Source of the DNA: an uncultured Clostridia bacterium
Lineage (GTDB): Bacteria; Bacillota; Clostridia; Christensenellales; Borkfalkiaceae
Assembly: GCA_944354125.1 (NCBI GenBank)
Contig: CALVPT010000010.1
Span: 11,543 to 75,542 of the forward strand
Length of the DNA: 64,000 bases
Direction: 5' to 3'
The position numbers and the translations under genes were made by a program. Under the pieces are notes generated by a model. It worked only from the letters and a program-made list of their open reading frames with translations. It ran no database searches and was not told the DNA's origin. How positions within the stretch are numbered: the stretch's first letter is position 1; the number at the start of each line of letters is the position of its first letter. Positions 1 to 64,000 of the stretch are shown here, piece by piece.

Positions 1-308
1 GCGTAGTCTCTCATGCGGTCGGCTATTTTTGTCAGCGCAAATTATGGCGCAGGTGTCAGAATGCAAAGAGAAACAGCCTGCATATCAATGCTCAGAAATG
101 CATTGGATGCGGACTATGTGCAAGACAATGCCCCGTCAAAAATATTATCGTGTCGGATGGTAGAGCTCAGCCTTTGGGTAACTGCGTGTTTTGTTACAGG
201 TGCGTGAACAGCTGTCCGAAAAAGGCAATTACGCTGGTCGGCAAAGGTGACCATATAGTGCAGTATAGGGGCATAGAAGGCATTAAAGGGCGATATAAGC
301 AAGAATAG
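1..308 (+). CDS. 4Fe-4S dicluster (ferredoxin-type) domain protein, C-terminal part; 5' end outside the window
   Basis: Not in the ORF track because there is no in-window start codon. Frame 3 is open from base 3 to TAG 306-308. It reads ...INAQKCIGCGLCARQCPVKNIIVSDGRAQPLGNCVFCYRCVNSCPKKAITLVGKG..., which contains two CxxCxxCxxxCP cluster motifs. Confidence 0.7.
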   Translation, partial: VVSHAVGYFCQRKLWRRCQNAKRNSLHINAQKCIGCGLCARQCPVKNIIVSDGRAQPLGNCVFCYRCVNSCPKKAITLVGKGDHIVQYRGIEGIKGRYKQE

Positions 309-703
309 TTGCATTAGTGGTAACAATACGGTATCGCTTAAGTAAGCAATATGATATGTCCAGATAGATAGGTTTGTTTTTATGGATAATTTACTTTAGA
401 ATCTTGTCGGTTTCAAAAAAATTAAAAATTTCACAAAAAATTTATTTTTGAAATTAACGAGGGAATATGTGTATACTAAATAAATTTAAGTGTTTTTTAA
501 CACAATATCGGACTGCGCTTCAAAAAATGCAATTGCCCCTATAATATGGCTTAATGAACGCATGTATATGCGTAAAACGTCAATAAAATAGTTAAAAATG
601 GATGTATAAATTTTCCATTCCGTGTACTGTTTTATCGTAAAAACGATGGCGATATCAACTAAACTTTCACTTTTTTCCCTCCCGTACATATTTGTTCTAA
701 TTA

Positions 704-732
704 TTGACAAATGCTTTCGGTTATCCTATAAT
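704..732 (+). promoter_or_regulatory. sigma-70-type promoter, TTGACA (704-709) - 17 nt - TATAAT (727-732)
   Basis: Both hexamers are perfect consensus with a 17-nt spacer. The site lies about 45 nt upstream of the 779 start codon in an AT-rich intergenic region. Confidence 0.55.
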
Positions 733-778
733 ATAGTACAGATAAATCTTATCCATAATATTATAGGAGGGGGATGCC

Positions 779-1270
779 ATGGGCTGCTTGACGTTCATCG
801 TAATCGTTTTTGCCATCATGTTTCTGATTGCAGGCATTACGGTTTTCAGACGTTACAACATAAGCAGGGATCGCGTATGCGATACTCTCAAGCGCGTCTA
901 TGTCCGCATTTCCCGCTATGCAGGCATAATATTCATCCTCTTTTTGTTGCTTGCATTGAGCTACGAGCAGACTAAAGAGCTCGTAAATAACCTTCTGCCT
1001 GCCCAGAATTTGGAGCAGATAAAGCTCTATATCAAGCTCATATTCAGGTCTGAGTCGGTACTTTCGGCAGTGGAGGCCGTAACTGTCTATTCATTGCTCG
1101 TAAGTTGCTGCTCTGGTCTCGGTGCAATATTCGTAAAGGGCGTGCAGACCTATTTCGAGGATAACGTCATTGCGTTCAGCGATAAACAGGAGCCCAGAGT
1201 TTCGGCGACATCCTGCGAGCAGCGTTTTCCTTTGAAATCATTTCTCGTATATTCGAGATACAATTCATAA
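779..1270 (+). CDS. hypothetical small membrane protein (163 aa)
   Basis: ATG is preceded by an AGGAGGGGG ribosome binding site. Hydrophobic helices are present (IVIVFAIMFLIAGITVF, IIFILFLLLALSY, VYSLLVSCCSGLGAIFV). No family recognised. Confidence 0.5.
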   Translation: MGCLTFIVIVFAIMFLIAGITVFRRYNISRDRVCDTLKRVYVRISRYAGIIFILFLLLALSYEQTKELVNNLLPAQNLEQIKLYIKLIFRSESVLSAVEAVTVYSLLVSCCSGLGAIFVKGVQTYFEDNVIAFSDKQEPRVSATSCEQRFPLKSFLVYSRYNS

Positions 1271-1284
1271 AAATTTAATATTCT

Positions 1285-1311
1285 GCTCACGGCAGCGGTC
1301 GTGAGTTTTTG
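1285..1311 (+). terminator. rho-independent terminator after the 779 gene
   Basis: Stem CTCACG (1286-1291) pairs with CGTGAG (1300-1305), followed by TTTTT. Confidence 0.5.
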
Positions 1312-1448
1312 GCGTATTTGTTATTTCTTGTTGCGGTTTAGTATGTGTTTCGACAGAGATTTACATGATACGCCTTTTTGTATGCTTTTTTGAGATATGA
1401 AGTAACGGACTATCAGTGCGAAAATTTTAGTAGGTAAGAGAGATTTTT

Positions 1449-2312
1449 ATGCAGAACACATTGGAAAAAGAAAAGCTTTCAGCAGAAGAAAATGCTGAAA
1501 CCACAGAGGAAGTCAAGATGCAGAGTGCAGATAATATTTCGGCTGTTGACAATGCTGAAGATGATGCGAATTTGGTTGAGCCGGAAACTGCAGTTTGTGC
1601 CAGCGTTGCCGTGTCAGGTATAGGTGGAACCGACAAAGAATGCGACGATATGGCTGAAATCAGATATGAGTCTCATGCAAAACATGGTTTTAGATATGGC
1701 TGTTATCTGTTTATAAAGAGAACTTTTGATATAGTTTCTTCGGGTTTATTCTTACTTGTATTCAGCTGGCTATATCTCATTCTCGCAATCGTGGTAAAAT
1801 GCAGTGACGGTGGCTCTGTATTTTATAGACACAAGAGGGTCGGGAAAAATGGCAAGACAATTTATATTCCAAAGTTCAGGAGTATGAAAAAGAATGCGGA
1901 TAAGCTTGAGGATATGCTTACTCCTGAGCAGCTTGAGCAGTATAAGAGAGAATATAAGATAGATAACGATCCCAGAATAACCAAGGTTGGCAGCTTCCTT
2001 AGAAAGACTAGCTTGGATGAATTGCCTAATATATGGGCAATATTCAAGGGTGATATATCTGTAATAGGACCCAGACCGCTGATGCAGTCAGAGGTTGAAG
2101 ATAAATATGGCGAAGATGCGGCCAAGCTTTTGTCGGTTAAGCCAGGAATGATAGGTTGGTGGGCGGCAAACGGCAGAAGCAATACCACTTATGAGAGTGG
2201 TGAGCGGCAGAAATTAGAGCTCTATTATGTCGATCATTGTTCGCTGTGGTTGGATATTAAAATTATATTCAAGACAATTTGGAAAGTGATTAAGCGCGAC
2301 GGCGCTAAGTGA
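1449..2312 (+). CDS. initiating undecaprenyl-phosphate sugar-phosphate transferase (bacterial sugar transferase family, WbaP/EpsE C-terminal-domain type)
   Basis: Has one TM helix, then ...GGSVFYRHKRVGKNGKTIYIPKFRSMKKNAD...DPRITKVGSFLRKTSLDELPNIWAIFKGDISVIGPRP..., the hallmark of PF02397 enzymes. The first roughly 70 aa are an acidic low-complexity extension, so the start is uncertain. Confidence 0.9.
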   Translation: MQNTLEKEKLSAEENAETTEEVKMQSADNISAVDNAEDDANLVEPETAVCASVAVSGIGGTDKECDDMAEIRYESHAKHGFRYGCYLFIKRTFDIVSSGLFLLVFSWLYLILAIVVKCSDGGSVFYRHKRVGKNGKTIYIPKFRSMKKNADKLEDMLTPEQLEQYKREYKIDNDPRITKVGSFLRKTSLDELPNIWAIFKGDISVIGPRPLMQSEVEDKYGEDAAKLLSVKPGMIGWWAANGRSNTTYESGERQKLELYYVDHCSLWLDIKIIFKTIWKVIKRDGAK

Positions 2313-2337
2313 TTAAAAACAAAAGGAAAACTAAAGT

Positions 2338-3351
2338 ATGATTATTACTAAAACACCCTTTCGTATGTCATTTTTTGGCGGTGGAACAGATATGCCGTCG
2401 TATTTCAATGAACATGGCGGTGCGGTTATATCTACTTCGTTCGATAAGTATGTCTATGTGACAGTAAGACATCTGCCTAGATTTTTTGATTATACTACCG
2501 AAGTTATATATTCTAAGTCGGAGCGTGTTCGTAGTATAGATGAAATCGAGCATCCTATGGTCAGGAATGCAATTAAAATGCTCGATATGAAAGAACTTCA
2601 TATTGCATATGATGCTGATCTGCCTGCAAGGACGGGATTAGGTACATCGAGTACGTTTGCCGTGGGACTTTTGAATGCTTTTTATTGTCTAAAAGGCAAA
2701 TATGCTTCTAAGAAACAGTTGGCAAATGATGCGATATATTTAGAAAGGACGCTTTGTAATGAAGCTGGCGGTTGGCAGGATCAGATAGCGGCGGCTTTTG
2801 GCGGGTTGAATCGTATAGATTTCAAGGATAACAGGTATCACGTAAATCCTATAATAATATCACCCGAAAGGAAGAAATGTCTCAATGATAATCTGATGCT
2901 GTTCTTCACAGGATTTACAAGATTTTCTGCTGAAATTCAGAAGTCGACAAAAGTCACTATGCAAGATAAACTTAATCAGCTTGCAGAGATGTATAGCCTC
3001 GTAGACGAAGCGCAGGATGTTCTTGAAAATAAAAACAGGGATATCGACGATTTTGGAAGGTTGCTTGATCAGACCTGGAAACTTAAGCGTCAGACCGGTA
3101 GTAAGATTTCTACAGGTTCAATTGATGAACTATATGATAAAGGTATTAAAGCGGGTGCCCTTGGCGGTAAACTTCTCGGCGCTGGCGGTGGCGGATTCTT
3201 ACTATTCTACGTGCAGCCCGATAAGCAGGAAAGCGTACGCAGTGTCTTCTCCAATCTTATGGAGGTTCCCTTCGAGTTTGAGAACAGTGGCACTAGGGTA
3301 ATTTATTACTCGCCAGAATTTTTTGATGTCAATGAGAGCAGAGAGAAATAA
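2338..3351 (+). CDS. hddA: D-glycero-alpha-D-manno-heptose 7-phosphate kinase (GHMP kinase)
   Basis: N-terminus is MIITKTPFRMSFFGGGTDMPSYF. A GHMP motif PARTGLGTSSTFAVG and a C-terminal GAGGGGFLLFY are present. The gene lies next to gmhA/gmhB/hddC-type genes. Confidence 0.85.
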   Translation: MIITKTPFRMSFFGGGTDMPSYFNEHGGAVISTSFDKYVYVTVRHLPRFFDYTTEVIYSKSERVRSIDEIEHPMVRNAIKMLDMKELHIAYDADLPARTGLGTSSTFAVGLLNAFYCLKGKYASKKQLANDAIYLERTLCNEAGGWQDQIAAAFGGLNRIDFKDNRYHVNPIIISPERKKCLNDNLMLFFTGFTRFSAEIQKSTKVTMQDKLNQLAEMYSLVDEAQDVLENKNRDIDDFGRLLDQTWKLKRQTGSKISTGSIDELYDKGIKAGALGGKLLGAGGGGFLLFYVQPDKQESVRSVFSNLMEVPFEFENSGTRVIYYSPEFFDVNESREK

Positions 3352-3354
3352 ATT

Positions 3355-4650
3355 ATGAAAGCTGTAATCATGGCTGGTGGCAAGGGTACTAGGATATCGT
3401 CGATCGCCAGTGATATACCTAAACCTATGATAAAGATTGAAGGGATACCTGTTCTCGAAAGAGAAATTGAGTGCCTTAGAACTCAAGGATTTATCGACAT
3501 TATAATTACTGTCAGTCATCTTGGAAATATAATAATGGATTATTTCGGGGACGGCAGTAAAATTTCTCCTGTCACAGGTAAGCCTTTGGGTGTAAAGATT
3601 GAATATTATTTCGAAGAGCAGCCTTTAGGTAATGCCGGTGCGCTATTTAAAATTAGGGATAAACTGACGGACGATTTTCTTCTTTTAAATGCAGATTCGT
3701 TATTTGACATAGATTTCAACAGATTTGTAGCATATCATAGGTCGAAAGGCGGGTTGGTGACGCTCTTTACTCATCCGAACAGCCACCCGTATGACAGCGG
3801 CTTAATAATTGCTGACGATAATGGTGCTGTTGTAAAATGGTTGGCAAAAGAAGATGTCAGACCTAAATACTACAGAAACAGAGTGAATGCAGGACTTCAT
3901 ATTATTTCGCCTGAGCTTCTCGAGAGGAAGATAGACACCCCCAAAATTGATTTAGACAGGCAGATTTTAAAACCTTTGGCTAATACAGGCAAGATGTTTG
4001 TCTATGACTCACCCGAATACGTTAAAGATATGGGGACTCCGGACAGGTTCTATGCTGTCAGTGAAGATGTAAAAAGCGGTAAAGTTTCAGCAAGAAATCT
4101 CAGATATAAACAAAGGGCAATATTTTTGGATCGTGATGGGACAATAAATAAGTATGTCGGATTCCTTAGGAATATTGATGATTTTGAACTTGAAGATGAT
4201 GTAGTTGATGCTATAAAGTTGATAAATAATAGCGGCTATCTTGCTATTGTGGTTACTAACCAGCCGGTTATCGCTCGCGGAGAAGTCAGTCTCAAGGAAC
4301 TTCAAGAGATTCATAATAAAATGGAGACTTTGCTAGGACTTGATGGAGCCTATCTTGATGCTATTTATTTCTGTCCACATCATCCACATAAGGGATATGA
4401 AGGGGAACGCCCGGAATATAAGATTGAATGTCAGTGCCGAAAACCTAAACCTGGGATGCTTATGAAAGCGGCAAAAGATTTTAACATTGATCTTTCGGCT
4501 TCATGGATGATAGGCGACGGAGAAACTGATGTGCAGTGCGGAAAGAATGGCGGATGTCATACCGCTGCCATAAAAGGTGATTTCGGTGCTGATTTAATGG
4601 GAAATAATTTGTACGAATGCGTAAGTAAAATTTTAGCGAGAGAATATTAA
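3355..4650 (+). CDS. hddC/gmhB: bifunctional fusion: heptose-1-phosphate nucleotidyl(guanylyl)transferase (HddC-like) N-terminal domain plus D,D-heptose 1,7-bisphosphate phosphatase (GmhB, HAD-IIIA) C-terminal domain
   Basis: N-terminal half has MKAVIMAGGKGTRISS...PKPM (NTP-transferase G-loop). C-terminal half has AIFLDRDGTIN...VVTNQPVIARG...CPHHPH...CQCRKPKPGM...GDGETD (HAD motifs plus the Zn-binding Cys/His loop typical of GmhB). Confidence 0.85.
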   Translation: MKAVIMAGGKGTRISSIASDIPKPMIKIEGIPVLEREIECLRTQGFIDIIITVSHLGNIIMDYFGDGSKISPVTGKPLGVKIEYYFEEQPLGNAGALFKIRDKLTDDFLLLNADSLFDIDFNRFVAYHRSKGGLVTLFTHPNSHPYDSGLIIADDNGAVVKWLAKEDVRPKYYRNRVNAGLHIISPELLERKIDTPKIDLDRQILKPLANTGKMFVYDSPEYVKDMGTPDRFYAVSEDVKSGKVSARNLRYKQRAIFLDRDGTINKYVGFLRNIDDFELEDDVVDAIKLINNSGYLAIVVTNQPVIARGEVSLKELQEIHNKMETLLGLDGAYLDAIYFCPHHPHKGYEGERPEYKIECQCRKPKPGMLMKAAKDFNIDLSASWMIGDGETDVQCGKNGGCHTAAIKGDFGADLMGNNLYECVSKILAREY

Positions 4651-4653
4651 GTT

Positions 4654-5307
4654 ATGGAACAAAAATTATTAAAACATGTTGATTTATTGATAAAGCGTTA
4701 TCCTTGTTTAAGCGCTTGCAAAAATGATATTATAGAAGCCTATGAAGTTCTAGAAAAGTGTTATTTGGATGGAAATAAGCTTTTGATTGCCGGTAACGGA
4801 GGAAGTTGTGCGGACAGCGAACACATAGTCGGCGAACTTATGAAGGGGTTTAAGCTTCCTCGTAAGTGCTCTGCCGAATATGCCGAAAGGCTAAAGGCAA
4901 TTGATCCCGTCAGGGGAGAGGAACTTGCCAACAGATTGCAGGGAGGACTTCCTTCAATAGCGCTTGATGGCCATCAAGGATTGAATACAGCTTATATAAA
5001 CGACGTGGAAAATGGCGGACTTCTGATGTATGCTCAGCAGGTCAATGGGTACGGTAAAGGAGGGGATGTCTTTTTAGGTATCTCTACTTCAGGTAATTCT
5101 AAAAATGTAATGTATGCAACAGTCGTAGCGCACGCTAAGGGTATGAAGGTCATAGGATTGACTGGTGCTAAGGGCGGAGAACTTGCGAAAGTTGCCGACG
5201 TTGCAATAAAAGTTCCTGAGACTGAGACATATATGATACAGGAATTACATCTTCCTGTATATCATACGCTTTGTTTAATGCTTGAAGATAAGTTTTTTGG
5301 AGAGTAA
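4654..5307 (+). CDS. gmhA: sedoheptulose 7-phosphate isomerase (phosphoheptose isomerase, SIS domain)
   Basis: Motifs LIAGNGGSCADSEHIVGEL and GISTSGNSKNV are present. Size is 217 aa and the gene sits in a heptose context. Confidence 0.85.
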   Translation: MEQKLLKHVDLLIKRYPCLSACKNDIIEAYEVLEKCYLDGNKLLIAGNGGSCADSEHIVGELMKGFKLPRKCSAEYAERLKAIDPVRGEELANRLQGGLPSIALDGHQGLNTAYINDVENGGLLMYAQQVNGYGKGGDVFLGISTSGNSKNVMYATVVAHAKGMKVIGLTGAKGGELAKVADVAIKVPETETYMIQELHLPVYHTLCLMLEDKFFGE

Positions 5308-5314
5308 TTGCTGA

Positions 5315-6442
5315 ATGAAAATATTACAAATTAGTAATTATTATCCTCCTCATATTGGCGGAATTGAGAGTACTGCACATGATATCGCTACGGCAATTAA
5401 AGATACTGATAACGAGCAGAGAGTTTTTTGTTTTAATCACGAGCAGGGGGATAAGATTGATGAGGTTGACGGCGTAAAAGTTGTAAGAGCTGGATGCTTT
5501 GCAAAGGTCGCATCTCAGTCGCTGTCTTTGTCTTATGGAAAACTTTTGAAAAAAACGTTTAAAGATTTTACGCCGAATATCGTTATATTTCATTATCCTA
5601 ATCCTTTTGGTGCAAGATATTTAATAAAAGTTTTAAGGAAATATCCAAATTGTAAACTTGTAATGTATTGGCATTTGGATATAACCAAACAAAAATTGCT
5701 GGGTAAACTTTTTGAGGGACAAAACAAGTGGCTTTTAAATCGTGCGATAGCTGTAGTGGCGACAAGTCCTAATTATATTGCAGGAAGCAAGTGGCTTCAA
5801 ATGGTGAAGGAAAAATGTGTGGTTATTCCAAGCTGTGCAAAGAGCGCATTACTGCCTCTAAGTGAGAAAGAGTTAAAAATCAGTTCGAATATTAGAAAAG
5901 AGTTTAGCAATAAAATTATTTGTTTTGCATTAGGACGTCATGTAAAATATAAAGGTATGGAGTATTTAGTACATGCAAGTAGATTTTTAGACGATAAATT
6001 TGTTGTTTTGATAGGAGGGCAAGGGCCTTTAACGGAAGAGTTAAAAAATATGGCTGCTGAAGATAAAAAAATTTACTTTCTTGGAGTTGTGTCCGATTCT
6101 GAAGTAAGGGCATATATGCATGCGTGTGATATTTTTTGTTTTCCTTCTGTAACTAAAAATGAGGCTTTTGGTCTTGCGCTAGCAGAGGCTATGGCGTTCG
6201 GTAAGCCTGCTGTGACCTTTACGATTGAAGGGTCCGGAGTCAATTATGTATCTCTTAATGGGGTTACAGGAATTGAGGTTGAAAACAGAAATGTACAAGC
6301 ATATGCAGATGCGATAATAAAACTGGCGGACGAAAAGGCTCTTAGAGAACAATATGGGGACGCTGCTAGACGGCGAGTTTTAGATAATTTTACAACTAAT
6401 AAATTTAAATCAAATTTAATTAATTTATTAAAAAAATTATAA
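5315..6442 (+). CDS. glycosyltransferase, GT4 family (GT-B fold)
   Basis: N-terminus is MKILQISNYYPPHIGGIE. The C-terminal E-x7-E region is NEAFGLALAEAMAFGKPAV. Confidence 0.85.
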   Translation: MKILQISNYYPPHIGGIESTAHDIATAIKDTDNEQRVFCFNHEQGDKIDEVDGVKVVRAGCFAKVASQSLSLSYGKLLKKTFKDFTPNIVIFHYPNPFGARYLIKVLRKYPNCKLVMYWHLDITKQKLLGKLFEGQNKWLLNRAIAVVATSPNYIAGSKWLQMVKEKCVVIPSCAKSALLPLSEKELKISSNIRKEFSNKIICFALGRHVKYKGMEYLVHASRFLDDKFVVLIGGQGPLTEELKNMAAEDKKIYFLGVVSDSEVRAYMHACDIFCFPSVTKNEAFGLALAEAMAFGKPAVTFTIEGSGVNYVSLNGVTGIEVENRNVQAYADAIIKLADEKALREQYGDAARRRVLDNFTTNKFKSNLINLLKKL

Positions 6443-6459
6443 TTAGTAAGAGGTAATTT

Positions 6460-7503
6460 ATGAAAAAGGCTTTAATTACAGGAATCACAGGACAAGACGG
6501 ATCATACCTTGCGGAGTTTCTGCTTGAGAAAGGCTATGAAGTACATGGAATGATTCGTCGAGCATCAGTTTCTACTACGCAAAGAATAGATCATTTGCTT
6601 GCAACTAACTCAATTATATTGCATGAAGGCGACCTCAGCGATTCAACAAGTATTATTCGTATAATAAGGGGTGTAGAACCCGACGAGATTTATAACTTGG
6701 CAGCACAGTCGCATGTGCAGATAAGTTTTGATGCGTGTGAATATACAGGCGATGTTGATGCGCTAGGTGTTTTGCGAATTTTGGAAGCTGTTCATATGCT
6801 TGGACTTGAAAAGAAGACTAAGATATATCAGGCGTCTACCTCGGAACTTTACGGCAAGGTTGAAGAATGTCCTCAGAATGAAAAGACTCCTTTCCATCCG
6901 TATTCCCCTTATGCAGTTGCAAAGCAGTATGGCTTTTGGATGGTAAAGGAATATCGTGAGGCATATGGCATGTTTGCATGTAACGGCATACTTTTCAATC
7001 ACGAATCAGAGAGACGTGGAGATAATTTTGTTACAAGGAAAATTACTCTAGCTGCTGGCCGAATTGCGTGTGGTCTTCAGGACCATTTAGAACTTGGTAA
7101 TCTTGATTCTCTTCGTGATTGGGGTTATGCTAAAGATTATGTTGAATGTATGTGGATGATTCTTCAGCATAGTGAGCCTGATGATTTTGTTATTGCAACT
7201 GGCGTTCAGCATACTGTGCGGGAGTTTACAACATTGGCCTTTAAATATGTCGGTATAGACCTTGAATGGAGAGGTCATGGTATTGATGAAAAAGGTTATG
7301 ATAAGAAGACGGGTAAAATGCTTGTTTGTGTTAATAAAGCGTGGTTCAGACCTACTGATGTCGTTAATCTTTGGGGTGATCCTACAAAAGCAAAGACCGT
7401 ACTTGGCTGGAATCCTCAGAAAACGAGTTATGAGGAGTTGTGTCGAATTATGGCAGAACATGATCTTGAACTTGCAAAAAAAGAATTGCTTTTAAAGAAA
7501 TAA
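6460..7503 (+). CDS. gmd: GDP-mannose 4,6-dehydratase family (could equally act on GDP-manno-heptose, DmhA-like)
   Basis: N-terminus is [34 protein letters not shown]. Also STSELYG, YAVAKQY and [11 protein letters not shown]. This is a classic Gmd signature. Confidence 0.9.
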
Positions 7504-7504
7504 A

Positions 7505-8431
7505 ATGAAAGCTTTGATTATAGGGGCGGCAGGATTTGTCGGAGAGTATCTTATACACGCCTTACAAAATGTAGGGTATGAGGTGTTTGCAACAAAGTTA
7601 AAACATGAAACGTTAAACATTGGCGAGGTTTCAGTTTTAGATTTGGATATCACTGATTTTTTGCAGACTAAAGAAGTATTGACTACTGTGATGCCTGATG
7701 TTGTTTTCCACTTAGCTGCTCAAAGTTCGGTGAAATTATCTTGGGAACGTCCACAACTGACAGCTAATATCAACATTGTAGGAGCAATTAATGTTTTAGA
7801 AGCAGTGAGAGTAGCATCGAAAAATATTAGGATATTGCTTATAGGTTCAAGTGAAGAATATGGCGCAATAGATTATACTCAAGCAGTAAGAGAGGATTTT
7901 ATACCGGTACCTAAGAATATTTATGCTTTGACAAAACATGCTCAGGAACAGCTTGCTGAAATTTATAATAAAGCGTATGGCTTGGATGTTGTAATGACAA
8001 GGTCTTTTAATCATATCGGACCTAAGCAGGCGCATCAATTTGTGGTTGCTGATTTTTGTCATCAGGTTGCTTTAATTGAAAAGGGGTTACAGGACCCTAT
8101 TATTCGTGTAGGTAATTTGGCGGCATATCGCGATTTTACAGATGTTAGGGATGTTGTGACAGCTTATATTACTCTTGTGGAAAAGGGCGAATGTGGTGAA
8201 ATTTATAATGTGGGTAGCGGGGTTCCAATTCAGATAAAAACTATTTTGGATATAATATTATCTATTTCAAATAAGCAAATAGATGTGGTTGTGGATCCAA
8301 GTAAATTTCGACCGATAGACATTCCTTATATTTATGCAGATGTTACTAAATTAAAGAAACTTGGTTGGGAACCTAAATATTCAATAAGAAATTCAATAGA
8401 AGAAATTTTAAGTTACGAAAGGGATAGATGA
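7505..8431 (+). CDS. rmd: GDP-4-keto-6-deoxy-D-mannose reductase family (Rmd/DmhB-like SDR)
   Basis: Motifs GAAGFVG, GSSEEYG, YALTKHA, FNHIGPKQAHQFVVADF and VGNLAAYRDFTDVRDVV are recalled from Rmd-type reductases. The gene starts 1 nt after the gmd stop. Confidence 0.75.
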   Translation: MKALIIGAAGFVGEYLIHALQNVGYEVFATKLKHETLNIGEVSVLDLDITDFLQTKEVLTTVMPDVVFHLAAQSSVKLSWERPQLTANINIVGAINVLEAVRVASKNIRILLIGSSEEYGAIDYTQAVREDFIPVPKNIYALTKHAQEQLAEIYNKAYGLDVVMTRSFNHIGPKQAHQFVVADFCHQVALIEKGLQDPIIRVGNLAAYRDFTDVRDVVTAYITLVEKGECGEIYNVGSGVPIQIKTILDIILSISNKQIDVVVDPSKFRPIDIPYIYADVTKLKKLGWEPKYSIRNSIEEILSYERDR

Positions 8432-9504
8432 TAATGTCTTCTAAAGTTTACGGAATTATTATGGCTGGAGGTGGCGGAACGAGATTCTGGCCCCTTTCAA
8501 GAAAACAGACACCTAAGCAGCTTCTCAATCTGAGCGGACACGATATAATGGTCAACGAGGCGGCTTCGAGACTTGCTCAGGTCACTTCATACGACAATAT
8601 TTATATCGTCACGAATCATACTCAGACGCCGAAGATGCGCGAGGTAACGCAGAAAAACATTAAGCCTGAGCATATTCTTTCCGAACCGTCCGCAAGAAAT
8701 ACTGCGGCTTGTATCGGATATGCTGCAATGAAAATTTTAAAGACCTGCGGAGATGGTATCCTTGTGATAACTCCTTCGGATGCATATATAAGGGATGAAA
8801 AAGAGTTCGCTCGCATTCTTGAAATTGCAGTAAATGCCGCAAGCAGTACAAATAAGCTTGTCACCGTAGGCATTACGCCGACGTTCCCTGCTACAGGATA
8901 TGGCTATATTCGCATGGGACAGGCTGACGGCGATTACAAGCCCGTGCTCAAGTTCGTGGAAAAGCCTGATCTCGAGCGTGCTAAGCAATATCTTGCGAGT
9001 GGCGAATACGTATGGAATAGTGGAATGTTCGTCTGGAAGGCAAGCGTCATACTTGAAAAGTTCAAGGAGCTCCTTCCCGATATCTATGCGGATCTTGAAA
9101 AGATAGCATCTTCTTTCGGTACGCAAGAGGAAGAGAAAGTATTGTTCGACGTGTATCCCAAGATAAGGTCGATTTCAATAGACTACGGCATACTTGAACA
9201 TTGCGACGATATCCTCGTTGTGCCCGGCGAATTCGGATGGAATGACGTCGGTAGCTGGGATATGATGAATGTGCTTCATCCTGAAGATAATGACGGTAAC
9301 ATTCAGCTTGGCGATACGCTGCTCATTGACTGTAAAGATACTACGGCATATTCAAGCGGAAGACTGGTGGCGGCTGTAGGAGTAAGCGGATTGGTTGTGG
9401 TTGAAACCCCGGACGCCGTTCTGATATGCCCTAAGGACAAGGCACAGGACGTTAAGAAGATAGTTGATGCTCTTAAAGAGAAGGGCAGAGCAGATTTGTT
9501 TTGA
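8428..9504 (+). CDS. manC: mannose-1-phosphate guanylyltransferase (nucleotidyltransferase-only form)
   Basis: Canonical loop IIMAGGGGTRFWPLSRKQTPKQLL is present. There is a 4-nt overlap with the upstream gene. Confidence 0.85.
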   Translation: MIMSSKVYGIIMAGGGGTRFWPLSRKQTPKQLLNLSGHDIMVNEAASRLAQVTSYDNIYIVTNHTQTPKMREVTQKNIKPEHILSEPSARNTAACIGYAAMKILKTCGDGILVITPSDAYIRDEKEFARILEIAVNAASSTNKLVTVGITPTFPATGYGYIRMGQADGDYKPVLKFVEKPDLERAKQYLASGEYVWNSGMFVWKASVILEKFKELLPDIYADLEKIASSFGTQEEEKVLFDVYPKIRSISIDYGILEHCDDILVVPGEFGWNDVGSWDMMNVLHPEDNDGNIQLGDTLLIDCKDTTAYSSGRLVAAVGVSGLVVVETPDAVLICPKDKAQDVKKIVDALKEKGRADLF

Positions 9505-9513
9505 GGAGAATAT

Positions 9514-11280
9514 ATGGATTACAGAAGTCAATATGAGATGTGGTGCGAAAGTCCTGTCTTTGACGAGGATACAAGGCGCGAACTTAAATCGCTTACCGAC
9601 GAAAAAGAAATAGAGGACAGGTTCTATAAGTCGCTGTCTTTCGGTACGGGCGGCTTAAGGGGTGTTTTAGGTGCCGGTACCAACCGCATGAACATATATA
9701 CGGTAGGCAAAGCTACTCAGGGACTTGCTAATTTTATAAATTCGCAGACCAAGAACGGCAGCGTCGTCATTGCATATGACAGCCGTCGCATGTCCCCTGA
9801 ATTTGCGCTCGACTCGGCGAAAATCCTTGCCGCTAACGGCATTAAGGCATATCTTTTCGAAAGTCTTCGGCCTACGCCTGAACTTTCCTTTGCAGTGGGA
9901 GAGATAGGAGCTACCGCAGGCATAGTCATAACTGCAAGCCACAATCCTCCCGAATACAACGGATATAAAGTGTATTGGACGGACGGAGGACAGATAGTTC
10001 CTCCTTATGACAAACTCATAATAGATGAAGTAAATAAGATAGATAACTATGCTGATATCAGGCGCATTTCCGAAACGGAAGCAAGAGAGAAAGGTCTTCT
10101 TGTGACAATTGGCAAGGAAATTGACGATAAGTTTGACGAAGCCGTAATGAGCCTCATTCTCAACAGAGATGCTATAAGTGCAAACAGAGATATGCGTATA
10201 GTATATACTCCCTTACATGGTACGGGCAATCTTCCCGTCCGTCGCATACTCAAAAAATTGGGATTTGAAAATGTATGGATAGTTCCCGAGCAGGCAGAAC
10301 CCGACGGCAATTTCCCTACGGTAAGTTACCCCAATCCAGAGGATAAGAAGGCGTTCAAACTTGCGCTTGATCTTGCTAAAAAAGTTGATGCGGAAATAGT
10401 TCTTGCAACCGACCCGGATGCCGATCGTCTCGGTGTATATGCAAAAGATAAATTGAGTGGCGAATATATGCCGTTTACCGGCAATATGAGCGGTCTGCTC
10501 ATTGCCGAATACGAACTATCTCAGCGTCGCGAAAAGGGACTGCTTCCTGCAGACACAAAGAATGGAGCGTTAGTTACTACTATAGTTTCTTCAAATATGG
10601 CTCATCCCATAGCCGATGAATACGGCTTGACTGTCATAGAGACGCTTACGGGTTTCAAGTATATTGGGGAGCAGATAAAGCTGTTCGAAGAGGCGAGAAA
10701 GGCTAACGGCGGTAAGCTCTGTGCGGCAAAAGGCGCATATGAGTATGAGTTCGGATACGAAGAGAGCTATGGCTGTCTGGTAGGCACGCATGCAAGGGAT
10801 AAGGATGCGGTTACAGCGGTGGTATGTCTCTGCGAAGCGGCGGCGTATTACAGACAGAAGGGGCTTACTCTTTGGGATGTAATGCTCAATATGTACAAAA
10901 AATACGGGTGCTATCTCGAGACGCTTTCGTTTGTAACTCTTGGCGGTGCAGACGGCGCTGAAAAGATACAGAATATAATTAAAAAGCTGCGCGAGCACAG
11001 CCCTGTCGAGCTCGGAGGGAAAAAGGTCATTGCTGTCAGGGACTATAAGTCCGGATTGCGCCGTGAGCTTGCTACGGGTAATTGTGCGCCTACAGGTTTG
11101 CCTGTAAGCAATGTGCTCTATTTTGAGCTTGAAGACGACGGGTGGTGTTGCGTCCGTCCTTCCGGCACCGAGCCGAAGATTAAGTTCTATTACGGCGTTA
11201 AGGAAAAGACCTTAGAAGACGCAGAAAGACTGCTTTCTGCGGTTAAAGACGATATGACTAAAGAGGTAGAAGCGGAGTAA
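9514..11280 (+). CDS. phosphomannomutase/phosphoglucomutase (alpha-D-phosphohexomutase superfamily, long PgcA-like form)
   Basis: Active-site loop is TASHNPPEYNGYKVY. Metal loop is ATDPDADRLG. Sugar-binding region is GYEESYG. Confidence 0.85.
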   Translation: MDYRSQYEMWCESPVFDEDTRRELKSLTDEKEIEDRFYKSLSFGTGGLRGVLGAGTNRMNIYTVGKATQGLANFINSQTKNGSVVIAYDSRRMSPEFALDSAKILAANGIKAYLFESLRPTPELSFAVGEIGATAGIVITASHNPPEYNGYKVYWTDGGQIVPPYDKLIIDEVNKIDNYADIRRISETEAREKGLLVTIGKEIDDKFDEAVMSLILNRDAISANRDMRIVYTPLHGTGNLPVRRILKKLGFENVWIVPEQAEPDGNFPTVSYPNPEDKKAFKLALDLAKKVDAEIVLATDPDADRLGVYAKDKLSGEYMPFTGNMSGLLIAEYELSQRREKGLLPADTKNGALVTTIVSSNMAHPIADEYGLTVIETLTGFKYIGEQIKLFEEARKANGGKLCAAKGAYEYEFGYEESYGCLVGTHARDKDAVTAVVCLCEAAAYYRQKGLTLWDVMLNMYKKYGCYLETLSFVTLGGADGAEKIQNIIKKLREHSPVELGGKKVIAVRDYKSGLRRELATGNCAPTGLPVSNVLYFELEDDGWCCVRPSGTEPKIKFYYGVKEKTLEDAERLLSAVKDDMTKEVEAE

Positions 11281-11284
11281 TCAT

Positions 11285-13516
11285 ATGAAATGCCTTGTCC
11301 TGGCAGGCGGCAGCAGCGACAGACTCTGGCCGCTTTCGAGAAGGGAATATCCCAAACAATTTATGGAAATACGTGAGGGGCGTTCGATGTTTCAAGAGAC
11401 AATCCTCAGGAATATTCCGTTCTGCGACGAGTTCGTAATACTCACCAACAAGCGCTATGAGAATGTAGTTAAGGGACAGTTGCAGGCATTTCAGGGCGTA
11501 AAGTATTCCGTTATCTTTGAAAATGAAGCGTTGAAAACGGCACCGCCCGTAATTGCTGTCGCACATATGTGCGTCTTGAACGAACAGCTTCTCATTGTTT
11601 CTTCCGAATGTATAATTGACGGTGATTATGCTACAAGCATCGCAAAGGTAAAAGAGGTCGCCCTGAACAACAGGATGGGCATCATAGTATGCGAGCCGAC
11701 AAATAATAGAACGGGTTATAATTTTATAAATAAGCGCGGCAATGTAGTTTCATGCAGTTATAAAAAAGGTAAGCACAGTCTTTGGGACTGTGGTATAATG
11801 GCAGTAAAGGCAGGCGTGTTGTTAAAGATTTTACCTGCTAAAACTGTTGAAAACTGCAATGAGATAAAGATTGAAAACGGAGAAATTGTTTCAGATTCAA
11901 TCGTTACGCCGATAAGCCTTGCAAAGCTTATCCATACGGATAAATGCGATTTAATAACGGCGACATTTAATTGGACGCGTATAACAGATATTTCTTCTTA
12001 CTACGAATTTTTAGATAAGCAGACTAAAAATAATTCTAATACTGTATCGCATAATTGCAAAGACGTAGAGATTGTAAACACGGTTGAAAGGCGGCTAATA
12101 GTTGCCAACAAACTCAAAAATATAGTAATAGTAAACACAAGAGATGCTGTTTTTGTCTCTGACAAGTCAAGCGAAGCGGATATCAAGGAGATAATGCAGC
12201 AGTACTACCCTTTCAAAAAATCGTATTTTGACATCCAGCCTCTCAGATATCAGACGTGGGGAATGGAAGAAACCCTGTATACAACGGACTGGGTAACGGT
12301 CACTAAGCTTGTCATATATCCTCGTGCATCGTATGAATTTAAATGCGGCGAAGGGTATGTAGCTAACTTTCTTATCATGAGAGGGGCTGCCCGCCTGGAA
12401 AGTGAGGTTGACGAGATCGATTATGATGTCGATCAGACGATAGTCGTTTCCGACGGTGCAGAATACAGGATATTCAATAAAGGGAAAGACAATCTACTGC
12501 TTGTATATACTCTAAAGAATAGCAATGCAATAAAGGATACGCATGTCAGAAACGATATGCTCGTTAAACTCGCTCCTGCCTTCAAGGATAATCTCTGGGG
12601 CGGAACGAGGATACGTGACGTGTTGCATAAGAATGTCGGAGATATGAAGATAATTGCGGAGAGCTGGGAGTTATCAGCTCATCCTAACGGTGAAGCCCAT
12701 ATCGATGGCGGACTGTTCGACGGAATGAGTTTTACCAATTATCTTAAGACGATTGGCAGGGAGAGCCTTGGCTGGAAGGCGCAGGGGTACGAGATGTTTC
12801 CCTTAATGATTAAGTTCATAGACGCCAAACAGAATCTGTCTATTCAGGTTCATCCTGCCGACGAGTATGCGCTTTCTGTTGAAGGCGAGTACGGTAAGAA
12901 TGAAATGTGGCATGTGCTTGAGGCTGATGAGGATGCTTGTCTTTATATAGGCTTTAACAGGGATGTAACTGCGGAAGAACTACGAAAGCGCATCAAAGAC
13001 GATACGCTGATGGAAGTTTTGAACAGGGTACCTGTAAAAAAGGGAGATACGTATTTTCTTAAGGCGGGTACGGTTCATGCAATAGGCGCGGGGTGCTTTA
13101 TCTGTGAGATACAGCAATCTTCGAACGTAACATATCGTCTTTACGATTACGGAAGAAAGGATAAGAACGGAAAGAAGAGAGAGCTTCATATTGACAAGGC
13201 GCTCGACGTTCTAAATATGAAGGCGATGGTTCCGCATGAACACCGTTACGGAGAAGCGCAGGTATATTCCGAGTATGTTAAGACAGTAATAGGTGAATGT
13301 AAATACTTTACGGTCACCCAGTATTATGTTGACGGAGAATGTCTCTTACCCATAACGGATATGAGTTTTCAGTCTGTAGTTGTAATTGAAGGCGAAGGAA
13401 CTATTTCCGACGGCAATGTTTCAAAGCCCTGTAAGTTCGGCGATACATTCTTTATAGCTGCTAAAGATTGCGTAACTGTAAAGGGAAAATTAAAAGTTTT
13501 GGTTTCAAGTGTTTAA
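11285..13516 (+). CDS. three-part fusion: ManC-like nucleotidyltransferase domain (atypical G-loop), type II PMI cupin, and type I mannose-6-phosphate isomerase (ManA)
   Basis: N-terminal part has LAGGSSDRLWPLSRREYPKQFM. The middle cupin has WGMEETLY...YPRASYEFKCGEGY. The C-terminal part has ESWELSAHPNGEA...QVHPADEYA...GKNEMWHVL...TVHAIGAG, typical of Firmicutes class I PMI. Confidence 0.8.
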   Translation: MKCLVLAGGSSDRLWPLSRREYPKQFMEIREGRSMFQETILRNIPFCDEFVILTNKRYENVVKGQLQAFQGVKYSVIFENEALKTAPPVIAVAHMCVLNEQLLIVSSECIIDGDYATSIAKVKEVALNNRMGIIVCEPTNNRTGYNFINKRGNVVSCSYKKGKHSLWDCGIMAVKAGVLLKILPAKTVENCNEIKIENGEIVSDSIVTPISLAKLIHTDKCDLITATFNWTRITDISSYYEFLDKQTKNNSNTVSHNCKDVEIVNTVERRLIVANKLKNIVIVNTRDAVFVSDKSSEADIKEIMQQYYPFKKSYFDIQPLRYQTWGMEETLYTTDWVTVTKLVIYPRASYEFKCGEGYVANFLIMRGAARLESEVDEIDYDVDQTIVVSDGAEYRIFNKGKDNLLLVYTLKNSNAIKDTHVRNDMLVKLAPAFKDNLWGGTRIRDVLHKNVGDMKIIAESWELSAHPNGEAHIDGGLFDGMSFTNYLKTIGRESLGWKAQGYEMFPLMIKFIDAKQNLSIQVHPADEYALSVEGEYGKNEMWHVLEADEDACLYIGFNRDVTAEELRKRIKDDTLMEVLNRVPVKKGDTYFLKAGTVHAIGAGCFICEIQQSSNVTYRLYDYGRKDKNGKKRELHIDKALDVLNMKAMVPHEHRYGEAQVYSEYVKTVIGECKYFTVTQYYVDGECLLPITDMSFQSVVVIEGEGTISDGNVSKPCKFGDTFFIAAKDCVTVKGKLKVLVSSV

Positions 13517-13531
13517 TTGAGGATTCTGAAT

Positions 13532-14554
13532 ATGAAGATTGTAGTTGATTGTAGATATTTAGGCAAATCAGGAATAGGTAGAGTATGTGAAGGAATCCTT
13601 GATAATTTAAACTACCAAGAGAATGAATATTATCTGTTGGGTGATCCAAAAAAATTAAATTCTTATAAGCAAGCAATTATTGTTGAGGATTTAACGAATC
13701 CTTTTTCAATAAAAGGACTACTTTGTTTTCCAAAGTATTTAAATAAAATATGTGATTGCATAATAATACCTAATTTTCTAATTCCTTTTGGCGTTAGAAT
13801 TCCTGTATATTCTGTTATACACGATTTAATATTTTTAGACTTGCCCAATATAACTACTAACGGTTTTATTGATAGAAATATAAAGAAACATCTTTTAAAA
13901 CGTTGTGTAAAAAAATCAGTAAAAATAGCATGTGTTTCGGGATTTACTAAGTCCAGATGCGAACATTATTATCCTAAGTTTTCCGATAAGTTTTATATTA
14001 ATTATATCGGGCTTTCCAAGGACGTGTTGAACTACAAAAATGATGTAAAAGAAAAGCAAAACATAATAATATATGTTGGAAATGTAAAACCTCATAAAGG
14101 TTTAAAAACTTTAATTGAAGCCTATAAAATGCTTCCTGCTGGGAAATACAGATTGAAAATTATAGGCGAAAGAGAGGGGTTTTTAACCGGAATGGATAGC
14201 TCAGAACTCAATGCAGAAGGAGTTGAATTTACAGGTAAATTGACAAATAATGATTTGATGATTGAAATCGCATCGGCAAGTTTTTTAGTTCAGCCGTCAT
14301 TATATGAAGGATTTGGGTTGCCACCACTTGAAGCGTTGTATTTGGGGACTAAACCTATAGTTTCGGATATACCAATATTTAAAGAAATTTATGGCGATTT
14401 CGATGTTGAATATTTTAAAGGCGAGAATCCTCAGGATTTAGTACGCGCAATAACGAATAGCAATAGTACTGTATGTAATTGTAAAGAGTTGATAACGAAA
14501 AAATTTAATTATAAACAATTTGAAGAGACGCTAATGTGTAATGTCGTAAATTAG
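13532..14554 (+). CDS. glycosyltransferase, GT4 family
   Basis: Motif EGFGLPPLEALYLGTKPIVSDIP is present. ATG 13532 is preferred (GAGGA ribosome binding site 8 nt upstream) over the TTG at 13517 given in the ORF track. Confidence 0.8.
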   Translation: MKIVVDCRYLGKSGIGRVCEGILDNLNYQENEYYLLGDPKKLNSYKQAIIVEDLTNPFSIKGLLCFPKYLNKICDCIIIPNFLIPFGVRIPVYSVIHDLIFLDLPNITTNGFIDRNIKKHLLKRCVKKSVKIACVSGFTKSRCEHYYPKFSDKFYINYIGLSKDVLNYKNDVKEKQNIIIYVGNVKPHKGLKTLIEAYKMLPAGKYRLKIIGEREGFLTGMDSSELNAEGVEFTGKLTNNDLMIEIASASFLVQPSLYEGFGLPPLEALYLGTKPIVSDIPIFKEIYGDFDVEYFKGENPQDLVRAITNSNSTVCNCKELITKKFNYKQFEETLMCNVVN

Positions 14555-14562
14555 GAGAATTA

Positions 14563-15984
14563 ATGGGGATAAGTATTGCATCATTAATAACTGTAGCAAT
14601 AATATGTTATTGTATAGTAAAAAACAACAGATACGGCATCAATTCTATCTTCAGAGAGTTGTTGTTGTTTACCGTATTTGTTTCGATTTTTATCAGTACT
14701 GGCAGTTTTATTCAGATAGGCACAGTTTCCATTGGGTATGATACGGCTGTTTCTTCCGTTTTGTTTTTATTTGCAATAGTTGTGCTGATAGCAAATAAGC
14801 AAAAGACAGATAAAAAATTATCTATTCTTGCATTTCTACTTATAATTTGTTTAGTTTTTGGAATATTATTATTGCTGGTAAATCCTTTTAAAGGACAAAT
14901 AATTCATAACATAAGCGATTGGGATGGCTATGTGTTGGGCAATGTAGAGAAGGACAATGGGGTCTGGGTAGATTTTTCAGAGACTTTTTTATTGCTATTT
15001 GCCTTTATTAGAATGGTTGTAATATTTTGTGCTGCCAGTAAATGTTTTACAAAAACCGATGACTTCAATGTTGTTTTAAATAAAAGCATACGCATATCGG
15101 ATATAATAATCTTGTATGGTTATGCGGAGCTGGTATTAAAATATATTTTTAATATTTCATTAACCGAGATTTTTCTTTTTACTTTTTTCGGGGAAAGTGA
15201 AACGTATGTCGGAACTGATAGGTTGATTGGTTTTACTAAGGAAGCTTCACAGTACGCAACGTCTCTATTTTTACTGGTAATTTTATATGTTTTGAAGATT
15301 CAAAATGATAGAATTAATGGTTTAAAGAATGCTAGTAGAATTTATATGCGCTTTATACTTGCAATGATATTGTTAATTTTTTCGACGTCTTTCAGTGCAT
15401 TCTATTATCTTATATTAATCTGTTTGCTTATTATAGTTACTTGCCTAAATAGTAAATGGCGCTTTATAGTTACGGGGATGATTTTACTGGCTGTTGTACT
15501 GCTTGCATTTACAATGCAGTCTGAAATAATTGGTAGATTAGAAAGAACTTTGACGGTAATTTGCCAGCTGTTTAATGGCGGCAATGTGTTGCCTACATCG
15601 GAAGGAGCGCGATTGACAAGTATTTTCGACAGCATCTTCGTTTTTTTAAAAAGACCGATGTTTGGAGTGGGGCTTGGAACTACAGATGCACACTCTACAT
15701 TGGTTTCTATGCTTGCAAATTGCGGGCTATCAGGTTTTTTGTTGTGGTTGTTGTTCTTGATAAGGCTTAATTTTAAAGGTAGGCGAAATACAAAGTGGTT
15801 AATATTTATAATTTTGCTTTCAATGCTATATTTGGGCGGAATAGGATATGCGGCAAAAGTGTATTATCCTTTTGTTATCATGTTGTCAGCAGGCTTGTCG
15901 GCAAATGGTAAAGCTAATAGTTATCGAAATGGATATGTAAAGCAACGGGAATCAGGAATTAAAAGACAAATATCGATAGTTTAA
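14563..15984 (+). CDS. wzy: O-antigen/EPS repeat-unit polymerase (Wzy-like, O-antigen ligase domain)
   Basis: 473 aa with at least 10 hydrophobic helices. A periplasmic-loop-like segment PMFGVGLGTTDAHSTLVSMLANCGLSGFLLW resembles the Wzy_C/O-antigen ligase motif. Confidence 0.7.
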   Translation: MGISIASLITVAIICYCIVKNNRYGINSIFRELLLFTVFVSIFISTGSFIQIGTVSIGYDTAVSSVLFLFAIVVLIANKQKTDKKLSILAFLLIICLVFGILLLLVNPFKGQIIHNISDWDGYVLGNVEKDNGVWVDFSETFLLLFAFIRMVVIFCAASKCFTKTDDFNVVLNKSIRISDIIILYGYAELVLKYIFNISLTEIFLFTFFGESETYVGTDRLIGFTKEASQYATSLFLLVILYVLKIQNDRINGLKNASRIYMRFILAMILLIFSTSFSAFYYLILICLLIIVTCLNSKWRFIVTGMILLAVVLLAFTMQSEIIGRLERTLTVICQLFNGGNVLPTSEGARLTSIFDSIFVFLKRPMFGVGLGTTDAHSTLVSMLANCGLSGFLLWLLFLIRLNFKGRRNTKWLIFIILLSMLYLGGIGYAAKVYYPFVIMLSAGLSANGKANSYRNGYVKQRESGIKRQISIV

Positions 15985-16060
15985 TTTTGTAAGTTAGACT
16001 ATCGGCTGTTATGAACCTCATATTGGAAATCGGGTTATGAATTTTGGGGAGATGTAAATT

Positions 16061-17125
16061 ATGAAAAATATAACTTTGTCTGCAGTAAATTTATCGACAG
16101 AAGATCGTATTACTGGAATACAGCGTGCGTGCCGGGAAATTATCTTAAGAATAGATAAGTTATTGCCTCAATATAATGATTTGTATGTAGAATATATATA
16201 CAATCACGGCGCTAAAAACAATATTATTGGAGTGTCAGAGTTTGAAAATATTAAACCTGTAGAAATGGACAGCGTACACAGAACGATAAACCAGCTTATT
16301 TATGTGCCTCGATATATTAAAAAAAAGCATAGTAAGGGGATTTGTATATCGTTGGAGATGTTAGGGGCTAAGGGTTGTGTTAACACCATTTATGATCTTA
16401 GACCTTTATTGTTTAGGAATTATGATTCTTTTAAATTTAGAATGAAGTTCAGAATGATGATGCTTGTTGCTAAGATGTTCTCAAAAAAAATAGTTACGGA
16501 TTCAGATTATCAGAAAAATGATATAGTAAAATATCTTAAAGTTAAAGAGGATGATGTAATTACTATCTATATGGGTTGGGAGCATATGAATTCTATACAG
16601 TCAGATGATAGTATTTTACATAGGTATGATAAAATAAAACCTAAAGAGTATTATTTTGCGTTAGGGTCATTAGCGCCCCATAAAAATTTTAAGTGGATTA
16701 TAGAAGTAGCTAAACGAAACCCACACCATAATTTTGTTATTGCCGGCGGTAAAAATTTAAAAAATTGGAAGGATAACATAGAAACGAGAGATTTAAAGAA
16801 TGTAATATTTACTGGTTATATTACTGATGGTGAAAATAAGGCGTTGATGCAAAATTGTAAGGCCTTTTTGTTCCCTTCTAAATATGAAGGGTTTGGTATA
16901 CCTCCGCTTGAAGCATTGGCGTGCGGAGCACCAATAATTATATCTAATGCGACGTGTTTGCCAGAAATTTATGAAGATTGTGCGCGTTATTTTGACCCTG
17001 ATGACTATGAGGTTGATTTAGATGAACTTTTAAATAAAGTGGTTGCTTCTCCTGAAAAAGTATTATCTAAGTGCAGTTGGGATAGAGCTGCAATGCAGTG
17101 GCTTGAGATTATGAGGAATTATTAA
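16061..17125 (+). CDS. glycosyltransferase, GT4 family
   Basis: Motif FPSKYEGFGIPPLEALACGAPIIISN is present. GGGGAG ribosome binding site. Confidence 0.8.
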   Translation: MKNITLSAVNLSTEDRITGIQRACREIILRIDKLLPQYNDLYVEYIYNHGAKNNIIGVSEFENIKPVEMDSVHRTINQLIYVPRYIKKKHSKGICISLEMLGAKGCVNTIYDLRPLLFRNYDSFKFRMKFRMMMLVAKMFSKKIVTDSDYQKNDIVKYLKVKEDDVITIYMGWEHMNSIQSDDSILHRYDKIKPKEYYFALGSLAPHKNFKWIIEVAKRNPHHNFVIAGGKNLKNWKDNIETRDLKNVIFTGYITDGENKALMQNCKAFLFPSKYEGFGIPPLEALACGAPIIISNATCLPEIYEDCARYFDPDDYEVDLDELLNKVVASPEKVLSKCSWDRAAMQWLEIMRNY

Positions 17126-18286
17126 ATGAAAATAAATTTTTATCTTACGCAGAATCGAAATATGCGTGACGGGGTTACTCATTATGCGCACGAGATTATA
17201 AAACGAATTCCTACAGGGGGTGACTTGCGGTTACAAGGGGATGCTTTTATAACTATAAAAGATAAAAAAGAAACCGTTAGTTCTTATTTTAAATCGGTGT
17301 TGCCTTCGGTAGAGTTAAATATAAAAAAAACTCCGTTCAGAATGAGAACGCTGGATAAGTTTACTGATTTTCGTATGCCGTTTTCATACGAAAAGATTTT
17401 TGGAACTAAGCCAGATGTAGTGGTATTTTTTCATAATTTTTTGCCAAGGATAAGGATAAATGCAAAGAAAGTGGTAGTAATTCATGATTTGACACCACTT
17501 TATCAAGACGGATTATCGAAAAAAAAGAAAAAAATATATTATAAAAGGTATCTTCATTCTGTCAAAAACGCAGACTTAATATTCACGGATTCTGAATACT
17601 CAAAGGCAGATATATGTAATAGGTTTCCAGTTGCAAATGGGAAAATAATTGTAAATTATTGTGGGATAGACAATAAGAAATTTTCAACAGCTATAGATGA
17701 GGCCAAGCGAGCTGAGTCTTTGCTTAAATATAATATTGATAGTAAATATATTTTGTTTATGGGGCAAGCTAGAGAGAATAAAAATTTATTTAACTTAATC
17801 AAAGCGTATTCATTATTGCCTGATAAATTAAAGAAAAAATTTAAACTTGTGCTTGCAAATTCAAATAAAAAGCTTATTGATTTTGCGTTAAAAATAGGAA
17901 TAGACAGAGATGTGGTTTTTTTGAATGGTATCGAAGAGAGCGATGTAGTAAGTATATATCAGTCAGCTTCTTTGCTAGCTTTGGTATCTTTTTCCGAAGG
18001 TTTTGGTTTGCCTTTGGTGGAAGCAATGGCAGCAGGCATACCCGTTATAGCTTCAAATGTGTCATGTCTGCCTGAAGTTGCAGGAGGGGCTGCACTGCTT
18101 GTTAATCCATATGAACCCGCCGATATTGCTGCTGGAATGGCGAAGGCATTAACTGATGCTGAATTAAGAAACAAAATGATTGAAAAAGGCAAGGTTAATG
18201 CTTCTAAATTTTCTTGGGAAATAACATCTAAAAAATTTTATTCCGAACTTATAAGGTTACACAATAATGCAAATAGAAAGAACTAA
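17126..18286 (+). CDS. glycosyltransferase, GT4 family
   Basis: Motif [31 protein letters not shown] is present. The gene starts directly after the upstream stop. Confidence 0.85.
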
Positions 18287-19790
18287 AAACTCAGCAAAAA
18301 ATATCATTAGCGGATTTATCATGCGAATAATATCAATGCTTATGCCTTTTATTATTCGTACTTTAATAATTAAAAAATTAGGAGTTGATTATCTAGGTCT
18401 TAATTCGTTATTTTCTTCTATTTTGCAAGTTCTTTCATTATCTGAGCTAGGTTTTGCAACGGCTGTCGCTTATAGTATGTACAAACCTATTGCTGAAGAT
18501 AACAAAGAGCTGATATGTGCTCTTTTAAATCTAATTAAAAAGATTTATCGGGTGGTCGGTATTATTATACTTATATTAGGCATAGCTGTTATGCCTTTCT
18601 TAACGTATCTTATTGAAGGTGATTATCCGCAAGATATTAATTTATATATTTTATATTCAATTTATTTAATAAATACGGCAATAAGTTATTTCTTATTTGC
18701 ATATAAGGGTGTATTATTATCGGCGCATAACAAAACAGATATAGAAAATAATATTACAACTATTGCTTATGTTATAATGTATGTTTCACAAATAATAATA
18801 TTATTAACCATCCAGAATTATTATGTATATTTAATAATGCTACCTGTTTCTACTCTCATTATTAATTTTCTTAGGTCCTACATGGTTAAGAAAAAATATC
18901 CTGAATATATCGCTAATGGTATGGTTGATGCTATTACAAAAAAGAGGGTTTATGCCAACATAGGTGCGTTAATAGGACATAGATTAAGTGGTGTTGCTGT
19001 AGCACCAGTAAGCCATATAATAATATCAGCAATGCTTGGATTAACAGAAGTGGCTATATATGATAACTATTATTATGTGATTAATGCTTTGTTGGCTATT
19101 GTTGGTGTAGTTTATGTTTCTATAACAGCAGGACTTGGAAATAGTATAGTAACAGAAAGTATTGAAGCTAATAGGATTAAATTTAACAACCTGACGTTTT
19201 TAAATGTTTGGATTATAGGTTGGATGTCTATTTGCTTATTATGTCTGTATCAACCATTTATGGTTATATGGGTTGGGGAAGAGCTTACGCTTCCGTTTTA
19301 TTGTGTAGTACTTTTTGTAATTTATTTTTATAGTTGGAAATTCAAGGATCTACTTTGTACTTATAAAGAAGCCGCCGGTATGTGGAAAGCAGATTTGTTA
19401 AAACCATACGTAGTCACGGTGATAGATATAATTCTAAATGTTGTACTTATTAAGTATTGGGGCATAGCTGGTACTTTAGTTGCGACAATAATAAGTATTC
19501 CTGTAATATGCTTGCCGTGGGAAACTCATGTTTTTTTTAAGGGATACTTGGGTAAAGGTGAAGGCAGATATTATTTAAAATTACTCATATATACAATATG
19601 TTTAGTGGCTATTGCTGCATTCACATATTTTATTTGCGGGCTTTTGCCGGCAAATGGTATAGGGTGGTTTATATTAAAAGCCATAATATGTGTGTTTTTA
19701 CCAAATTGTTTGATAATCTTATTAACCTTTAAGACTTCTGAATTTAAGTGGATTTTAGGTAAGTTAAAGTATTTGATTGCAAGACATTAA
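18267..19790 (+). CDS. wzx: polysaccharide flippase (Wzx, MOP/PST family)
   Basis: 507 aa with about 12-14 TM helices. The N-terminus NSAKNIISGF...IIRTLIIKKLGVDYLGLNSLFSSIL is typical of Wzx-type transporters. Confidence 0.8.
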   Translation: MQIERTKNSAKNIISGFIMRIISMLMPFIIRTLIIKKLGVDYLGLNSLFSSILQVLSLSELGFATAVAYSMYKPIAEDNKELICALLNLIKKIYRVVGIIILILGIAVMPFLTYLIEGDYPQDINLYILYSIYLINTAISYFLFAYKGVLLSAHNKTDIENNITTIAYVIMYVSQIIILLTIQNYYVYLIMLPVSTLIINFLRSYMVKKKYPEYIANGMVDAITKKRVYANIGALIGHRLSGVAVAPVSHIIISAMLGLTEVAIYDNYYYVINALLAIVGVVYVSITAGLGNSIVTESIEANRIKFNNLTFLNVWIIGWMSICLLCLYQPFMVIWVGEELTLPFYCVVLFVIYFYSWKFKDLLCTYKEAAGMWKADLLKPYVVTVIDIILNVVLIKYWGIAGTLVATIISIPVICLPWETHVFFKGYLGKGEGRYYLKLLIYTICLVAIAAFTYFICGLLPANGIGWFILKAIICVFLPNCLIILLTFKTSEFKWILGKLKYLIARH

Positions 19791-19811
19791 ATTATTTTTG
19801 TGTGTAGATGA

Positions 19812-20834
19812 ATGGTTGTTATAATAGTTACTGGCGGTGCCGGCTTTATAGGCAGTAACTTTATATTTCATATGCTCGAGAAATATCCCGATTGCCGCAT
19901 AGTATGTCTCGATAAGCTTACGTATGCGGGCAACCTTTCGACGCTTGCAAGCTTAATGGATAACCCAAAATTTCGCTTCGTCAAGCTGGATATATGTGAC
20001 CGCGAGGGCGTGTATAAGCTCTTTGAAGAGGAGCACCCCGACATAGTCGTCAACTTCGCGGCAGAAAGCCACGTTGACAGGAGCATAGAGGCCCCCACAA
20101 TTTTCCTTCAGACCAACATAATCGGCACGTCAGTTTTAATGGATGCATGCCGCAAGTATGGTATAAAGAGATATCACCAGGTATCTACGGACGAGGTGTA
20201 TGGCGACCTGCCCCTCGACCGTTCCGACCTGTTTTTTACGGAGACTAGGCCGCTCCATACGTCCAGTCCCTATTCAAGTTCAAAGGCGTCGGCAGACCTC
20301 TTGGTTTTGGCATATTACCGCACGTATGGGTTGCCCGTAAGCATATCGAGGTGCTCGAACAACTACGGTCCCTATCACTTTCCCGAAAAGCTCATACCTC
20401 TTATGATAGTCAACGCACTTGCAGACAAGCCTCTTCCCGTCTACGGCAAGGGCGAGAATGTGCGCGACTGGCTTTATGTCGAAGACCACTGTAAAGCAAT
20501 TGACCTCATAATTCATAAGAGTAGGGTAGGCGAGGTCTACAACGTGGGCGGTCATAATGAGATGAAAAATATCGACATAGTTAAGCTCATCTGCAAGGAA
20601 CTTGGCAAGCCCGAAAGCCTCATAACGTATGTCGCGGACAGAAAGGGTCACGATATGCGCTATGCAATTGATCCGACGAAAATTCACAACGAGCTCGGCT
20701 GGTTGCCCGAAACTAAGTTCTCGGACGGCATAAAGAAGACGATAAAGTGGTATCTCGATAACAAAGAGTGGTGGCAGACCATCATATCTGGCGAGTATAA
20801 GAACTATTACGAAAAGATGTATGGAAACAGATAA
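19812..20834 (+). CDS. rfbB: dTDP-glucose 4,6-dehydratase
   Basis: Motifs VTGGAGFIGSNF, STDEVYGD, YSSSKASADLLV and NNYGPYHFPEKLIP are present. No rfbA/C/D partner is in the window. Confidence 0.9.
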   Translation: MVVIIVTGGAGFIGSNFIFHMLEKYPDCRIVCLDKLTYAGNLSTLASLMDNPKFRFVKLDICDREGVYKLFEEEHPDIVVNFAAESHVDRSIEAPTIFLQTNIIGTSVLMDACRKYGIKRYHQVSTDEVYGDLPLDRSDLFFTETRPLHTSSPYSSSKASADLLVLAYYRTYGLPVSISRCSNNYGPYHFPEKLIPLMIVNALADKPLPVYGKGENVRDWLYVEDHCKAIDLIIHKSRVGEVYNVGGHNEMKNIDIVKLICKELGKPESLITYVADRKGHDMRYAIDPTKIHNELGWLPETKFSDGIKKTIKWYLDNKEWWQTIISGEYKNYYEKMYGNR

Positions 20835-21103
20835 ATATATCTATGCTTAAAGTGATTGGACTAAATAATATCGGAGAATAAATCGTCCTACTTAATTTAA
20901 CTTAAAAGCGGTCATCTACAAAGTGGCGGCTTTTTTGTTTAGTTTATGCAAGGTTGTTAACCGTAAAAATACATAAAAATATGTTGATGTTAAATTGGAT
21001 CAAAAAGGGAATGAGTGTGGGGTAGGGATTTAACAAGCCCTGTTTTTGAGGCATTTTTGCGATTTTTTATTAAATTTTACCCTGTTTTAGGATATCCCCT
21101 AAA

Positions 21104-21149
21104 CCTCTGACTCCGTCATTCGTTGGTTCAAATCCAGCTACCCCAGCCA
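21104..21149 (+). repeat. attachment-site direct repeat, copy 1: 3' half of a tRNA-Gln(CUG), from anticodon loop to CCA, with no 5' half
   Basis: Sequence parses as C-CTCTGAC-TCCGT-CATTC-GTTGG-TTCAAAT-CCAGC-TACCCCA-G-CCA. These segments are anticodon loop (CTG), anticodon stem 3' strand, variable loop, T arm, acceptor 3' strand, discriminator and CCA. Upstream bases cannot pair as the anticodon stem or acceptor 5' strand. Confidence 0.75.
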
Positions 21150-21153
21150 TAAG

Positions 21154-21202
21154 ACACTATATATTGTAAATTTCACTAAGAAAAATCAATATATAGTGTT
21201 TT
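21154..21202 (+). terminator. rho-independent terminator directly after the tRNA-Gln half
   Basis: 13-bp stem ACACTATATATTG (21154-21166) pairs with CAATATATAGTGT (21187-21199), followed by TTT. Confidence 0.6.
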
Positions 21203-21226
21203 AATTTTTGTCTTTTTTTAAGCTCT

Positions 21227-21255
21227 TCCCCAAATTGGGGAAAGAATTGGGGAAA
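21227..21255 (+). repeat. candidate integrase/Xis arm-type sites: TTCCCCAA/TTGGGGAAA palindrome plus a second TTGGGGAAA 12 bp later (a third at 21354-21362)
   Basis: TTGGGGAAA occurs at 21235-21243, 21247-21255 and 21354-21362. The same 9-mer recurs three times at the other end (37318-37350). Confidence 0.45.
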
Positions 21256-21368
21256 CTTTACGGAGTAATTTTTGCTCGTTGCCCTAAATTTTAAGTGTTT
21301 TGCCTGCTTATGCGGGCTTTTTTATTTGATTTTTGTTCTTTCAAAAATAGTCATTGGGGAAATTCCCG

Positions 21369-22598
21369 TCAGTAAATTACCTTCTCGGCTTCTTTAAGCT
21401 GAAATTCTTCCGAATAATGGGTGTACACTGTCGAGGTAATTGTACCGCTTAAACTGTGTCCAGCCCATATGCTCACGACCTCTGAGGCAACTCCGCATTC
21501 TTTGCAATGGCTGATAAAAGTATGCCTAAGTTCGTGCGGATGTCTTTCGGGCAAAAGCCTTTTCATTCTGGTTGAAATGGTATTAAGATTAGTTCTCTTA
21601 GCCTTTTCAAAGTCGATAAAAGAGGTGTATTTCTTAGCCTGAGGCGTAAAGGGTATCTTTCGTAAAACGACATTCTGCCCCAAACGCTCTTTACTGGTCT
21701 CGCATTGCAACCACTTGCCATCTATTATCTCTATGCTGGCAAGTTCTGACTTTCTTAAACCAAAGAGTAACAGTACTAGCAGTGCATCCGTGCCTTCAAC
21801 TTCTCTATGCGACTTGCAGTATTTTATAAGTCTTTCTTCCTCGTCTTTTGTGAGTGCCTGACCTTTCTTTGTCTGATAATTCGGCAACACGACTTTTTTC
21901 ATAGGGGAGGGGATAGAAAAGTCCTCAGCCGCCATATCGAATATGCAATTGAGCATGAGGGCGAGCTTTTCAGCTTTTCTGTGCTTATTTTCGCCGACTA
22001 TCCCGAAGAGATAATTTTGCAGTTCATTTCTCGTAATTTCTGCAAGAACTCTGTTGCCGAACATAGGCTCTAAATCTACACGGAAGGAACGCTCGTATTC
22101 CTTATAAGTTGAAGGTTTTGTCGTTTGCTCCTTGATTTTCAGCCAGTCGCGACCGTAATCTCCGAATAGTACCGTATCAGCAGTAGGAGTAGGAATTTCG
22201 GGAGTAATCTCTTCAATCTGTTGCTGACCAGCAGGACGGTCATAAAAGGCGGCAAGCTTTTGCATAAAGCGAGTACGCATTGTCTCAAAATCTCGACCAG
22301 AAGCCTCGATATACATTCCCTTGCGGCGAATGCGAGCCTCGAAGTATCCGTTAGAAGTTATTCTGTAATTTACTATGTAATTGTTTGCTATAAATATTTT
22401 TCTGATATGTTCCGGCATGGCTTTAATCTCCTGTTTAGTAAATTTAAAGCCGCTTTTGCCATTTTCAGAAATGTTTTCCCTGGTCTTGACAATCTCGCCC
22501 ATAGTCTTTCTTATGGCAGAGAGTTGCCCGTATAGTGCCGTCAACGCATTGCCTTCGGCACAATGTGCTAAGTTACCTGATGTCTTTCGATAGTTCAA
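21369..22598 (-). CDS. int: tyrosine site-specific recombinase (phage-type integrase), copy A
   Basis: C-terminal catalytic motifs are LLFGLRKSEL (Arg), HELRHTF (H-x-x-R), AGHS (His) and VYTHY (Tyr). The start is uncertain because the TTG at 22598 is only 2 nt from the AAGGAGA ribosome binding site. Confidence 0.9.
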   Translation of the reverse strand: MNYRKTSGNLAHCAEGNALTALYGQLSAIRKTMGEIVKTRENISENGKSGFKFTKQEIKAMPEHIRKIFIANNYIVNYRITSNGYFEARIRRKGMYIEASGRDFETMRTRFMQKLAAFYDRPAGQQQIEEITPEIPTPTADTVLFGDYGRDWLKIKEQTTKPSTYKEYERSFRVDLEPMFGNRVLAEITRNELQNYLFGIVGENKHRKAEKLALMLNCIFDMAAEDFSIPSPMKKVVLPNYQTKKGQALTKDEEERLIKYCKSHREVEGTDALLVLLLFGLRKSELASIEIIDGKWLQCETSKERLGQNVVLRKIPFTPQAKKYTSFIDFEKAKRTNLNTISTRMKRLLPERHPHELRHTFISHCKECGVASEVVSIWAGHSLSGTITSTVYTHYSEEFQLKEAEKVIY

Positions 22599-22641
22599 TT
22601 CTCCTTATTATTTGATTTGTGCAACCATAAAGTGCATTTAC

Positions 22642-22670
22642 AGTATAACACAGCTTTATAGATGTTGCAA
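22642..22670 (-). promoter_or_regulatory. promoter for int (minus strand): TTGCAA - 17 nt - TATACT
   Basis: Read on the minus strand as TTGCAACATCTATAAAGCTGTGTTATACT. It is conserved base-for-base in copy B (38902-38930). Confidence 0.55.
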
Positions 22671-22780
22671 TGTAGTCTCCTTAAAGTTGTAATTCCGAAA
22701 GGCAGGTATCGTCCTGCCGCTTAAGCAATTTTATTATAAATCTTAAATCTTCCAATTAAAAGGAACTAAATCGGTATCTT

Positions 22781-22828
22781 CCCACAACTTATACAACACA
22801 CCCCAACTATACCCCAACAAAACCCAAC
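22781..22828. repeat. phased CCCCAAC iterons (GTTGGGG on the minus strand) between the sigma-like gene and int
   Basis: CCCACAAC at 22781, CCCCAAC at 22801 and 22812, CCCAAC at 22823. The last three are 11 bp apart (one helical turn). They are identical in copy B (39041-39088). Confidence 0.5.
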
Positions 22829-22882
22829 TAAATGGAGAGGGGAGAGGCTCTTATAAAGTTGAATTTGTATTGGATGTTCATA

Positions 22883-23506
22883 TTAAACACCTCCCAAATA
22901 CTTGTTGTAACGCCTCTGAATGGTGTATATCACTGAGCCTATTGCTCCTACGCTTCTGTTAAGCAGGCGTCCGATCTCGCCCATGCTAAGACCTGCCATA
23001 CGATGAGTGAGTACTTTGCGCTGGCAGTCGTCGAGTTGCATTTTATCGATAATGTTATCAACAACTTTGAGTTCGTCCTCATCTGCACTATGTATTTGGG
23101 ATGTTTCCAGATGATATGCCTTTTCAAGGTCAACGTGTTTCGTAGTTATGCGGTATCTGCTACATATCATGCGATCGACCAGCTTATAGCAGTGGTATTT
23201 AATGGTTATAACTCTGCCCTTTTTGGTTATCTCGTAAGTATCTTCTAAGTGTTTCCCGAAGTGTTCACAGAGGAAGAGTGCCACAGTCTGAACTATGTCG
23301 TAATTGTCCGACATAATGTAGTCTGGGTTATCTTTGTTGAAGATGTCTTCGCAAACACCGAAGTGTGCCTTTGCAATGTACCTGCCGGAAAAGCGAATTA
23401 GGTACTTGGTTTCCTTGCATACGAGAAGTTCAGCCATATCGAGTACATTCTCACGGGATATGACCTCGGTCAGTATGTCGAAACTTCTTTCAATTTTCTT
23501 TTTCAT
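22883..23506 (-). CDS. sigma-70 region-4-like HTH protein (207 aa) of the integrase module
   Basis: C-terminus LDDCQRKVLTHRMAGLSMGEIGRLLNRSVGAIGSVIYTIQRRYNKYL looks like a sigma region 4 / LuxR-type HTH. The N-terminal 130 aa match no family I recognise. GGAGG ribosome binding site. Confidence 0.7.
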   Translation of the reverse strand: MKKKIERSFDILTEVISRENVLDMAELLVCKETKYLIRFSGRYIAKAHFGVCEDIFNKDNPDYIMSDNYDIVQTVALFLCEHFGKHLEDTYEITKKGRVITIKYHCYKLVDRMICSRYRITTKHVDLEKAYHLETSQIHSADEDELKVVDNIIDKMQLDDCQRKVLTHRMAGLSMGEIGRLLNRSVGAIGSVIYTIQRRYNKYLGGV

Positions 23507-23896
23507 AGGTGATTTACCTCCGTCTTGAGTTTTTCTGTCTTTCGACGGGGTAAAAAGGGCATAGGCGATTTATTGATTGCAGAACTCTGATGTAAGGGCA
23601 TCCCCTGTCAATAGAGAGAGGAAATTTCCTTAAAGTACTATGCTTATGTCCATATGAAATTTACGAACGACATTGACAGGGGTAAACGGCTATGCCAAAA
23701 TATCCCCTCGAAAGAGAAAAGGTGACGGTATAACCAAAAACACAGAATAGCCGTAAAAGCTCTTAATTAGCGTTCTGACGGCGATTAAGGGTTAAGTCGA
23801 GTATAATATCGAGGATAATACAAACAAGTGTTTATAAACTAAAATTACGCAACGCTGAGGGGAACAGCTAACAGAACACGGTGGGACAAAAAAGTA
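23507..23896 (-). other. conserved non-coding block (leader or ncRNA) with nested inverted repeats, duplicated at 39402-39800
   Basis: No ORF with a ribosome binding site. The outer inverted repeat CTTTCGACGGGGTAAAAAGGGCATAGG (about 23539-23565) pairs with CTATGCCAAAATATCCCCTCGAAAG (about 23691-23715). The inner perfect repeat CCCCTGTCAAT (23602-23612) pairs with ATTGACAGGGG (23672-23682). A 12-bp palindrome AGGAAATTTCCT lies at 23619-23630. Confidence 0.5.
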
Positions 23897-23942
23897 ACGC
23901 AGCACATTTGCGAGCGGGTTAGCGCAAAGTGCTGCGTTTTTG
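23896..23942. terminator. bidirectional rho-independent terminator
   Basis: The segment reads AACGCAGCAC-ATTTGCG-loop-CGCAAA-GTGCTGCGTT. It has an A-run upstream and a T-run downstream, so it is usable on either strand. Confidence 0.65.
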
Positions 23943-24064
23943 TCCGACGTTCTGTCGGTAGTTGTAGTTGGTTTACTTGTATCAAGGCAAGTCGATTTTA
24001 ATTGCTGTTTGTTATGTTTCGGCAATTATGTTGAGTTTGATTAAATTATGTTAATCGTTGAATT

Positions 24065-24143
24065 AAGTGGGCGTGAGCTTGTCTGCGGCGGCGCGAAGCG
24101 CCGACGCACTCGTCTATGACAAGCTCACGTCTAACTGCCACTT
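24065..24143 (+). other. GC-rich extended hairpin (about 30 paired positions, GAA-closed tip) in an AT-rich gene-free region; candidate structured RNA or DNA site
   Basis: AAGTGG pairs with CCACTT. CGTGAGCTTGTC (24072-24083) pairs with GACAAGCTCACG (24118-24129). The inner segment is TGCG-G-CGGCG-C-GAA-G-CGCCG-A-CGCA. It is followed by TTGTTATTTTTG. Confidence 0.45.
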
Positions 24144-24244
24144 GTTATTTTTGAATATGCTTATGTGATAGTGCTGAATATAAATTTTAGGGCTTTCGAT
24201 TGTGTCAATTTTAAGTGTTATTTCGTTGATTTAATTGCTTTAAG

Positions 24245-24348
24245 GTGTGCGCTTGGTCGGCGCCTGCGAGCGAAGCGAGCAGGTGGCAGAGCGGCGTCAG
24301 CCGCACTGCCAGCAAAATGCCGCCGCTTGTTAATAACCAAGCGCACAC
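24245..24348 (+). other. GC-rich three-helix structure (outer 13-bp stem plus two internal hairpins)
   Basis: GTGTGCGCTTGGT (24245-24257) pairs with ACCAAGCGCACAC (24336-24348). CCTGC...GCAGG (24263-24283) has a GAA tip. The segment TGGCAG-A-GCGGC-GTCA-GCCGC-A-CTGCCA spans 24284-24311. It is followed by a T-rich run. Confidence 0.45.
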
Positions 24349-24998
24349 ACTGCGGTCATTTGTTGTTTTTTACGGTAAAATTTAAGACAATTTTTTACAT
24401 ATACTAGGGGTATTTTCACAAGTAAAGACATAGATCAAGAAATATCTATTTATTCTTTTTTATAAAATATTCAATATTTAAGATTTACCATAAATAGATA
24501 ATATTAAAGGATTTTTTTATTTTACAGAAGATGTATTCATGGCAGTTGCCTAGCATATATGACCAATTTAACGTAGGGGCAAGGATTAATAGGTACAAAA
24601 TGTTATCGAAAGGTGGGATAATTATGCTAAACAGGGGATGTTAAAGCAGGTTAAAGAGATTGGTTATTGATTGGGATATATGCCATTCTCCAAGATACCT
24701 GCAAATAAGTTGCAGACAGTGCCGCTGAGTAGCATAATTCGCCATTCAGCGGCTTGCCGAATTTGTCTTTTACTTACTTTCAATAAGTGGGAGCCTACAT
24801 TGTTAATAAAAAATAATGATAATAGTAAATCTTTCCAAGGTAATTTCTTCGTTATTAATTCAAATTTGACTTATTCAATGTTTTCTTGAGAAATCGTATG
24901 AAATATTTAAAATTAAATTTTTTTGAGGGGACAGATATTTTAATTTTATTGTATAAAATTATTTTTCACTTGGAAATAATTATTCTTTCGACTAAGTA

Positions 24999-25026
24999 TT
25001 GACAAGCAAAATATACTGATTATAAT
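24999..25026 (+). promoter_or_regulatory. candidate promoter of the LytTR/kinase operon 1: TTGACA - 16 nt - TATAAT
   Basis: TTGACA at 24999-25004 and TATAAT at 25021-25026. A bulged hairpin lies in the 5' UTR (25037-25068). Confidence 0.5.
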
Positions 25027-25092
25027 TGTCTTAGTCGCCAAGGAAGCAAAACATTCCTTGCGGCGTAAAATGTTGTCACTTAGGGGGGGGAT

Positions 25093-25797
25093 ATGAATAT
25101 TGCGATAGTTGAAGATGTAGAAGAAGATGCAAAAGTGCTTAAAAAATGTATTAGTGCTTATGCAAAGAAGTATGAAGATGTTTGTGTAGTCAGTGTTTAT
25201 GCCGACGGGGTACAGTTTCTTACGGATTATAAGGCAAATTTTGACGTGGTTTTTATGGATATAGAAATGCCTTATCGAGACGGACTTAAAGTATCGGCGG
25301 CGTTACGTGAAATTGACCCTACCGTATGTCTTGTATTCATAACCAATATGCGTCAGTACGCGATAAAAGGTTATGAGGTGCAGGCATTCGACTTCATAGT
25401 CAAGCCTGTTAATTATGAAGTTTTTGAATTTCATTTCAAGCGCATAATGGAAAAGGTAAGAAGTAATCCGAAAGCAGAAATAATCATTACAAACCAGAGC
25501 AGTAAAAAGCGCGTCAGCGTGAGGGATATAGACTATGTCGAAGTTGTCAACCACAAAGTTCTGTTTCACCTTGGTGACAATACGATAGAGTCATGGTCGC
25601 CGCTCTATAAAGTTACAGAAGAACTTGAAAAATATGGTTTTGCCCTATGCAATTCGTGTTATCTGGTCAATCTAAGCCACGTTAAGTATGTGCAGGACAA
25701 TACAGTTTACGTTGCCGACGCTCAACTGAAAATAAGCAGACCCAAACGCAAAGAATTTATGGAGAAGCTGATGCTTTCGATGCGGAACGGAGGTTAG
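25093..25797 (+). CDS. LytTR-family response regulator (receiver plus LytTR DNA-binding domain), copy 1
   Basis: Receiver motifs are IAIVEDVEED and VVFMDIEMPYRDGL. The C-terminal part VRDIDYVEVVNHKVLFHL...CNSCYLVNLSHV is LytTR-like. Confidence 0.9.
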   Translation: MNIAIVEDVEEDAKVLKKCISAYAKKYEDVCVVSVYADGVQFLTDYKANFDVVFMDIEMPYRDGLKVSAALREIDPTVCLVFITNMRQYAIKGYEVQAFDFIVKPVNYEVFEFHFKRIMEKVRSNPKAEIIITNQSSKKRVSVRDIDYVEVVNHKVLFHLGDNTIESWSPLYKVTEELEKYGFALCNSCYLVNLSHVKYVQDNTVYVADAQLKISRPKRKEFMEKLMLSMRNGG

Positions 25798-25799
25798 CG

Positions 25800-27116
25800 A
25801 TGAGTATTCTTGAAAAAAGTCTTGAATTTGCCAACTCGTATATCATAACGCTTCTGGCTTTCGGTTTTATACTCTGCTGCCTTCAGCCTAAAAGAAAATA
25901 TTTTATTCTGCGGCTCATTCCCGTAATAGCGGCAGGCATATTTTTAAGTACCGATTTCTACCGCAACGCGCTTTCCATGGGTGGAGGCGGAGGAAGTATA
26001 TCGACAATGCCCTATTTTATCGGTTGGGCGATAGCTGTGCTGGCTATGTGGTTCTGCTTTAAAATCAGCTTTTTGCAGGCTCTTTTCTATCAATCGTTGT
26101 GTTATGTCATAGAACACATGATTTTTAATCTTAAGTTCGCCCTTATTTTGACTGAAATCGACGGTTTTAATGCTATTTGGGTCAATGCAGCGGTTCTTGG
26201 AATAAGAATTGCCATAGGTTTTGCAATTTACTTTTTGTTGGCCAAGCGGTTGGAGAAGTTGGACTATCTTCTCGAATATAAGGCGGTTGCGGTCATAATA
26301 GCCGCAGTAAACGTTGCGTTTACCATACTTTTGAATAATTGGTTTTATAACAGGGGATGGTTTTCCGAAGCATTGTATATAGTGCGCGTTCTGTTATGTA
26401 TATTTTTTGTTGCGCTCCCGTTTCTTCTCAGTGCGGTGCTGCGCAGCAAGACCGAAAAGCAAAAACTTGAACAGATGCTGATTGACGGTGAAAAACAACG
26501 GCGACTGTCAGAGGAGAATATTGAAGCCATAAATCGGAAATGTCACGATTTAAAATATCAGGTTGTCGCACTCAGGCAGCTTGCTGCAGACGGTAACCAT
26601 TCAAAGGTATATGACGATGCCGTAGACGCGCTTGAAAAGGACGTCATGATTTATGACTCGATAGCAAAAACCGGATATGGCGGCATAGACATACTTCTGA
26701 CGGAAAAAAGTCTTCTGTGCGATAAGAAAGGTATTCTTTTCACGTATATGATCGATGGCGAAAAGCTGATGTTTATGGACGAAGTTGACTTGTATATTCT
26801 GCTTGGCAATGCCTTGGATAATGCCATAGAGGCTGTATGCGAATTGCCCAAAGAACAGCGAATTATAAATATGGGTGTAATCTCACGCAATGAAATGACT
26901 ATGCTCAGCGTAGAAAATTTTTGCGCAAAGCCTCCTCAGATGGTCGACGGATTGCCTAAGACGACAAAAAAAGACAGCGCAAATCACGGGTTCGGAACAA
27001 AGAGTATAATCGGTATTGCTGAAAAATATGGGGGATCAGTTCAGTTTTTTACCTATGATGACAGATTTGTTCTCAATGTGTTATTCCCGTTCAGACAAAA
27101 TACGCAAAGTTTATGA
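25800..27116 (+). CDS. membrane sensor histidine kinase, AgrC/HPK10-like (GHKL ATPase), copy 1
   Basis: About 6 N-terminal TM helices. H-box NRKCHDLKYQVVAL, N-box LLGNALDNAIEA and G-box NHGFGTKSI are present. Confidence 0.85.
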   Translation: MSILEKSLEFANSYIITLLAFGFILCCLQPKRKYFILRLIPVIAAGIFLSTDFYRNALSMGGGGGSISTMPYFIGWAIAVLAMWFCFKISFLQALFYQSLCYVIEHMIFNLKFALILTEIDGFNAIWVNAAVLGIRIAIGFAIYFLLAKRLEKLDYLLEYKAVAVIIAAVNVAFTILLNNWFYNRGWFSEALYIVRVLLCIFFVALPFLLSAVLRSKTEKQKLEQMLIDGEKQRRLSEENIEAINRKCHDLKYQVVALRQLAADGNHSKVYDDAVDALEKDVMIYDSIAKTGYGGIDILLTEKSLLCDKKGILFTYMIDGEKLMFMDEVDLYILLGNALDNAIEAVCELPKEQRIINMGVISRNEMTMLSVENFCAKPPQMVDGLPKTTKKDSANHGFGTKSIIGIAEKYGGSVQFFTYDDRFVLNVLFPFRQNTQSL

Positions 27117-27164
27117 CAATTAACGAAAAGTCTGTTTAAATTTCAAATTCATAATGTTACATTG

Positions 27165-27197
27165 AATTCACCGAAGCGAATTTCGGTGAATTTTTTG
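27165..27197 (+). terminator. hairpin plus T-run between the kinase gene and the GH3 gene (terminator or attenuator)
   Basis: AATTCACCGAA (27165-27175) pairs with TTCGGTGAATT (27182-27192), followed by TTTTG. The GH3 ribosome binding site AGGAGG follows within 10 nt. Confidence 0.55.
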
Positions 27198-27212
27198 TTA
27201 GGAGGAAATGAG

Positions 27213-30200
27213 ATGGTAAAGACTCGTAAAGGAAGATTTGCAATTGCAATTGCTTCAGTTGTACTTGCAGGGGCAATGGTCTTCTCGTCTGCGTGCACGG
27301 GTGCTATAGGCCCTCAGGGTGATCGTGGCCCTCAGGGTGAACAGGGTATTCAGGGTCCTGCAGGACAGGATGGTGAAACGCCTTACATAGGCGAAAATGG
27401 AAATTGGTGGGTAGGTGATACAGACCTCGGCATAAATGCCGGTACAACACCCGACCCCTTGGTGGCGCTCAATGAGACGAAGGCACCTATAACGCATGAT
27501 GTTTCAGGATACTTATATGCGGATGGTAAGTTTGTAGCAGACTATGAAAATTTAGATGAAAATCTCAAAGCGAGCCGTGAACTCAATTTACAGGTAGCGA
27601 GAGAGGGCTTTGTATTGATGAAGAACGACAATGATGCTCTTCCTCTTACAAAGGAAAAGTCTGTAACCTTGCTCGGCTTCCGTTCGTACAATCCCATGAC
27701 GGGTGGCGGCGGTTCGGGTTCTGGCATAGTAGGAGCTTATGGCGTTCCCTATACCAACCTCGTAACCGGTATTAAAAACGGCGGCTTTGAAATAAACCCC
27801 AGAGTGCAAAGGGTATATGAAGAAAACGGAGCAATGTCCAGCAGTACGGAACTGTCGCCTTCCATTCTGGAAGCTGCTGAGGATTCGTATGAAAGATATG
27901 ACGACGCCGCTATCATTACAATCGGCCGTTCGGGCTCTGAAGGTAGCGACATAAAGATAAACAACGTCGACGGACACAAGGACAAGACAGACCACTTCCT
28001 CGAGCTCGAAGACAATGAAGAGGAACTCATAAGGTATGCAAAGCAGCACTTCGACAAGGTTATCGTGCTCATCAATTCGGCAAATACGATAGAGCTTGGC
28101 GAGCTCAACGCTCCCAAGACGGCAGATAACCTCGGTGTAGACGCAATCTTGCAGGTAGGTCATCCCGGCAACGACGGTTTTGCCGTTCTCGGAGAAATTT
28201 TAAACGGTACTACGTCGCCTTCCGGCAAGACGGTAGATACCTGGACGAGAGATTTCACGAAAGATCCTTCGTATAAGAATTTCAGCTCTATGACCCAGAA
28301 CGGAGAGGGGTGGAACAATAATCTGTACAACACCGACGGCAGCGTAAACGCAAGCTATCACGTTGTAGAATACCGAGAAGACATCTATGTCGGATACAAA
28401 TATTATGAAACTTTATACGACGATATGTCTGCGGAAGACAAGGATGCCGCTGACAAGTGGTACGATGAAGCCGTCGTATATCCTTTCGGCTATGGTCTTT
28501 CCTATACGTCGTTCAAGTGGGAGCTTGTCGGCGCAGGACAGGGTGCAATAACCGCTGCAAACGAAACGGTTACTCTTAAGGTAAAAGTTACGAATATCGG
28601 CGATGTTGCGGGTAAGGACATAGTTCAGATGTATGTAAATCCTCCTTATACATACGGCGAAATTGAAAAGGCGAGCGCAAATCTTATGGCATTTGCCAAG
28701 ACTGATCTCCTTCAGCCGGGACAGAGCCAGGTGCTTACTCTTCAGTGCATCGCTCAGGATTTTGCATCGTTCGACTGGAACGATATGAACGCCAACGGCT
28801 TCAAGGGCTATGAGCTCGAGGCAGGCGAATATAAAGTTTCTTTAAACCGTAATGCGCACGACGAAGTTTTAAGCGTAGTCCGCACAATTGAAGAGGACAT
28901 AAAGTGCGCAACCGACTATACGACGGGCGATGAAATCACCGCAGTATTCAGCCAGGATAGCGGCACTTGGGCAGAATTCAACTCTACCAGTGCTTCTCTT
29001 ACGGCAAACATGCTGTCCAGAATGGATCTGACAGCCATTCCTGAGGCTGCAAGCGTAGCCGACAGAACGATGACTGCTGCGTTTGTCGATGAGGTTGAAG
29101 CACTCGACAATATGGCATCCTGCAAGGATGAAGAAACCGACCCTTGGTATGTGGCAGATGTCCCCGAAGGATGGACGCAGGGTGCTGGCGTAACCGATGA
29201 GGACGGTAAATATGCAATCCAGCTCAGGGATATGGCAGGCGTTCCTTATCAGGAATATGAAATTAAAGACGGTGAAGTCATTGTAGGTACAGATGCAGGC
29301 AGTCAGAAGTGGGAGCAATTCCTCAATCAGCTTTCGTGGGACGAAATGACAAGACTTGTTCAGTACGGCTGGTACGGAAGGCTTGGTCTCGATACGATAG
29401 GCATGGCATTCCAGGCAGATACCGACGGTCCTTCGCAGCTTGCCGGTCCTTACCTTTGGATTGTTGACCGTGCTCCCGGAACCTTGGGCGGCGGTACCTG
29501 CTGGGTAGGTGCGGTAATTCAGGCTTCGACCTGGAACGAGCCCCTTCTTGAAGACATAGGCGAAGCAATCGGCAATGAGGCACTCTTCGTCAACCTCAAC
29601 GGTTGGTATGGCCCCGGCATGAATTTGCATCGTTCACCTTTCGGCGGACGTAACTTCGAGTATTATTCCGAAGACGGCGTACTCTCCGGAAAGATGGCTG
29701 CGGCAGTTGTAGGCGGCGCATCTTCCAAGGGTGTTGTATGCTACATCAAGCACTTGTTCCTCAACGATCAGGAAACCGACCGCGATACTCTGTTTACTTT
29801 TGTTTCAGAACAGGCAATACGCGAAATTTACTTAAAGCCCTTCGAAATGGCTATAAAGGAAGGCCACGCAATGGGCATTATGGCTGCTAAAAACCGTGTA
29901 GGAAAGGTCAGCGCGGAGGCAAATGCGGCACTTATGAACAGTGTGATACGCGGCGAGTGGAACTTCAAGGGCGTAGTTGTAACAGATGCTTACAGCGGAA
30001 TGGCTTGCAAGACTGTAGATGCAATGATGCGTAGCGGTACAGATATTCCTCTCAGCGGCGTCGGCAAGCGCAGCAACGCAGACGGCACTTACTTCCTTGA
30101 ACAGAACAGATGGGACGAGGAGACCAATATGGTATATGTAGGCGCTCAGCGTTATGCTCCTGCTTACGGCGATGTCGTTCAGCAGCCGGACAGCGTTCTC

Positions 30201-30605
30201 AATGTTGAATCGCCTACACTGTACGCATCCGTACGCAGAGCCGTAATGCATCTTCTGTATACTGCAGCAAACTCGTCGGGAAACAGAAATGGTTGGGTCA
30301 ACGGTGAGACGGAAGAAATTACTGCTGAGTTTGGAAGATGGTCGAATTCGATAACTGTTGAGATCGGTAACGGTCATAAGTTATCAAACGTAAAAGTTTT
30401 AACTGCCCTTCCCGACAACATCAGTGTGTCGGAGGACGGAGTAGTGACCATTACAGCATCTGGCGTATACGAATTCACAATCGAATGCGTAGTTGACGGC
30501 TGGATAGGTCTTACGGATGAAACCAACCAGACAAATGCAGAACATATTGCCGTAGATGCGGTTCGCGAAATTTCGACGCTTGTAGTTAAGATTACTGTAA
30601 ACTAA
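27213..30605 (+). CDS. glycoside hydrolase family 3, domain-permuted, probable lipoprotein with a collagen-like N-terminal stalk
   Basis: Start moved to ATG 27213 (AGGAGG ribosome binding site). Signal/lipobox is AGAMVFSSAC. Nine G-X-Y triplets follow. GH3 C-domain-type segments (FVLMKNDNDALPL, VYPFGYGLSYTSF) and an Fn3-like segment (VKVTNIGDVAGKDIVQMYV) precede the catalytic barrel segments. The barrel segments are GPGMNLHRSPFGGRNFEYYSEDG, KHLFLNDQE and GVVVTDA. Confidence 0.85.
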   Translation: MVKTRKGRFAIAIASVVLAGAMVFSSACTGAIGPQGDRGPQGEQGIQGPAGQDGETPYIGENGNWWVGDTDLGINAGTTPDPLVALNETKAPITHDVSGYLYADGKFVADYENLDENLKASRELNLQVAREGFVLMKNDNDALPLTKEKSVTLLGFRSYNPMTGGGGSGSGIVGAYGVPYTNLVTGIKNGGFEINPRVQRVYEENGAMSSSTELSPSILEAAEDSYERYDDAAIITIGRSGSEGSDIKINNVDGHKDKTDHFLELEDNEEELIRYAKQHFDKVIVLINSANTIELGELNAPKTADNLGVDAILQVGHPGNDGFAVLGEILNGTTSPSGKTVDTWTRDFTKDPSYKNFSSMTQNGEGWNNNLYNTDGSVNASYHVVEYREDIYVGYKYYETLYDDMSAEDKDAADKWYDEAVVYPFGYGLSYTSFKWELVGAGQGAITAANETVTLKVKVTNIGDVAGKDIVQMYVNPPYTYGEIEKASANLMAFAKTDLLQPGQSQVLTLQCIAQDFASFDWNDMNANGFKGYELEAGEYKVSLNRNAHDEVLSVVRTIEEDIKCATDYTTGDEITAVFSQDSGTWAEFNSTSASLTANMLSRMDLTAIPEAASVADRTMTAAFVDEVEALDNMASCKDEETDPWYVADVPEGWTQGAGVTDEDGKYAIQLRDMAGVPYQEYEIKDGEVIVGTDAGSQKWEQFLNQLSWDEMTRLVQYGWYGRLGLDTIGMAFQADTDGPSQLAGPYLWIVDRAPGTLGGGTCWVGAVIQASTWNEPLLEDIGEAIGNEALFVNLNGWYGPGMNLHRSPFGGRNFEYYSEDGVLSGKMAAAVVGGASSKGVVCYIKHLFLNDQETDRDTLFTFVSEQAIREIYLKPFEMAIKEGHAMGIMAAKNRVGKVSAEANAALMNSVIRGEWNFKGVVVTDAYSGMACKTVDAMMRSGTDIPLSGVGKRSNADGTYFLEQNRWDEETNMVYVGAQRYAPAYGDVVQQPDSVLNVESPTLYASVRRAVMHLLYTAANSSGNRNGWVNGETEEITAEFGRWSNSITVEIGNGHKLSNVKVLTALPDNISVSEDGVVTITASGVYEFTIECVVDGWIGLTDETNQTNAEHIAVDAVREISTLVVKITVN

Positions 30606-30707
30606 GGCGGTTGGCACGCATTAGCGACATAGAATACAGCGTATGCCAACCCTGTCAAAGGGTTGGCATTGCGTTTTATGAATAACAGAAAGAGGCTGAT
30701 TTTAATT

Positions 30708-32255
30708 ATGAAACTCAAAAAAATTATTGCCATATTGCTGACGGTCGGCGTGGCGGCAACCTTTGCTGTTCTGCCCGCCTGCAATAAGTCGGATGCGCAA
30801 TCCGGTCACAAAGTGCATATAGATACCGATTGGAACGGAATTTGCGATACCTGCGGTCAACCCATAGACGAGGCGAGCATTGTGCCCGAAAAACCCACGG
30901 ATACCACTCCCGAACAGCCGGATAATCCAGATGAAAAGCCTGATGATAAGCCTGATGATAAGCCTGAACAGCCGGATAATCCATCGACAGAACCGACAAA
31001 ACCCGTTGCGCGCATTACAGTCAAAAACGGTCCTGAAAAGAATGAGTATTTTGTGGGCGATGAGTTTATTCCGGACGGCGGCATGCTTACTGTAAATTAT
31101 ACCGACAGAACATCGGAAGAAATACCCTTTACGACAGCAGGTGTCACCTTTACGGGGGCAGATACTTCAAGTGTCGGCTCAAAGACAATAAGCGTGACAT
31201 ATGGCGGAAAGAAAGCCAACTTTACCATAAACGTCATTGCCGTTGCAGGCATCGTCACATTCGATATGAATTACGACGGAGCAGAAGATATGCTGGTAAA
31301 GGTTGGCGAAGGTCGTACGATAGCTAAACCTGAAGATCCTGTCCGCTCGGGATATGACTTCTTTGATTGGTACAGCGACGAGGCATGTACAATCTCATAC
31401 GAATTCGGCAAAGACATAATAACCGAGGATGTCACTGTCTATGCAAGCTGGAAGGGCAGCAACGACTTTGTCGTAACTTATGACCTCAATTACTACGGCG
31501 TTGCAAGAGAAGAATATTCCCAGATAGTTGCATACGGGGCTGCTGCGCGCCCGATAGCGCAACCTGAAAGAGCAGAATTTACATTCGGCGGCTGGTTTAC
31601 TGACGAGGCTCTGACAGATGAGTATAAGGCAGGCGAGGCAATAACCGAAGATACAATCATACGTGCAAAGTGGAACCGTATCTCTACGGAACGCAAGACC
31701 TATACGTTCGAGGCTGAAAATACCGACCTTACGGGCAAAGTAGGCCCCGGTTTCTCGGGCGAGTCTCTCGGCGCGGATATGATAGTCACCGATGTTGCGG
31801 GGCAGAATAATCTTGGCGCGAGTGGCGGAAGGTACGTTTCTTCGCTGTACAAGAAGGGGCTAGGGCTTGAATTCTATATTGCCAGCAGCGAAAAGGTAAC
31901 CGACGCCGAGATAACCGTCGCCGTAGCTTACGACAATGCTCTGGATAAGCCGGGTACGCTCACTTTCACAAGCGATGAATATCAGGTCATTGTCAATGGC
32001 AAGCCCATGCAATTTTCTGATTTTACCGTTGTTAAGGGCGAAAAATTCAGCGATAAGATTGTCATTAAGGGCGTAACGCTTGAAGAGGGATACAATTTTA
32101 TTCAGCTCCTCACCAACAACGACAGGCATCCTTGGGGCAATCCGGGAGAGGGTACTTATCAGGGAACGGCACCGGTAATAGACTGCATAAAAATTACGAC
32201 ATCGTCTGTGCTGATATGGGACCAGAACTATAATCTGCCTGCAAACGAAAAATAA
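30708..32255 (+). CDS. surface lipoprotein with Pro/Asp/Lys linker, Ig-like domain, two InlB-B-type (Listeria-Bacteroides) repeats and a C-terminal CBM6/35-like module
   Basis: Signal is MKLKKIIAILLTVGVAATFAVLPAC. Repeats are GYDFFDWYSDEACT...VTVYASW and FTFGGWFTDEALT...TIIRAKW. The C-terminal part YTFEAENTDLTG...GGRYVSSL...GYNFIQL resembles a carbohydrate-binding module. The start is uncertain (30663, 30678 or 30708). Confidence 0.7.
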   Translation: MKLKKIIAILLTVGVAATFAVLPACNKSDAQSGHKVHIDTDWNGICDTCGQPIDEASIVPEKPTDTTPEQPDNPDEKPDDKPDDKPEQPDNPSTEPTKPVARITVKNGPEKNEYFVGDEFIPDGGMLTVNYTDRTSEEIPFTTAGVTFTGADTSSVGSKTISVTYGGKKANFTINVIAVAGIVTFDMNYDGAEDMLVKVGEGRTIAKPEDPVRSGYDFFDWYSDEACTISYEFGKDIITEDVTVYASWKGSNDFVVTYDLNYYGVAREEYSQIVAYGAAARPIAQPERAEFTFGGWFTDEALTDEYKAGEAITEDTIIRAKWNRISTERKTYTFEAENTDLTGKVGPGFSGESLGADMIVTDVAGQNNLGASGGRYVSSLYKKGLGLEFYIASSEKVTDAEITVAVAYDNALDKPGTLTFTSDEYQVIVNGKPMQFSDFTVVKGEKFSDKIVIKGVTLEEGYNFIQLLTNNDRHPWGNPGEGTYQGTAPVIDCIKITTSSVLIWDQNYNLPANEK

Positions 32256-32266
32256 AGGAGCGCACC

Positions 32267-35200
32267 ATGAAAAATATATTTGGAACTATATTTGCAAAAA
32301 AAATTTCACGCATATGGTTTATAGTCACTGCGGTAGTACTTGCGCTGCTGATAGTAATTAACGTGCTTGCCAGTACGACTTTCTATACGGTCTTTGCCAG
32401 TGTGCTTGGTGGTCGTAGAGCTAAGTATGCAGAGGGAAGCGAAGCAATATATCTTCCTGATTACGACAGCAAAGAAGCTGTTTTGGCTGCAGCGGAAAAG
32501 TATAACGAAAAGATAGCGGAAGAAGGCTTTGTACTGTTGAAAAATAAAGACAATGCATTGCCTGTGTATACCCCCGAAAGTCAGGAACATGCTACCGCTG
32601 AAAAGCCTAAAGTAAGCATATTCGGCAAGAACAGCGTCAACCTTGCATACGGCGGTTCGGGTTCGGGTGGTGGAGGCGGTGCTTCTGCTAAGACGCTTTA
32701 TGATAGTCTGCATGAGGCGGGATACATCACTAATCCCGAACTTGAAAAGTTTTATTCTGACAATAATGCCTCCGGCAAGGCTCGTCCCGCAAAGCCGGAA
32801 GGTTCTAACCTTGATGACGGTAAGACTGTCACCATACCGACATATGAAACTCCTCAATCGATGTACACCGATGCCGTAACGCAGAGCTATGAGCAGTATT
32901 CAGATGTTGCCATAGTCGTATTCACCAGAATGGGCGGCGAAGGGTTCGATTTGCCTCGCACTATGGAAGGTTCTCCCGATACTCATTACCTCGAACTTGA
33001 CGAAAACGAAAAGGCGCTTTTGAAATCAGTATGTTCAGGACCGTTCAAAAAAGTCGTAGTGCTTCTCAACGTCGGTACGTCTATGGAATTGGGATTTTTA
33101 GACGCCCCTGAATACAACGACAGGATTGACGCTTGCCTTTGGATGGGTTTCCCCGGTAACAGCGGTGCAATGGCTGTCGGAAGAATACTCAACGGAAATG
33201 TAAATCCTAGCGGCAGGACGGTCGACACTTACGCTGCGGACTTTACGCTCAATCCCTCGTGGAATAATTTCGGTGAAAGTCAGAGCGGTTACGACTCCCT
33301 CCGCGTAGGCGGCAAGGACAGCGGATATTATTTTGTAGACTACGAAGAAGACATATATGTAGGATATAAATATTATGAAACGCGCGGATATGACGAAAAA
33401 CAGTCAGGTAATGGCGGCTGGTATGACCAGAATGTAATCTATCCATTCGGTTATGGCCTTTCCTATACGCAGTTTCAGTGGGAAATAAATGCCGATTCGC
33501 TGCGCGGAGCGACAATTGCCGCCGACGGTAAGTATGAGATAACCGTAAAAGTTACAAATACGGGCGATGTGGCGGGCAAAGACGTAGTTGAATTGTACGG
33601 ACATGCGCCTTACTATTATTTCGGTATAGAAAAGCCCTATGTCACTTTGCTCGATTTTGCCAAAACTCCGCTTATTCAGCCCGGCAAGAGCACGGAAGTT
33701 ACGCTGACTTTCGACCCGTATTATCTTGCAAGTTACGACTATAACGATGTAAACGGCAACGGGTTCTCGGGCTATGAGCTCGAAGCATACGACAGTTCTG
33801 CCGATGCACCTTATTGTCTGTATATTTCAGCAAATTCGCACGATTTTACAAACGCTATAGAGTTCAATGTGCCTGCGGAAGGAATAAAGTATGCCGAAGA
33901 TCCTACTACGGGCAACGATGTCGAGAACAGATATACCAGCAACGAAGATGCAAGGTATGACTCGGACTATCACATCACGTCTTCGGGGTCGCAGTATCTT
34001 ACAAGGGGCGATTGGAGCGGTACTATGCCCACTGCAGCCGTTACGGACACGAAGGACGAAAGAGAGGTCAGCGACCAACTCATAGCTTTTCTTGGTGAAA
34101 AACACAACACGAATTTCAGTGACGAAGATGTTGAAACCGATGTCGCGTTCGGCGAAGAGCTTGTGGTAAGTTACAGGGATATGCTTTACAATGAAGGTGT
34201 ATATGCCTTCGGCGAGGACGACGAGCAAAAGTGGCTTTCCTTTACCGACTATGACGATGGCAGGTGGAAGTATCTTCTGAATGCCGCAAGCTCCGACGAG
34301 CTTATCAATATGATAAATTACGGAGCGTTCCAGTCTGGGGCAATACCCAGCATCGGCAAACCGCTGACGAACGATACCGACGGCCCTTCGGGTTTTGTAA
34401 ACTTCATGCTTACCGACGGTACCTATTGGGGAACGTGCTACTATGCTTCACAGATAGTCGTCGCTTCCAGCTGGAGCGAAGAAATTGCTCAGGGCTTTGG
34501 CGAAATGGTCGGCAACGAGGGAATAATCGGTTCTGACGGGCACGGCAACGGTATGCCCTATTCGGGTTGGTATGCCCCCGGCGTAAACATACATCGTTCG
34601 CCTTTCGGTGGTCGTAACTTTGAATACTGTTCAGAAGATGCCCTTCTGACGGGTAAAATGGCGGCTGCACAAATTCGGGGTTGCCAGTCAAAGGGTGTTT
34701 ACTGCTTTGTAAAGCATTTTGCAGTCAACGACCAGGAAACTCACCGTTCAAGTAACGGCGTTTCGGTATGGCTCAATGAACAGACGCTCCGCGAAACCTA
34801 TTTGCGCGCCTTCGAAATAGTTGTCAAAGAGGGGAATACGAGGGCGATAATGTCATCCTTCAACCGCATTGGCGGCGTATGGGCAGGCGGCGACTATCGC
34901 TTGCTCACGGAAATACTTCGCGGCGAGTGGGGCTTTAACGGTACTGTCATAACCGACTTTACCAGCGGCGCATATATGAATGCTCGCCAGATGGCGTATG
35001 CGGGTGGCGACCTCAACCTCAACAATCAGGAAAAGTATATCTGGAGCGATTTTGATGAAAATAACGTCAACGATGTGGCGGTGCTCCGCCGCTGTGCGAA
35101 AAATGTTCTCTATACAGTTTTGCACTCGAACGCTATGAACGGCGAAATAATCGGATACGGTATGCCTGTATGGCAGATCTGTATGGTTGCTGTAGACTGC

Positions 35201-35323
35201 GTAATAGTTGCGGGGCTTGCTGTCTGGGGCTTCTTTGCCATAAAGGGCGCTTTCAAAAGCGTAATGTTTCCACCGAGGAATGATTTTAATAACACAGATA
35301 AACATCATTTCCTGAAATCATAA
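32267..35323 (+). CDS. glycoside hydrolase family 3, domain-permuted, with N-terminal signal-anchor and C-terminal TM helix
   Basis: N-terminal helix is IWFIVTAVVLALLIVINVLA. Motifs FVLLKNKDNALPV and IYPFGYGLSYTQF are followed by APGVNIHRSPFGGRNFEYCSEDA, KHFAVNDQE and GTVITDF. C-terminal helix is ICMVAVDCVIVAGLAVWGFFAI. Confidence 0.85.
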   Translation: MKNIFGTIFAKKISRIWFIVTAVVLALLIVINVLASTTFYTVFASVLGGRRAKYAEGSEAIYLPDYDSKEAVLAAAEKYNEKIAEEGFVLLKNKDNALPVYTPESQEHATAEKPKVSIFGKNSVNLAYGGSGSGGGGGASAKTLYDSLHEAGYITNPELEKFYSDNNASGKARPAKPEGSNLDDGKTVTIPTYETPQSMYTDAVTQSYEQYSDVAIVVFTRMGGEGFDLPRTMEGSPDTHYLELDENEKALLKSVCSGPFKKVVVLLNVGTSMELGFLDAPEYNDRIDACLWMGFPGNSGAMAVGRILNGNVNPSGRTVDTYAADFTLNPSWNNFGESQSGYDSLRVGGKDSGYYFVDYEEDIYVGYKYYETRGYDEKQSGNGGWYDQNVIYPFGYGLSYTQFQWEINADSLRGATIAADGKYEITVKVTNTGDVAGKDVVELYGHAPYYYFGIEKPYVTLLDFAKTPLIQPGKSTEVTLTFDPYYLASYDYNDVNGNGFSGYELEAYDSSADAPYCLYISANSHDFTNAIEFNVPAEGIKYAEDPTTGNDVENRYTSNEDARYDSDYHITSSGSQYLTRGDWSGTMPTAAVTDTKDEREVSDQLIAFLGEKHNTNFSDEDVETDVAFGEELVVSYRDMLYNEGVYAFGEDDEQKWLSFTDYDDGRWKYLLNAASSDELINMINYGAFQSGAIPSIGKPLTNDTDGPSGFVNFMLTDGTYWGTCYYASQIVVASSWSEEIAQGFGEMVGNEGIIGSDGHGNGMPYSGWYAPGVNIHRSPFGGRNFEYCSEDALLTGKMAAAQIRGCQSKGVYCFVKHFAVNDQETHRSSNGVSVWLNEQTLRETYLRAFEIVVKEGNTRAIMSSFNRIGGVWAGGDYRLLTEILRGEWGFNGTVITDFTSGAYMNARQMAYAGGDLNLNNQEKYIWSDFDENNVNDVAVLRRCAKNVLYTVLHSNAMNGEIIGYGMPVWQICMVAVDCVIVAGLAVWGFFAIKGAFKSVMFPPRNDFNNTDKHHFLKS

Positions 35324-35332
35324 AAAAGTTTA

Positions 35333-35378
35333 AAAGATAATCCCCGAGTTACTCACAGAATTTCAGGGATTATCTTTT
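35333..35378 (+). terminator. rho-independent terminator after the GH3 operon
   Basis: AAAGATAATCCC (35333-35344) pairs with GGGATTATCTTT (35366-35377). Confidence 0.55.
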
Positions 35379-35479
35379 ACTTATTCAAGATTAAAAAATA
35401 TATTGACAAGGACTATGTTTAACAAATATTATATAAGCGTGTACAACGCTTATAGATGTTTGATAAAGGGAGGAATAAA

Positions 35480-36073
35480 ATGACAGAACGTGAAAAAATG
35501 CAGCAGGGGCTACTCTATGATGCCAATTATGATGAGGAATTATTGGCAGAAAGAATAAGATGTAAAGATTTGTGCTTTGAATACAATCAGTTGCCGCCCT
35601 CGCATACTTCCGAACAGGAGCAGATAATAAGGAAGCTTTTTAAAAGAACGGGTAAGCAATTCTGTATCACTGCCCCGTTCTGGTGCGATTATGGATGCAA
35701 TATAGAGATTGGAGAGAATTTTTATACCAATCATAACTGCATTATACTTGACGGTGCTAAGGTAGTGTTCGGGGATAACGTCTTCATTGCTCCGAATTGC
35801 GTATTTTCTACCGCAGGACATCCTCTGGATACAGAACAGCGCAACAAGGGGTTAGAATATGCTTATCCTATTACGGTTGGCAATAATGTATGGTTTGGTG
35901 CATCTGTAACCGTGTTGCCCGGCGTAAAAATAGGCAGTAATACTGTAATAGGTGCGGGAAGTCTCGTCAATCGTGATATCCCCGACGGTGTTGTTGCAGT
36001 AGGTAATCCGTGTATGGTGTTGCGCAAAATAACCGAAGAGGATAAGAAAAAGTATTGGAGGAATGTAAAATGA
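35480..36073 (+). CDS. maa: maltose/galactoside O-acetyltransferase (left-handed beta-helix)
   Basis: N-terminus MTEREKMQQGLLYDANYDEELLAERIRCKDLCFEYN is Maa-like and is followed by hexapeptide repeats. GGGAGG ribosome binding site before ATG 35480. A TTGACA-18-TATTAT promoter lies at 35403-35432. Confidence 0.85.
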   Translation: MTEREKMQQGLLYDANYDEELLAERIRCKDLCFEYNQLPPSHTSEQEQIIRKLFKRTGKQFCITAPFWCDYGCNIEIGENFYTNHNCIILDGAKVVFGDNVFIAPNCVFSTAGHPLDTEQRNKGLEYAYPITVGNNVWFGASVTVLPGVKIGSNTVIGAGSLVNRDIPDGVVAVGNPCMVLRKITEEDKKKYWRNVK

Positions 36074-36681
36074 AATTTGATTTGAATAACTTCAAATGGA
36101 CAAGACAACCAAAAAGTTTTAAAGTTCAGGATGATAATGTATCAATCGAAACCTTGCCTCATACAGACCTTTGGCAGAGAACTTATTATCATTTCCGCAA
36201 CGACAATGCACCCGTATTACAGATGGATACGGAGGAAAAGTTCTTTTCGTTTACCGTAAAGACGGACTTTTCGGGTGCGCATCACAGGTTTGACCAGTGC
36301 GGAATAGTAATGTATCTCGACAGCGAAAACTGGTTAAAGGCGTCGGTGGAATATGAGAACGAACGCTTTTCTCATCTCGGCAGTGTGGTGACGAACGGGG
36401 GTTACTCAGATTGGGCGACTACCGAAATAGGCAAGGATAGTACTGTAATGTGGTATCGCCTGAGCAGAAGGGAGGCCGACTATCGCATAGAGTGCTCGCG
36501 CGACGGCGTGAACTTTTCGCAGATGCGCATCTGTCATATTACAAAGGGTGCGGGAAAGATAAGTTTCGGCATATACGCCTGCTCTCCCGAGGATAGCTCG
36601 TTTACGGTAAAATTCTCTGATTTTTCACTTTCGGAGTGCAAGTGGTTGCCCCATGACGGACAGCAGCCTGATGAAGAATAA
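36070..36681 (+). CDS. DUF1349 family protein (concanavalin-like fold, unknown function)
   Basis: An ATGA start/stop overlap with maa is present. Motifs WTRQPKSF, HTDLWQRTYY, FDQCGIVMYLDSENWLK and VEYENE are as recalled for DUF1349. Confidence 0.7.
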   Translation: MKFDLNNFKWTRQPKSFKVQDDNVSIETLPHTDLWQRTYYHFRNDNAPVLQMDTEEKFFSFTVKTDFSGAHHRFDQCGIVMYLDSENWLKASVEYENERFSHLGSVVTNGGYSDWATTEIGKDSTVMWYRLSRREADYRIECSRDGVNFSQMRICHITKGAGKISFGIYACSPEDSSFTVKFSDFSLSECKWLPHDGQQPDEE

Positions 36682-36752
36682 TTTGTAAATAATAAAGCGA
36701 TTATTCTGATTGAATTTCGTTATGTTAGGCGATATGTCTTTTAGATGAACTA

Positions 36753-36793
36753 ATTCCCCTCGGCAGATATTTTCTCTGTCGAGGGGAATTTTA
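36753..36793 (+). terminator. hairpin terminator after DUF1349 gene
   Basis: AATTCCCCTCG (36752-36762) pairs with CGAGGGGAATT (36780-36790), followed by TTA. Confidence 0.5.
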
Positions 36794-36832
36794 CGAGGTC
36801 GAAATCGCTTATAGGTAAATTTGGGTGCATGA

Positions 36833-37190
36833 TTGGCACACAGTTTTAATCATCGGCAAAATCTCGACATAATTGGAAAAATGCCCAAGGACACGATTGA
36901 AAATCTCATAAAAAAGTTTGTGGAGATGAATGTAGCGCATCCGTTCATGGAAGGAAACGGCAGAAGTACAAGGATTTGGCTTTACCTTATAAAAGAAAAA
37001 TCTTAAAACTTGCACAGATTGGAGCAGGATAAATAAGAGAGAATATCTTGATGCAATGAGAGAAAGTCCCGTGGGTGCGGCGCATATATATGAACTTATA
37101 AAAAATGCGCAGACAACGCAAATAGATGATCGTGAAATTTTTATGAAGGGCATAGATTATTCATATTATTACGAACAAATCGACGAGTGA
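36833..37190 (+). pseudogene. Fic (filamentation induced by cAMP/AMPylase) gene remnant: N-terminally truncated and frameshifted
   Basis: Frame 2 reads ...KKFVEMNVAHPFMEGNGRSTRIWLYLIKEKS*, which contains the HPFxxGNGRxxR Fic motif. After the A-runs at 36991-37000 the reading continues in another frame as LKTCTDWSRINKREYLDAMRESP...REIFMKGIDYSYYYEQIDE*. Confidence 0.75.
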
Positions 37191-37317
37191 ATAAGTATAC
37201 ATAAAGCCATTGAGCATTTGTAGTAAGTGCTGCAATGGCTATTGCCTTGTTTTTAATACTAAAATGAAATTGTTTTTTATTGAATAAACAAAAATTTTTG
37301 TTTTTCAAATTGTAATT

Positions 37318-37350
37318 TTGGGGAAACTGAATTGGGGAAATTTGGGGAAA
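37318..37350 (+). repeat. three direct TTGGGGAAA repeats at the right end of element copy A
   Basis: Copies at 37318-37326, 37332-37340 and 37342-37350. This is the same 9-mer seen at 21235-21362. Confidence 0.45.
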
Positions 37351-37431
37351 TAATTTTCTGAAAATAAGCCAAAACGGCGGTTTTTAGGTAAAAAACATGC
37401 AAAAACAGTGGTTTTTTGAAAGCTAAATTTG

Positions 37432-37477
37432 CCTCTGACTCCGTCATTCGTTGGCTCAAATCCAGCTACCCCAGCCA
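37432..37477 (+). repeat. attachment-site direct repeat, copy 2: tRNA-Gln 3' half with a T-loop mutation
   Basis: Identical to 21104-21149 except C at 37455 (T at 21127). That position is the invariant T54, so this copy cannot be part of a functional tRNA. Confidence 0.75.
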
Positions 37478-37480
37478 TAA

Positions 37481-37522
37481 AGAGCAAATTTTAACTGAAA
37501 TAAGTTAGAATTTGCTCTTTTT
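37481..37522 (+). terminator. rho-independent terminator after repeat copy 2 (sequence unrelated to the one after copy 1)
   Basis: AGAGCAAATT (37481-37490) pairs with AATTTGCTCT (37509-37518), followed by TTTT. Confidence 0.6.
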
Positions 37523-37617
37523 GTTTATATTTTGGGGCGTAAATTTGCTTATTTTTCTCAGTTTTATTGGCGAATTTAGCTCATTTGGGACTACTTTTGG
37601 GACTAAATACGGCTGCA

Positions 37618-38859
37618 CTATAGCGTATAATCATATTTTTGCGCCTCCTGTAATTGGTATTTTTCCGAAAAATCAGTATATCCTCTGTCCACGACGGATG
37701 TCTTTACGTCTTTGTCAAAGGAATGTCCGTCCCACAGCATAACGAGTTCGGGGTCAACATGACATTCTTTCGCTCTTGTTATAAAAGTATATCTCAACTC
37801 GTGAGTGTGATGGTTTGGAAATAGCCTTTTTATCGTCGTGTTTATCGTATTGAAGTTTGTCGATTTGGCTCTTTCAAAGTCAATGAACGGCAAAACCTTT
37901 CTCATCATAGGCGTGAAGGGGATACGGCGGCATACAACATCCTGACCCATTTTCTCTTTACTCGTCTCGCATTGCATCCAGTTATCGTCGAGAATTGTGA
38001 GGGTAGGAAGTTCGCTTCTTCGCATACCCGTATAGAGCAATACGAGCAGTGCGCTCGATGCGCTTAATTCTGGATGAGCTTTGCAGTAATCGACAAGCTG
38101 TTTCTCCTCTTCATAGGTGAATGCCTTGCCTTTCTTTGTCTGATAGTTAGGCAGTACGACTTTCTTCATAGGGGAGGGGATAGAAAAGTCCTCTGCCGCC
38201 ATATCGAATATGCAGTTGAGCATAAGAGCAAGTTTATCCGCTTTCCTGTGCTTATTTTCGCCGACTATTCCAAAGAGATAATTTTGCAGTTCGTTTCTCG
38301 TAATTTCTGCAAGAACTCTGTTGCCGAACATGGGCTCTAAATCTACACGGAAAGAACGCTCGTATTCCTTATAGGTAGAGGGCTTTGTCGTCTGCTCTTT
38401 GATTTTCAGCCAGTCACGACCGTAATCTCTGAATAGTACAGTGTGAGCTGTAGGTATTTCGGAAGTAATCTCTTCGACCTGTGGCTGTACGGCAGGACGG
38501 TCATAGAAGGCGGCAAGCCTTTGCATAAAGCGAGTGCGCATCGTCTCGAAATCTAGCCCCGAAGCCTCGATATACATTCCCTTGCGGCGTATGCGAGCCT
38601 CGAAGTACTCGTTGGAAGTTATTCTGTAATTTACTATGTAATTGTTTGCTATAAATATTTTCCTAGTATGTTCCGGTATGGCTTTAATCTCCTGTTTAGT
38701 AAATTTAAAGCCGCTTTTGCCATTTTCAGAAATGTTTTCCCTGGTCTTGACAATCTCGTCCATCGTCTTTCTGATAGCAGAGAGTTGTCCGTATAGTGCT
38801 GTGAACGGATCGTCCAAGGCGCAGTGTGCTAGATTACCTAATTTCTTTCGATAGTTCAA
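37618..38859 (-). CDS. int: tyrosine site-specific recombinase, copy B (mosaic relative of copy A)
   Basis: The N-terminal roughly 240 aa are nearly identical to copy A. The C-terminal catalytic half is much more divergent but keeps GMRRSEL, HELRYTF, DGHS and a terminal Tyr region. Confidence 0.9.
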   Translation of the reverse strand: MNYRKKLGNLAHCALDDPFTALYGQLSAIRKTMDEIVKTRENISENGKSGFKFTKQEIKAIPEHTRKIFIANNYIVNYRITSNEYFEARIRRKGMYIEASGLDFETMRTRFMQRLAAFYDRPAVQPQVEEITSEIPTAHTVLFRDYGRDWLKIKEQTTKPSTYKEYERSFRVDLEPMFGNRVLAEITRNELQNYLFGIVGENKHRKADKLALMLNCIFDMAAEDFSIPSPMKKVVLPNYQTKKGKAFTYEEEKQLVDYCKAHPELSASSALLVLLYTGMRRSELPTLTILDDNWMQCETSKEKMGQDVVCRRIPFTPMMRKVLPFIDFERAKSTNFNTINTTIKRLFPNHHTHELRYTFITRAKECHVDPELVMLWDGHSFDKDVKTSVVDRGYTDFSEKYQLQEAQKYDYTL

Positions 38860-38901
38860 TTCTCCTTATTGTTTGATTTGTGCAACCTAAAGTGCATTTA
38901 C

Positions 38902-38930
38902 AGTATAACACAGCTTTATAGATGTTGCAA
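38902..38930 (-). promoter_or_regulatory. promoter for int copy B (TTGCAA-17-TATACT on minus strand)
   Basis: Same sequence as 22642-22670. Confidence 0.5.
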
Positions 38931-39155
38931 TGTGGTCTCCTTAAAGTTGTAATTCCGAAAGGCAGGTATCGTCCTGCCGCTTAAGCAATTTTATTATAAT
39001 TCTTAATTTTACCAATTAAAAGGAACTAAATCGGTATCTTCCCACAACTTATACAACTCACCCCAACTATACCCCAACAAAACCCAACTAAATGGGGTAG
39101 GGAATAGCACTATGGCTGTGCTCTAATGTTGATATATGTGTATTGGCTGTTCATA

Positions 39156-39401
39156 TCATGCGTCTCCGAAACACTTGTTGTAACGCTTTTGAATGGTGTA
39201 TATCACAGAACCTATTGCTCCGACGCTTCTGTTGAGGATGCGTCCGATTTCGCCCATGCTAAGACCTGCCATACGGTGAGTGAGTACTTTGCGCTGGTAG
39301 TCATCGAGCTGCATTGTATCCATCATCTGCTCTACAACTTCGTGATCGTTGTCGTCAGCTTTATAAACTTCTTGCGCCTCTAAACGGTAAGCTTTATCCA
39401 A
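39156..39401 (-). CDS. sigma-like HTH gene with its N-terminal two-thirds deleted (81-aa region-4-only ORF; possibly a pseudogene)
   Basis: Aligns to residues about 127-207 of the 22883-23506 product. The deletion places the original AAGGAGG ribosome binding site 9 nt upstream of an in-frame TTG. Confidence 0.5.
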   Translation of the reverse strand: MDKAYRLEAQEVYKADDNDHEVVEQMMDTMQLDDYQRKVLTHRMAGLSMGEIGRILNRSVGAIGSVIYTIQKRYNKCFGDA

Positions 39402-39845
39402 GTCAACATGCCTCCTTGGATTTTTTCGTCTTTCGACGGGGTAAAAAGGGCATAGGCGATTTATTGATTGCAGAACTATTATGTAAGGGCATCCCCTGTC
39501 AACAGAGAGAGGAAATTTCCTGCTGTCGGTACTTTTGTGTCCTTATGGAATTTACGAGCGACATTGACTGGGGTAAACGGCTATGCCAAAATATCCCCTC
39601 GAAAGAGAAAGGTGGAGGTATAACCAAAAACACAGAATAGCCATAGAAGCTCTTAATTAGCGTTCTGACGGTGATTGAGGGTTAAGTCGAGTAAATTATC
39701 GGGGATAATACAAACAAGTGTTATAACTAAAATTACGCTATTCTGAGGGAAACAGCGTAACAGAACACGACGAGACAAAAAATAACGCAGCGCATTTGCA
39801 AGCGGGTTAGCGCAAAGTGCTGCGTTTTGTCCGACGTTCTGTCAT
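39402..39845 (-). other. second copy of the conserved non-coding block plus terminator
   Basis: Aligns along its whole length with 23507-23945, with scattered substitutions concentrated in the central loop. Confidence 0.5.
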
Positions 39846-40000
39846 AAATCCTGCTACTCCTTCTTCAAGATATATGCGCTCCCACCTGTGCAATATATAT
39901 CTAGCCCCTCCGCCTTGAAGATTTCCCAATCCATACTTGCGAACGGTCTGGCTATAACTCAGATGGTTCTCGCGCATATCCATTATAACAGCTATCTTGA

Positions 40001-40414
40001 ACGCTGCGCTATGCCTACCGTCTGCTTGAAAACGAGGAAATGCCGAGCTGGCTGTTTATGCCCAAGTCTGGGGCGAATACCATCTGGGAAAGCTGGGAAG
40101 GAACTAAAGCGCAGGGCGGAGTCGCCTCTCTTGACCACTATTCCAAGGGTGCGGCGTGCGAATGGATATTTTCACGCATGTGCGGCATAAACGTGGCGGG
40201 AGAAAACAGGTTTTTAATATCGCCCAATCCCGGCGGCAGCCTTACTTTTGCCGAAGCCTGGTACCAAAGCATTTACGGCAGCGTATATTGCGGCTGGAAA
40301 AAGGGAGAGAAGGGCATAACCTATCGTGTTGTCGTTCCGTCTAACTGCAATGCGGAGGTAGTGCTGCCCGACGGAAGAAAGCAGTTTGTCGGCGCAGGAG
40401 AATACGCTTTCTGA
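40001..40414 (+). pseudogene. alpha-L-rhamnosidase (GH78) C-terminal fragment
   Basis: Reads ...AYRLLENEEMPSWLFMPKSGANTIWESWEG...SLDHYSKGAACEWIFSRMCGIN...ISPNPGG..., which matches the conserved C-terminal region of GH78 enzymes. The first roughly 700-800 aa expected for the family are absent. Confidence 0.7.
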
Positions 40415-40547
40415 TTTGAGTAATTTGAGATGTCATATAAAAATGATTATGACAGGCGGCTAAGGTCTCTGTAACGGGAATTATGGCGCGTGTCAGTCGC
40501 TCATTTAATACAGCATACAGTTAACTTCTACATACATTTCTTTAAAT

Positions 40548-40590
40548 TATACGCCCGATCGAAGGTTTATAGCTTTTGATCGGGCGTATA
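40548..40590. terminator. hairpin between the GH78 remnant and the convergent ABC operon
   Basis: TATACGCCCGATC (40548-40560) pairs with GATCGGGCGTATA (40578-40590). Confidence 0.5.
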
Positions 40591-40646
40591 ACTTTGTTCA
40601 GAATTCAGTTGTGCATATCAGATCTGTTGCTTTTGGTCGGAATATC

Positions 40647-41450
40647 TCAGCTGAGCACCATGCGGTCATTGATTTCTCCGCCCGACTCGCGGAATTTTTC
40701 AAGCAGGTCTCTGACCGAAAGCGACTTTTTCTCTTCGCCGCTTACGTCGTAGATAACTCTGCCTTCCTGCATCATAATCAGCCTGTTTCCGCAGCGTATG
40801 GCGTCCATCATGTTGTGCGTAATCATTATAGTTGTAAGTTTGTTTTCGGCGGTTATTTCCTCCGTAAGGCCTAAAACTTTTGCCGCTGTTCTGGGGTCGA
40901 GTGCGGCGGTATGTTCGTCTAAAAGCAACAAGTCGGGTTTTTTCATCGTCGCCATAAGCAGGGTGAGCGACTGTCTCTGTCCGCCCGAAAGCAGTCCGAC
41001 TTTTACCGTAAGTCTGTCCTCCAGCCCGAGTTCAAGCCTTGCAAGCTGTTCGCGGTAGAACGCCCTTTCCTGCCTTGTGATTCTGGGCATAAGCGAGCGC
41101 AATTTTCCGCGCCTGTATGCCAGCGCAAGGTTTTCTTCTATCTCCATATTGGGCGCGGTGCCCAGCATGGGGTCCTGAAATACTCTTCCCAGGTATTTCG
41201 CTCTCTTGTATTCGGGCAGGCGCGTAATGTCGTCGCCGTTCAAAATGATTTTGCCTGCATCTATGGGGAATGTGCCGCATATGGCGTTCATCAGCGTGCT
41301 TTTTCCTGCGCCGTTTCCGCCGATTACGGTTATGAAGTCGCCCTCGTATACTTCAAGGTCAATGTTCTTGAGCGCCGATTTCTCGTTTACCGAGCCGGGA
41401 TTGAAGGTCTTGCACACGTTTTCCAGTTTAAGCATAACTTTTTCAGCCAT
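40647..41450 (-). CDS. ABC transporter ATP-binding protein (PF04392-system type)
   Basis: Walker A GGNGAGKST, signature LSGGQRQ and Walker B LLLLDEHTAALD are present. Confidence 0.9.
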   Translation of the reverse strand: MAEKVMLKLENVCKTFNPGSVNEKSALKNIDLEVYEGDFITVIGGNGAGKSTLMNAICGTFPIDAGKIILNGDDITRLPEYKRAKYLGRVFQDPMLGTAPNMEIEENLALAYRRGKLRSLMPRITRQERAFYREQLARLELGLEDRLTVKVGLLSGGQRQSLTLLMATMKKPDLLLLDEHTAALDPRTAAKVLGLTEEITAENKLTTIMITHNMMDAIRCGNRLIMMQEGRVIYDVSGEEKKSLSVRDLLEKFRESGGEINDRMVLS

Positions 41451-42411
41451 TGTTCTGCGCCCCCTCGGTGTTTTCGTCCGTAACGCTTCCCTGAGCTCCG
41501 CCGCTGTTTCCGCCGCGCGGAAGATGCTTTTTCGTCTTGTTTATGAAGTTTCGGAAATATGTCTTTTTCCAGTAGGGTATGGCAAGGAAGATAGCAACGA
41601 CTATCGCCGAGAACATCTTGAGGTATTCGGTGTCCAGTTCCAGCCATATGACGAACTGATATACAATGTAATAGAGTATTGCGCCGATGACCGCGCTGGA
41701 AAGCTGAACGGCAAAGTTGCGCGATATTCTCGAAACTATCGCCTCGCCTATTATTACGGCGGCAAGGCCTATGACTATTGCTCCGCGACCCATGTTGATG
41801 TCTGCAAAGCCCTGATACTGTGCGAGCATTGCGCCTGCAAGCGCAACGAGAGCGTTGGAGACCATGAGCGCGACAATCTTGTCAAGGTTTACGTTTATGC
41901 CCTGGGCGCGGCTCATGTTGGGGTTGTTGCCCGTTGCCCTTATGCCGCAGCCGAATTCGGTGCCGAAGAACCAGTAAAGACCGCCGACTATGAGCGCTAT
42001 GAACGCGAAGAGTATGAGTATGGACCAGCCTGGTTCCAACTGGGTGATTATGACATATGTATTTCGCGTATCGACGGGGGTATTGGCCTGTCCCATAATC
42101 TTTAAGTTGACGGACCACAGAATGAGCTGTGTAAGTATTCCCGCAAGTATGGAGGGGATGCCCAGAAGGGTATGGAATATGCCCGTTACAAGTCCTGCCA
42201 GAGCCCCTGCTATGACTGCAACCAGCAGCGCCCACCAGGCATTTACTCCCAGTCCAAGGAGTACTGCGCATACCGCGCCGCCCGTGCATATAGAGCCGTC
42301 TACCGTAAGGTCGGGGAAGTCGAGAACTTTGTAAGTTATGAATACGCCAATCGCCATAATGCCCCAGATTAATCCCAGAGAAATGGCTCCCGGCAGAGCG
42401 TCGAAGAACAT
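41443..42411 (-). CDS. ABC transporter permease
   Basis: 322 aa with about 8-9 TM helices. It overlaps the ATPase gene by 8 nt. Confidence 0.85.
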   Translation of the reverse strand: MFFDALPGAISLGLIWGIMAIGVFITYKVLDFPDLTVDGSICTGGAVCAVLLGLGVNAWWALLVAVIAGALAGLVTGIFHTLLGIPSILAGILTQLILWSVNLKIMGQANTPVDTRNTYVIITQLEPGWSILILFAFIALIVGGLYWFFGTEFGCGIRATGNNPNMSRAQGINVNLDKIVALMVSNALVALAGAMLAQYQGFADINMGRGAIVIGLAAVIIGEAIVSRISRNFAVQLSSAVIGAILYYIVYQFVIWLELDTEYLKMFSAIVVAIFLAIPYWKKTYFRNFINKTKKHLPRGGNSGGAQGSVTDENTEGAQNNG

Positions 42412-42426
42412 GTCGGTTTTCCTCCT

Positions 42427-43431
42427 TTACTGACCTATGGGTACATACCCTTCGGGCACCGTGATGCCCAGTTCCGCGCATATTTCAGCGTTATACTTGT
42501 GTATGGGCTGTTCGTCATATGCAATGGGAATGCTGCCTGCATCCTTGCCCTCCAGCAGGATTTCCGCGGCAATCTCTGCGGTTATCTCGCCCAGCCTGTA
42601 ATAATCTATGCCGAGTACGGCTATGCCGCACCCCGTGCACGTTCCTTCGTCGCCCGTAACTATGGGTATGCCCTTGGGCGAGCAGATGTTGTCGATGAGT
42701 TGCGCGTTGGAGGCAACGGTGTTGTCCGTGGGCAGATATACGGCGTCGCTTTCGGCTGCCATTTTCTCTACGACGGACTGGATGTCGTTGGAGTCGGAGA
42801 AGGAGTAGGTGGTGCAGTTGTACTTTATGCCGTATTCTTCGCCCAGCTCTCCGAACGCCTTTATTACTTCCTCTATCTGGTATTTGGAGTTGGTCTCCGA
42901 AGAACAGTACATAAGCCCTATGTTCCTCGCGTCGGGCACAAGTTCGTGCAGCATTCTTGCCTGTTCCTTGAGGGGAGCGAGGTCGCTCGTCCCCGATACG
43001 TTGGTACCCGTTCCGTTTTCGGGAACGTAGTTGTCGAGTTTTAGCGCCACGTCGTATACGGTGACCGATGTGCCCAGAACGGGAATGTCGTCCGTGGCGT
43101 TATAGCACGCCTGAAGCGCGGTGGTGGCGTTTGCCATAATCAGGTCGTATTGCTTTGCGGTAAAGTTGTTGGCTATTACCGAGCAGTTTACCGTGTCGTT
43201 CTGCGCATCCTGATAGTCAATCTTAATCGTCCTGCCTGCGTCCTCCACAAGTTCTGTCAACCTGTCTTTGAAGCCCTGGGTTGCCTGATCAAGCGCGGCG
43301 TGGCGCACCAGCTGAACAATGCCTACCGTATAGTCGTAGCCCGCCGACTGGCTGGGCACAAAGCCTATGCCGCCTATTATAATGCCGCCGGTCAGCGCGG
43401 TTATAATCAGATTTTTGATAGCTTTTATCAT
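42427..43431 (-). CDS. ABC transporter substrate-binding protein (ABC_sub_bind/PF04392-like)
   Basis: Has an N-terminal signal anchor followed by TVGIVQLVRHAALD, typical of this family. ATG 43431 is preferred (GGAGA ribosome binding site 5 nt upstream) over the TTG at 43443. A minus-strand TTGACA-17-TATCAT lies just upstream. Confidence 0.8.
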   Translation of the reverse strand: MIKAIKNLIITALTGGIIIGGIGFVPSQSAGYDYTVGIVQLVRHAALDQATQGFKDRLTELVEDAGRTIKIDYQDAQNDTVNCSVIANNFTAKQYDLIMANATTALQACYNATDDIPVLGTSVTVYDVALKLDNYVPENGTGTNVSGTSDLAPLKEQARMLHELVPDARNIGLMYCSSETNSKYQIEEVIKAFGELGEEYGIKYNCTTYSFSDSNDIQSVVEKMAAESDAVYLPTDNTVASNAQLIDNICSPKGIPIVTGDEGTCTGCGIAVLGIDYYRLGEITAEIAAEILLEGKDAGSIPIAYDEQPIHKYNAEICAELGITVPEGYVPIGQ

Positions 43432-43685
43432 TATTTTCTCCAAACTGACATGACTTCAATAATGATAGCATAAAGGCAGGGAACTGTCAATACAAAACGC
43501 AAACGGCAGGTTATATTGATGAAACAATAATCTGCTTTTCATAGCAGAAAACATATAATAAAAGTTTGAACAGAATATGCAAGATAAACGCCCGTAATTT
43601 TCCGAACAGCTGTTTGGGGTAAAGAAGGATTGCATATATCTCCGCATCGCGGAAAAAGGGTGCGGCGCATATTATTTTTTCTTCA

Positions 43686-43714
43686 TTGACAACGCGGACA
43701 TAGAGGCATATAAT
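43686..43714 (+). promoter_or_regulatory. sigma-70-type promoter TTGACA - 17 nt - TATAAT for the 43767 lipoprotein gene
   Basis: Perfect hexamers at 43686-43691 and 43709-43714. Confidence 0.55.
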
Positions 43715-43766
43715 TATATACGTAGAAGAATTTATTCTTCAGGGCATATTCTAAAGGAGGTTAATC

Positions 43767-44903
43767 ATGAAAAAGTTCATAGGCATAATTTTTGCGCTTG
43801 TCTCGGCAGTTGCGCTCAGTCTCGGACTTGCGGCTTGCTCGGGAAACGGCGGCAATGAAGGCGGCGGCAACGGCGGCGGAGACGATAAGGGTACGCGCTA
43901 TTCAATTCAGACGCCACAGACCTCGGACGTATACACAGTTACGGGACTTCCCGACGGCGCATATGAAGACGATAAGGTGACTTTCAAAGTCGTGCTGAGC
44001 GATCCCGAAAACAGCGTGCTCTCGGAAGTGGGCGTAGAGCCTTCAACTTCGGCATATTACGCTCTCAGCGGCGCTGATGACGGTACATATTCGTTCACAA
44101 TGCCTGCCGAACCCGTAAAAATAGTCATAGACGCGCGCGCGTTCGAGGAGGTTCTCTCGGACGGCGGAGTGACATTCGTTTCGGACAATGCCAGGGAAAT
44201 TGCCGTCAATTCGGGCAATACCAAGGTATGGGACGAGGACAACAATCTCGTCGACCGCTGGGCATTCGACATATCGCTCGGCTGGCGAAATACCGCGGCA
44301 TTCAGCTCAAACTCAAAGGTAACCTCGTCGGATGAGACGGTAATACCCTCAGACGCCGTAACCATAAAGGAGGGCGACAAGGGCAATAACTTCTACTTCA
44401 CGTCCGCCCAGATACTCATAGATACTTCAAAGATAAATCCCGGCAAGACCTGGCTTGAAATATATCTTCAGAGCAACAACTCGTCCACTTCCAGGGGTAC
44501 GGTATGCGTTCAGATAACCGTCACCGCCGAGGGCACCGTGACCGAGGTGGAAAAGTGGACGGAAACAGTCGTGTTCACTCTGTCCTCGGGCATAGATACC
44601 GAAGATCTGTATTTCTGCTTCACCGACACCGATTACGGCAGCAATATGGACTCGCAGGAAAGACAGTACTTCTATGCCGGCGAGTACGAGATATCCGACG
44701 ATGATACCGTAACTCTGACCATAGAGTACGTCAAGGGGCATAAGTACAGAGTAACCGCAGGCATAAACGACGGTTCGGGCAACAGCCTCGAACTCAACGA
44801 AAGCGTCACCTCGGGCGCGGCGTATCAGGACGACGCCCTGACATTCGAGCGCACGGGCGTGACCATAGAGATAACCGTAAGAAACGAGTTCTTTAGACCC
44901 TGA
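43767..44903 (+). CDS. hypothetical lipoprotein (378 aa)
   Basis: AAGGAGG ribosome binding site and canonical lipobox LGLAAC, followed by a Gly/Asn-rich linker. No family recognised. Confidence 0.7.
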   Translation: MKKFIGIIFALVSAVALSLGLAACSGNGGNEGGGNGGGDDKGTRYSIQTPQTSDVYTVTGLPDGAYEDDKVTFKVVLSDPENSVLSEVGVEPSTSAYYALSGADDGTYSFTMPAEPVKIVIDARAFEEVLSDGGVTFVSDNAREIAVNSGNTKVWDEDNNLVDRWAFDISLGWRNTAAFSSNSKVTSSDETVIPSDAVTIKEGDKGNNFYFTSAQILIDTSKINPGKTWLEIYLQSNNSSTSRGTVCVQITVTAEGTVTEVEKWTETVVFTLSSGIDTEDLYFCFTDTDYGSNMDSQERQYFYAGEYEISDDDTVTLTIEYVKGHKYRVTAGINDGSGNSLELNESVTSGAAYQDDALTFERTGVTIEITVRNEFFRP

Positions 44904-45148
44904 ACGGCAAATCAAAGATAATTGTCTTAAGGCCGCCGGCCGCACATATGCAAGGTCTTTTTGCGGTCAGCCGCGAAAATGCCAGAGGTTTTGCCTTATT
45001 TTAAGGGCTTAAGGCGCGGAGTTGACAAACTTATTACAATTTTCGCGCAATTTTACAATAATATTACAATAAATTTGCCGCTTTCGGGTAGATTGACGGC
45101 AGATTGTATTATATACTGATATATGTAACATTACAGGGCGACATAAAT

Positions 45149-46216
45149 ATGAAAGTAGGAATACTGACGAGCGGCGGAGATTGCCCCGGGCTTAACTCCG
45201 TCATACGCGCTATTGGCAAGCATCTCATAAACAATTCTCCCGAAACGGAGATATACGGCATAACCGACGGCTATGCGGGACTTATTGACGGCGAATTCCG
45301 CAGAATGAGCGCCGAAGATTTTTCGGGCATACTCAACGTCGGCGGCACAATACTCGGCACATCAAGGCGTCCGTTCAAGCAGATGACGTTGCCTGAAAAC
45401 GGCACCACGCGCCTCGAAAAGATGGTCGAAAACTATAAGAAATTCGGCTTCGACTGCATATTTACGCTGGGCGGCGCAGGCACGCACAAGACGGCGGCAT
45501 TGCTGTTCGCCGAGGGGTGCAGGATAATAGGCCTGCCCAAGACGATAGACAACGACATCTTCGGCACGGATACGACTTTCGGGTTCCATTCGGCGCTGGA
45601 CATAGCCACCGAGTGCATAGACAGAATTCACACCACCGCCGCAAGTCACGGCAGGACTATGTTCGTCGAAATAATGGGCAACAAGGTCGGCTGGCTGACG
45701 CTGTATGCAGGCATTGCAGGCGGCGCTGACATCATACTCATTCCCGAAATTCCCTTCAATCTCGAAAAAGTGGCGGAGGCGCTTAAAAGGCGCATAGAGG
45801 GCGGCAAACCCTTCAACATAGTCGCCGTTGCGGAGGGTGCGGTGCTCGACAGCGAGGTAAATTTCAAGAAAAAGGAGCGCGCGTTTGCGCGCAGAACGCT
45901 CAACGAGGCGACCGTAACCAACCATCTCGCCCAATGGGTGAGCGACAACGTCGGCGTAGAGACGAGGGTGGTTGTTCCCGGGCACATTCAAAGGGGCGGC
46001 AATCCCTCGGCATATGACAGATTGCTCTCCACGCGGCTGGGCAGTTTTGCCGCTCAGCTCTGTCTGGACGGCAAGTTCGGCGTGACCGCGGCGATAGTCA
46101 ACGGGCAGATAACCTATAACGCCCTGACGGAAGTTGCCGGCAAGACCAAGTTCGTGCCTGCGGACAGCCAGGTAATAAGGGCCGCGAGGGATATAGGCAT
46201 ATCCTTCGGCGACTGA
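45149..46216 (+). CDS. pfkA: ATP-dependent 6-phosphofructokinase
   Basis: Motifs MKVGILTSGGDCPGLN, GLPKTIDNDI and VEIMG are present. The start is placed at ATG 45149. Confidence 0.9.
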   Translation: MKVGILTSGGDCPGLNSVIRAIGKHLINNSPETEIYGITDGYAGLIDGEFRRMSAEDFSGILNVGGTILGTSRRPFKQMTLPENGTTRLEKMVENYKKFGFDCIFTLGGAGTHKTAALLFAEGCRIIGLPKTIDNDIFGTDTTFGFHSALDIATECIDRIHTTAASHGRTMFVEIMGNKVGWLTLYAGIAGGADIILIPEIPFNLEKVAEALKRRIEGGKPFNIVAVAEGAVLDSEVNFKKKERAFARRTLNEATVTNHLAQWVSDNVGVETRVVVPGHIQRGGNPSAYDRLLSTRLGSFAAQLCLDGKFGVTAAIVNGQITYNALTEVAGKTKFVPADSQVIRAARDIGISFGD

Positions 46217-46276
46217 CAATTTCGGATGCTCAGCTCCGCAGATTTGGTGCGGAAATATTATTGAGAGGACAATATT

Positions 46277-47413
46277 ATGAAATATTCGGTAATAGACATA
46301 AGTTCCAGCAGTCTGTCGTTCATCGTGGCAGACGTAGACGGCGGCAGCGCGGAAGTTATCTTCAAGGACAGGATAACTTTAAGCCTCACGCAGTATATGG
46401 AGGGCAAGTCGCTCTCCGCAAGGGGTACGGAAAAGCTCATTTCGGCAATCAATGCGGCAAAGCAGAAGTGTACCGCGCTCGGCGTTGAAAAGGCATATCT
46501 TATTGCCACCGCCGCGCTAAGGCAGATAGATAACTTCGGGGAGGTGCACGACGCCGCGGCGCAGGCTACGGGCATGATGATAAAGCTCATTGACGGCAAG
46601 GCGGAGGGACGCTTCGACCTCATGGCCAACTCGGGCTATGCTACATATGACCGCGCGGTACTCATAGATATCGGCGGCGCAAGCATTGAAATATGTGACT
46701 TCGCAGACCCCTCCGAAGAGGGCACCAAGTTCCTTAAATTCGGCATATTCGACCTTAACCGCAAGTTTGTGGACGACATTCAGCCCACCGAGGATGAGGC
46801 GAAGAAGATTAAAAAATATGTCAAGAAGAAGCTCGCCGAGGCGGAGCTCCCCAAGGACGGCGCATATTCTACGGTAGTGCTCGTAGGCGCAACCAACAAT
46901 GCCGTCTACGACGTATATGCCGACTATGCCAAGACCGAGGGCGAGGAAAAGCGCATAGACATAAAGCAGTTCAAAAAGCTTTCGGCTCACCTTACGGGTG
47001 ACCCCGGCAGGTCGGCGCTCGTGCTCAAGAGCGCGCCCGAGAGGATATATATGCTTACGACGGCGGCAGTCGTCTTAAATGCTATCTTCAAGAGGTTCAG
47101 ACCCGAAAACGTCGTCGTCAGCGACAGGGGCGTCAAGGAGGGATATCTGCGCTTCATTTTAGAGAACGGAGAGGGCGAAGAGTACAATTTCGAGGGCGAG
47201 CCTCACGAAAAAAGTCAGCCTGCGCCCGTAAAGAGGGGCAGGAAGCCGACGGGCAAAAAACCGAAGTCTGAGACCAGACCCGACGGCGCGCCCAAGAGAA
47301 AGTATGTAAGAAAAAAGAAGCAGGACGAAAGCGTTGCAGGTAAGGAGCAGTCCGCTCCCGAAAATGCTGACGTGCAGACCGAAGGGGACGCCGTCGACGG
47401 GGCAAAGGAATAA
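46277..47413 (+). CDS. ppx: Ppx/GppA-family phosphatase (exopolyphosphatase) with a basic C-terminal tail
   Basis: N-terminal MKYSVIDISSSSL and DIGGASIE are ASKHA-fold motifs. The last roughly 80 aa are Lys/Arg/Pro-rich. Confidence 0.75.
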   Translation: MKYSVIDISSSSLSFIVADVDGGSAEVIFKDRITLSLTQYMEGKSLSARGTEKLISAINAAKQKCTALGVEKAYLIATAALRQIDNFGEVHDAAAQATGMMIKLIDGKAEGRFDLMANSGYATYDRAVLIDIGGASIEICDFADPSEEGTKFLKFGIFDLNRKFVDDIQPTEDEAKKIKKYVKKKLAEAELPKDGAYSTVVLVGATNNAVYDVYADYAKTEGEEKRIDIKQFKKLSAHLTGDPGRSALVLKSAPERIYMLTTAAVVLNAIFKRFRPENVVVSDRGVKEGYLRFILENGEGEEYNFEGEPHEKSQPAPVKRGRKPTGKKPKSETRPDGAPKRKYVRKKKQDESVAGKEQSAPENADVQTEGDAVDGAKE

Positions 47414-47427
47414 TCGGAGGGCGAACA

Positions 47428-49518
47428 TTGCCAATGATGAAGGGTCAACTCAAAAAGGCTAAAAAGGATATAGAAAGCAAGTTTGTAAACGGCAGGTACG
47501 TCAACAGGGAATATTCATGGCTGCAGTTCAATAAGCGCGTTTTGGACCAGGCGGACGATCTTACCAATCCGCTCCTCGAAAGGTGCAAATTTTTGTCGAT
47601 ATTCCACAGCAACCTCGACGAATTTTTCATGGTCAGAGTGGGCAGTCTGTACAACGAAAATCTGGTGCACCCCAAGGTGCGCGACAACAAGACGGGGCTG
47701 ACCGCCGCCGAGCAGATTGACGGCATACTCTCCGTAGTCAAGAAGTACTATAAGCTGTCCTACAGGACATATGTAAATTTAAGGCGCGAGCTGGCGTCGG
47801 CAGGGCTCAGGCTGGCTGACGGCGAAAAGTTCACCCCGCGCCAGAAGGATGAGTGCGGACAGTATTTCCTCTCGCACATTCTGCCCATGCTGTCGCCCAT
47901 GGTGCTCGACGCCAAGCATCCCATGATGCGCTTCGAAAACAAATCGATGTACATGATATACGACCTCGAAAAGGGCGGCAGGCGAATGATAGGCGTAATG
48001 GCAATACCCACGGCTACCGAACGCCTTCACCGTTTCGGCAGGGGCAAAAAGATAAACCTCGTCACGACCGAAGAACTGGTAAGGACGTTCGGACATCTGG
48101 CGTTCACGGGCTATACCGTAAACGACAAGATGATGATGAGGGTTACAAGAAACGCCGACTTCGACACGCAGGTCGACGATTCGGACGTCGAGCACGACTT
48201 CTCGGTCATTATGAAGGAGAAGATAGAGCTGCGCTCCAAGCTCGCCGTCGTAAGGCTGGAAGTAGACAAGAACAGCAAAAAGCTCAAGGAGTTCGTGCTC
48301 GAAGTGCTCGGGCTCAAGAATAAGTTCTGTTTCTTCGTAGAGGGCTGTTTCGACTATAAATACATGTTCTCGCTGGGCTCATACCTGCCTGCTGACAGCG
48401 CGGCAAAGCTCAGATATCCTCCGTTCAAGGGCAGGGTTGCGCACGCCGTGAACGCCGCCCCGTCAATGATAGAACTCGTAAAATCGCGCGACGTGTATCT
48501 GTCCTATCCCTACGACAGCATGTCGCCCGTTCTGCGCCTCCTTGACGAGTGCGCCGAGGACGACAGGGTAATCGCCATAAGGATAACCATATACAGACTG
48601 GCAAACGGGTCGAGGATAGTAGAATCGCTCAAGAGGGCGAGCGAAAACGGCAAGGCGGTCACTGTCGTCATAGAGCTGTGCGCCCGATTCGACGAGGAGA
48701 ACAACCTCAACGCCGCAAGCATATTGCAGGAGGCAGGCTGTACGATAATCTACGGAATGCAGAACTATAAAGTGCACTCCAAGATAATCTCCGTCGTGCT
48801 CTCCGAAAACGACGAGCTCAGCTATATCACCCATCTCGGCACGGGCAACTATAACGAGTCGACCAGCAAACAGTATACCGACCTCAACATAATCACGGCG
48901 GACAGACAGACGGGCGAGGATGCCTCGCTCTTCTTCCGCAACATAGCCATATGCAATCTCGACGGCGACTATAAGAGACTGCTCGTCGCGCCCTCCACTT
49001 TGAAAAAGGGCATAATAGAGCAGATTGATTGCCAGATTGCCGCGGCAAAGGAGGGCAGGGAGGCCTGCATAGCCGCAAAGATGAACAGCCTTACGGATAA
49101 GGCCATCATAGATAAGTTCATAGAGGCTAGCCAGGCCGGCGTTAAAATCGACCTCATAGTCAGGGGCATATGCTGCCTCGTTCCCGGGGTTGAAGGACAG
49201 ACGGAGAACATCACCGTAAGGAGCATAGTCGGGCGTTTCCTCGAGCACTCCCGCATATATTCCTTCGGCAGCGGCGAGCAAAACGTAATGTACATCTCCA
49301 GCGCCGACCTTATGACCAGAAACACCGACAAGAGGGTGGAAATCGCCGCGCCCGTCCTCGACAAGGGCATCAAAAAGCGCATATCCGACTATCTCGGCAT
49401 AATGTTTGCCGACAACGTCAAGGCAAGGGTGATGACCGCCGAAGCAACTTACAGAAAGGTGGAGGCGATAGGCGACCCCGTGGATGCGCAGAATTACCTG
49501 TTAAGTCACGAAGTTTAA
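47428..49518 (+). CDS. ppk: polyphosphate kinase 1
   Basis: N-terminal region is YVNREYSWLQFNKRVLDQA...NLDEFFMVRV. It has two PLD-like C-terminal domains containing HSKI and HSRIY. Confidence 0.9.
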   Translation: MPMMKGQLKKAKKDIESKFVNGRYVNREYSWLQFNKRVLDQADDLTNPLLERCKFLSIFHSNLDEFFMVRVGSLYNENLVHPKVRDNKTGLTAAEQIDGILSVVKKYYKLSYRTYVNLRRELASAGLRLADGEKFTPRQKDECGQYFLSHILPMLSPMVLDAKHPMMRFENKSMYMIYDLEKGGRRMIGVMAIPTATERLHRFGRGKKINLVTTEELVRTFGHLAFTGYTVNDKMMMRVTRNADFDTQVDDSDVEHDFSVIMKEKIELRSKLAVVRLEVDKNSKKLKEFVLEVLGLKNKFCFFVEGCFDYKYMFSLGSYLPADSAAKLRYPPFKGRVAHAVNAAPSMIELVKSRDVYLSYPYDSMSPVLRLLDECAEDDRVIAIRITIYRLANGSRIVESLKRASENGKAVTVVIELCARFDEENNLNAASILQEAGCTIIYGMQNYKVHSKIISVVLSENDELSYITHLGTGNYNESTSKQYTDLNIITADRQTGEDASLFFRNIAICNLDGDYKRLLVAPSTLKKGIIEQIDCQIAAAKEGREACIAAKMNSLTDKAIIDKFIEASQAGVKIDLIVRGICCLVPGVEGQTENITVRSIVGRFLEHSRIYSFGSGEQNVMYISSADLMTRNTDKRVEIAAPVLDKGIKKRISDYLGIMFADNVKARVMTAEATYRKVEAIGDPVDAQNYLLSHEV

Positions 49519-49592
49519 AGGGCGTATGCGCGTTTTCTGCGCGTCAGGCCTGCATATATAACAATTGAACGGCATATGCCGATAAATGCTTT

Positions 49593-49631
49593 GCGGCGCC
49601 CGACTCTCTTTTGTCGGGCGCCGCTTTGCTT
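49593..49631 (+). terminator. rho-independent terminator after ppk
   Basis: GCGGCGCCCGAC (49593-49604) pairs with GTCGGGCGCCGC (49613-49624), followed by TTTGCTT. Confidence 0.7.
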
Positions 49632-49720
49632 AAATCCGCCGCTGAACGTCATTTCCGTCCGCTATCTTTCCGTCGCGGTTTTCAGGGCGGAAAATTTTAT
49701 TGTTATTATGATTTGTTTTA

Positions 49721-49749
49721 TTGACTTACGGCTTTACGGGGAGTATAAT
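49721..49749 (+). promoter_or_regulatory. sigma-70-type promoter TTGACT - 17 nt - TATAAT upstream of a dead MATE gene
   Basis: Hexamers at 49721-49726 and 49744-49749. Confidence 0.5.
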
Positions 49750-49875
49750 TCCGAGGCGTTGAAAGCAGCTTGACTGCGTTGAGTCGTTTTCTGCACATTT
49801 AAGGAAGTCGCCCGAAATATACCGCGCGTCAAAGTTACGCGCGTTCGGCAATGCGGACGGCGGCAGAGAGTTTCC

Positions 49876-50125
49876 ATGGATGCAAGACAGTTTTTCGGAA
49901 AGGAAAAAATAGGCAAAGTTCTCTTAAAGCTGGCTCCGCCCGTAATGCTCGCCCAGCTCATTCAGGCGCTCTATAACATAGTCGACAGTCTTTTCGCGGT
50001 TCGGGCTTACCTGGTTCTGGCTTACATACCCAGTCACCGAAACGGTGGTCACGATAGTCGGGTTCATATTCTACAAAAGGTTCATGGCTTCGGCGCGCGA
50101 AGGGAAACTCAAGGCGGCGGAGTAA
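49876..50125 (+). pseudogene. MATE efflux transporter remnant with a large internal deletion
   Basis: The first 40 codons MDARQFFGKEKIGKVLLKLAPPVMLAQLIQALYNIVDSLF form a MATE N-terminus. From about 49996 another frame reads GLTWFWLTYPVTETVVTIVGFIFYKRF...AAE*, a MATE C-terminus. About 380 codons in between are missing. Confidence 0.7.
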
Positions 50126-50248
50126 AAATTTAATGCGCTTGAATCGGACGGGATGTTCTTCCGCCCGTTTTTTCGTTCGCTATGGCTTATAAGTACACGC
50201 CGCGTTGCAACTGCGGGCTATGGCGGCGGCAAATTTATCTTACATATA

Positions 50249-50277
50249 TTGATTTTTGTAATAAATTGTGTTATGCT
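50249..50277 (+). promoter_or_regulatory. candidate extended -10 promoter of LytTR/kinase operon 2: TTGATT - 17 nt - (TGT)TATGCT
   Basis: TTGATT at 50249-50254 and TATGCT at 50272-50277, with TG at 50269-50270. Confidence 0.45.
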
Positions 50278-50379
50278 GTTCACAGATATGCTGGAATATT
50301 GCCGCCGCGGACGGACAGGAGAGGGCGTCTTTTGCCGCGGACGGGCAGCGTTTACGGGTAAGGAAAGGAGAGAGTGGCA

Positions 50380-51084
50380 ATGATAAACATAGCTATAATA
50401 GAGGATAACGCCGCCGATGCGAATCTGCTCAGGTCTTATATAGACAGATATTTCGCCGAGACGGATAAATCCTATAAGGTGGAGGTGTTCTCGGACGGGT
50501 TCAACTTCCTCAGCAACTATTCGGGCAAGTGCAACATTGCCTTTTTCGATATCGAGATGCCTCATATAGACGGAATGCAGGTGGCGCGCAGGCTTAGGGC
50601 CGTCGACTCCGAAGTATCCATAATATTCGTCACCAATATGGCAAAGTACGCCATAAACGGCTATGAGGTGAGCGCGCTCGACTTTATCATAAAGCCCGTC
50701 GAATATTTCCTTTTTCACGCAAAGATGGATAAGGCGGTGCGCATTCAGAGAAAGTATGCCAAGAGTTCCTACGTTATAGAGTGCCCCGACAAGATAGTAA
50801 AGCTCAAGGTGCAGAACATATTCTATGTCGAGAGCGACGGACACTTCGTTCTGTATCACACCGAGGACGGGGTGTACAGGGAGCGCAACACCATAAAGGA
50901 GGTGGAGGCAAAGCTCGCCCCTTTCGACTTTGTAAGGTGCAACAATTCATACCTCATAAATCTCGACCAGATAACTCTGGTAAAAAAGGACGTCGTGGAG
51001 GTCGGCGGCGACGTGGTGCCCATAAGCCGTTCGTTCAAAAAGAGCTTCATGAACGCGGTTACGGCATTCAATTGCGGAAGATGA
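50380..51084 (+). CDS. LytTR-family response regulator, copy 2
   Basis: Paralogous to 25093-25797 (IAIIEDN, IAFFDIEMPHIDGM, LytTR C-terminus NNSYLINLDQI). Start placed at ATG 50380 with an AAGGAGAG ribosome binding site. Confidence 0.9.
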   Translation: MINIAIIEDNAADANLLRSYIDRYFAETDKSYKVEVFSDGFNFLSNYSGKCNIAFFDIEMPHIDGMQVARRLRAVDSEVSIIFVTNMAKYAINGYEVSALDFIIKPVEYFLFHAKMDKAVRIQRKYAKSSYVIECPDKIVKLKVQNIFYVESDGHFVLYHTEDGVYRERNTIKEVEAKLAPFDFVRCNNSYLINLDQITLVKKDVVEVGGDVVPISRSFKKSFMNAVTAFNCGR

Positions 51085-51085
51085 C

Positions 51086-52378
51086 ATGAACGACTTTTTC
51101 ATAATACAGCTGTTAATCCCCTTCTTTTTAATATTCTGGCGGTTCAAAAAGCGCAGATATTTCTACGTGATGGCGCCGCTGGGCATAGTCGGCATAATAG
51201 CCGCACTGTACGGGCTGAACTTTGCCTTTGCGCTCATTGCCTCGCCGTACGGCTGGCTTTGCCACTATCTCGCAAGCTATGTGGCGGTATTCGTTCTTGC
51301 CAATCTGCTCTTCGAAATGGACGGCATAGACAAGCTGTTTTTCTGCGTGGTCGTGTTCGCCATTCAGAACTTTGCCCATCACTGTTGCCAGCTCGTCACG
51401 CGCTCGGTTTTCCTCATTACGGGCACGGACATGGAGTCGTATTTCTGGGGCGCGTTCGGCGCATATGCCGTCGCCTATGTCGTCGTATATGCGGCGTTCT
51501 GGGCGCTCATTTTAAGGAATAAGGTATTCGAACTGTCGGTGCCGCATTCAAAACTTGCAACCATATTCCTCGCCGCGGCGTTCGTAATGGTCATGATAGT
51601 GCTCGGCGTATACGTAAAGCACGGCCGTTCTGCCGTGCTTGCCGACCCCGGCATAAGGCTTGTATACGAGGTGTATTCGGTAATACTCGACGTGTTCATA
51701 CTCAGCATGCTCATTAGCGTATTCCATAACGACAAGATGCGCTTCGACGTGGACGAGCTTGAGCGGCGTCTCGCCCAGGAGAGCAGGTATTACGAGATGG
51801 CGCAGAGCAACATAGAGCTTATCAACATAAAGTGTCACGACCTCAAGCATCAGATTTCGATGTTTCAGAAACTCAACGACAAGGCGGCGTGCAGCGGCGA
51901 GATTGAGGAACTAAAAAACGCCGTAATGATTTACGACAACATAGCCAAGACCAATAACGAGGCGCTGGACTGCGTCCTTACAGAAAAGATGCTCTTCTGC
52001 AGCGAAAACAAGATTCAGTTCACGTATATCGCCGACGGTTCGCTGCTCAAAAACATGACCTATACCGACATATGCGCGCTGTTCGGAAACGCGCTGGACA
52101 ACGCCATAGAGAGCGTCATGAAGTCCGCCGACCCCCAAAGACGCGTAATGGGCATGAAGGTATTCGGCAGGGCGGGACTCATCAACATACATTTCGAAAA
52201 TTATTGTCCCCAGCCGCCCAAGCTCAACCAGGGCATGCCCGTCACCTCTAAGTCGGACGGAAAAAATCACGGCTTCGGCATGATAAGCATCCGCTACATC
52301 GTGCAGAAATACCGCGGCACAATGAATTTCGAGGTGGTGGACGATATGTTCTACCTGAACATATCTCTTCCGATGTGA
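51086..52378 (+). CDS. membrane sensor histidine kinase, AgrC/HPK10-like, copy 2
   Basis: About 6 TM helices. H-box NIKCHDLKHQISMF, N-box LFGNALDNAIES and G-box NHGFGMISI are present. Confidence 0.85.
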   Translation: MNDFFIIQLLIPFFLIFWRFKKRRYFYVMAPLGIVGIIAALYGLNFAFALIASPYGWLCHYLASYVAVFVLANLLFEMDGIDKLFFCVVVFAIQNFAHHCCQLVTRSVFLITGTDMESYFWGAFGAYAVAYVVVYAAFWALILRNKVFELSVPHSKLATIFLAAAFVMVMIVLGVYVKHGRSAVLADPGIRLVYEVYSVILDVFILSMLISVFHNDKMRFDVDELERRLAQESRYYEMAQSNIELINIKCHDLKHQISMFQKLNDKAACSGEIEELKNAVMIYDNIAKTNNEALDCVLTEKMLFCSENKIQFTYIADGSLLKNMTYTDICALFGNALDNAIESVMKSADPQRRVMGMKVFGRAGLINIHFENYCPQPPKLNQGMPVTSKSDGKNHGFGMISIRYIVQKYRGTMNFEVVDDMFYLNISLPM

Positions 52379-52408
52379 CAAAGAATAATAAATCGTACGG
52401 ATATGCCG

Positions 52409-52457
52409 AGAGGTCGCCGTTTTCCCGATGCAAGGGAACCACGGCGGCCTCTTTTTG
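52409..52457 (+). terminator. rho-independent terminator after kinase 2
   Basis: AGAGGTCGCCG pairs with CGGCGGCCTCT (one G-U pair), with an inner TTCCC/GGGAA helix, followed by TTTTT. Confidence 0.65.
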
Positions 52458-52552
52458 TCTTACGGGTTTGCCGCAAATGCTTGAGGTTTCAGGGCAAACG
52501 GGCTTTTGGGGTGCAGAATTGTAAGGCATTAAGGCATTTTAAACAAGTGCAA

Positions 52553-52586
52553 GTTATGCCAAAAACAATACAGGTTACGCCAAAAC
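52553..52586 (+). promoter_or_regulatory. pair of direct repeats GTTAYGCCAAAAC spaced 21 bp apart: candidate LytTR-regulator binding site
   Basis: GTTATGCCAAAAAC at 52553-52566 and GTTACGCCAAAAC at 52574-52586. A TATAAA -10-like hexamer lies at about 52599. The site is 130-165 nt upstream of the SGNH gene start. Confidence 0.45.
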
Positions 52587-52716
52587 GTGTAAGTCAGGCT
52601 ATAAAAAAAACTATTTTTGATATTTCTGTTGATTTTTTGTGCAGAACTTATAAAATAAATGCGAAATTTGTGAAGAGGGGTCACATGCGGTGACCGTAAT
52701 AAAAGGACGGGAAAAT

Positions 52717-53553
52717 ATGACTAAGAAGAAAAAGCTCATTATATCCATATCAGCCGTAGTCGTTGCGGTCATAATAGCGGCGGTTCTTCTGTTCATATTC
52801 ATAAAACCGTCCAACGGCAAAAAATATGACGTCTCGGGCTGCACGGTGAACACGTCGAGTCCGCTCTACGGCAAGACGTTTTACTGGCTGGGCTCTTCGG
52901 TAACGCTGGGCATGAGGAGCCAAAATCAGGCCGTTCCCGACTTTCTGGCGGCGAGAAACGGCTGCGTATGCAAGAAGGAGGCCGTCTCCGGCACGACGCT
53001 GTTCGACGTCGAAAAGAAGGGACAGCCCTCGTATGTGTCCCGCCTCAAGTCGACTACGGAGTTTGATAAAGACGCGGATATAGACGCATTTATCTGCCAG
53101 ATATCGACAAACGACGCAAAGTCGGAATTTTCCTCCCTGTGGGGGGAGGTGTCTCAGACATACTACACCGACCCCTCGCAGATTGACACAGGCACCACGG
53201 CAGGCGCGATGGAATTCGTCGTGACGTACGTGGAAAAGACGTGGGATTGCCCCATATATTTCTATTCGGGTTCTTACTTTACGGACAGCGGCGTGCGCGG
53301 CTCCAAGGACCCTTCCAGGGAAAACTATGAAAAGATTATAGACCTTGCGGAGGACGTCGCAAAAAAGTGGAATGAGGTAGAAGGCTACCAGATCGAAATA
53401 ATAGACCTCTTCCACGACGAGGAATTCAATGCAATCTCCGACGAGGATTATAAGGTCTATATGCACGACCCCGTTCACCCCTATAAGGCGGGATATCTCC
53501 TGTGGTGGACGCCGGCTTTCGAAGAGGTGTTTTTCGAGGACTTCGGTAAGTAA
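52717..53553 (+). CDS. membrane-anchored SGNH/GDSL-type hydrolase (likely carbohydrate esterase)
   Basis: N-terminal TM helix is LIISISAVVVAVIIAAVLLFIFI. Block I is YWLGSSVT and block V is DPVHP (D-x-x-H). Confidence 0.7.
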   Translation: MTKKKKLIISISAVVVAVIIAAVLLFIFIKPSNGKKYDVSGCTVNTSSPLYGKTFYWLGSSVTLGMRSQNQAVPDFLAARNGCVCKKEAVSGTTLFDVEKKGQPSYVSRLKSTTEFDKDADIDAFICQISTNDAKSEFSSLWGEVSQTYYTDPSQIDTGTTAGAMEFVVTYVEKTWDCPIYFYSGSYFTDSGVRGSKDPSRENYEKIIDLAEDVAKKWNEVEGYQIEIIDLFHDEEFNAISDEDYKVYMHDPVHPYKAGYLLWWTPAFEEVFFEDFGK

Positions 53554-53611
53554 CTATGTCTTAAGGGCGTAGTCATTTATACAACTTGAGAATTATTTAA
53601 GGAGGGTTTTA

Positions 53612-56600
53612 ATGAAAATCACGAACAAGACAAAAAATGTCGCGCGCGGTCTGACGGGTATATTTGCCGGGCTGTTGGCATTTTCAATCGGAACGACTTC
53701 GGTAGTGAATACCTATCGTTCCTGGATCAATACTCAGCTCGGAACTAAAAACAGTATAACTGTTAACGGCGAGGTTGACCCCAACGAGGACCTCTACAAT
53801 TACAGAGTAAAGAGCGTAGAGGAAACGGGTTATGACCTCACCACCACCAAGGGCGTCTATGACTACCAGAAGGCAGCGGCAATAGAGATTGCAAGCGAGG
53901 GCATCGTGCTTTTGAAAAATAACCAATCTCTTCCCCTTGCAAAGAACAGCGACGTAACTCTTCTCGGCACGGCGGCATACAGCGTATGGCACGGCGGCAC
54001 GATGGGTTCAATGCCCGTAACCAGCGAAAAGATTTCCTTTGTGGATGCCCTTTCCGACCAGGGCATGAAGGTAGACCCTGCGGCTAAGGCTGCCTATGAA
54101 AAGGCTCCCGGCTATGGCGAAACCGTAACAGAAAACCCTTGGGGCGGTACTTCCGTCAGCTCAAATCTTTCCAGCCTTTCAAGCGGCAAGTTCACTCTCA
54201 ACGAATCTTCTCCCGCAGACGTAGGACTTGCAGACAAGAGCGCAAAAGGCGGTACGGCAATAATCGTCCTTGCAAGGCAGGGCGGTGAAAACGGCTACTA
54301 TCTCCCCGGCGAGGAGGGCAAGGCGGTAGAGGGTCAGTTCGATGCAGACCACGACGTTCTCGGCCTTTCCGTAAAGGAGATGGAGACGATAAAGTATGCA
54401 AACAAGAACTATGACAACGTTGTCGTAATCGTCAACTCCGACTCTGCTATGGACATCCCCGAACTCTTCGAAGAGGGCGGCGAGTACGAGGTTGACTCGG
54501 TTGTATGGGCAGGCCTTCCCGGAACTTATGGCTGGGTAGCCGTTGCTCAGGTGCTCGACGGCACGGTAAATCCCTCGGGTGCAATGGTCGATACATATGC
54601 CGCAAAGTCCAGCGTAAACGCTGCTAACCAGAACTATGGCGTGTTCACCTTCGCAAATGCCGATACTGAAAACGTGAACAACGAAAAGAGCTCTTGGTAT
54701 ATGCCCGAAACCGAAGGCATCTACGTCGGCTACAGATACTATGAATCGCGCTACTATGACTGCGTAATGGATCAGGGCAATGCGTCAATCGCTCATAAGG
54801 GCGAAAATCAGGATACGGCAAAGTCTACGGCTACCGAGTGGAACTATTCGGACGAAGTCGTTGCAAGCTTCGGCTACGGCCTTTCCTATACGACCTTCTC
54901 CGAGACAATCAACAGCGTCAATGTCGATTTCAACGCTAAGACCGTAACTGCAGAAGTTACCGTACAGAATACGGGCGAGGTTGCAGGCAAGCACGCCGTT
55001 CAGCTCTATGTCAGCGTTCCTTACACCGACTATGACAAGGAGCACGGCATCGAAAAGTCGGCAATTCAGCTCATCGGCTACGAAAAGACGGGGCTTCTCG
55101 AAAAGGGTAAGAGCGAGACGGTCACCGTCACGGCTGACTTCCAGTACTTCGCATCCTATGACAGCGAATTCGAACATCACAACACCAAGGGCGCATATGT
55201 GCTCGATGAGGGCAACTATGTCTTCTCCGTAGGCAACGGCGCACACGACGCGCTCAACAACGTGCTCGCATCTCAGGGCAAGGGCGTTTCGGACGGAATG
55301 GACTATGCAGGCGATGCGGCTAAGGCAGTTTCCAAAGAGTTCGGTTTTGTCGAAATGCTCTATTCCGAGAGCGGCGAAGTTATAGAAAACCAGCTTCAGG
55401 ACATGGAGCTCGACAACTTCGAAGAGAACATTGTCGAACTTTCCCGTTCGGACTGGAATGCAACCTGGCCCAAGACCTATGACAATCTCAGCTCAACGGC
55501 TGCAATGGAGCCCGGACTCAACTGCCAGGTATATGAAGTTCACGAGACGGATAACGGCGGCAAGGAAGTTATCTGGGGTGCTGATACCGATTACACATTC
55601 TTCTCGTGCAAGCCTGAAAAGGGTGAGTGGATAGAATATGATGACGAGCGCCTTATAAACCTCATACAGCAGGTAACGCTTGAAGAGGCTATCGCAGCCG
55701 TCACTCAGTGCGGCGGTCAGGACTGGGATGAGTTGCCCTCGATTGAGAGCCCTAAGATCAAGACTACAGACGGCCCTGTAGGCTATGATGCAGAAAGAGG
55801 CATGCTCAGCATTGACTGGAACGACAACAATGACGAATATGACTGCCCCGATGACGACCCTTACGGTCAGATTGAAATGCGTCCTCTTCCCACTATGCCC
55901 GTAATAGGCGCAACCTTCAGCCACGAAATGGCAGAAAAGTCGGGCGAAGTGCTCTCCATGCTCGCGCTCTGGTCGGGCGTTGCAGAGGTATGGGGCCCCG
56001 GCGTCAACATTCACAGAACGGCATACAATGCGCGTAACCACGAGTACTATTCCGAAGATCCCGTTCACCTTGCAAACATGGCAAACGACTTCGCAACCGA
56101 AGCCCAGAAGAACGGTCTTGTAACCTGCCTCAAGCACTTTGCGTTCAACGATACCGAAGCCAACAGGTCGGGCGTTGCTCCTTTCATGAGCGAGCAGAGG
56201 GCAAGAGAGCTTGACTTAAGGGCATTCCAGCTTGCAATCGAAAACGAGACGGCCCTTGCAGTCATGACAGGTTTCAACCGCGCAGGTTCAACTTTCTCCA
56301 GCGCACACAAGGGTCTCATAACGGGCATTCTCCGCGAAGAGTGGGATTTCAACGGCTTCTGCCTTACGGATATGGTAAGCCCTGCTTACTACATGAATCC
56401 CCGTGATGCCATTGCGGCAGGTACCGACGGCATGCTTACTTCTTCCAGCGCGAACAACATCAACAACAATATCAACGGCTGGGGCGAGTTCACTCCCGAA
56501 GGCCTTGCAGATGATATGGATATGCAGCAGAGGATTCAGGATGCCGTACATCGCGCACTCTACATCTTCATCAACTCCAACGTAACCAACGGCTCTGCAA

Positions 56601-56755
56601 GAACGGCTTACAATAAGTGGGTTCTTACCTGGTACGACGGCGTTCTCATTGCGGCAACGACTGTGACGGCAGTTCTGACTGCAGTCTCTGCGGCAGGCTA
56701 TGTGACCACCAAGGTATTGCTCAAGAAGAACGAAAATAACGCAGAGGAGGCATAA
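53612..56755 (+). CDS. glycoside hydrolase family 3, domain-permuted, with N- and C-terminal TM helices
   Basis: N-terminal helix is LTGIFAGLLAFSIGTTSVV. Motifs IVLLKNNQSLPL and FGYGLSYTTF are followed by GPGVNIHRTAYNARNHEYYSEDP, KHFAFNDTE and GFCLTDM. C-terminal helix is VLIAATTVTAVLTAVSAAGYV. Confidence 0.85.
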   Translation: MKITNKTKNVARGLTGIFAGLLAFSIGTTSVVNTYRSWINTQLGTKNSITVNGEVDPNEDLYNYRVKSVEETGYDLTTTKGVYDYQKAAAIEIASEGIVLLKNNQSLPLAKNSDVTLLGTAAYSVWHGGTMGSMPVTSEKISFVDALSDQGMKVDPAAKAAYEKAPGYGETVTENPWGGTSVSSNLSSLSSGKFTLNESSPADVGLADKSAKGGTAIIVLARQGGENGYYLPGEEGKAVEGQFDADHDVLGLSVKEMETIKYANKNYDNVVVIVNSDSAMDIPELFEEGGEYEVDSVVWAGLPGTYGWVAVAQVLDGTVNPSGAMVDTYAAKSSVNAANQNYGVFTFANADTENVNNEKSSWYMPETEGIYVGYRYYESRYYDCVMDQGNASIAHKGENQDTAKSTATEWNYSDEVVASFGYGLSYTTFSETINSVNVDFNAKTVTAEVTVQNTGEVAGKHAVQLYVSVPYTDYDKEHGIEKSAIQLIGYEKTGLLEKGKSETVTVTADFQYFASYDSEFEHHNTKGAYVLDEGNYVFSVGNGAHDALNNVLASQGKGVSDGMDYAGDAAKAVSKEFGFVEMLYSESGEVIENQLQDMELDNFEENIVELSRSDWNATWPKTYDNLSSTAAMEPGLNCQVYEVHETDNGGKEVIWGADTDYTFFSCKPEKGEWIEYDDERLINLIQQVTLEEAIAAVTQCGGQDWDELPSIESPKIKTTDGPVGYDAERGMLSIDWNDNNDEYDCPDDDPYGQIEMRPLPTMPVIGATFSHEMAEKSGEVLSMLALWSGVAEVWGPGVNIHRTAYNARNHEYYSEDPVHLANMANDFATEAQKNGLVTCLKHFAFNDTEANRSGVAPFMSEQRARELDLRAFQLAIENETALAVMTGFNRAGSTFSSAHKGLITGILREEWDFNGFCLTDMVSPAYYMNPRDAIAAGTDGMLTSSSANNINNNINGWGEFTPEGLADDMDMQQRIQDAVHRALYIFINSNVTNGSARTAYNKWVLTWYDGVLIAATTVTAVLTAVSAAGYVTTKVLLKKNENNAEEA

Positions 56756-56756
56756 A

Positions 56757-57233
56757 ATGAAACTTAAATTAAACTTAACGTCAATCGGCGCCGCAGTCGT
56801 ATGCGTGCTTACGATAGTTGCAATTATCCTCTTTTCGGCAGCCTATAACAGCTGCTACGGATATTTCGAGATGCAGTATCCCTCGCTCCCCTACGTCATT
56901 GCGTTCGGCATAATCACAATTCTCCTTTCGGTTGCGGTTATCGTCCTTCCCATGCTCGAGATTGAGGGAACGGCAAAGAAGACAGTTTCCATAGTAGTCG
57001 ACGTATGCGTGGTTGCAGTCTGCGTATTCGCCTGCATAACGGGCGTATATGCCGCCAAGGCTTCCGTATACGAGATGGCTCTCACCTGGGCATCCGAACT
57101 TCACTCCAACGAGCCCTATATGATAGCGGCTTGCCAGAACGCGCTGATTTCCATAATTCTCAGCGTAGTCGGAATGCTCGTAATGGGCGTGACTGCATGC
57201 ATATCGCTCAAAGTTGCAGGCAAGAAGGGATAA
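56757..57233 (+). CDS. small 4-TM membrane protein, translationally coupled to the GH3 gene
   Basis: The ATG is 1 nt after the GH3 stop. Four hydrophobic helices are present. No family recognised. Confidence 0.6.
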   Translation: MKLKLNLTSIGAAVVCVLTIVAIILFSAAYNSCYGYFEMQYPSLPYVIAFGIITILLSVAVIVLPMLEIEGTAKKTVSIVVDVCVVAVCVFACITGVYAAKASVYEMALTWASELHSNEPYMIAACQNALISIILSVVGMLVMGVTACISLKVAGKKG

Positions 57234-57386
57234 GTAATTTTCCTCAGAATATTTTCTCCTTAAAGAAAGGTGGCCGATTTCATCGGTCACCTTTTTTGCG
57301 GGAGATATGTCATTATTTCATAAAATTATTGACAAATAATTGCCCTCGGGTGGCAATAGTTGTATTATATTTACGGAGGAACTCTG

Positions 57387-58685
57387 ATGAAAAGGCTCCG
57401 CGATTATTTCAAAAGCAAAAAACTCACGGATATATTTAACCTTGCCGTTGCGGTCGCCGTGACGGTCACGGCATTTATCTGCGCCTGCAGGTACGTTGCG
57501 TTTGGCGACATAGTCCTCGGCATATCTATGACCATGATATGCGTGCTGTTTGCGCTCGTCTCGTCTGCGGCATATTCAATGCGCCTGCCCGTACTCAACA
57601 TAGCTGTCGGCGTCGGCGGAATTGTAATGCACACGCTGACAAACTATTCGGGCATAATGTTCGGCGAATATGTCGCCGTTGCCGTGCTCGGAACAGGCGG
57701 CGGCTTTGCGACAACAATCTTGCAGATAGTCGGGAAACAGCCGCCCGTAAAGGCTTTTACCTCGTCGCTCGCCGTCGCGATAGCCATATTTATCTTCGGC
57801 GGAGTCGTCTGCGCGTCCTATATCTCCGCGGCAAGGGGGAGGGAGTACGCCGCCGACGAACTTTGGGCGGTGCCCGAAAAGTATGACGGCGTCGAATGCC
57901 CCGAAAAGGGCACGCTCGAAAGGGTGGAATATGCAACTAAGGCATACGCCACCGACGGCCGCGCGGTCACAAAGGGCGCATACGTATATCTGCCTTACGG
58001 CTATGACGAGTCCCGAGAGTACGACATTTTATATCTCATGCACGGCACGGGCGACGACGAGGCGTACTGGCTGGAGGAATACTCATACAATAAGACGATG
58101 GTCGACAATCTCATATATTACGGCGATATACGGCCGCTCATAATCGTCACGCCGACGTTCTATACGGAGGACGACTGCGCCGACAATCTGGATGAGCTTA
58201 CATATTCTTTCAGGGACGAGCTGAGGCTCGATCTGATGCCGTATATCGAGAGCAGATATTCGACCTATGCGCAAACCGCCGACGACGTCGGGTTCGAGGC
58301 GAGCCGCGACCACCGCGCGTTTGCAGGCCTTTCCAGGGGTGCCGTGACGATGTTCCATTCGGCGATGTGCGAAAGTTTAGACTATTTCTCGTGGTTCGGC
58401 GCCTTTTCCGGCAGCAGGACGACCAGGGAGGAGTTCGTCTCTTCCCTGCAGTCGGAGGAATTTGCCGACTACGACATAAACTATCTCTACGTTACGGGCG
58501 GCGCGTTCGACTTTGCCCTGCCCTCACAGATAAGAGATTACAGACAGCTGCTGTCCGCGGAGGACAGACTTACGGAGGGCGTGAACACGTCGTTTGTCAG
58601 CCTGCCCGTTCAGCGGCACGCCATGGGCAACTGGCACATAAACCTGTATAATTTCCTGCAGAAGATATTCATATACGCTGGTTAA
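57387..58685 (+). CDS. esterase (alpha/beta hydrolase, putative-esterase/feruloyl- or acetyl-esterase type) fused to an N-terminal polytopic membrane domain
   Basis: About 5 TM helices occupy the first 150 aa. These are followed by YVYLPYGYDESREYDILYLMHGTGDDEAYW and a nucleophile elbow GLSRG. GGAGGA ribosome binding site before ATG 57387. Confidence 0.75.
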   Translation: MKRLRDYFKSKKLTDIFNLAVAVAVTVTAFICACRYVAFGDIVLGISMTMICVLFALVSSAAYSMRLPVLNIAVGVGGIVMHTLTNYSGIMFGEYVAVAVLGTGGGFATTILQIVGKQPPVKAFTSSLAVAIAIFIFGGVVCASYISAARGREYAADELWAVPEKYDGVECPEKGTLERVEYATKAYATDGRAVTKGAYVYLPYGYDESREYDILYLMHGTGDDEAYWLEEYSYNKTMVDNLIYYGDIRPLIIVTPTFYTEDDCADNLDELTYSFRDELRLDLMPYIESRYSTYAQTADDVGFEASRDHRAFAGLSRGAVTMFHSAMCESLDYFSWFGAFSGSRTTREEFVSSLQSEEFADYDINYLYVTGGAFDFALPSQIRDYRQLLSAEDRLTEGVNTSFVSLPVQRHAMGNWHINLYNFLQKIFIYAG

Positions 58686-58698
58686 AGGCAGAAAAAAG

Positions 58699-58731
58699 GC
58701 GCAGGGCGAAAGTTTTTCTTTCGCCCTGCGC
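58699..58731. terminator. bidirectional terminator between the esterase and the convergent GH2 gene
   Basis: GCGCAGGGCGAAAG pairs with CTTTCGCCCTGCGC. It has an A-run before and a T-rich loop. Confidence 0.7.
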
Positions 58732-58763
58732 ACAGTCGTTTTTAAAGGTTGAATGCAGGAGGG

Positions 58764-60683
58764 CTATTTTTCCCAGGAAATGTTGTTGGACGCAACTTTC
58801 AGCCTGTATTCGGGGTCTGCCTTTCTTACGCGCACAAACTGGCACTCGTCGCTAAAATCTCCGGCACGTGCCTGAATTTTGTTGACTTTTTGAAGTTTTA
58901 TTCTGAACAGGAATATCCTGCCGTCCTTTGTTTTGCCCTTAACCTGTCGGCCGTTATTGGTCAGCAATACTTCGCCGGCATTGGAATACACCTTGATTTT
59001 AGCCGTCTTGCCCTCGCGGTTTTTGTACCGCTTGCCGCATATGTGCACGAACTTGTCGCTGCTCCAGAATGCCTTATAAAGGTAGTAGGCGTCCTTTTTA
59101 ATCTGTCGGTCAAAGGTCACAAGCCCCTTGTGATTTTTGCCCGGGTCGCCGCCCTGATTTCTTCCGTCGGCGCCGAAGTCGAACATATTCCATAGGTGCG
59201 TCGCCCAAAGATAGGGGTGTCGGTCGAAAAATCTGAGCATATATTCGTGGTATATCGTCTGATATTCCTCGGTGTTGTCAAATCGTTTCGGCCTTTTTGC
59301 GTGCAGGTTGGTCATGGCCTCAGCGCCGTATTCCGAATAGCCTATGCACCGCTTGGGGTAGAGGAAATGGAAGAGTTTCAGCCATACGTCGTTTAAAAAC
59401 AGTCCCGGGGCGTACCAGCCGAGGTAGAGGTTCCACGATACTACGTCGGTGATGTGCGCCGTCCTGTTCGTGTGCAGGCAGCTTGCAAAGCAGGCAAGCA
59501 CGGTCAGTCGGTCGGGGTCAAGACGGTGACACAGCTCATTCAGCTGTCTGTGCGTATTCAGCATATCCTTTTTGTCCGTCTTCATCATGGTTATCTCGTT
59601 GGATATGCCCCACGCGACTATGCTGGGGTGGTTGTATTGCTGATATATGAGTTCGCTCATCTGGCTTACGGCGTTACTGTCGCCGCCGTTCATATGGCGC
59701 GAGATGTACGGTATTTCCGCCCAGACGACAAGTCCCGCGCGGTCGCACAGGTCATAGAAATAGTCGTCGTGCTGATAGTGCGCCAGCCTGACCGTGTTGG
59801 CGCCTATGTCGAGTATCATCTTCACGTCCTGCTCGTGGTCGGCTCTGGACAGGGCGTTGCCCTTTCCCAATCTGTCCTGGTGTCGGCATACGCCGCGCAA
59901 GGGGTACGACCTGCCGTTGAGCATAAAGCCCTTTTGCGGATCGACGGAAAAACTTCTGAACCCGAAAGAGGAGGATATCTCGTCGCATACCTCGTCGCAG
60001 GCTACAATCTTAGCCGTCGCCCTGTAAAGATACGGGTCTCTAAGACCGTCCCAAAGGCGCACGTTCTTAAGGCGTATCTCTTCGCCGTTCGGCGCGGTCG
60101 CAACTATGCGCCCCTCTCCGTCGTATATGGTTATGTCAACCTGTCCCTCGCCCACATTGTAGGCAGTGACCGTGACTATGCCATCTCTGCCGTCGGTTTT
60201 CGGCACTATTTTAATGGGGTTGCAGCCGAAAAAGTCCAAATCGAAGTGGTTCTTGCCGACGATGATAAAGTTTACGTCGCGGTATATTCCGCCGTAAAAC
60301 GTAAAGTCGGCGCGCTGGGGATATACCCTGTCGTTGACCGAGTTGTCTGCAAGCACTTTGAGCACGTTCCGCTCTCTGAGGTACGGGGTAAGCCTGGCGC
60401 GGAAGGTCGAATATCCTCCGTCGTGCGTCGCCGCAAGGCAATCGTTCAGGTATACCTTTGCGGAGGCGTTTACGCCCTTGAACTCGGCATACAGCTCGTC
60501 CCCGTCGCAGAGCGCAGGCCTGTCGAAAACATATTCGTAGGTGCATTCGCCCCTGTAGTAGTCGTTTCCGCCGTCCTGTCCGTCCTCGGCGTTCCAGGTG
60601 TGCGGAAGATCGACGGCGCTGCGGCTGCCGTCTGCCGAATTTATGAATTGCCAGCCGCTGTCAATGTTAATAATCCTGCGCAT
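58764..60683 (-). CDS. glycoside hydrolase family 2 (beta-galactosidase/beta-glucuronidase-like)
   Basis: N-terminus is DSGWQF...LPHTWN. Acid/base region is WGISNE and nucleophile region is GYSEYGAEA. Confidence 0.85.
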   Translation of the reverse strand: MRRIINIDSGWQFINSADGSRSAVDLPHTWNAEDGQDGGNDYYRGECTYEYVFDRPALCDGDELYAEFKGVNASAKVYLNDCLAATHDGGYSTFRARLTPYLRERNVLKVLADNSVNDRVYPQRADFTFYGGIYRDVNFIIVGKNHFDLDFFGCNPIKIVPKTDGRDGIVTVTAYNVGEGQVDITIYDGEGRIVATAPNGEEIRLKNVRLWDGLRDPYLYRATAKIVACDEVCDEISSSFGFRSFSVDPQKGFMLNGRSYPLRGVCRHQDRLGKGNALSRADHEQDVKMILDIGANTVRLAHYQHDDYFYDLCDRAGLVVWAEIPYISRHMNGGDSNAVSQMSELIYQQYNHPSIVAWGISNEITMMKTDKKDMLNTHRQLNELCHRLDPDRLTVLACFASCLHTNRTAHITDVVSWNLYLGWYAPGLFLNDVWLKLFHFLYPKRCIGYSEYGAEAMTNLHAKRPKRFDNTEEYQTIYHEYMLRFFDRHPYLWATHLWNMFDFGADGRNQGGDPGKNHKGLVTFDRQIKKDAYYLYKAFWSSDKFVHICGKRYKNREGKTAKIKVYSNAGEVLLTNNGRQVKGKTKDGRIFLFRIKLQKVNKIQARAGDFSDECQFVRVRKADPEYRLKVASNNISWEK

Positions 60684-60778
60684 AAGTGTATCGTTACCTT
60701 AAAATAATCTCGTAACACAATTATAACATGCCTGTCCGCCATTGCAATTGCAGATTTTAGCTTAGGATATTGCAATTA

Positions 60779-61174
60779 TTACTGTCTGCCGCCCTTTGGC
60801 GGATGCCCTATAATCTTTGTGTAGTTGCGGTAAAAGGTAGAGTAGTCGTTATATCCGTACCGCTCGGCGAGCTCGGTTAGCTTTACTTCGCCCTCGCATA
60901 TCTCCTTATGCGCGGCGATTATCTTTTTATATTTGACGTACGTCATGAGCGAGGTCTTCATCTCCTTGGCAAACTCGTTGCATATGTAGGATTTTGAGTA
61001 GTGCAGGTCCTCGCATATGTCGTTGAGGTCGAAGGAGGAGCAAAGGTGCTCGTTTATGTAGTCTATTATCTCGGAAATTATGGGCTTTTTGGTTATGTTC
61101 TCCCTGTTCGGCTGCGCTCCGCCGTCGTAGTCCAGGTCTATGAGTATTCTGAGGAGCTGAGACGGCATAAGCAC
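60779..61174 (-). CDS. AraC-family HTH domain only (sensor domain missing; probably a truncated gene)
   Basis: 131 aa consisting of the double HTH (ICEDLHYSKSYICNEF...ELAERYGYNDYSTFYRNY). Its 5' end abuts a truncated uxuA. Confidence 0.6.
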   Translation of the reverse strand: MLMPSQLLRILIDLDYDGGAQPNRENITKKPIISEIIDYINEHLCSSFDLNDICEDLHYSKSYICNEFAKEMKTSLMTYVKYKKIIAAHKEICEGEVKLTELAERYGYNDYSTFYRNYTKIIGHPPKGGRQ

Positions 61175-61188
61175 TCTCTTTTCCTCAC

Positions 61189-62105
61189 ATGAGCGGAGTC
61201 GTCACGGCGGTCTATGACGTCCCCGTCGGCGAGGCGTGGAGCAGTCAGTCTGTCGGACGATTGAAATCGCTCTGCGACTTTCACGGGCTCGCCATGGAAG
61301 TCATAGAGTCCATACCCGTCCACGAGGACATAAAGACGGGCGGAACAGGGCGTGACCGTTACATAGAAAACTATTGCAAAAATATCCGCACGGTCGCCTC
61401 ATACGGAGTCAGGTGCGTGTGCTATAACTTCATGCCCGTATTCGACTGGCTGCGCACGGACATGCATTTCAGGCACGCCGACGGCTCGGACTCGCTGGCC
61501 TACTCGCACGAAGATTTCGCAAAGGTTGACCCTGAAAATCTGCGCCTTCCCGGGTGGGACGAAAGCTATTCTTCAAGCCAGTTGCAGGACCTCTTGAAGA
61601 CGTATTCGCATATTTCTCACGAACAGCTGTTTGAAAACCTCGTCTATTTCCTCGAAAGGGTTATTCCCGTATGCGAGGAGACGGGCGTCAACATGGCAAT
61701 ACATCCCGACGACCCTCCCTGGGACGTATTCGGACTGCCCAGGATAATCAGCAATGAAAAGGATCTGGACAGGCTGTTTGCGGCGGTACCCTCGGTAAGG
61801 AACGGGCTTACGTTGTGCACGGGCTCGCTCGGGGCAGGCAGGCAAAACGACCTGGTGCATATGGCGGCTAAATATGCCTCTCAGGGCAGGGTGCATTTCC
61901 TGCACCTCAGAAACGTGCTGTATACGGACGACAAGGACAGCTTCTGCGAAGTCGGTCACCTTACAAAGGCAGGCAGTCTGAATATGGCTGCCATAGTCAG
62001 GGCGCTCGTCGAAAACGGCTTCGACGGATACGTGCGGCCCGACCACGGCAGGAATATCTGGGACGAAAACGGCAAGCCGGGCTACGGGCTCTACGACAGG
62101 GCGCT
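61189..62105 (+). pseudogene. uxuA: mannonate dehydratase, truncated at both ends
   Basis: Starts at ...GVVTAVYDVPVGEAWS, with about 23 N-terminal residues missing by comparison with E. coli UxuA as recalled. It contains VCYNFMPVFDWLRTD, AIHPDDPPW and RPDHGR. It loses homology after GYGLYDRALGA. Confidence 0.7.
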
Positions 62106-62200
62106 CGGCGCTCTTATTCGTATCAGACAGGGCGGCGGGCTTCATTACGGGCATAGTATTGCCCATAGACGGCGGATTCTCGGCATATTCGGGCGTCTGA
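62099..62200 (+). pseudogene. C-terminal tail of a short-chain dehydrogenase/reductase fused to the uxuA remnant
   Basis: The alternative frame reads ...ALLFVSDRAAGFITGIVLPIDGGFSAYSGV*, the conserved SDR C-terminus. Confidence 0.6.
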
Positions 62201-62460
62201 AAAGATTTATAAGATATTTTTCTCCTGACTCACGCCGATTTTGCAGGCGATTCGGTCGGCAAATCGGCGTGAATTTTCTCGTTTTGCAAGGCGGAAACGC
62301 CTGCAAAATATAATGCTCGGAGTGCGCTCGCGCATCCAATATAATTGCCTGCACAGGGGCAGGACAATATATGTCATCGCCATATTGACATATGAAAATT
62401 TTCTCCCCTTCGGATAGTTTCGGCTAAAAATCGTCGGGACTATCTTTTTTTATAATGTAT

Positions 62461-62485
62461 AAATTTATCGTAATTCGATAAATTT
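62461..62485. promoter_or_regulatory. perfect 10-bp inverted repeat AAATTTATCG-5 nt-CGATAAATTT abutting the -35 box (candidate operator)
   Basis: Arms at 62461-62470 and 62476-62485. The -35 box starts at 62489. Confidence 0.4.
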
Positions 62486-62488
62486 TTA

Positions 62489-62517
62489 TTGACAACACAC
62501 ATTTAATATGTTAAAAT
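62489..62517 (+). promoter_or_regulatory. sigma-70-type promoter TTGACA - 17 nt - TAAAAT
   Basis: Hexamers at 62489-62494 and 62512-62517. An AAGGAGGGG ribosome binding site follows before 62552. Confidence 0.55.
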
Positions 62518-62551
62518 CTGCTCAAGTCAAACAAAAGGAGGGGAATGCAGA

Positions 62552-63415
62552 ATGGATAATGACGGCTCAGGACGGGTCAATGTGCTGATTGCCGTGCTCG
62601 AGGGGATAGTCGGCGCGGTACTTGTCGCCGTCGGGGCGGAAATAATCCGTGAATTCTGCGTCACCGTTCCGTCGGAAAAAGCGGCTATGCTGTCCGTGGC
62701 GGCATGGGTGCTGTTCATAATTTCGGGGTTTATAGTTGCAATTCCTGCAGTCAGCGGTTTTGCCATCGTTTTCAGAAAGGGCGCAAAGAGGGGGCTGGTT
62801 CTCGGCTTTACAGTATTTCTGCTTGCGGCGTGGATATTTCTGCCCCTTTCGCCATATGTCGCGGATATCGGGTACAATCTCTTTTCGGACTACGACAGGC
62901 TGAGCTCTGACAGGGCGGAAGAGTTGGCGGAAAGTTATTGCGGCCTGATATTTGCCTGTGCCGAGGAAAGGGGCGACATTGCAGAGTTGGACGGCGCAGA
63001 CGCCGAGCGGCCGTCGCTCGTCGGCGGAATGGAGATAGACGTTTTATCTTCGGACGGAAAATGCGCGGTTGAGCTTAAGTTTACTTATGACGAGCGTTGG
63101 GACAGGCTGACAGTCGGGGCGGACTTCGAAATACGCACCCGTAAGGGGCAGACGGAGGATATCGCCGACGAACTTGGTCGGGCGCTCGGCTTTTTCAATC
63201 GCGTTGCGCGACGGCCGTATACTGTCGCGGAATGTCTGGACACGGCGGAAAATCAGGCATATGCCGAATACGCGTGGGACGGCTCGGTTTCTCGGCTCAA
63301 CGCCTTTTCTGGTTACGAATATATCCGCGTCAGCGTCTTTGAGGCGTATGACGGCGAGGAGGAATACGATATCTGTTCGTTCGCGTTGCGAGGTTTAGGC
63401 GCAACTGCGCTGTAA
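62552..63415 (+). CDS. hypothetical membrane protein (4 TM N-terminal domain plus acidic soluble C-terminal domain)
   Basis: 287 aa with a good ribosome binding site. No family recognised. Confidence 0.6.
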   Translation: MDNDGSGRVNVLIAVLEGIVGAVLVAVGAEIIREFCVTVPSEKAAMLSVAAWVLFIISGFIVAIPAVSGFAIVFRKGAKRGLVLGFTVFLLAAWIFLPLSPYVADIGYNLFSDYDRLSSDRAEELAESYCGLIFACAEERGDIAELDGADAERPSLVGGMEIDVLSSDGKCAVELKFTYDERWDRLTVGADFEIRTRKGQTEDIADELGRALGFFNRVARRPYTVAECLDTAENQAYAEYAWDGSVSRLNAFSGYEYIRVSVFEAYDGEEEYDICSFALRGLGATAL

Positions 63416-63425
63416 AGGAGGTTCT

Positions 63426-63938
63426 ATGAAAAAATTATTTCAATCTGATTGTCCTGCCGAACGCTGTCACGTGCTTATGAAAGCGGCAATAGTGTTAATC
63501 GCGCTGTGCGGCACGGCAATCTGCGTGCTGTGGTTTCCGTATGCGAGCTATGTCGGCATGCCTGACGTAAAGGAGACGGGCGAGCAGGCGTTCAGGGCTA
63601 TGTATGCCTCTCAGCTCAGTCTGCTGTTGCTCTCCGCATTGCCCTGCTATGCCATTGTGTTCTTTTTGTGGAAGGTGTCCGACCTCGTGGCGGCTGGCAG
63701 GCTCTTCACGCTCGGCGCGGTCAGATATTTTAAGCTCAGCGCGGTTGTTCTGTTCTGCGACATATTCTTTTTCCTCGCCGTAAACCTGACGTTCTTCTGC
63801 CTGGGCGCGAACGACTGGCTGTGGCTCTACATATTCATAGACCTTTGTGCCCTGTGTGTGGCGTTGTTTTTCTACATAGTCTCAAGGTGCCTCAACGAGG
63901 GCGCAAAACTGCAGGAAGAGAGTGACGGTACGATATGA
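63426..63938 (+). CDS. DUF2975-type membrane protein
   Basis: 170 aa with 4 TM helices. It lies directly upstream of, and overlaps (ATGA), a YozG-like HTH gene, which is the usual DUF2975 arrangement. Confidence 0.6.
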   Translation: MKKLFQSDCPAERCHVLMKAAIVLIALCGTAICVLWFPYASYVGMPDVKETGEQAFRAMYASQLSLLLLSALPCYAIVFFLWKVSDLVAAGRLFTLGAVRYFKLSAVVLFCDIFFFLAVNLTFFCLGANDWLWLYIFIDLCALCVALFFYIVSRCLNEGAKLQEESDGTI

Positions 63939-64000
63939 TAGTCATAAATGTGGACGTAATGCTGGCAAAGCGCAAGATGAGCGTAACCGAACTTACGAGA
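63935..64000 (+). CDS. XRE/YozG-like HTH transcriptional regulator, N-terminal fragment running off the right edge
   Basis: MIVINVDVMLAKRKMSVTELTR matches the characteristic N-terminus of the small regulators paired with DUF2975 genes. Confidence 0.6.
   Translation, partial: MIVINVDVMLAKRKMSVTELTR

What the first reader, a model, noticed from the sequence alone, without database searches (positions are those of the whole stretch)
21104..37477. 46-bp direct repeats equal to the 3' half of tRNA-Gln(CUG) bracket a 16.4-kb segment carrying module 1
Seen in the sequence:
- 21104-21149 and 37432-37477 differ at one base.
- Both parse as anticodon loop (CTCTGAC), stem, variable loop CATTC, T arm, acceptor strand TACCCCA, G and CCA.
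- An integrase gene reads toward the left repeat, the lambda-like att-int layout.
- TTGGGGAAA repeats sit inside both ends, and a dead Fic gene sits at the right end.

Established knowledge: tyrosine integrases commonly target tRNA 3' halves and regenerate them as direct repeats.

Inference: a regulated GH3 glycan-utilisation cassette may be cargo of an integrative element.

Caveat: the cargo's base composition looks like the rest of the chromosome rather than like the int module. The repeats could therefore also reflect two independent insertions flanking resident DNA.
Basis: partly seen in the sequence, partly recalled or inferred. Interest (0 to 1): 0.65.

Follow-up and report, generated by a model that had tools for sequence, protein, structure and literature searches.

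The report
tRNA-Gln genomic island carrying GH3 genes
The 16.4-kb segment is a genuine integrase-borne genomic island carrying a sugar-degrading gene cassette, and it is the middle unit of a chain of such islands stacked at a tRNA-Gln attachment site in an uncultured chicken-gut Clostridia bacterium; this is a clean but ordinary example of a well-known kind of mobile DNA.

Summary
21104-21149 and 37432-37477 differ at one base, and the identity runs on through TAA (49 nt). Forty-five of the 46 nt equal positions 32-76 of the tRNA-Gln(CTG) genes of related genomes.

- Each repeat is followed by its own convergent tyrosine integrase (int1 21369-22598, int2 37618-38859). Each integrase sits in a duplicated 2.4-2.9 kb module.
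- The window holds no intact tRNA. The segment is therefore the middle unit of a tandem array: capsule/EPS island, att, GH3 island, att, truncated int module, chromosome.

Main support:
- All six TTGGGGAAA copies in the window lie just inside the segment's two ends.
- 21 of 54 homologous integrases in other genomes sit next to an intact tRNA-Gln(CTG).
- One MAG shows tRNA, a 56-kb element, a partial att and a second integrase in that order.
- Strains with 98% identical flanks lack the cassette.
- The block is 99% conserved while its neighbours vary.

No relaxase, replication or phage genes lie in the unit. Current mobility is untested, because only assembled contigs were available.

Verdict: a new member of a known kind (att-delimited genomic island, tandem accretion). 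Interest is modest.

The parts
1..21103 (+). Right-hand ~21 kb of the upstream island ('unit A'): a capsule/EPS biosynthesis operon running from Bac_transf to the dTDP-glucose dehydratase-like gene 19812-20834. Its conserved ~110-bp right-end arm lies at 20990-21103.
   Evidence: Pfam labels on called genes. In contigs L010-L012 the cluster is preceded by a third int (430 aa), a sigma-like gene, HTH_11 and a REP_ORF2-G2P Rep. The last 56-110 bp before att1 are shared with strains that carry different capsule genes (L073, L001).
21104..21152 (+). att1: a partial tRNA-Gln(CTG) copy (positions 32-76) plus TAA. It is the attL of the GH3 island and also the attR of unit A.
21153..21368 (+). Left arm of the GH3 island. 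It holds a terminator-like hairpin (ACACTATATATTG 21154-21166 / CAATATATAGTGT 21187-21199, then a T run) and three TTGGGGAAA repeats (21235, 21247, 21354), which are candidate arm-type Int sites.
   Evidence: The same layout follows intact tRNA-Gln genes in L018, L020-L024 and L090.
21369..22598 (-). int1, a tyrosine integrase of 409 aa. Its catalytic residues R282, H355, R358, H381 and Y392 are invariant in the family alignment.
   Evidence: Pfam Phage_integrase, Phage_int_SAM_3 and Phage_int_M; PHROG integrase E=3e-40; alignments
22883..23506 (-). A 207-aa protein with a weak sigma-70 region-4-like C-terminal HTH. It is upstream of int1 in the same orientation and is a probable regulator of the module.
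   Evidence: Weak Sigma70_r4_2 and HTH_38 hits. It is conserved next to int in unit A, L001, L002, L006, L032, L035 and L041.
23525..23722 (.). A ~190-nt imperfect palindrome directly upstream of the sigma-like gene, conserved more strongly than the flanking genes. Candidate origin, oriT or operator.
23889..23956 (.). A strong hairpin with T runs on both strands (bidirectional terminator-like). Homology between the two int modules ends here (23956/39843).
   Evidence: (D17)
23957..25092 (+). AT-rich spacer without credible ORFs. It contains a perfect sigma-70-type promoter match (TTGACA-16-TATAAT, 24999-25026) in front of the cargo operon.
25093..27116 (+). Two-component system: a LytTR response regulator (25093-25797) and a GHKL histidine kinase (25800-27116).
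27162..35323 (+). Three genes: GH3 glycosidase a (27162-30605), a Big_3/Listeria-Bacteroides-repeat surface protein (30663-32255) and GH3 glycosidase b (32267-35323). In both GH3 proteins the GH3 C-terminal domain precedes the N-terminal one.
35456..36681 (+). Maltose-acetyltransferase-like hexapeptide transferase (35456-36073) and a DUF1349 protein (36070-36681).
36833..37190 (+). Frameshifted Fic/DOC gene remnant.
   Evidence: An intact HTH-Fic gene is present in the related element L019.
37318..37431 (+). Right arm of the GH3 island, with three TTGGGGAAA repeats at 37318, 37332 and 37342.
37432..37480 (+). att2: a partial tRNA-Gln copy with T54->C. It is the attR of the GH3 island and the attL of the next int module.
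37481..39843 (-). Truncated third unit ('M2'). Parts: its own hairpin and two TTTGGGACT repeats (37584, 37596); int2 (37618-38859, 413 aa, 77% identical to int1 and mosaic); the last ~89 codons of the sigma-like gene (39165-39431); a second palindrome copy (~39417-39612); a terminator hairpin (39777-39828). It has no cargo and no right-hand att.
40040..40414 (+). C-terminal fragment of a GH78 alpha-L-rhamnosidase gene abutting the int module. It marks an old deletion that is the right boundary of the array in every strain seen.
   Evidence: Precomputed Pfam Bac_rhamnosid6H and Bac_rhamnosid_C on the 118-124 aa products. The junction is shared at 98-100% identity by L001-L007 and L088.

Best explanation
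21104-37480 is a site-specifically integrated genomic island (body 21153-37431, 16.3 kb). It belongs to a family of tyrosine-integrase elements that target the 3' part of tRNA-Gln(CTG) in chicken-, rabbit-, ruminant- and human-gut Clostridia (Christensenellales-like MAGs).

Proposed mechanism (inferred):
- The circular form carries an attP made of the tRNA 3' part (positions 32-76), flanked by TTGGGGAAA arm repeats.
- Int1 recombines attP with a tRNA-Gln-derived att site. This leaves int1 reading toward the left copy and the other arm next to the right copy.

Here the island did not land in a naked tRNA gene. It lies inside a tandem array formed by successive integrations (accretion):
- upstream is a capsule/EPS island of the same family (its own int, sigma-like gene and rolling-circle Rep lie outside the window);
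- downstream is a decayed third unit that keeps only att, int2 and a truncated sigma-like gene, fused by an old deletion to a GH78 gene fragment and the chromosome.

Both repeats are therefore hybrid attR/attL sites. The intact tRNA-Gln must lie further left, probably next to sbcDC.

The cargo is a self-contained, two-component-regulated glycoside-hydrolase cassette: LytTR regulator, GHKL kinase, two GH3 enzymes, a surface-repeat protein, an acetyltransferase and DUF1349. It has its own consensus promoter.

The cassette can be lost in two ways: Int-mediated att x att excision, or RecA-mediated deletion between the two 2.4-2.9 kb directly repeated int modules.

Shown: the sequence anatomy, the family-wide association with tRNA-Gln, and the strain-level presence/absence. 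Inferred: the integration mechanism, the arm-site function and present-day mobility.
For: - **Repeat.** Two copies, none expected by chance. They equal tRNA-Gln(CTG) positions 32-76 of relatives.
- **Arm repeats.** All six TTGGGGAAA copies in the window lie just inside the two ends, in the same orientation.
- **Family layout.** The order 'CCA, hairpin with T run, 2-4 TTGGGnnn repeats, int stop' recurs in 24 loci of the family, with lineage-specific repeat sequences.
- **Integrase.** int1 is intact, with all catalytic residues.
- **tRNA association.** Of 54 homologous int loci in species-representative genomes, 21 have an intact tRNA-Gln(CTG) a few hundred bp (about 120-560) beyond the int stop, convergent with it. 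Six have only a partial copy, and eight of a distant clade sit at tRNA-Leu(TAA).
- **Precedent for the array.** Contig JAHZBZ010000001 has an intact tRNA at ~29.6 kb followed by int, then 56.5 kb, then a partial att at ~86.3 kb followed by a second int (L020/L021).
- **Polymorphism.** L001/L004 read capsule genes, att, int1-like module, GH78 remnant, ABC transporter. They have no cassette, yet are 98% identical on the right flank.
- **Block conservation with changing neighbours.** The block is 99.2-99.9% identical in L072-L075, L078, L081, L083 and L084. To its left are capsule type 1, capsule type 2 or a serine-recombinase element. To its right are M2, M3 or an int-less third GH3 cassette.
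- **Composition.** GC is 0.41 (module) and 0.46 (cargo) against 0.515 (chromosome).
- **Possible left anchor.** L090 shows sbcC, sbcD, abhydrolase, an intact tRNA-Gln and an int1-type arm. Its GC is 0.525, like the window's chromosome.
Against: - No intact tRNA-Gln was found in the window, nor in about 10 kb of contig sequence to its left in same-species contigs. The upstream int_A has no att copy next to it.
- No circular junction and no precise empty site was seen, but only assembled contigs could be examined.
- The cassette-free strains carry an int1-like module, not int2. They are therefore not the simple att x att excision product of the window's arrangement.
- The unit has no excisionase, relaxase or replication gene that I could recognise. 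How it would transfer between cells is unknown.
- int1 and int2 have nearly identical N-terminal halves but different putative arm repeats. This is awkward if the N-terminal domain reads those repeats.
Confidence: 0.85

Rival explanations
1. The island is of integrative origin but is now a fixed fossil. Int1 no longer excises it. The strain-to-strain presence/absence comes only from homologous recombination between the directly repeated int modules, or from allelic replacement of the whole locus.
For: - The cassette-free strains (L001/L004) have an int1-like module fused to the shared tail/GH78 junction. That is the outcome expected of module x module deletion or replacement, not of att x att excision.
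- The int genes are mosaic, with breakpoints inside int and the sigma-like gene.
- Hybrid-module joints appear in metagenome contigs.
- No attP or exact empty-site contig was found.
- There is no recognisable excisionase.
Against: - int1 is full length with every catalytic residue. The two att copies differ at one base and both arm clusters are intact.
- The block is 99% conserved in several neighbour contexts.
- Contig data cannot reveal rare excision events.
Confidence: 0.3
2. One reading: two independent int-module insertions happen to flank resident chromosomal DNA, so the GH3 cassette is not cargo.
For: - There really is a second, independent int module right of the right repeat.
- A paralogous LytTR-kinase-GH3 module sits in the chromosome at 50374-56755.
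- Cargo GC (0.46) is closer to the chromosome than the module's is.
Against: - The cognate TTGGGGAAA arm cluster lies on the cargo side of att2, 82-114 nt from it. It pairs with the cluster next to int1.
- Strains with 98% identical flanks lack the cassette.
- The cassette always travels with int1, while what lies beyond att1 changes.
- The paralogs are only 30-40% identical.
- A single attB cannot leave resident DNA between two partial tRNA copies without rearrangement.
Confidence: 0.05
3. The two repeats arose by segmental duplication of one 2.8-kb att-int module (unequal crossing-over). The cargo then arrived between the copies by some other route, and no second site-specific integration took place.
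For: The modules share 88-96% identity over 21687-23956 / 37954-39843, far beyond the att itself.
Against: - Between att and codon ~245 of int the two modules are unrelated or only ~55% identical. They also carry different hairpins and different arm repeats.
- The right-arm TTGGGGAAA cluster lies outside the duplicated module.
- Modules at the terminal position differ by 10-15% between strains whose flanks are 98-99% identical. This points to repeated arrival of new elements.
Confidence: 0.05

Closest known systems
Tandem accretion of integrative elements at one att site (ICESt1/ICESt3-CIME arrays at fda in Streptococcus thermophilus; IME/ICE tandems at tRNA-Lys in S. agalactiae), as reviewed in PMC5704250
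   Same: [quoted passage not shown] The results are internal hybrid att sites, decayed neighbouring elements, and integrases of shared specificity but divergent sequence (for the published scheme; for this case).
   Different: No conjugation or mobilisation genes were found in the unit. The target is tRNA-Gln(CTG). The hosts are uncultured gut Clostridia. The cargo is glycan degradation and capsule synthesis rather than resistance or restriction. Excision and cis-mobilisation are untested here.
Classical tRNA-linked genomic islands with P4/lambda-type tyrosine integrases
   Same: The integrase gene lies next to attL and reads toward it. The direct repeats equal the tRNA 3' part. Arm-type repeats flank the core, and the element supplies a new terminator for the tRNA.
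   Different: The intact tRNA is not at this unit's left end because another island lies in between. The integrase is a distinct Firmicutes lineage with a long N-terminal extension and is paired with a sigma-region-4-like gene.
Dehalococcoides ssrA-targeted genomic islands carrying reductive dehalogenase operons (PMC3146451)
   Same: Metabolic operons with their own regulators are carried on integrase-bearing islands. The islands stack in tandem at a single small-RNA gene and leave direct repeats of its 3' end. This comparison rests on the paper's title and abstract as listed, plus my own knowledge.
   Different: A different target gene, integrase family and phylum.
iOriT-type genomic islands, 'minimal hitchers' that carry an integrase and an oriT but no relaxase (bioRxiv 10.64898/2026.01.13.699239)
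   Same: The unit has an integrase, att sites and cargo, but no relaxase and no mating-pore genes (for the concept; for the gene content). A strongly conserved non-coding palindrome sits in the backbone.
   Different: Nothing here shows that the palindrome is an oriT. No helper element was identified.

Membership tests
att-delimited genomic island integrated by a tyrosine recombinase at a tRNA gene | Encodes a tyrosine recombinase with the catalytic R-H-R-H/W-Y residues | tested here: met
   Pfam Phage_integrase above its cut-off (38.1 vs 27.1 bits) plus the SAM-like and central domains. R282, H355, R358, H381 and Y392 are invariant across six family members.
att-delimited genomic island integrated by a tyrosine recombinase at a tRNA gene | Flanked by direct repeats identical to the 3' part of the target tRNA | tested here: met
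   49-nt repeats with 1 mismatch. 45/45 and 44/45 nt match positions 32-76 of the tRNA-Gln(CTG) of L018/L023.
att-delimited genomic island integrated by a tyrosine recombinase at a tRNA gene | The copy at the integrase end completes an intact tRNA gene | tested here: not met
   No tRNA or tRNA 5' half in the window. This is explained by tandem integration behind another island. The feature is met by 21 relatives and by the first unit of the array in JAHZBZ010000001 (L020).
att-delimited genomic island integrated by a tyrosine recombinase at a tRNA gene | Present in some strains and absent from others at the same locus | tested here: met
   L001/L004 lack 23.7-39.7 kb while 39725-49661 is 98% identical. 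However, the missing stretch is bounded within the int modules, not by the att sites.
att-delimited genomic island integrated by a tyrosine recombinase at a tRNA gene | Excises to a circle (attP), leaving attB | not testable with these tools
   All 40-odd public runs holding the sequence are kept only as assembled contigs. No att x att joint appears in them or in the fetched contigs.
Integrative and mobilizable element (IME) | Carries a relaxase and/or a demonstrated oriT | tested here: not met
   No relaxase, Rep or mobilisation domain in any ORF of 21153-37431. The conserved palindrome 23525-23722 is only a candidate.
Integrative and conjugative element (ICE) | Encodes a type IV secretion/mating-pore system and a coupling protein | tested here: not met
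   The gene content is an integrase, a sigma-like protein, a two-component system, glycosidases, a surface protein, an acetyltransferase, DUF1349 and a Fic remnant.
Prophage or phage satellite | Capsid, terminase, portal or other virion/packaging genes | tested here: not met
   None found by Pfam on the ten listed ORFs of the unit. PHROGs was run only on int1 and the sigma-like protein of the unit and gave only an integrase match and a weak sigma-factor match.
cis-mobilizable element (CIME) | Keeps attL and attR but has lost its integrase | tested here: not met
   The unit keeps an intact int1. The concept fits better the int-less GH3 cassette that follows att in L081/L082. It does not fit the M2 remnant, which keeps int but has no right att.
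Bacteroidetes-type polysaccharide utilisation locus | A SusC/SusD pair next to glycoside hydrolases | tested here: not met
   The 1147-aa and 530-aa products are a GH3 enzyme and a Big_3/Flg_new repeat protein, not SusC/SusD. The host is a Clostridia lineage.

The most novel reading that the evidence does not exclude
The int + sigma-like + palindrome module may be a minimal mobility backbone. The ~190-nt palindrome is 88-90% identical between elements whose proteins are only ~50% identical. It could be an origin of transfer or a single-strand replication origin. If so, the tRNA-Gln array would work as an exchange platform. On it, capsule loci and self-regulated LytTR-kinase-GH3 cassettes, some of them int-less, would be swapped between gut Christensenellales strains by hitching on helper elements.
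Probability: 0.15. Interest if true: 0.55.

Novelty: new member of a known kind. Interest (0 to 1): 0.35.

Why it matters
It shows that, in an abundant but uncultured chicken-gut Clostridia lineage, both a capsule/EPS locus and a regulated GH3 glycan-degradation cassette are strain-variable cargo. Both ride on integrase-borne islands stacked at one tRNA-Gln site.

This gives a concrete mechanism for strain-level differences in carbohydrate use and surface structure in this group. It also provides a defined att/Int pair, with a clear arm-repeat architecture, that could be tested or used as an integration tool for Christensenellales-like bacteria.

Conceptually it adds an example to tandem accretion at tRNA genes rather than a new principle.

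Tried and rejected
- **Raw-read test for excision.** Two run searches returned only runs stored as assembled contigs. Laying four of them on 20300-39900 showed contig breaks at att and joints between the two int modules, but no att x att joint. Contigs cannot show rare forms.
- **Excision product in assemblies.** I looked for contigs with capsule genes, att and the M2 arm, and for attP (island right end, att, M1 arm). None was found.
- **Exact look-up of int2.** Not on record.
- **Extending right of the window to find a terminal att.** Only short contigs came back.
- **Decayed att copies.** Searches near int_A and elsewhere, allowing up to 9 of 45 mismatches, found none.
- **Rfam.** Nothing on the whole window at gathering thresholds, and only miRNA noise on 23450-25100 at relaxed thresholds.
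- **The 114-aa ORF 36809-37153 (-).** It is the antisense strand of the Fic remnant, not a gene.
- **An early Bacteroidetes PUL (SusC/SusD) reading.** Rejected after Pfam and the taxonomy of relatives.
- **Remnants of the HTH_11 and Rep genes of unit A inside the GH3 island.** None.
- **Finding the species' own intact tRNA-Gln through the sbcD flank of L018.** This led to L090, which has matching GC and an int1-type arm. I could not prove it is the same species.

Full report
**1. The observation**

The 46-mer at 21104-21149 recurs once, at 37432-37477, with one mismatch. No match occurs in shuffled sequence. The identity continues through TAA, giving 49 nt.

ARAGORN and Rfam find no tRNA in the window. 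The tRNA 5' half is also absent. I aligned the repeats to tRNA-Gln(CTG) genes called in related genomes. They equal positions 32-76: anticodon loop CTCTGAC, 3' anticodon stem, variable loop CATTC, T arm, acceptor strand, G73 and CCA. The score is 45/45 for the left copy. The right copy carries T54->C. The leading C of each repeat is not tRNA sequence.

- an integrase reads toward the left repeat;
- TTGGGGAAA repeats lie inside both ends;
- a dead Fic gene lies at the right end.

**2.

The right repeat is followed, 140 nt on, by a second convergent integrase gene, int2 (37618-38859). The two att-int regions belong to a duplicated module, 21104-23956 versus 37432-39843. The module consists of:
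- att;
- an element-specific hairpin and short tandem repeats;
- int;
- a 207-aa gene with a weak sigma-70 region-4-like HTH, reduced to its last ~89 codons in copy 2;
- a ~450-nt conserved non-coding tail that ends in a strong hairpin.

Int1 and Int2 are 77% identical overall and mosaic. The first ~245 residues are about 95% identical, while the catalytic domains are about 55% identical. All catalytic residues are kept in both. Next to int2 the tandem repeat is TTTGGGACT rather than TTGGGGAAA. It has no partner cluster to the right.

Right of the second module, the sequence runs straight into a C-terminal fragment of a GH78 rhamnosidase gene. Housekeeping genes at 51-52% GC follow: an ABC transporter, pfk, ppx and ppk.

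**3. The integrase family and its target**

A profile of the integrases found 54 loci in species-representative genomes. All are uncultured gut Clostridia or Christensenellales-like MAGs. The nearest named one is Candidatus Gallimonas intestinigallinarum.
- In 21 loci an intact tRNA-Gln(CTG) lies a few hundred bp beyond the int stop, convergent with it.
- In 6 loci only a partial copy lies there.
- Eight members of a distant clade sit at tRNA-Leu(TAA).

The layout downstream of the CCA is the same throughout the family: an element-specific terminator-like hairpin with a T run, then 2-4 tandem copies of a lineage-specific TTGGGnnn motif, then the int stop. Examples of the motif are TTGGGGAAA, TTGGGGGAT, TTTGGGAGT, TGTGGGGTAA and TTGGGAAG. 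This is what arm-type integrase sites look like. Their function is inferred, not shown.

In the window, all six TTGGGGAAA copies (0.67 expected) lie at 21235-21362 and 37318-37350. That is just inside the two repeats, in one orientation. This pairs the two ends as attL and attR of an int1 element.

One MAG contig (JAHZBZ010000001) shows the complete pattern. An intact tRNA-Gln and int are followed by 56.5 kb, then a 50-nt partial copy and a second int (L020/L021).

**4. The array in this species**

Metagenome contigs from chicken-gut samples carry the same locus. L088 is 100% identical to the window and L003 is 99.9% identical.

To the left of the window, the capsule/EPS operon is preceded by:
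- a third integrase (430 aa, 48% identical to Int1);
- its own sigma-like gene;
- an HTH_11 gene;
- a REP_ORF2-G2P rolling-circle Rep (L010-L012).

The last ~110 bp before att1 are shared by strains with different capsule genes (L073, L001). They resemble the right arm of the GH3 island. The capsule cluster is therefore itself cargo of a family member, and att1 is a hybrid attR/attL.

No att copy survives next to that third integrase, and no intact tRNA was reached. I followed the sbcD-like flank of the tRNA in L018 to homologs. This led to contig L090, which reads sbcC, sbcD, abhydrolase, intact tRNA-Gln(CTG), then an int1-type arm. Its GC is 0.525, matching the window's chromosome at 0.521. 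It is a plausible left anchor, but it is not proven to be the same species.

**5. Population evidence that the GH3 segment is an inserted unit**

The block 21153-37431 is 99.2-99.9% identical in eight contigs, while its surroundings change.

Left of att1:
- capsule type 1 (window, L072, L078);
- capsule type 2 (L073; homology starts at 21048);
- a large-serine-recombinase element with GmrSD and AlwI-type genes that has cut the att down to its last six bases (L074; homology starts at 21144).

Right of att2:
- the M2 module (window, L003, L084, L088);
- a module with a different int N-terminus and an intact sigma-like gene (L002, L083);
- a third LytTR-kinase-GH3 cassette with no integrase at all (L081/L082).

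L001 and L004 have no cassette. They read capsule genes, att, int1-like module (93% protein identity), intact sigma-like gene, GH78 fragment, ABC transporter, with the right flank 98% identical.

Cargo GC is 0.46 against 0.515 for the chromosome. The chromosomal LytTR-kinase-GH3 module at 50374-56755 is only 30-40% identical at protein level. The cassette is therefore neither chromosome-like nor a recent duplicate.

**6. Limits**

- The cassette-free strains are not the simple att x att excision product, which would leave int2 next to the capsule genes. They carry an int1-like module fused to the shared tail/GH78 junction.
- The int modules are mosaic. Modules at the terminal position differ by 10-15% between strains whose flanks are 98-99% identical.
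- Both points suggest frequent homologous recombination between directly repeated modules. This is a second, integrase-independent route to gain, loss and swapping.
- Whether Int1 still excises the island could not be tested. Every public run holding the sequence is stored only as contigs. Those show breaks at att and module-to-module joints, but no att x att joint.
- The unit has no recognisable excisionase, relaxase, Rep or phage gene. Its means of transfer between cells is unknown.

**7. Comparison with known systems**

The arrangement matches the published scheme of tandem accretion. In that scheme an incoming element integrates into an att site of a resident, often decayed, element. This gives arrays with internal hybrid att sites and integrases of shared specificity (PMC5704250). 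It also resembles the ssrA-targeted island arrays of Dehalococcoides that carry metabolic operons (PMC3146451).

The unit fails the defining tests for an ICE, an IME, a prophage and a Bacteroidetes PUL (see the membership table). It fits 'att-delimited genomic island'. The one expected departure is that the intact tRNA is displaced by an upstream unit.

**8. Verdict**

The finding is a new member of a known kind.

One feature might lead somewhere new. It is the ~190-nt palindrome upstream of the sigma-like gene (23525-23722, with a second copy at ~39417-39612).
- It is 88-90% identical to elements whose Int and sigma-like proteins are only ~50% identical.
- It folds far better than shuffles on both strands (z about -6).
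- It lies between the sigma-like and Rep genes where a Rep is present.

It may be an origin, an oriT or an operator. This was not resolved.

Noticed in passing
window 23525-23722 and ~39417-39612; also L011 4867-5072, L035 ~8744-8952, L041 ~8746-8953: A ~190-nt imperfect palindrome lies directly upstream of the sigma-like gene. It is 88-90% identical between elements whose Int and sigma-like proteins are only 44-54% identical. Nested stems give a DNA-fold z of about -6 on both strands, there is no Rfam match, and it is too invariant to show covariation. Where a rolling-circle Rep gene exists, the palindrome sits between it and the sigma-like gene. It may be an origin, an oriT or an operator.
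   Followed up: partly
window 1-21103, with L010-L012 for the part left of the window: The whole capsule/EPS operon appears to be cargo of another element of the same family. Upstream lie an int (430 aa), a sigma-like gene, the palindrome, HTH_11 and a REP_ORF2-G2P Rep, and the cluster ends in a shared ~110-bp right arm before att1. Different strains carry different capsule gene sets in this slot (L001, L073). L035 and L041 in other species show the same sigma-like and Rep genes, plus a homolog of the 163-aa ORF that precedes the capsule operon here.
   Followed up: partly
L074 5850-6070 and L006 14200-14983; compare L019 11430-11450: In some strains a large-serine-recombinase element (with GmrSD, an AlwI-type endonuclease and an HTH/M78 peptidase) ends inside the att site and leaves only its last six bases (CAGCCA). 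The break is at the same nucleotide in two contigs, and at the same place with a different neighbour in L019. This suggests that a second family of elements uses the tRNA-Gln 3' end.
   Followed up: partly
L081/L082 8360-14612: In these contigs the right att of the GH3 island is followed by an M2-like hairpin and GTGGGG-type repeats. A third LytTR regulator, kinase and GH3 (1210 aa) cassette then follows directly, with no integrase. This may be a decayed, CIME-like unit. It suggests that such cassettes are recurrent cargo at this site.
   Followed up: partly
window 39844-40414: Only the last ~120 codons of a GH78 alpha-L-rhamnosidase gene remain, fused to the end of the int2 module. The junction is shared by every strain examined. 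An old deletion therefore removed the third unit's cargo, its right att and part of this gene.
   Followed up: partly
window 21369-22598 vs 37618-38859: The two integrases are mosaic. Residues 1-245 are ~95% identical and the catalytic domains are ~55% identical. The switch coincides with different hairpins and different tandem repeats (TTGGGGAAA vs TTTGGGACT) between int and att. Strain-to-strain breakpoints also fall inside int (~38172).
   Followed up: partly
window 27162-30605, 32267-35323, 53612-56755: All three large GH3 proteins have a permuted domain order: the GH3 C-terminal domain and the Fn3-like domain come first, and the GH3 N-terminal domain lies near the C-terminus. They are 29-36% identical to each other.
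   Followed up: no
L052-L057, L062, L064, L065: A distant clade of the same integrase family (38-43% identity, Christensenellaceae MAGs) lies next to tRNA-Leu(TAA), at the end of a Val-Gly-Cys-Leu tRNA cluster, instead of next to tRNA-Gln.
   Followed up: no
window 24069-24131 and 24246-24352: Two GC-rich long inverted repeats sit in the otherwise AT-rich spacer between the int module and the cargo. Metagenome contigs show length variants exactly here (skips of 349, 87 and 50 nt). They may be small palindromic insertions.
   Followed up: no
L092-L095, L090, L012, L079, L080: Many metagenome contigs of this and sister species end within or right next to the tRNA-Gln gene, the att copies or the int genes. 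The repeated modules break short-read assemblies, so MAGs will usually under-represent these arrays.
   Followed up: no

Follow-up and report, generated by a model that had tools for sequence, protein, structure and literature searches.

The closest described relatives of the signalling genes studied here are AgrC/AgrA, ComD/ComE and VirS/VirR, in which the sensor is a polytopic protein of six to seven transmembrane (TM) helices and lacks a large outside domain. The sites of ComE are 9-bp repeats with a 12-mer linker, i.e. repeats at a spacing of 21 bp (PMC4005675). On the enzyme side, the closest relatives belong to a domain-permuted subfamily of family 3 glycoside hydrolases (GH3s) associated with gut and rumen microbes, of which 5k6l and 5wug are described members (PMC11233000); the descriptions of permuted GH3s that we searched, PMC11233000 included, mention neither a TM segment nor a kinase. 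Regulators clustered with carbohydrate-active enzymes (CAZymes) are also found in the gpPULs of Roseburia and Eubacterium rectale, which include a transporter and are usually governed by LacI, AraC or AraC-type response-regulator proteins, while a LytTR regulator and a histidine kinase are listed for the Roseburia locus Ros-7 (PMC5320581). The linkage of a LytTR regulator with a GH3 has been noted once before, in passing: two sentences in the genome description of Butyrivibrio proteoclasticus B316 (Kelly et al. 2010, PMC2914790) place each of the three LytTR regulators close to a secreted GH3 that carries a TM helix at its C-terminus (PUL7, PUL21 and PUL33; several paralogous copies), and they do not go into kinase type, binding sites, distribution or experiments.

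We analysed a window of 64 kb, which contains two paralogous regulator–kinase pairs. The second of these, module 2 (50380–58685), comprises a LytTR regulator, an AgrC-type kinase, a terminator, a repeat-bearing promoter and four co-directional genes:

50250–50277, plus strand, sigma-70-type promoter of the regulator–kinase pair (TTGATT, spacer, TGTTAT; conserved block)
50380–51084, plus strand, response regulator of 234 aa, receiver and LytTR DNA-binding domain (Pfam)
51086–52378, plus strand, AgrC-type (HPK10) histidine kinase, seven TM helices followed by DHp and GHKL (Pfam, hydropathy, AF2)
52408–52460, plus strand, intrinsic terminator of the regulator–kinase transcript (hairpin and U run)
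52545–52612, plus strand, candidate LytTR binding sites, two strong direct repeats and a degenerate copy (repeat scan, conservation)
52629–52656, plus strand, promoter-like elements of the enzyme operon, −35 TTGATT and −10 TAAAAT / TATAAA (consensus scan)
52690–53553, plus strand, membrane-tethered SGNH hydrolase (weak Pfam GDSL match, conserved residues, AF2 fold)
53612–56755, plus strand, domain-permuted GH3 exo-glycosidase of 1047 aa with terminal hydrophobic segments (Pfam, hydropathy)
56757–57233, plus strand, small 4-TM protein of 158 aa (hydropathy)
57387–58685, plus strand, 5-TM protein with a CE1 feruloyl-esterase-like domain (PF00756 2e-08, PDB matches)
58699–58731, no strand assigned, hairpin between the convergent esterase and GH2 genes (dG −28.3 kcal/mol, z −6.2)

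All genes that the original prediction had placed in this interval were recovered at their positions, as were the strong terminator and the repeat-bearing promoter between the kinase and the enzyme genes (hairpin 52408–52453, repeats at 52550 and 52571). Hydropathy further bears out the claim that all four downstream products are membrane-anchored, with hydrophobic anchors in 4 of 4. We propose, with a probability of about 0.65, that the locus is one copy of a widespread, uncharacterised module in which a two-component system controls adjacent surface-tethered, exo-acting carbohydrate enzymes.

The signalling pair has the architecture of AgrC/AgrA-type systems. The regulator matches Response_reg (2.7e-15) and LytTR (1e-18) in Pfam, and alignment with the module 1 regulator shows the expected receiver motifs IIED, FDIEMP and FIIKPV. 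The catalytic domain of the kinase matches HATPase_c_5 (5.4e-23), the cytoplasmic module of AgrC is its best PDB match by structure and by sequence, and residues H251, N335, N339, G396 and G398 do not vary among 27 homologues. Hydropathy places seven TM helices without a large outside loop in the sensor part; the AF2 model (pLDDT 82.5) also contains seven helices, with TM7 running continuously into the DHp helix. Unlike the sensors of AgrC/ComD/VirS-type systems, the sensor domain matches no Pfam family and has no detected similarity to solved structures. The promoter block of the pair is kept in three related loci (L096, L095 and L009) while its flanks diverge. The terminator hairpin (dG −33.4 kcal/mol, z −5.5) is followed by UUUUUGUCUU.

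The GH3 has a permuted domain order, GH3_C, then Fn3-like, then GH3_N in Pfam, which the original prediction did not describe. Its nearest structures are 2x40, 5k6l and 5wug, and it shares with GlyA1 (5K6L), BrGH3A and the P. barengoltzii enzyme (5WUG) the same conserved motifs and the order of alpha/beta sandwich, FnIII and TIM barrel. Residue D920 aligns with TnBgl3B D242 and E226 with TnBgl3B residue 458, and both are invariant in 19 homologues. Beta-glucosidases are the nearest relatives; the best curated NCBIfam matches (arabinopyranosidase, beta-glucosidase and xylosidase) all fall far below their cut-offs. Compared with the permuted subfamily, the window GH3 and its relatives are distinguished by a length of ~1000 aa, by terminal hydrophobic segments and by linkage to a kinase. 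The hydrophobic segments span residues 14–32 and 1004–1022, and both are present in 68 of 84 related GH3s. The N-terminal one may be a cleaved signal peptide instead of a second anchor; BrGH3A, by contrast, was reported without a signal peptide.

Hundreds of species of gut bacteria show the same pairing of this kinase family with an enzyme operon. In species-representative genomes, a full-length collinear GH3 lies within 10 kb at 70/80 loci. Of these loci, 52 are well flanked (4 kb or more on each side; kinase homologues of 29–49% identity from Clostridia, 'Bacilli' MAGs and Bifidobacterium), and such a GH3 lies within 10 kb at 48 of them and within 1.5 kb at 38. A permuted GH3 is present in all nine annotated contexts of kinase homologues, from 89% down to 32% identity, one with the GH3 convergent and one with a toxin–antitoxin pair inserted between the genes. 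The reverse test gave a matching association: a kinase is nearby for 30/35 permuted GH3s with a C-terminal TM segment versus 1/9 without (Fisher p 5.7e-5). Several paralogous kinase–GH3 pairs occur per genome, and other loci carry CBM6/CBM35/Big_3 proteins or an MFS_2 sugar transporter after the kinase. A Butyrivibrio MAG (L053) is among the kinase–GH3 loci, and the B. proteoclasticus B316 loci, matched by their published description, are apparently the same module. The GH3 is the conserved core target of the system and its only universal enzyme gene.

The intergenic region downstream of the kinase carries two strong direct repeats, CAAGTTATGCCAAAA at 52550 and CAGGTTACGCCAAAA at 52571, placed 21 bp apart, with a weaker, degenerate third copy at about 52595. 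The arrangement resembles that of ComE target promoters, with imperfect direct repeats at 21-bp spacing, and we take the repeat core, (C)AGTTAYGC, to resemble the cores of the AgrA and VirR boxes. At a match of at least 10/11 and 21-bp spacing, this is the only pair in the window that is not of low complexity. Relatives with kinases of 89% and 74% identity retain the repeats but not the flanking DNA; in L096 and L095 the repeats are conserved while the DNA upstream of them is not. Across 57 independent intergenic regions that lie 3′ of kinase homologues and correspond to this one, repeats of at least 9/10 match at exactly 21 bp occur in 16, versus 0.2 expected, and repeats of at least 8/10 in 28, versus 3.1 expected; other spacings show no comparable peak, and a clear 21-bp repeat is missing in about half of the regions. 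Convergent loci likewise have 21-bp repeats upstream of the enzyme operon. LytTR-domain similarity and repeat-sequence similarity showed no signal of co-variation (rho −0.01, p 0.55). The promoter block of the enzyme operon is conserved in L096, L095 and L009. The strong repeats lie about 75 nt from the predicted −10 element here versus about 37 nt in L009, and the functional sites may therefore include degenerate proximal copies.

The remaining three genes are accessory. The original prediction had treated the four downstream genes as one set to be followed with the kinase–regulator pair; synteny holds for the GH3, whereas the SGNH hydrolase, the 4-TM protein and the esterase do not form a conserved unit with it. 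Orthologues of the SGNH hydrolase, which starts at either GTG 52690 or ATG 52717, are limited to the closest clade. Its AF2 model (pLDDT 95.4) has the SGNH fold, residues S60, G92, N132, D251 and H254 are the same in all of 48 homologues, the catalytic tetrad being intact, and hydropathy shows a single N-terminal TM segment, replaced by a lipobox in some orthologues. The start codon of the 4-TM gene follows the GH3 stop codon after a 1-nt gap. Both termini of the protein are predicted inside, its two predicted outside loops are strongly conserved, and it has no significant Pfam match. A 4-TM ORF of 131–163 aa lies directly 3′ of the GH3 in about 30 related loci; the protein comes next after about a third of GH3s, is missing from most loci, and its family accounts for just 29 representative clusters among 1.84 billion proteins. 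The CE1-like esterase occurs sporadically, with orthologues adjoining the module in L007/L019, L014, L079 and L096. Its listed ORF starts at TTG 57360, but ATG 57387, called in public assemblies (432 aa), is the more likely start. Hydropathy predicts five TM segments followed by an extracytoplasmic PF00756 domain; the sequence contains a GLSRG motif (GxSxG) and matches the feruloyl esterase domains of XynY and XynZ (2.5e-29 and 2.8e-23; 1gkk at E 2.5e-29). The hairpin at 58699–58731, with a U run on the minus strand, is the likely operon end.

Judged from their sequences, the GH3, the SGNH hydrolase and the esterase appear intact. The enzyme combination suggests that, at the cell surface, plant-derived glycans or glycosides are stripped of terminal beta-linked sugars and acyl groups. 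A decorated hemicellulose or beta-glycan, as first predicted, is a plausible substrate that fits the feruloyl-esterase similarity and the intact SGNH tetrad; plant glycosides of small-molecule type are just as possible, the specificities being putative assignments from homology. Unlike gpPULs, the module is transporter-free, with all its enzymes membrane-tethered, and the lack of a sugar transporter is unusual for a nutrient-acquisition locus.

Starting from what is directly observed, namely gene content, predicted topologies, synteny kept across loci and a conserved architecture of repeats at 21 bp, we propose that the two-component sensor very probably switches on the adjacent enzyme operon. 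The 7-TM AgrC-type kinase and the LytTR regulator would be expressed constitutively, and the phosphorylated regulator would bind as a tandem dimer to the 21-bp-spaced direct repeats upstream of a weak promoter, activating the operon; we infer both the binding and activation rather than repression. The invariant operon core would be the permuted GH3, with its C-terminal helix as membrane anchor. In this organism it would be joined by an SGNH esterase of acetyl type, by the small 4-TM protein as a partner and by the polytopic enzyme that resembles CE1 feruloyl esterases. The kinase, as we infer, most likely responds in or at the membrane to a signal related to the substrate or product, and probably not to a dedicated secreted peptide.

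An alternative that we regard as unlikely is that the enzyme itself participates in sensing, the GH3 TM helix, possibly with the 4-TM protein, contacting the 7-TM domain of the kinase within the membrane and reporting substrate occupancy or turnover. Transporter or accessory proteins serve as co-sensors in BceAB–BceS and DctA–DcuS. Such a hypothetical contact would suit a kinase that lacks an extracytoplasmic domain for glycan binding, the restriction of the association to GH3s with a C-terminal TM segment, the retention of both terminal segments in most associated GH3s, and the tight coupling and conserved outside loops of the 4-TM protein. However, hydrophobicity and one Trp are all that is conserved in the C-terminal helix, most loci lack the 4-TM protein, and the anchoring correlation could simply reflect different regulation of surface and cytoplasmic enzymes.

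Somewhat less probable is peptide quorum sensing, in which an autoinducing peptide encoded elsewhere in the genome would place the surface glycosidase under cell-density control. To our knowledge, all AgrC-type kinases characterised so far (AgrC, ComD, PlnB, FsrC and VirS among them) sense peptides, and the AgrC/HPK10-type kinase core, the LytTR regulator and the ComE-like repeat architecture all point the same way. A pheromone gene could lie at a distance in the genome. Unlike AgrC/AgrA, ComD/ComE and VirS/VirR, however, the module has no pheromone precursor, processing or export genes, and no AgrB/AgrD or ComC/ComAB-like genes were found in it or in the annotated homologous contexts. Its own promoter also departs from such systems: a scan of the region and the window found no 21-bp-spaced, autoregulatory repeats upstream of the regulator, where the conserved promoter is plain and sigma-70-like, and there is therefore no autoinduction loop. 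Furthermore, where those systems act on toxins, bacteriocins or competence genes, the conserved neighbour under putative control here is a glycoside hydrolase, and the kinase family tracks this one anchored enzyme in >90% of well-flanked loci, with several paralogous pairs per genome, a pattern that substrate-specific sensing fits better than density sensing.

It is quite improbable that the module serves cell-envelope remodelling, trimming or de-acylating wall or capsule glycans of the cell itself instead of external substrates. Envelope functions, murein hydrolase activity among them, are under the control of LytTR systems such as LytSR, and peptidoglycan O-acetyl esterases and NagZ are found within the SGNH and GH3 families; the enzymes are all held at the cell's own membrane surface, no transporter is present, and MBOAT and surface-protein genes lie nearby in relatives. 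Against this, the GH3 matches the NagZ model at E 2.8e-4 versus 1.5e-57 for beta-glucosidase/xylosidase-type models, the esterase most resembles feruloyl esterases of the plant-cell-wall kind, and other loci contain CBM6/CBM35 proteins and a sugar transporter. A Pfam-type domain search found no LytS-type sensor match in the kinase, and the 4-TM protein did not match LrgA. That an orphan two-component system and a CAZyme operon lie side by side by accident, for which the terminator and the separate promoters in this window could speak, is effectively refuted by synteny conserved across phyla and orientations, by repeat enrichment and by the significant reverse association.

The functional linkage of regulator and enzyme claimed in the original prediction is strongly supported, because synteny is conserved, the reverse association is specific to TM-bearing GH3s and the promoter repeats are conserved and recurrent. 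The argument from duplication within the window is weak. The module 1 regulator (25093–25797) and kinase (25800–27116) are indeed full-length paralogues of the module 2 pair (37% identity, E 6e-51, and 30% identity, E 4e-52, respectively), and both kinases carry the H-box KCHDLK. However, module 1 sits inside a 16.3-kb integrase-flanked unit, which begins with a piece similar to the 3′ end of a tRNA, and is therefore probably acquired cargo rather than a local duplication. The only candidate 21-bp repeat pair of module 1 is weak (9/11 matches), and the GH3 is the only enzyme type common to both modules.

The module consists of a regulator–kinase unit and a four-gene enzyme operon. ORF listing and Pfam scans bear out the gene map of the original prediction, with the following features (basis of the assignment in brackets):

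50380–51084, response regulator with receiver and LytTR domains (Pfam)
51086–52378, kinase, 430 aa, whose sole recognisable domain is an AgrC-type GHKL domain, HATPase_c_5 (Pfam)
52408–52453, hairpin followed by a U run, closing the regulator–kinase unit (dG −33.4 kcal/mol, z −5.5)
52690 or 52717 to 53553, SGNH-like protein (Pfam)
53612–56755, GH3, 1047 aa (Pfam)
56757–57233, 158-aa protein without family (Pfam)
57360 or 57387 to 58685, PF00756 esterase (Pfam)

The regulator and kinase genes are adjacent, 1 nt apart, and are paralogous to the module 1 pair (25093–27116), with full-length identities of 37% and 30% and the KCHDLK H-box in common. The strong hairpin behind the kinase gene corresponds to the terminator that had been noted, and hydropathy gives transmembrane (TM) or hydrophobic segments in each of the four downstream products, all of which had been described as membrane-anchored. 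The observations of the original prediction hold, while its interpretation, a functional linkage of regulator and enzymes directed at a decorated hemicellulose or beta-glycan, is only partly supported.

An identical kinase is encoded on 22 gut-metagenome contigs, where the gene order is also unchanged, and proteins of the window are also present in NCBI, ENA and Logan assemblies. Kinase homologues at 89, 62, 49, 43, 38, 33 and 32% identity all lie beside a permuted GH3 of 975–1050 aa. The linkage persists at loci with a convergent enzyme operon (L010 and L011) and despite a toxin–antitoxin insertion between kinase and GH3 (L014). A kinase-alignment scan with one genome per species returned at least 581 relatives, and the best 80 of these loci were used for locus statistics. 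A full-length collinear GH3 lies within 10 kb of the kinase in 70 of the 80; for the 52 loci flanked by 4 kb or more on each side, the distance is at most 10 kb in 48 and at most 1.5 kb in 38. Both terminal hydrophobic segments are present in 68 of the 84 GH3 ORFs of these kinase loci. In a reverse scan, in which GH3s were taken from metagenomes and the kinase was sought nearby, the kinase accompanies 30/35 GH3s with a C-terminal TM segment versus 1/9 without it (Fisher p 5.7e-5). The synteny between the two-component pair and its downstream genes is therefore real and general as far as the GH3 is concerned (48/52; 30/35 versus 1/9). The four downstream genes do not travel as a conserved set: the SGNH, esterase and 4-TM genes are accessory, SGNH orthologues being confined to the closest clade and the esterase to a handful of loci. 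Taxa that carry the module, often in several copies within one genome, include Oscillospiraceae, Christensenellaceae, 'Coproplasma', 'Borkfalkia', Lachnospiraceae, Hungatella, Blautia, Pseudoflavonifractor, Gemmiger, 'Bacilli' MAGs, Bifidobacterium moukalabense and Olsenella. The insertion in L014 (11357–12003 of that locus) is a Gp49/HTH_37 (HigB/HigA-like) pair, and the module there is otherwise intact.

The kinase matches PF14501 (5.4e-23), and the homologue alignment shows no variation at H251 (KCHDLKHQ) or in the N and G boxes. AgrC is both its sole sequence match in the PDB and its top Foldseek match. Hydropathy indicates about seven TM helices without a large loop; likewise, the AF2 model has seven N-terminal helices, with TM7 continuous with the DHp helix. 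The sensor domain gives no Pfam match at E up to 10 and no structural neighbour in a structure search. The HATPase_c_5 domain, the conserved H-box histidine, the polytopic sensor, the adjacent LytTR regulator and 21-bp repeats place the pair in the HPK10/LytTR class, otherwise known for peptide quorum sensing.

Agr, Com, Fsr and Pln circuits have linked pheromone genes and positive autoregulation through repeats, neither of which was found for the module. Specifically, pheromone precursor, processing and export genes are absent from the module in the window, and no precursor, AgrB-like protease or export gene is present in any annotated homologous context, such genes still possibly lying at a distant locus. 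Furthermore, no autoregulatory 21-bp repeats were found upstream of 50380. The regulator's own promoter is a conserved plain −35/−10 promoter of sigma-70 type appearance that lacks 21-bp repeats, so the circuit lacks the Agr/Com autoinduction loop. By its architecture the module is classed as a LytTR/HPK10 two-component system; because these two defining features, linked pheromone genes and autoregulatory repeats, were sought and not found, it is placed outside peptide quorum-sensing circuits. It also differs from LytSR–LrgAB, which combines a LytS-type sensor with the small membrane protein LrgA; the kinase and the 4-TM protein of the module match neither.

Between the terminator and the SGNH gene lie CAAGTTATGCCAAAA (52550) and CAGGTTACGCCAAAA (52571), 21 bp apart, together with a weaker third copy. 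At ComE sites, a 9-bp repeat and a 12-mer linker add up to the same 21-bp spacing (PMC4005675). The pair is the sole non-trivial one at that spacing with at least a 10/11 match in the 64-kb window. Upstream of the regulator, esterase and GH2 genes in the window, the repeat motif has no match beyond chance. Comparison with loci whose kinases are 89%, 74% and 62% identical delimits a conserved block, from about 52545 to 52660, within which lie the two repeats, a proximal region of degenerate repeats and the −10 element TATAAA; the DNA upstream of 52545 is unrelated among these relatives.

We compared 57 independent intergenic regions downstream of the kinase (loci L001–L094) with shuffled sequences. 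A pair at exactly 21 bp occurs in 16 regions at a match of at least 9/10 (0.2 expected from shuffles) and in 28 regions at a match of at least 8/10 (3.1 expected), and neighbouring spacings are at background level. Many of the repeat cores are alike (ACAGGTTACGC, ACAGGATACGG, ACAGTTGGGGC and TTTACGAC), and GACCAnTTTTACC represents a second group. At convergent loci the 21-bp repeats likewise stand ahead of the enzyme operon. These paired imperfect direct repeats, spaced by about 21 bp as at target promoters of this class, are candidate regulator-binding sites. A Mantel-type comparison of regulators and repeats across 22 loci gives no signal of co-variation (rho −0.01, p 0.55), with only 3 pairs exceeding 50% LytTR-domain identity; in those 3 pairs the repeats are more alike, at 8.4/12 positions versus about 5.5. 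A small repeat excess is also seen at 31–33 bp in the same 57 regions (2–3 regions at each spacing versus about 0.3 expected).

In the most economical mechanism, for which we infer the binding, the sign of regulation and the signal, kinase and regulator would be made constitutively, a signal tied to the GH3 substrate or product would be received, and the tandem LytTR sites would then mediate activation of the anchored-enzyme operon. The main question is what a 7-TM AgrC-type sensor detects, given a membrane-anchored glycosidase as its conserved partner. We tentatively propose, with a probability of roughly 0.3, that, in this family of AgrC-type 7-TM kinases, peptide quorum sensing has given way to monitoring of the surface glycosidase. 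The kinase could read out the enzyme directly, by contacting the GH3 anchor, the 4-TM protein or both within the membrane; alternatively, it could respond to a hydrolysis product that partitions into the membrane, for example an aglycone. If true, kinase monitoring of a glycosidase would give Gram-positive gut bacteria a new and widespread way to sense glycans or glycosides, one that would require neither an extracellular ligand-binding domain nor a transporter, and if the enzyme or the 4-TM protein acts as co-sensor, it would add a new example of enzyme-coupled signalling.

The possible second partner, the 158-aa protein, has four TM segments by hydropathy. In Pfam it gives no LrgA match, only sub-threshold matches to DUF7598 and MARVEL. 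An ORF of 131–163 aa with four TM segments lies directly 3′ of the GH3, overlapping it or a few bases off, in about 30 loci. Its sequence diverges fast: a word-indexed search gave 14 matches, the family amounts to 29 representative clusters among 1.84 billion proteins, and the nearest named relative is from Candidatus Coproplasma stercorigallinarum (63% identity). In the window protein and homologues P0384–P0396, conservation is far higher in the two predicted outside loops (YNxCYGYFEMQ and AKASVYEMALTWxSELHxNEPYM) than in the TM helices, which hints at an extracellular partner or ligand. LrgA, holin and AgrB were considered as identities for this protein and rejected, as there is no family match and the exhaustive profile search yielded small clusters only.

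The GH3 has the Pfam domain order GH3_C, Fn3-like, GH3_N and is thus circularly permuted, a detail absent from the original prediction. Both module 1 GH3s are permuted in the same way, and the protein aligns collinearly with them and with about 70 related GH3s. Hydropathy places N- and C-terminal hydrophobic segments around a 970-residue ectodomain. The nearest solved structures are T. neapolitana Bgl3B, 5K6L and 5WUG. D920 is the counterpart in the alignment of the Bgl3B nucleophile, which is mutated in 2X42, and E226 that of Bgl3B position 458 (2x40), a glutamate that we take to be the acid/base. D920 and E226 are invariant in 19 diverse GH3 relatives, and a catalytic Asp nucleophile and Glu acid/base are accordingly predicted to be present. 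The 5K6L and 5WUG enzymes have been described as permuted (PMC11233000).

The SGNH protein has one N-terminal TM segment by hydropathy and a Pfam score below the gathering threshold. Residues S60, G92, N132 and D251-x-x-H254 are invariant in 48 homologues, and the AF2 model (pLDDT 95.4) has an SGNH fold. Its structural neighbours in the PDB are SGNH esterases that all share less than 20% identity and are of mixed function (CE2, carbohydrate acetylesterases, aryl esterases and lipases), and a CAZy esterase family could not be singled out for the protein. In the esterase, hydropathy places an outward-facing esterase domain after five TM segments. This domain is similar to the feruloyl esterase domains in XynY and XynZ of C. 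thermocellum (1gkk and 1jjf; E 2.5e-29 and 2.8e-23). With its PF00756 match and GLSRG as the GxSxG nucleophile elbow, it is a predicted CE1 feruloyl esterase. The enzymes of the module appear intact; substrate specificity is not readable from sequence.

A strain variant of this locus (L001) has, in one assembly, a GH3 (12527–15670) split into ORFs of 814 and 225 aa, and a truncated GH2 (17679–19019). The 225-aa GH3 and 446- or 386-aa GH2 cluster members recur on several contigs, which suggests strain-level pseudogenisation.

Plant-glycan sensing in Gram-positive gut and rumen bacteria is far less understood than the Bacteroidetes Sus-like paradigm. Permuted GH3s have been described in GlyA1 (PMC5104943) and in BrGH3A, reported to have no signal peptide (PMC11233000), and both papers are silent on TM segments and kinases. 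The LytTR–GH3 association itself is not new, because Kelly et al. 2010 had noted for the three Butyrivibrio proteoclasticus LytTR regulators that each has a secreted GH3 nearby that carries a C-terminal TM helix (PMC2914790). Apart from that genome remark, we found no experimental study or follow-up in the literature. What appears new is how widely the association extends and that it is confined to anchored GH3s, along with the type of kinase, the predicted binding-site architecture, the 4-TM partner and the lack of a peptide loop. The module is a conserved, abundant and experimentally tractable variant of this two-component system type: it is common, a kinase relative being encoded at no fewer than 581 loci of species-representative genomes; it is unexpected in type, a kinase class seen as peptide receptors being tied to one class of anchored glycosidase; and it is directly testable, with a defined promoter element, partner proteins and culturable carriers. 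Knowledge of the inducer would help to predict the dietary glycans or plant glycosides that elicit a response in these uncultured Clostridia and would also yield an orthogonal sensor–promoter pair for anaerobe engineering.

In Gram-positive PULs, a transporter is co-located with CAZymes and regulator, whereas the module has none: no carbohydrate transporter is encoded between 50249 and 58731. The nearest ABC system, at 40.6–43.4 kb, is of BPD_transp_2/ABC_sub_bind type, with housekeeping genes between it and the module. On the other side lies a convergent GH2 (58764–60683), closely related to beta-glucuronidases of the gut microbiome (6mvg, E 4e-208) and followed up to 62313 by an AraC-type regulator and the mannonate dehydratase UxuA. 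We rejected this GH2 as a module member in view of its AraC and UxuA partners and its position beyond an opposite-strand hairpin; the three genes form a glucuronide-utilisation unit that adjoins the module and is separate from it. The GH2 that recurs after GH3 and 4-TM genes elsewhere is of a different type, cytoplasmic and about 790–800 aa long, with an N-terminal LPHDAM and a C-terminal DTYYGEALA motif. It is found at L018, L023, L025, L042, L053, L057, L061, L062, L066, L080, L081 and L084; at L061 and L066 it follows the kinase with no GH3 at the locus. Upstream of the regulator gene, 49876–50133 is a MATE efflux gene remnant with a MatE-like N-terminus beyond which the frame decays, and in a strain variant (L005) the MatE gene, situated between ppk and the regulator gene, is intact and encodes 445 aa.

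The original prediction took the duplication of the regulator–enzyme arrangement within one window as an argument for functional linkage. Module 1 (25.1–36.7 kb) is situated between two direct repeat blocks of about 2.8 kb (21104–23940 and 37432–39828) that are 78–98% identical. A 49-nt segment similar to a tRNA 3′ end opens each block, and each encodes a tyrosine integrase (21369–22598 and 37618–38859, 76% identical); the window contains no intact tRNA. Because integrase-bearing repeat blocks with tRNA-like 3′ segments flank it, module 1 probably represents mobile cargo carried by tandem integrative elements and not a local duplication, which weakens the argument from duplication. Modules 1 and 2 have only the regulator, kinase and GH3 logic in common.

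In module 1, the sole candidate promoter pair is weak (9/11): ACGCAAAGT and ACGAAAAGT, at 27102 and 27123 with 21-bp spacing, overlap the kinase gene at its end. Between the kinase stop and the GH3 start lies a hairpin with a U run (27168–27189, dG −16 kcal/mol, z −5.2), the true GH3 start being the ATG at 27213, with a lipobox-like FSSAC. The region 27102–27213 may be an attenuator or a 5′-UTR element. Further upstream, positions 1–20834 are occupied by a low-GC polysaccharide biosynthesis cluster (32–45%, versus about 50% GC in the second half of the window) that encodes a phosphomannomutase, an NTP-transferase/PMI, three GT4 glycosyltransferases, a Wzy-like polymerase, a flippase and a GDP-mannose dehydratase.
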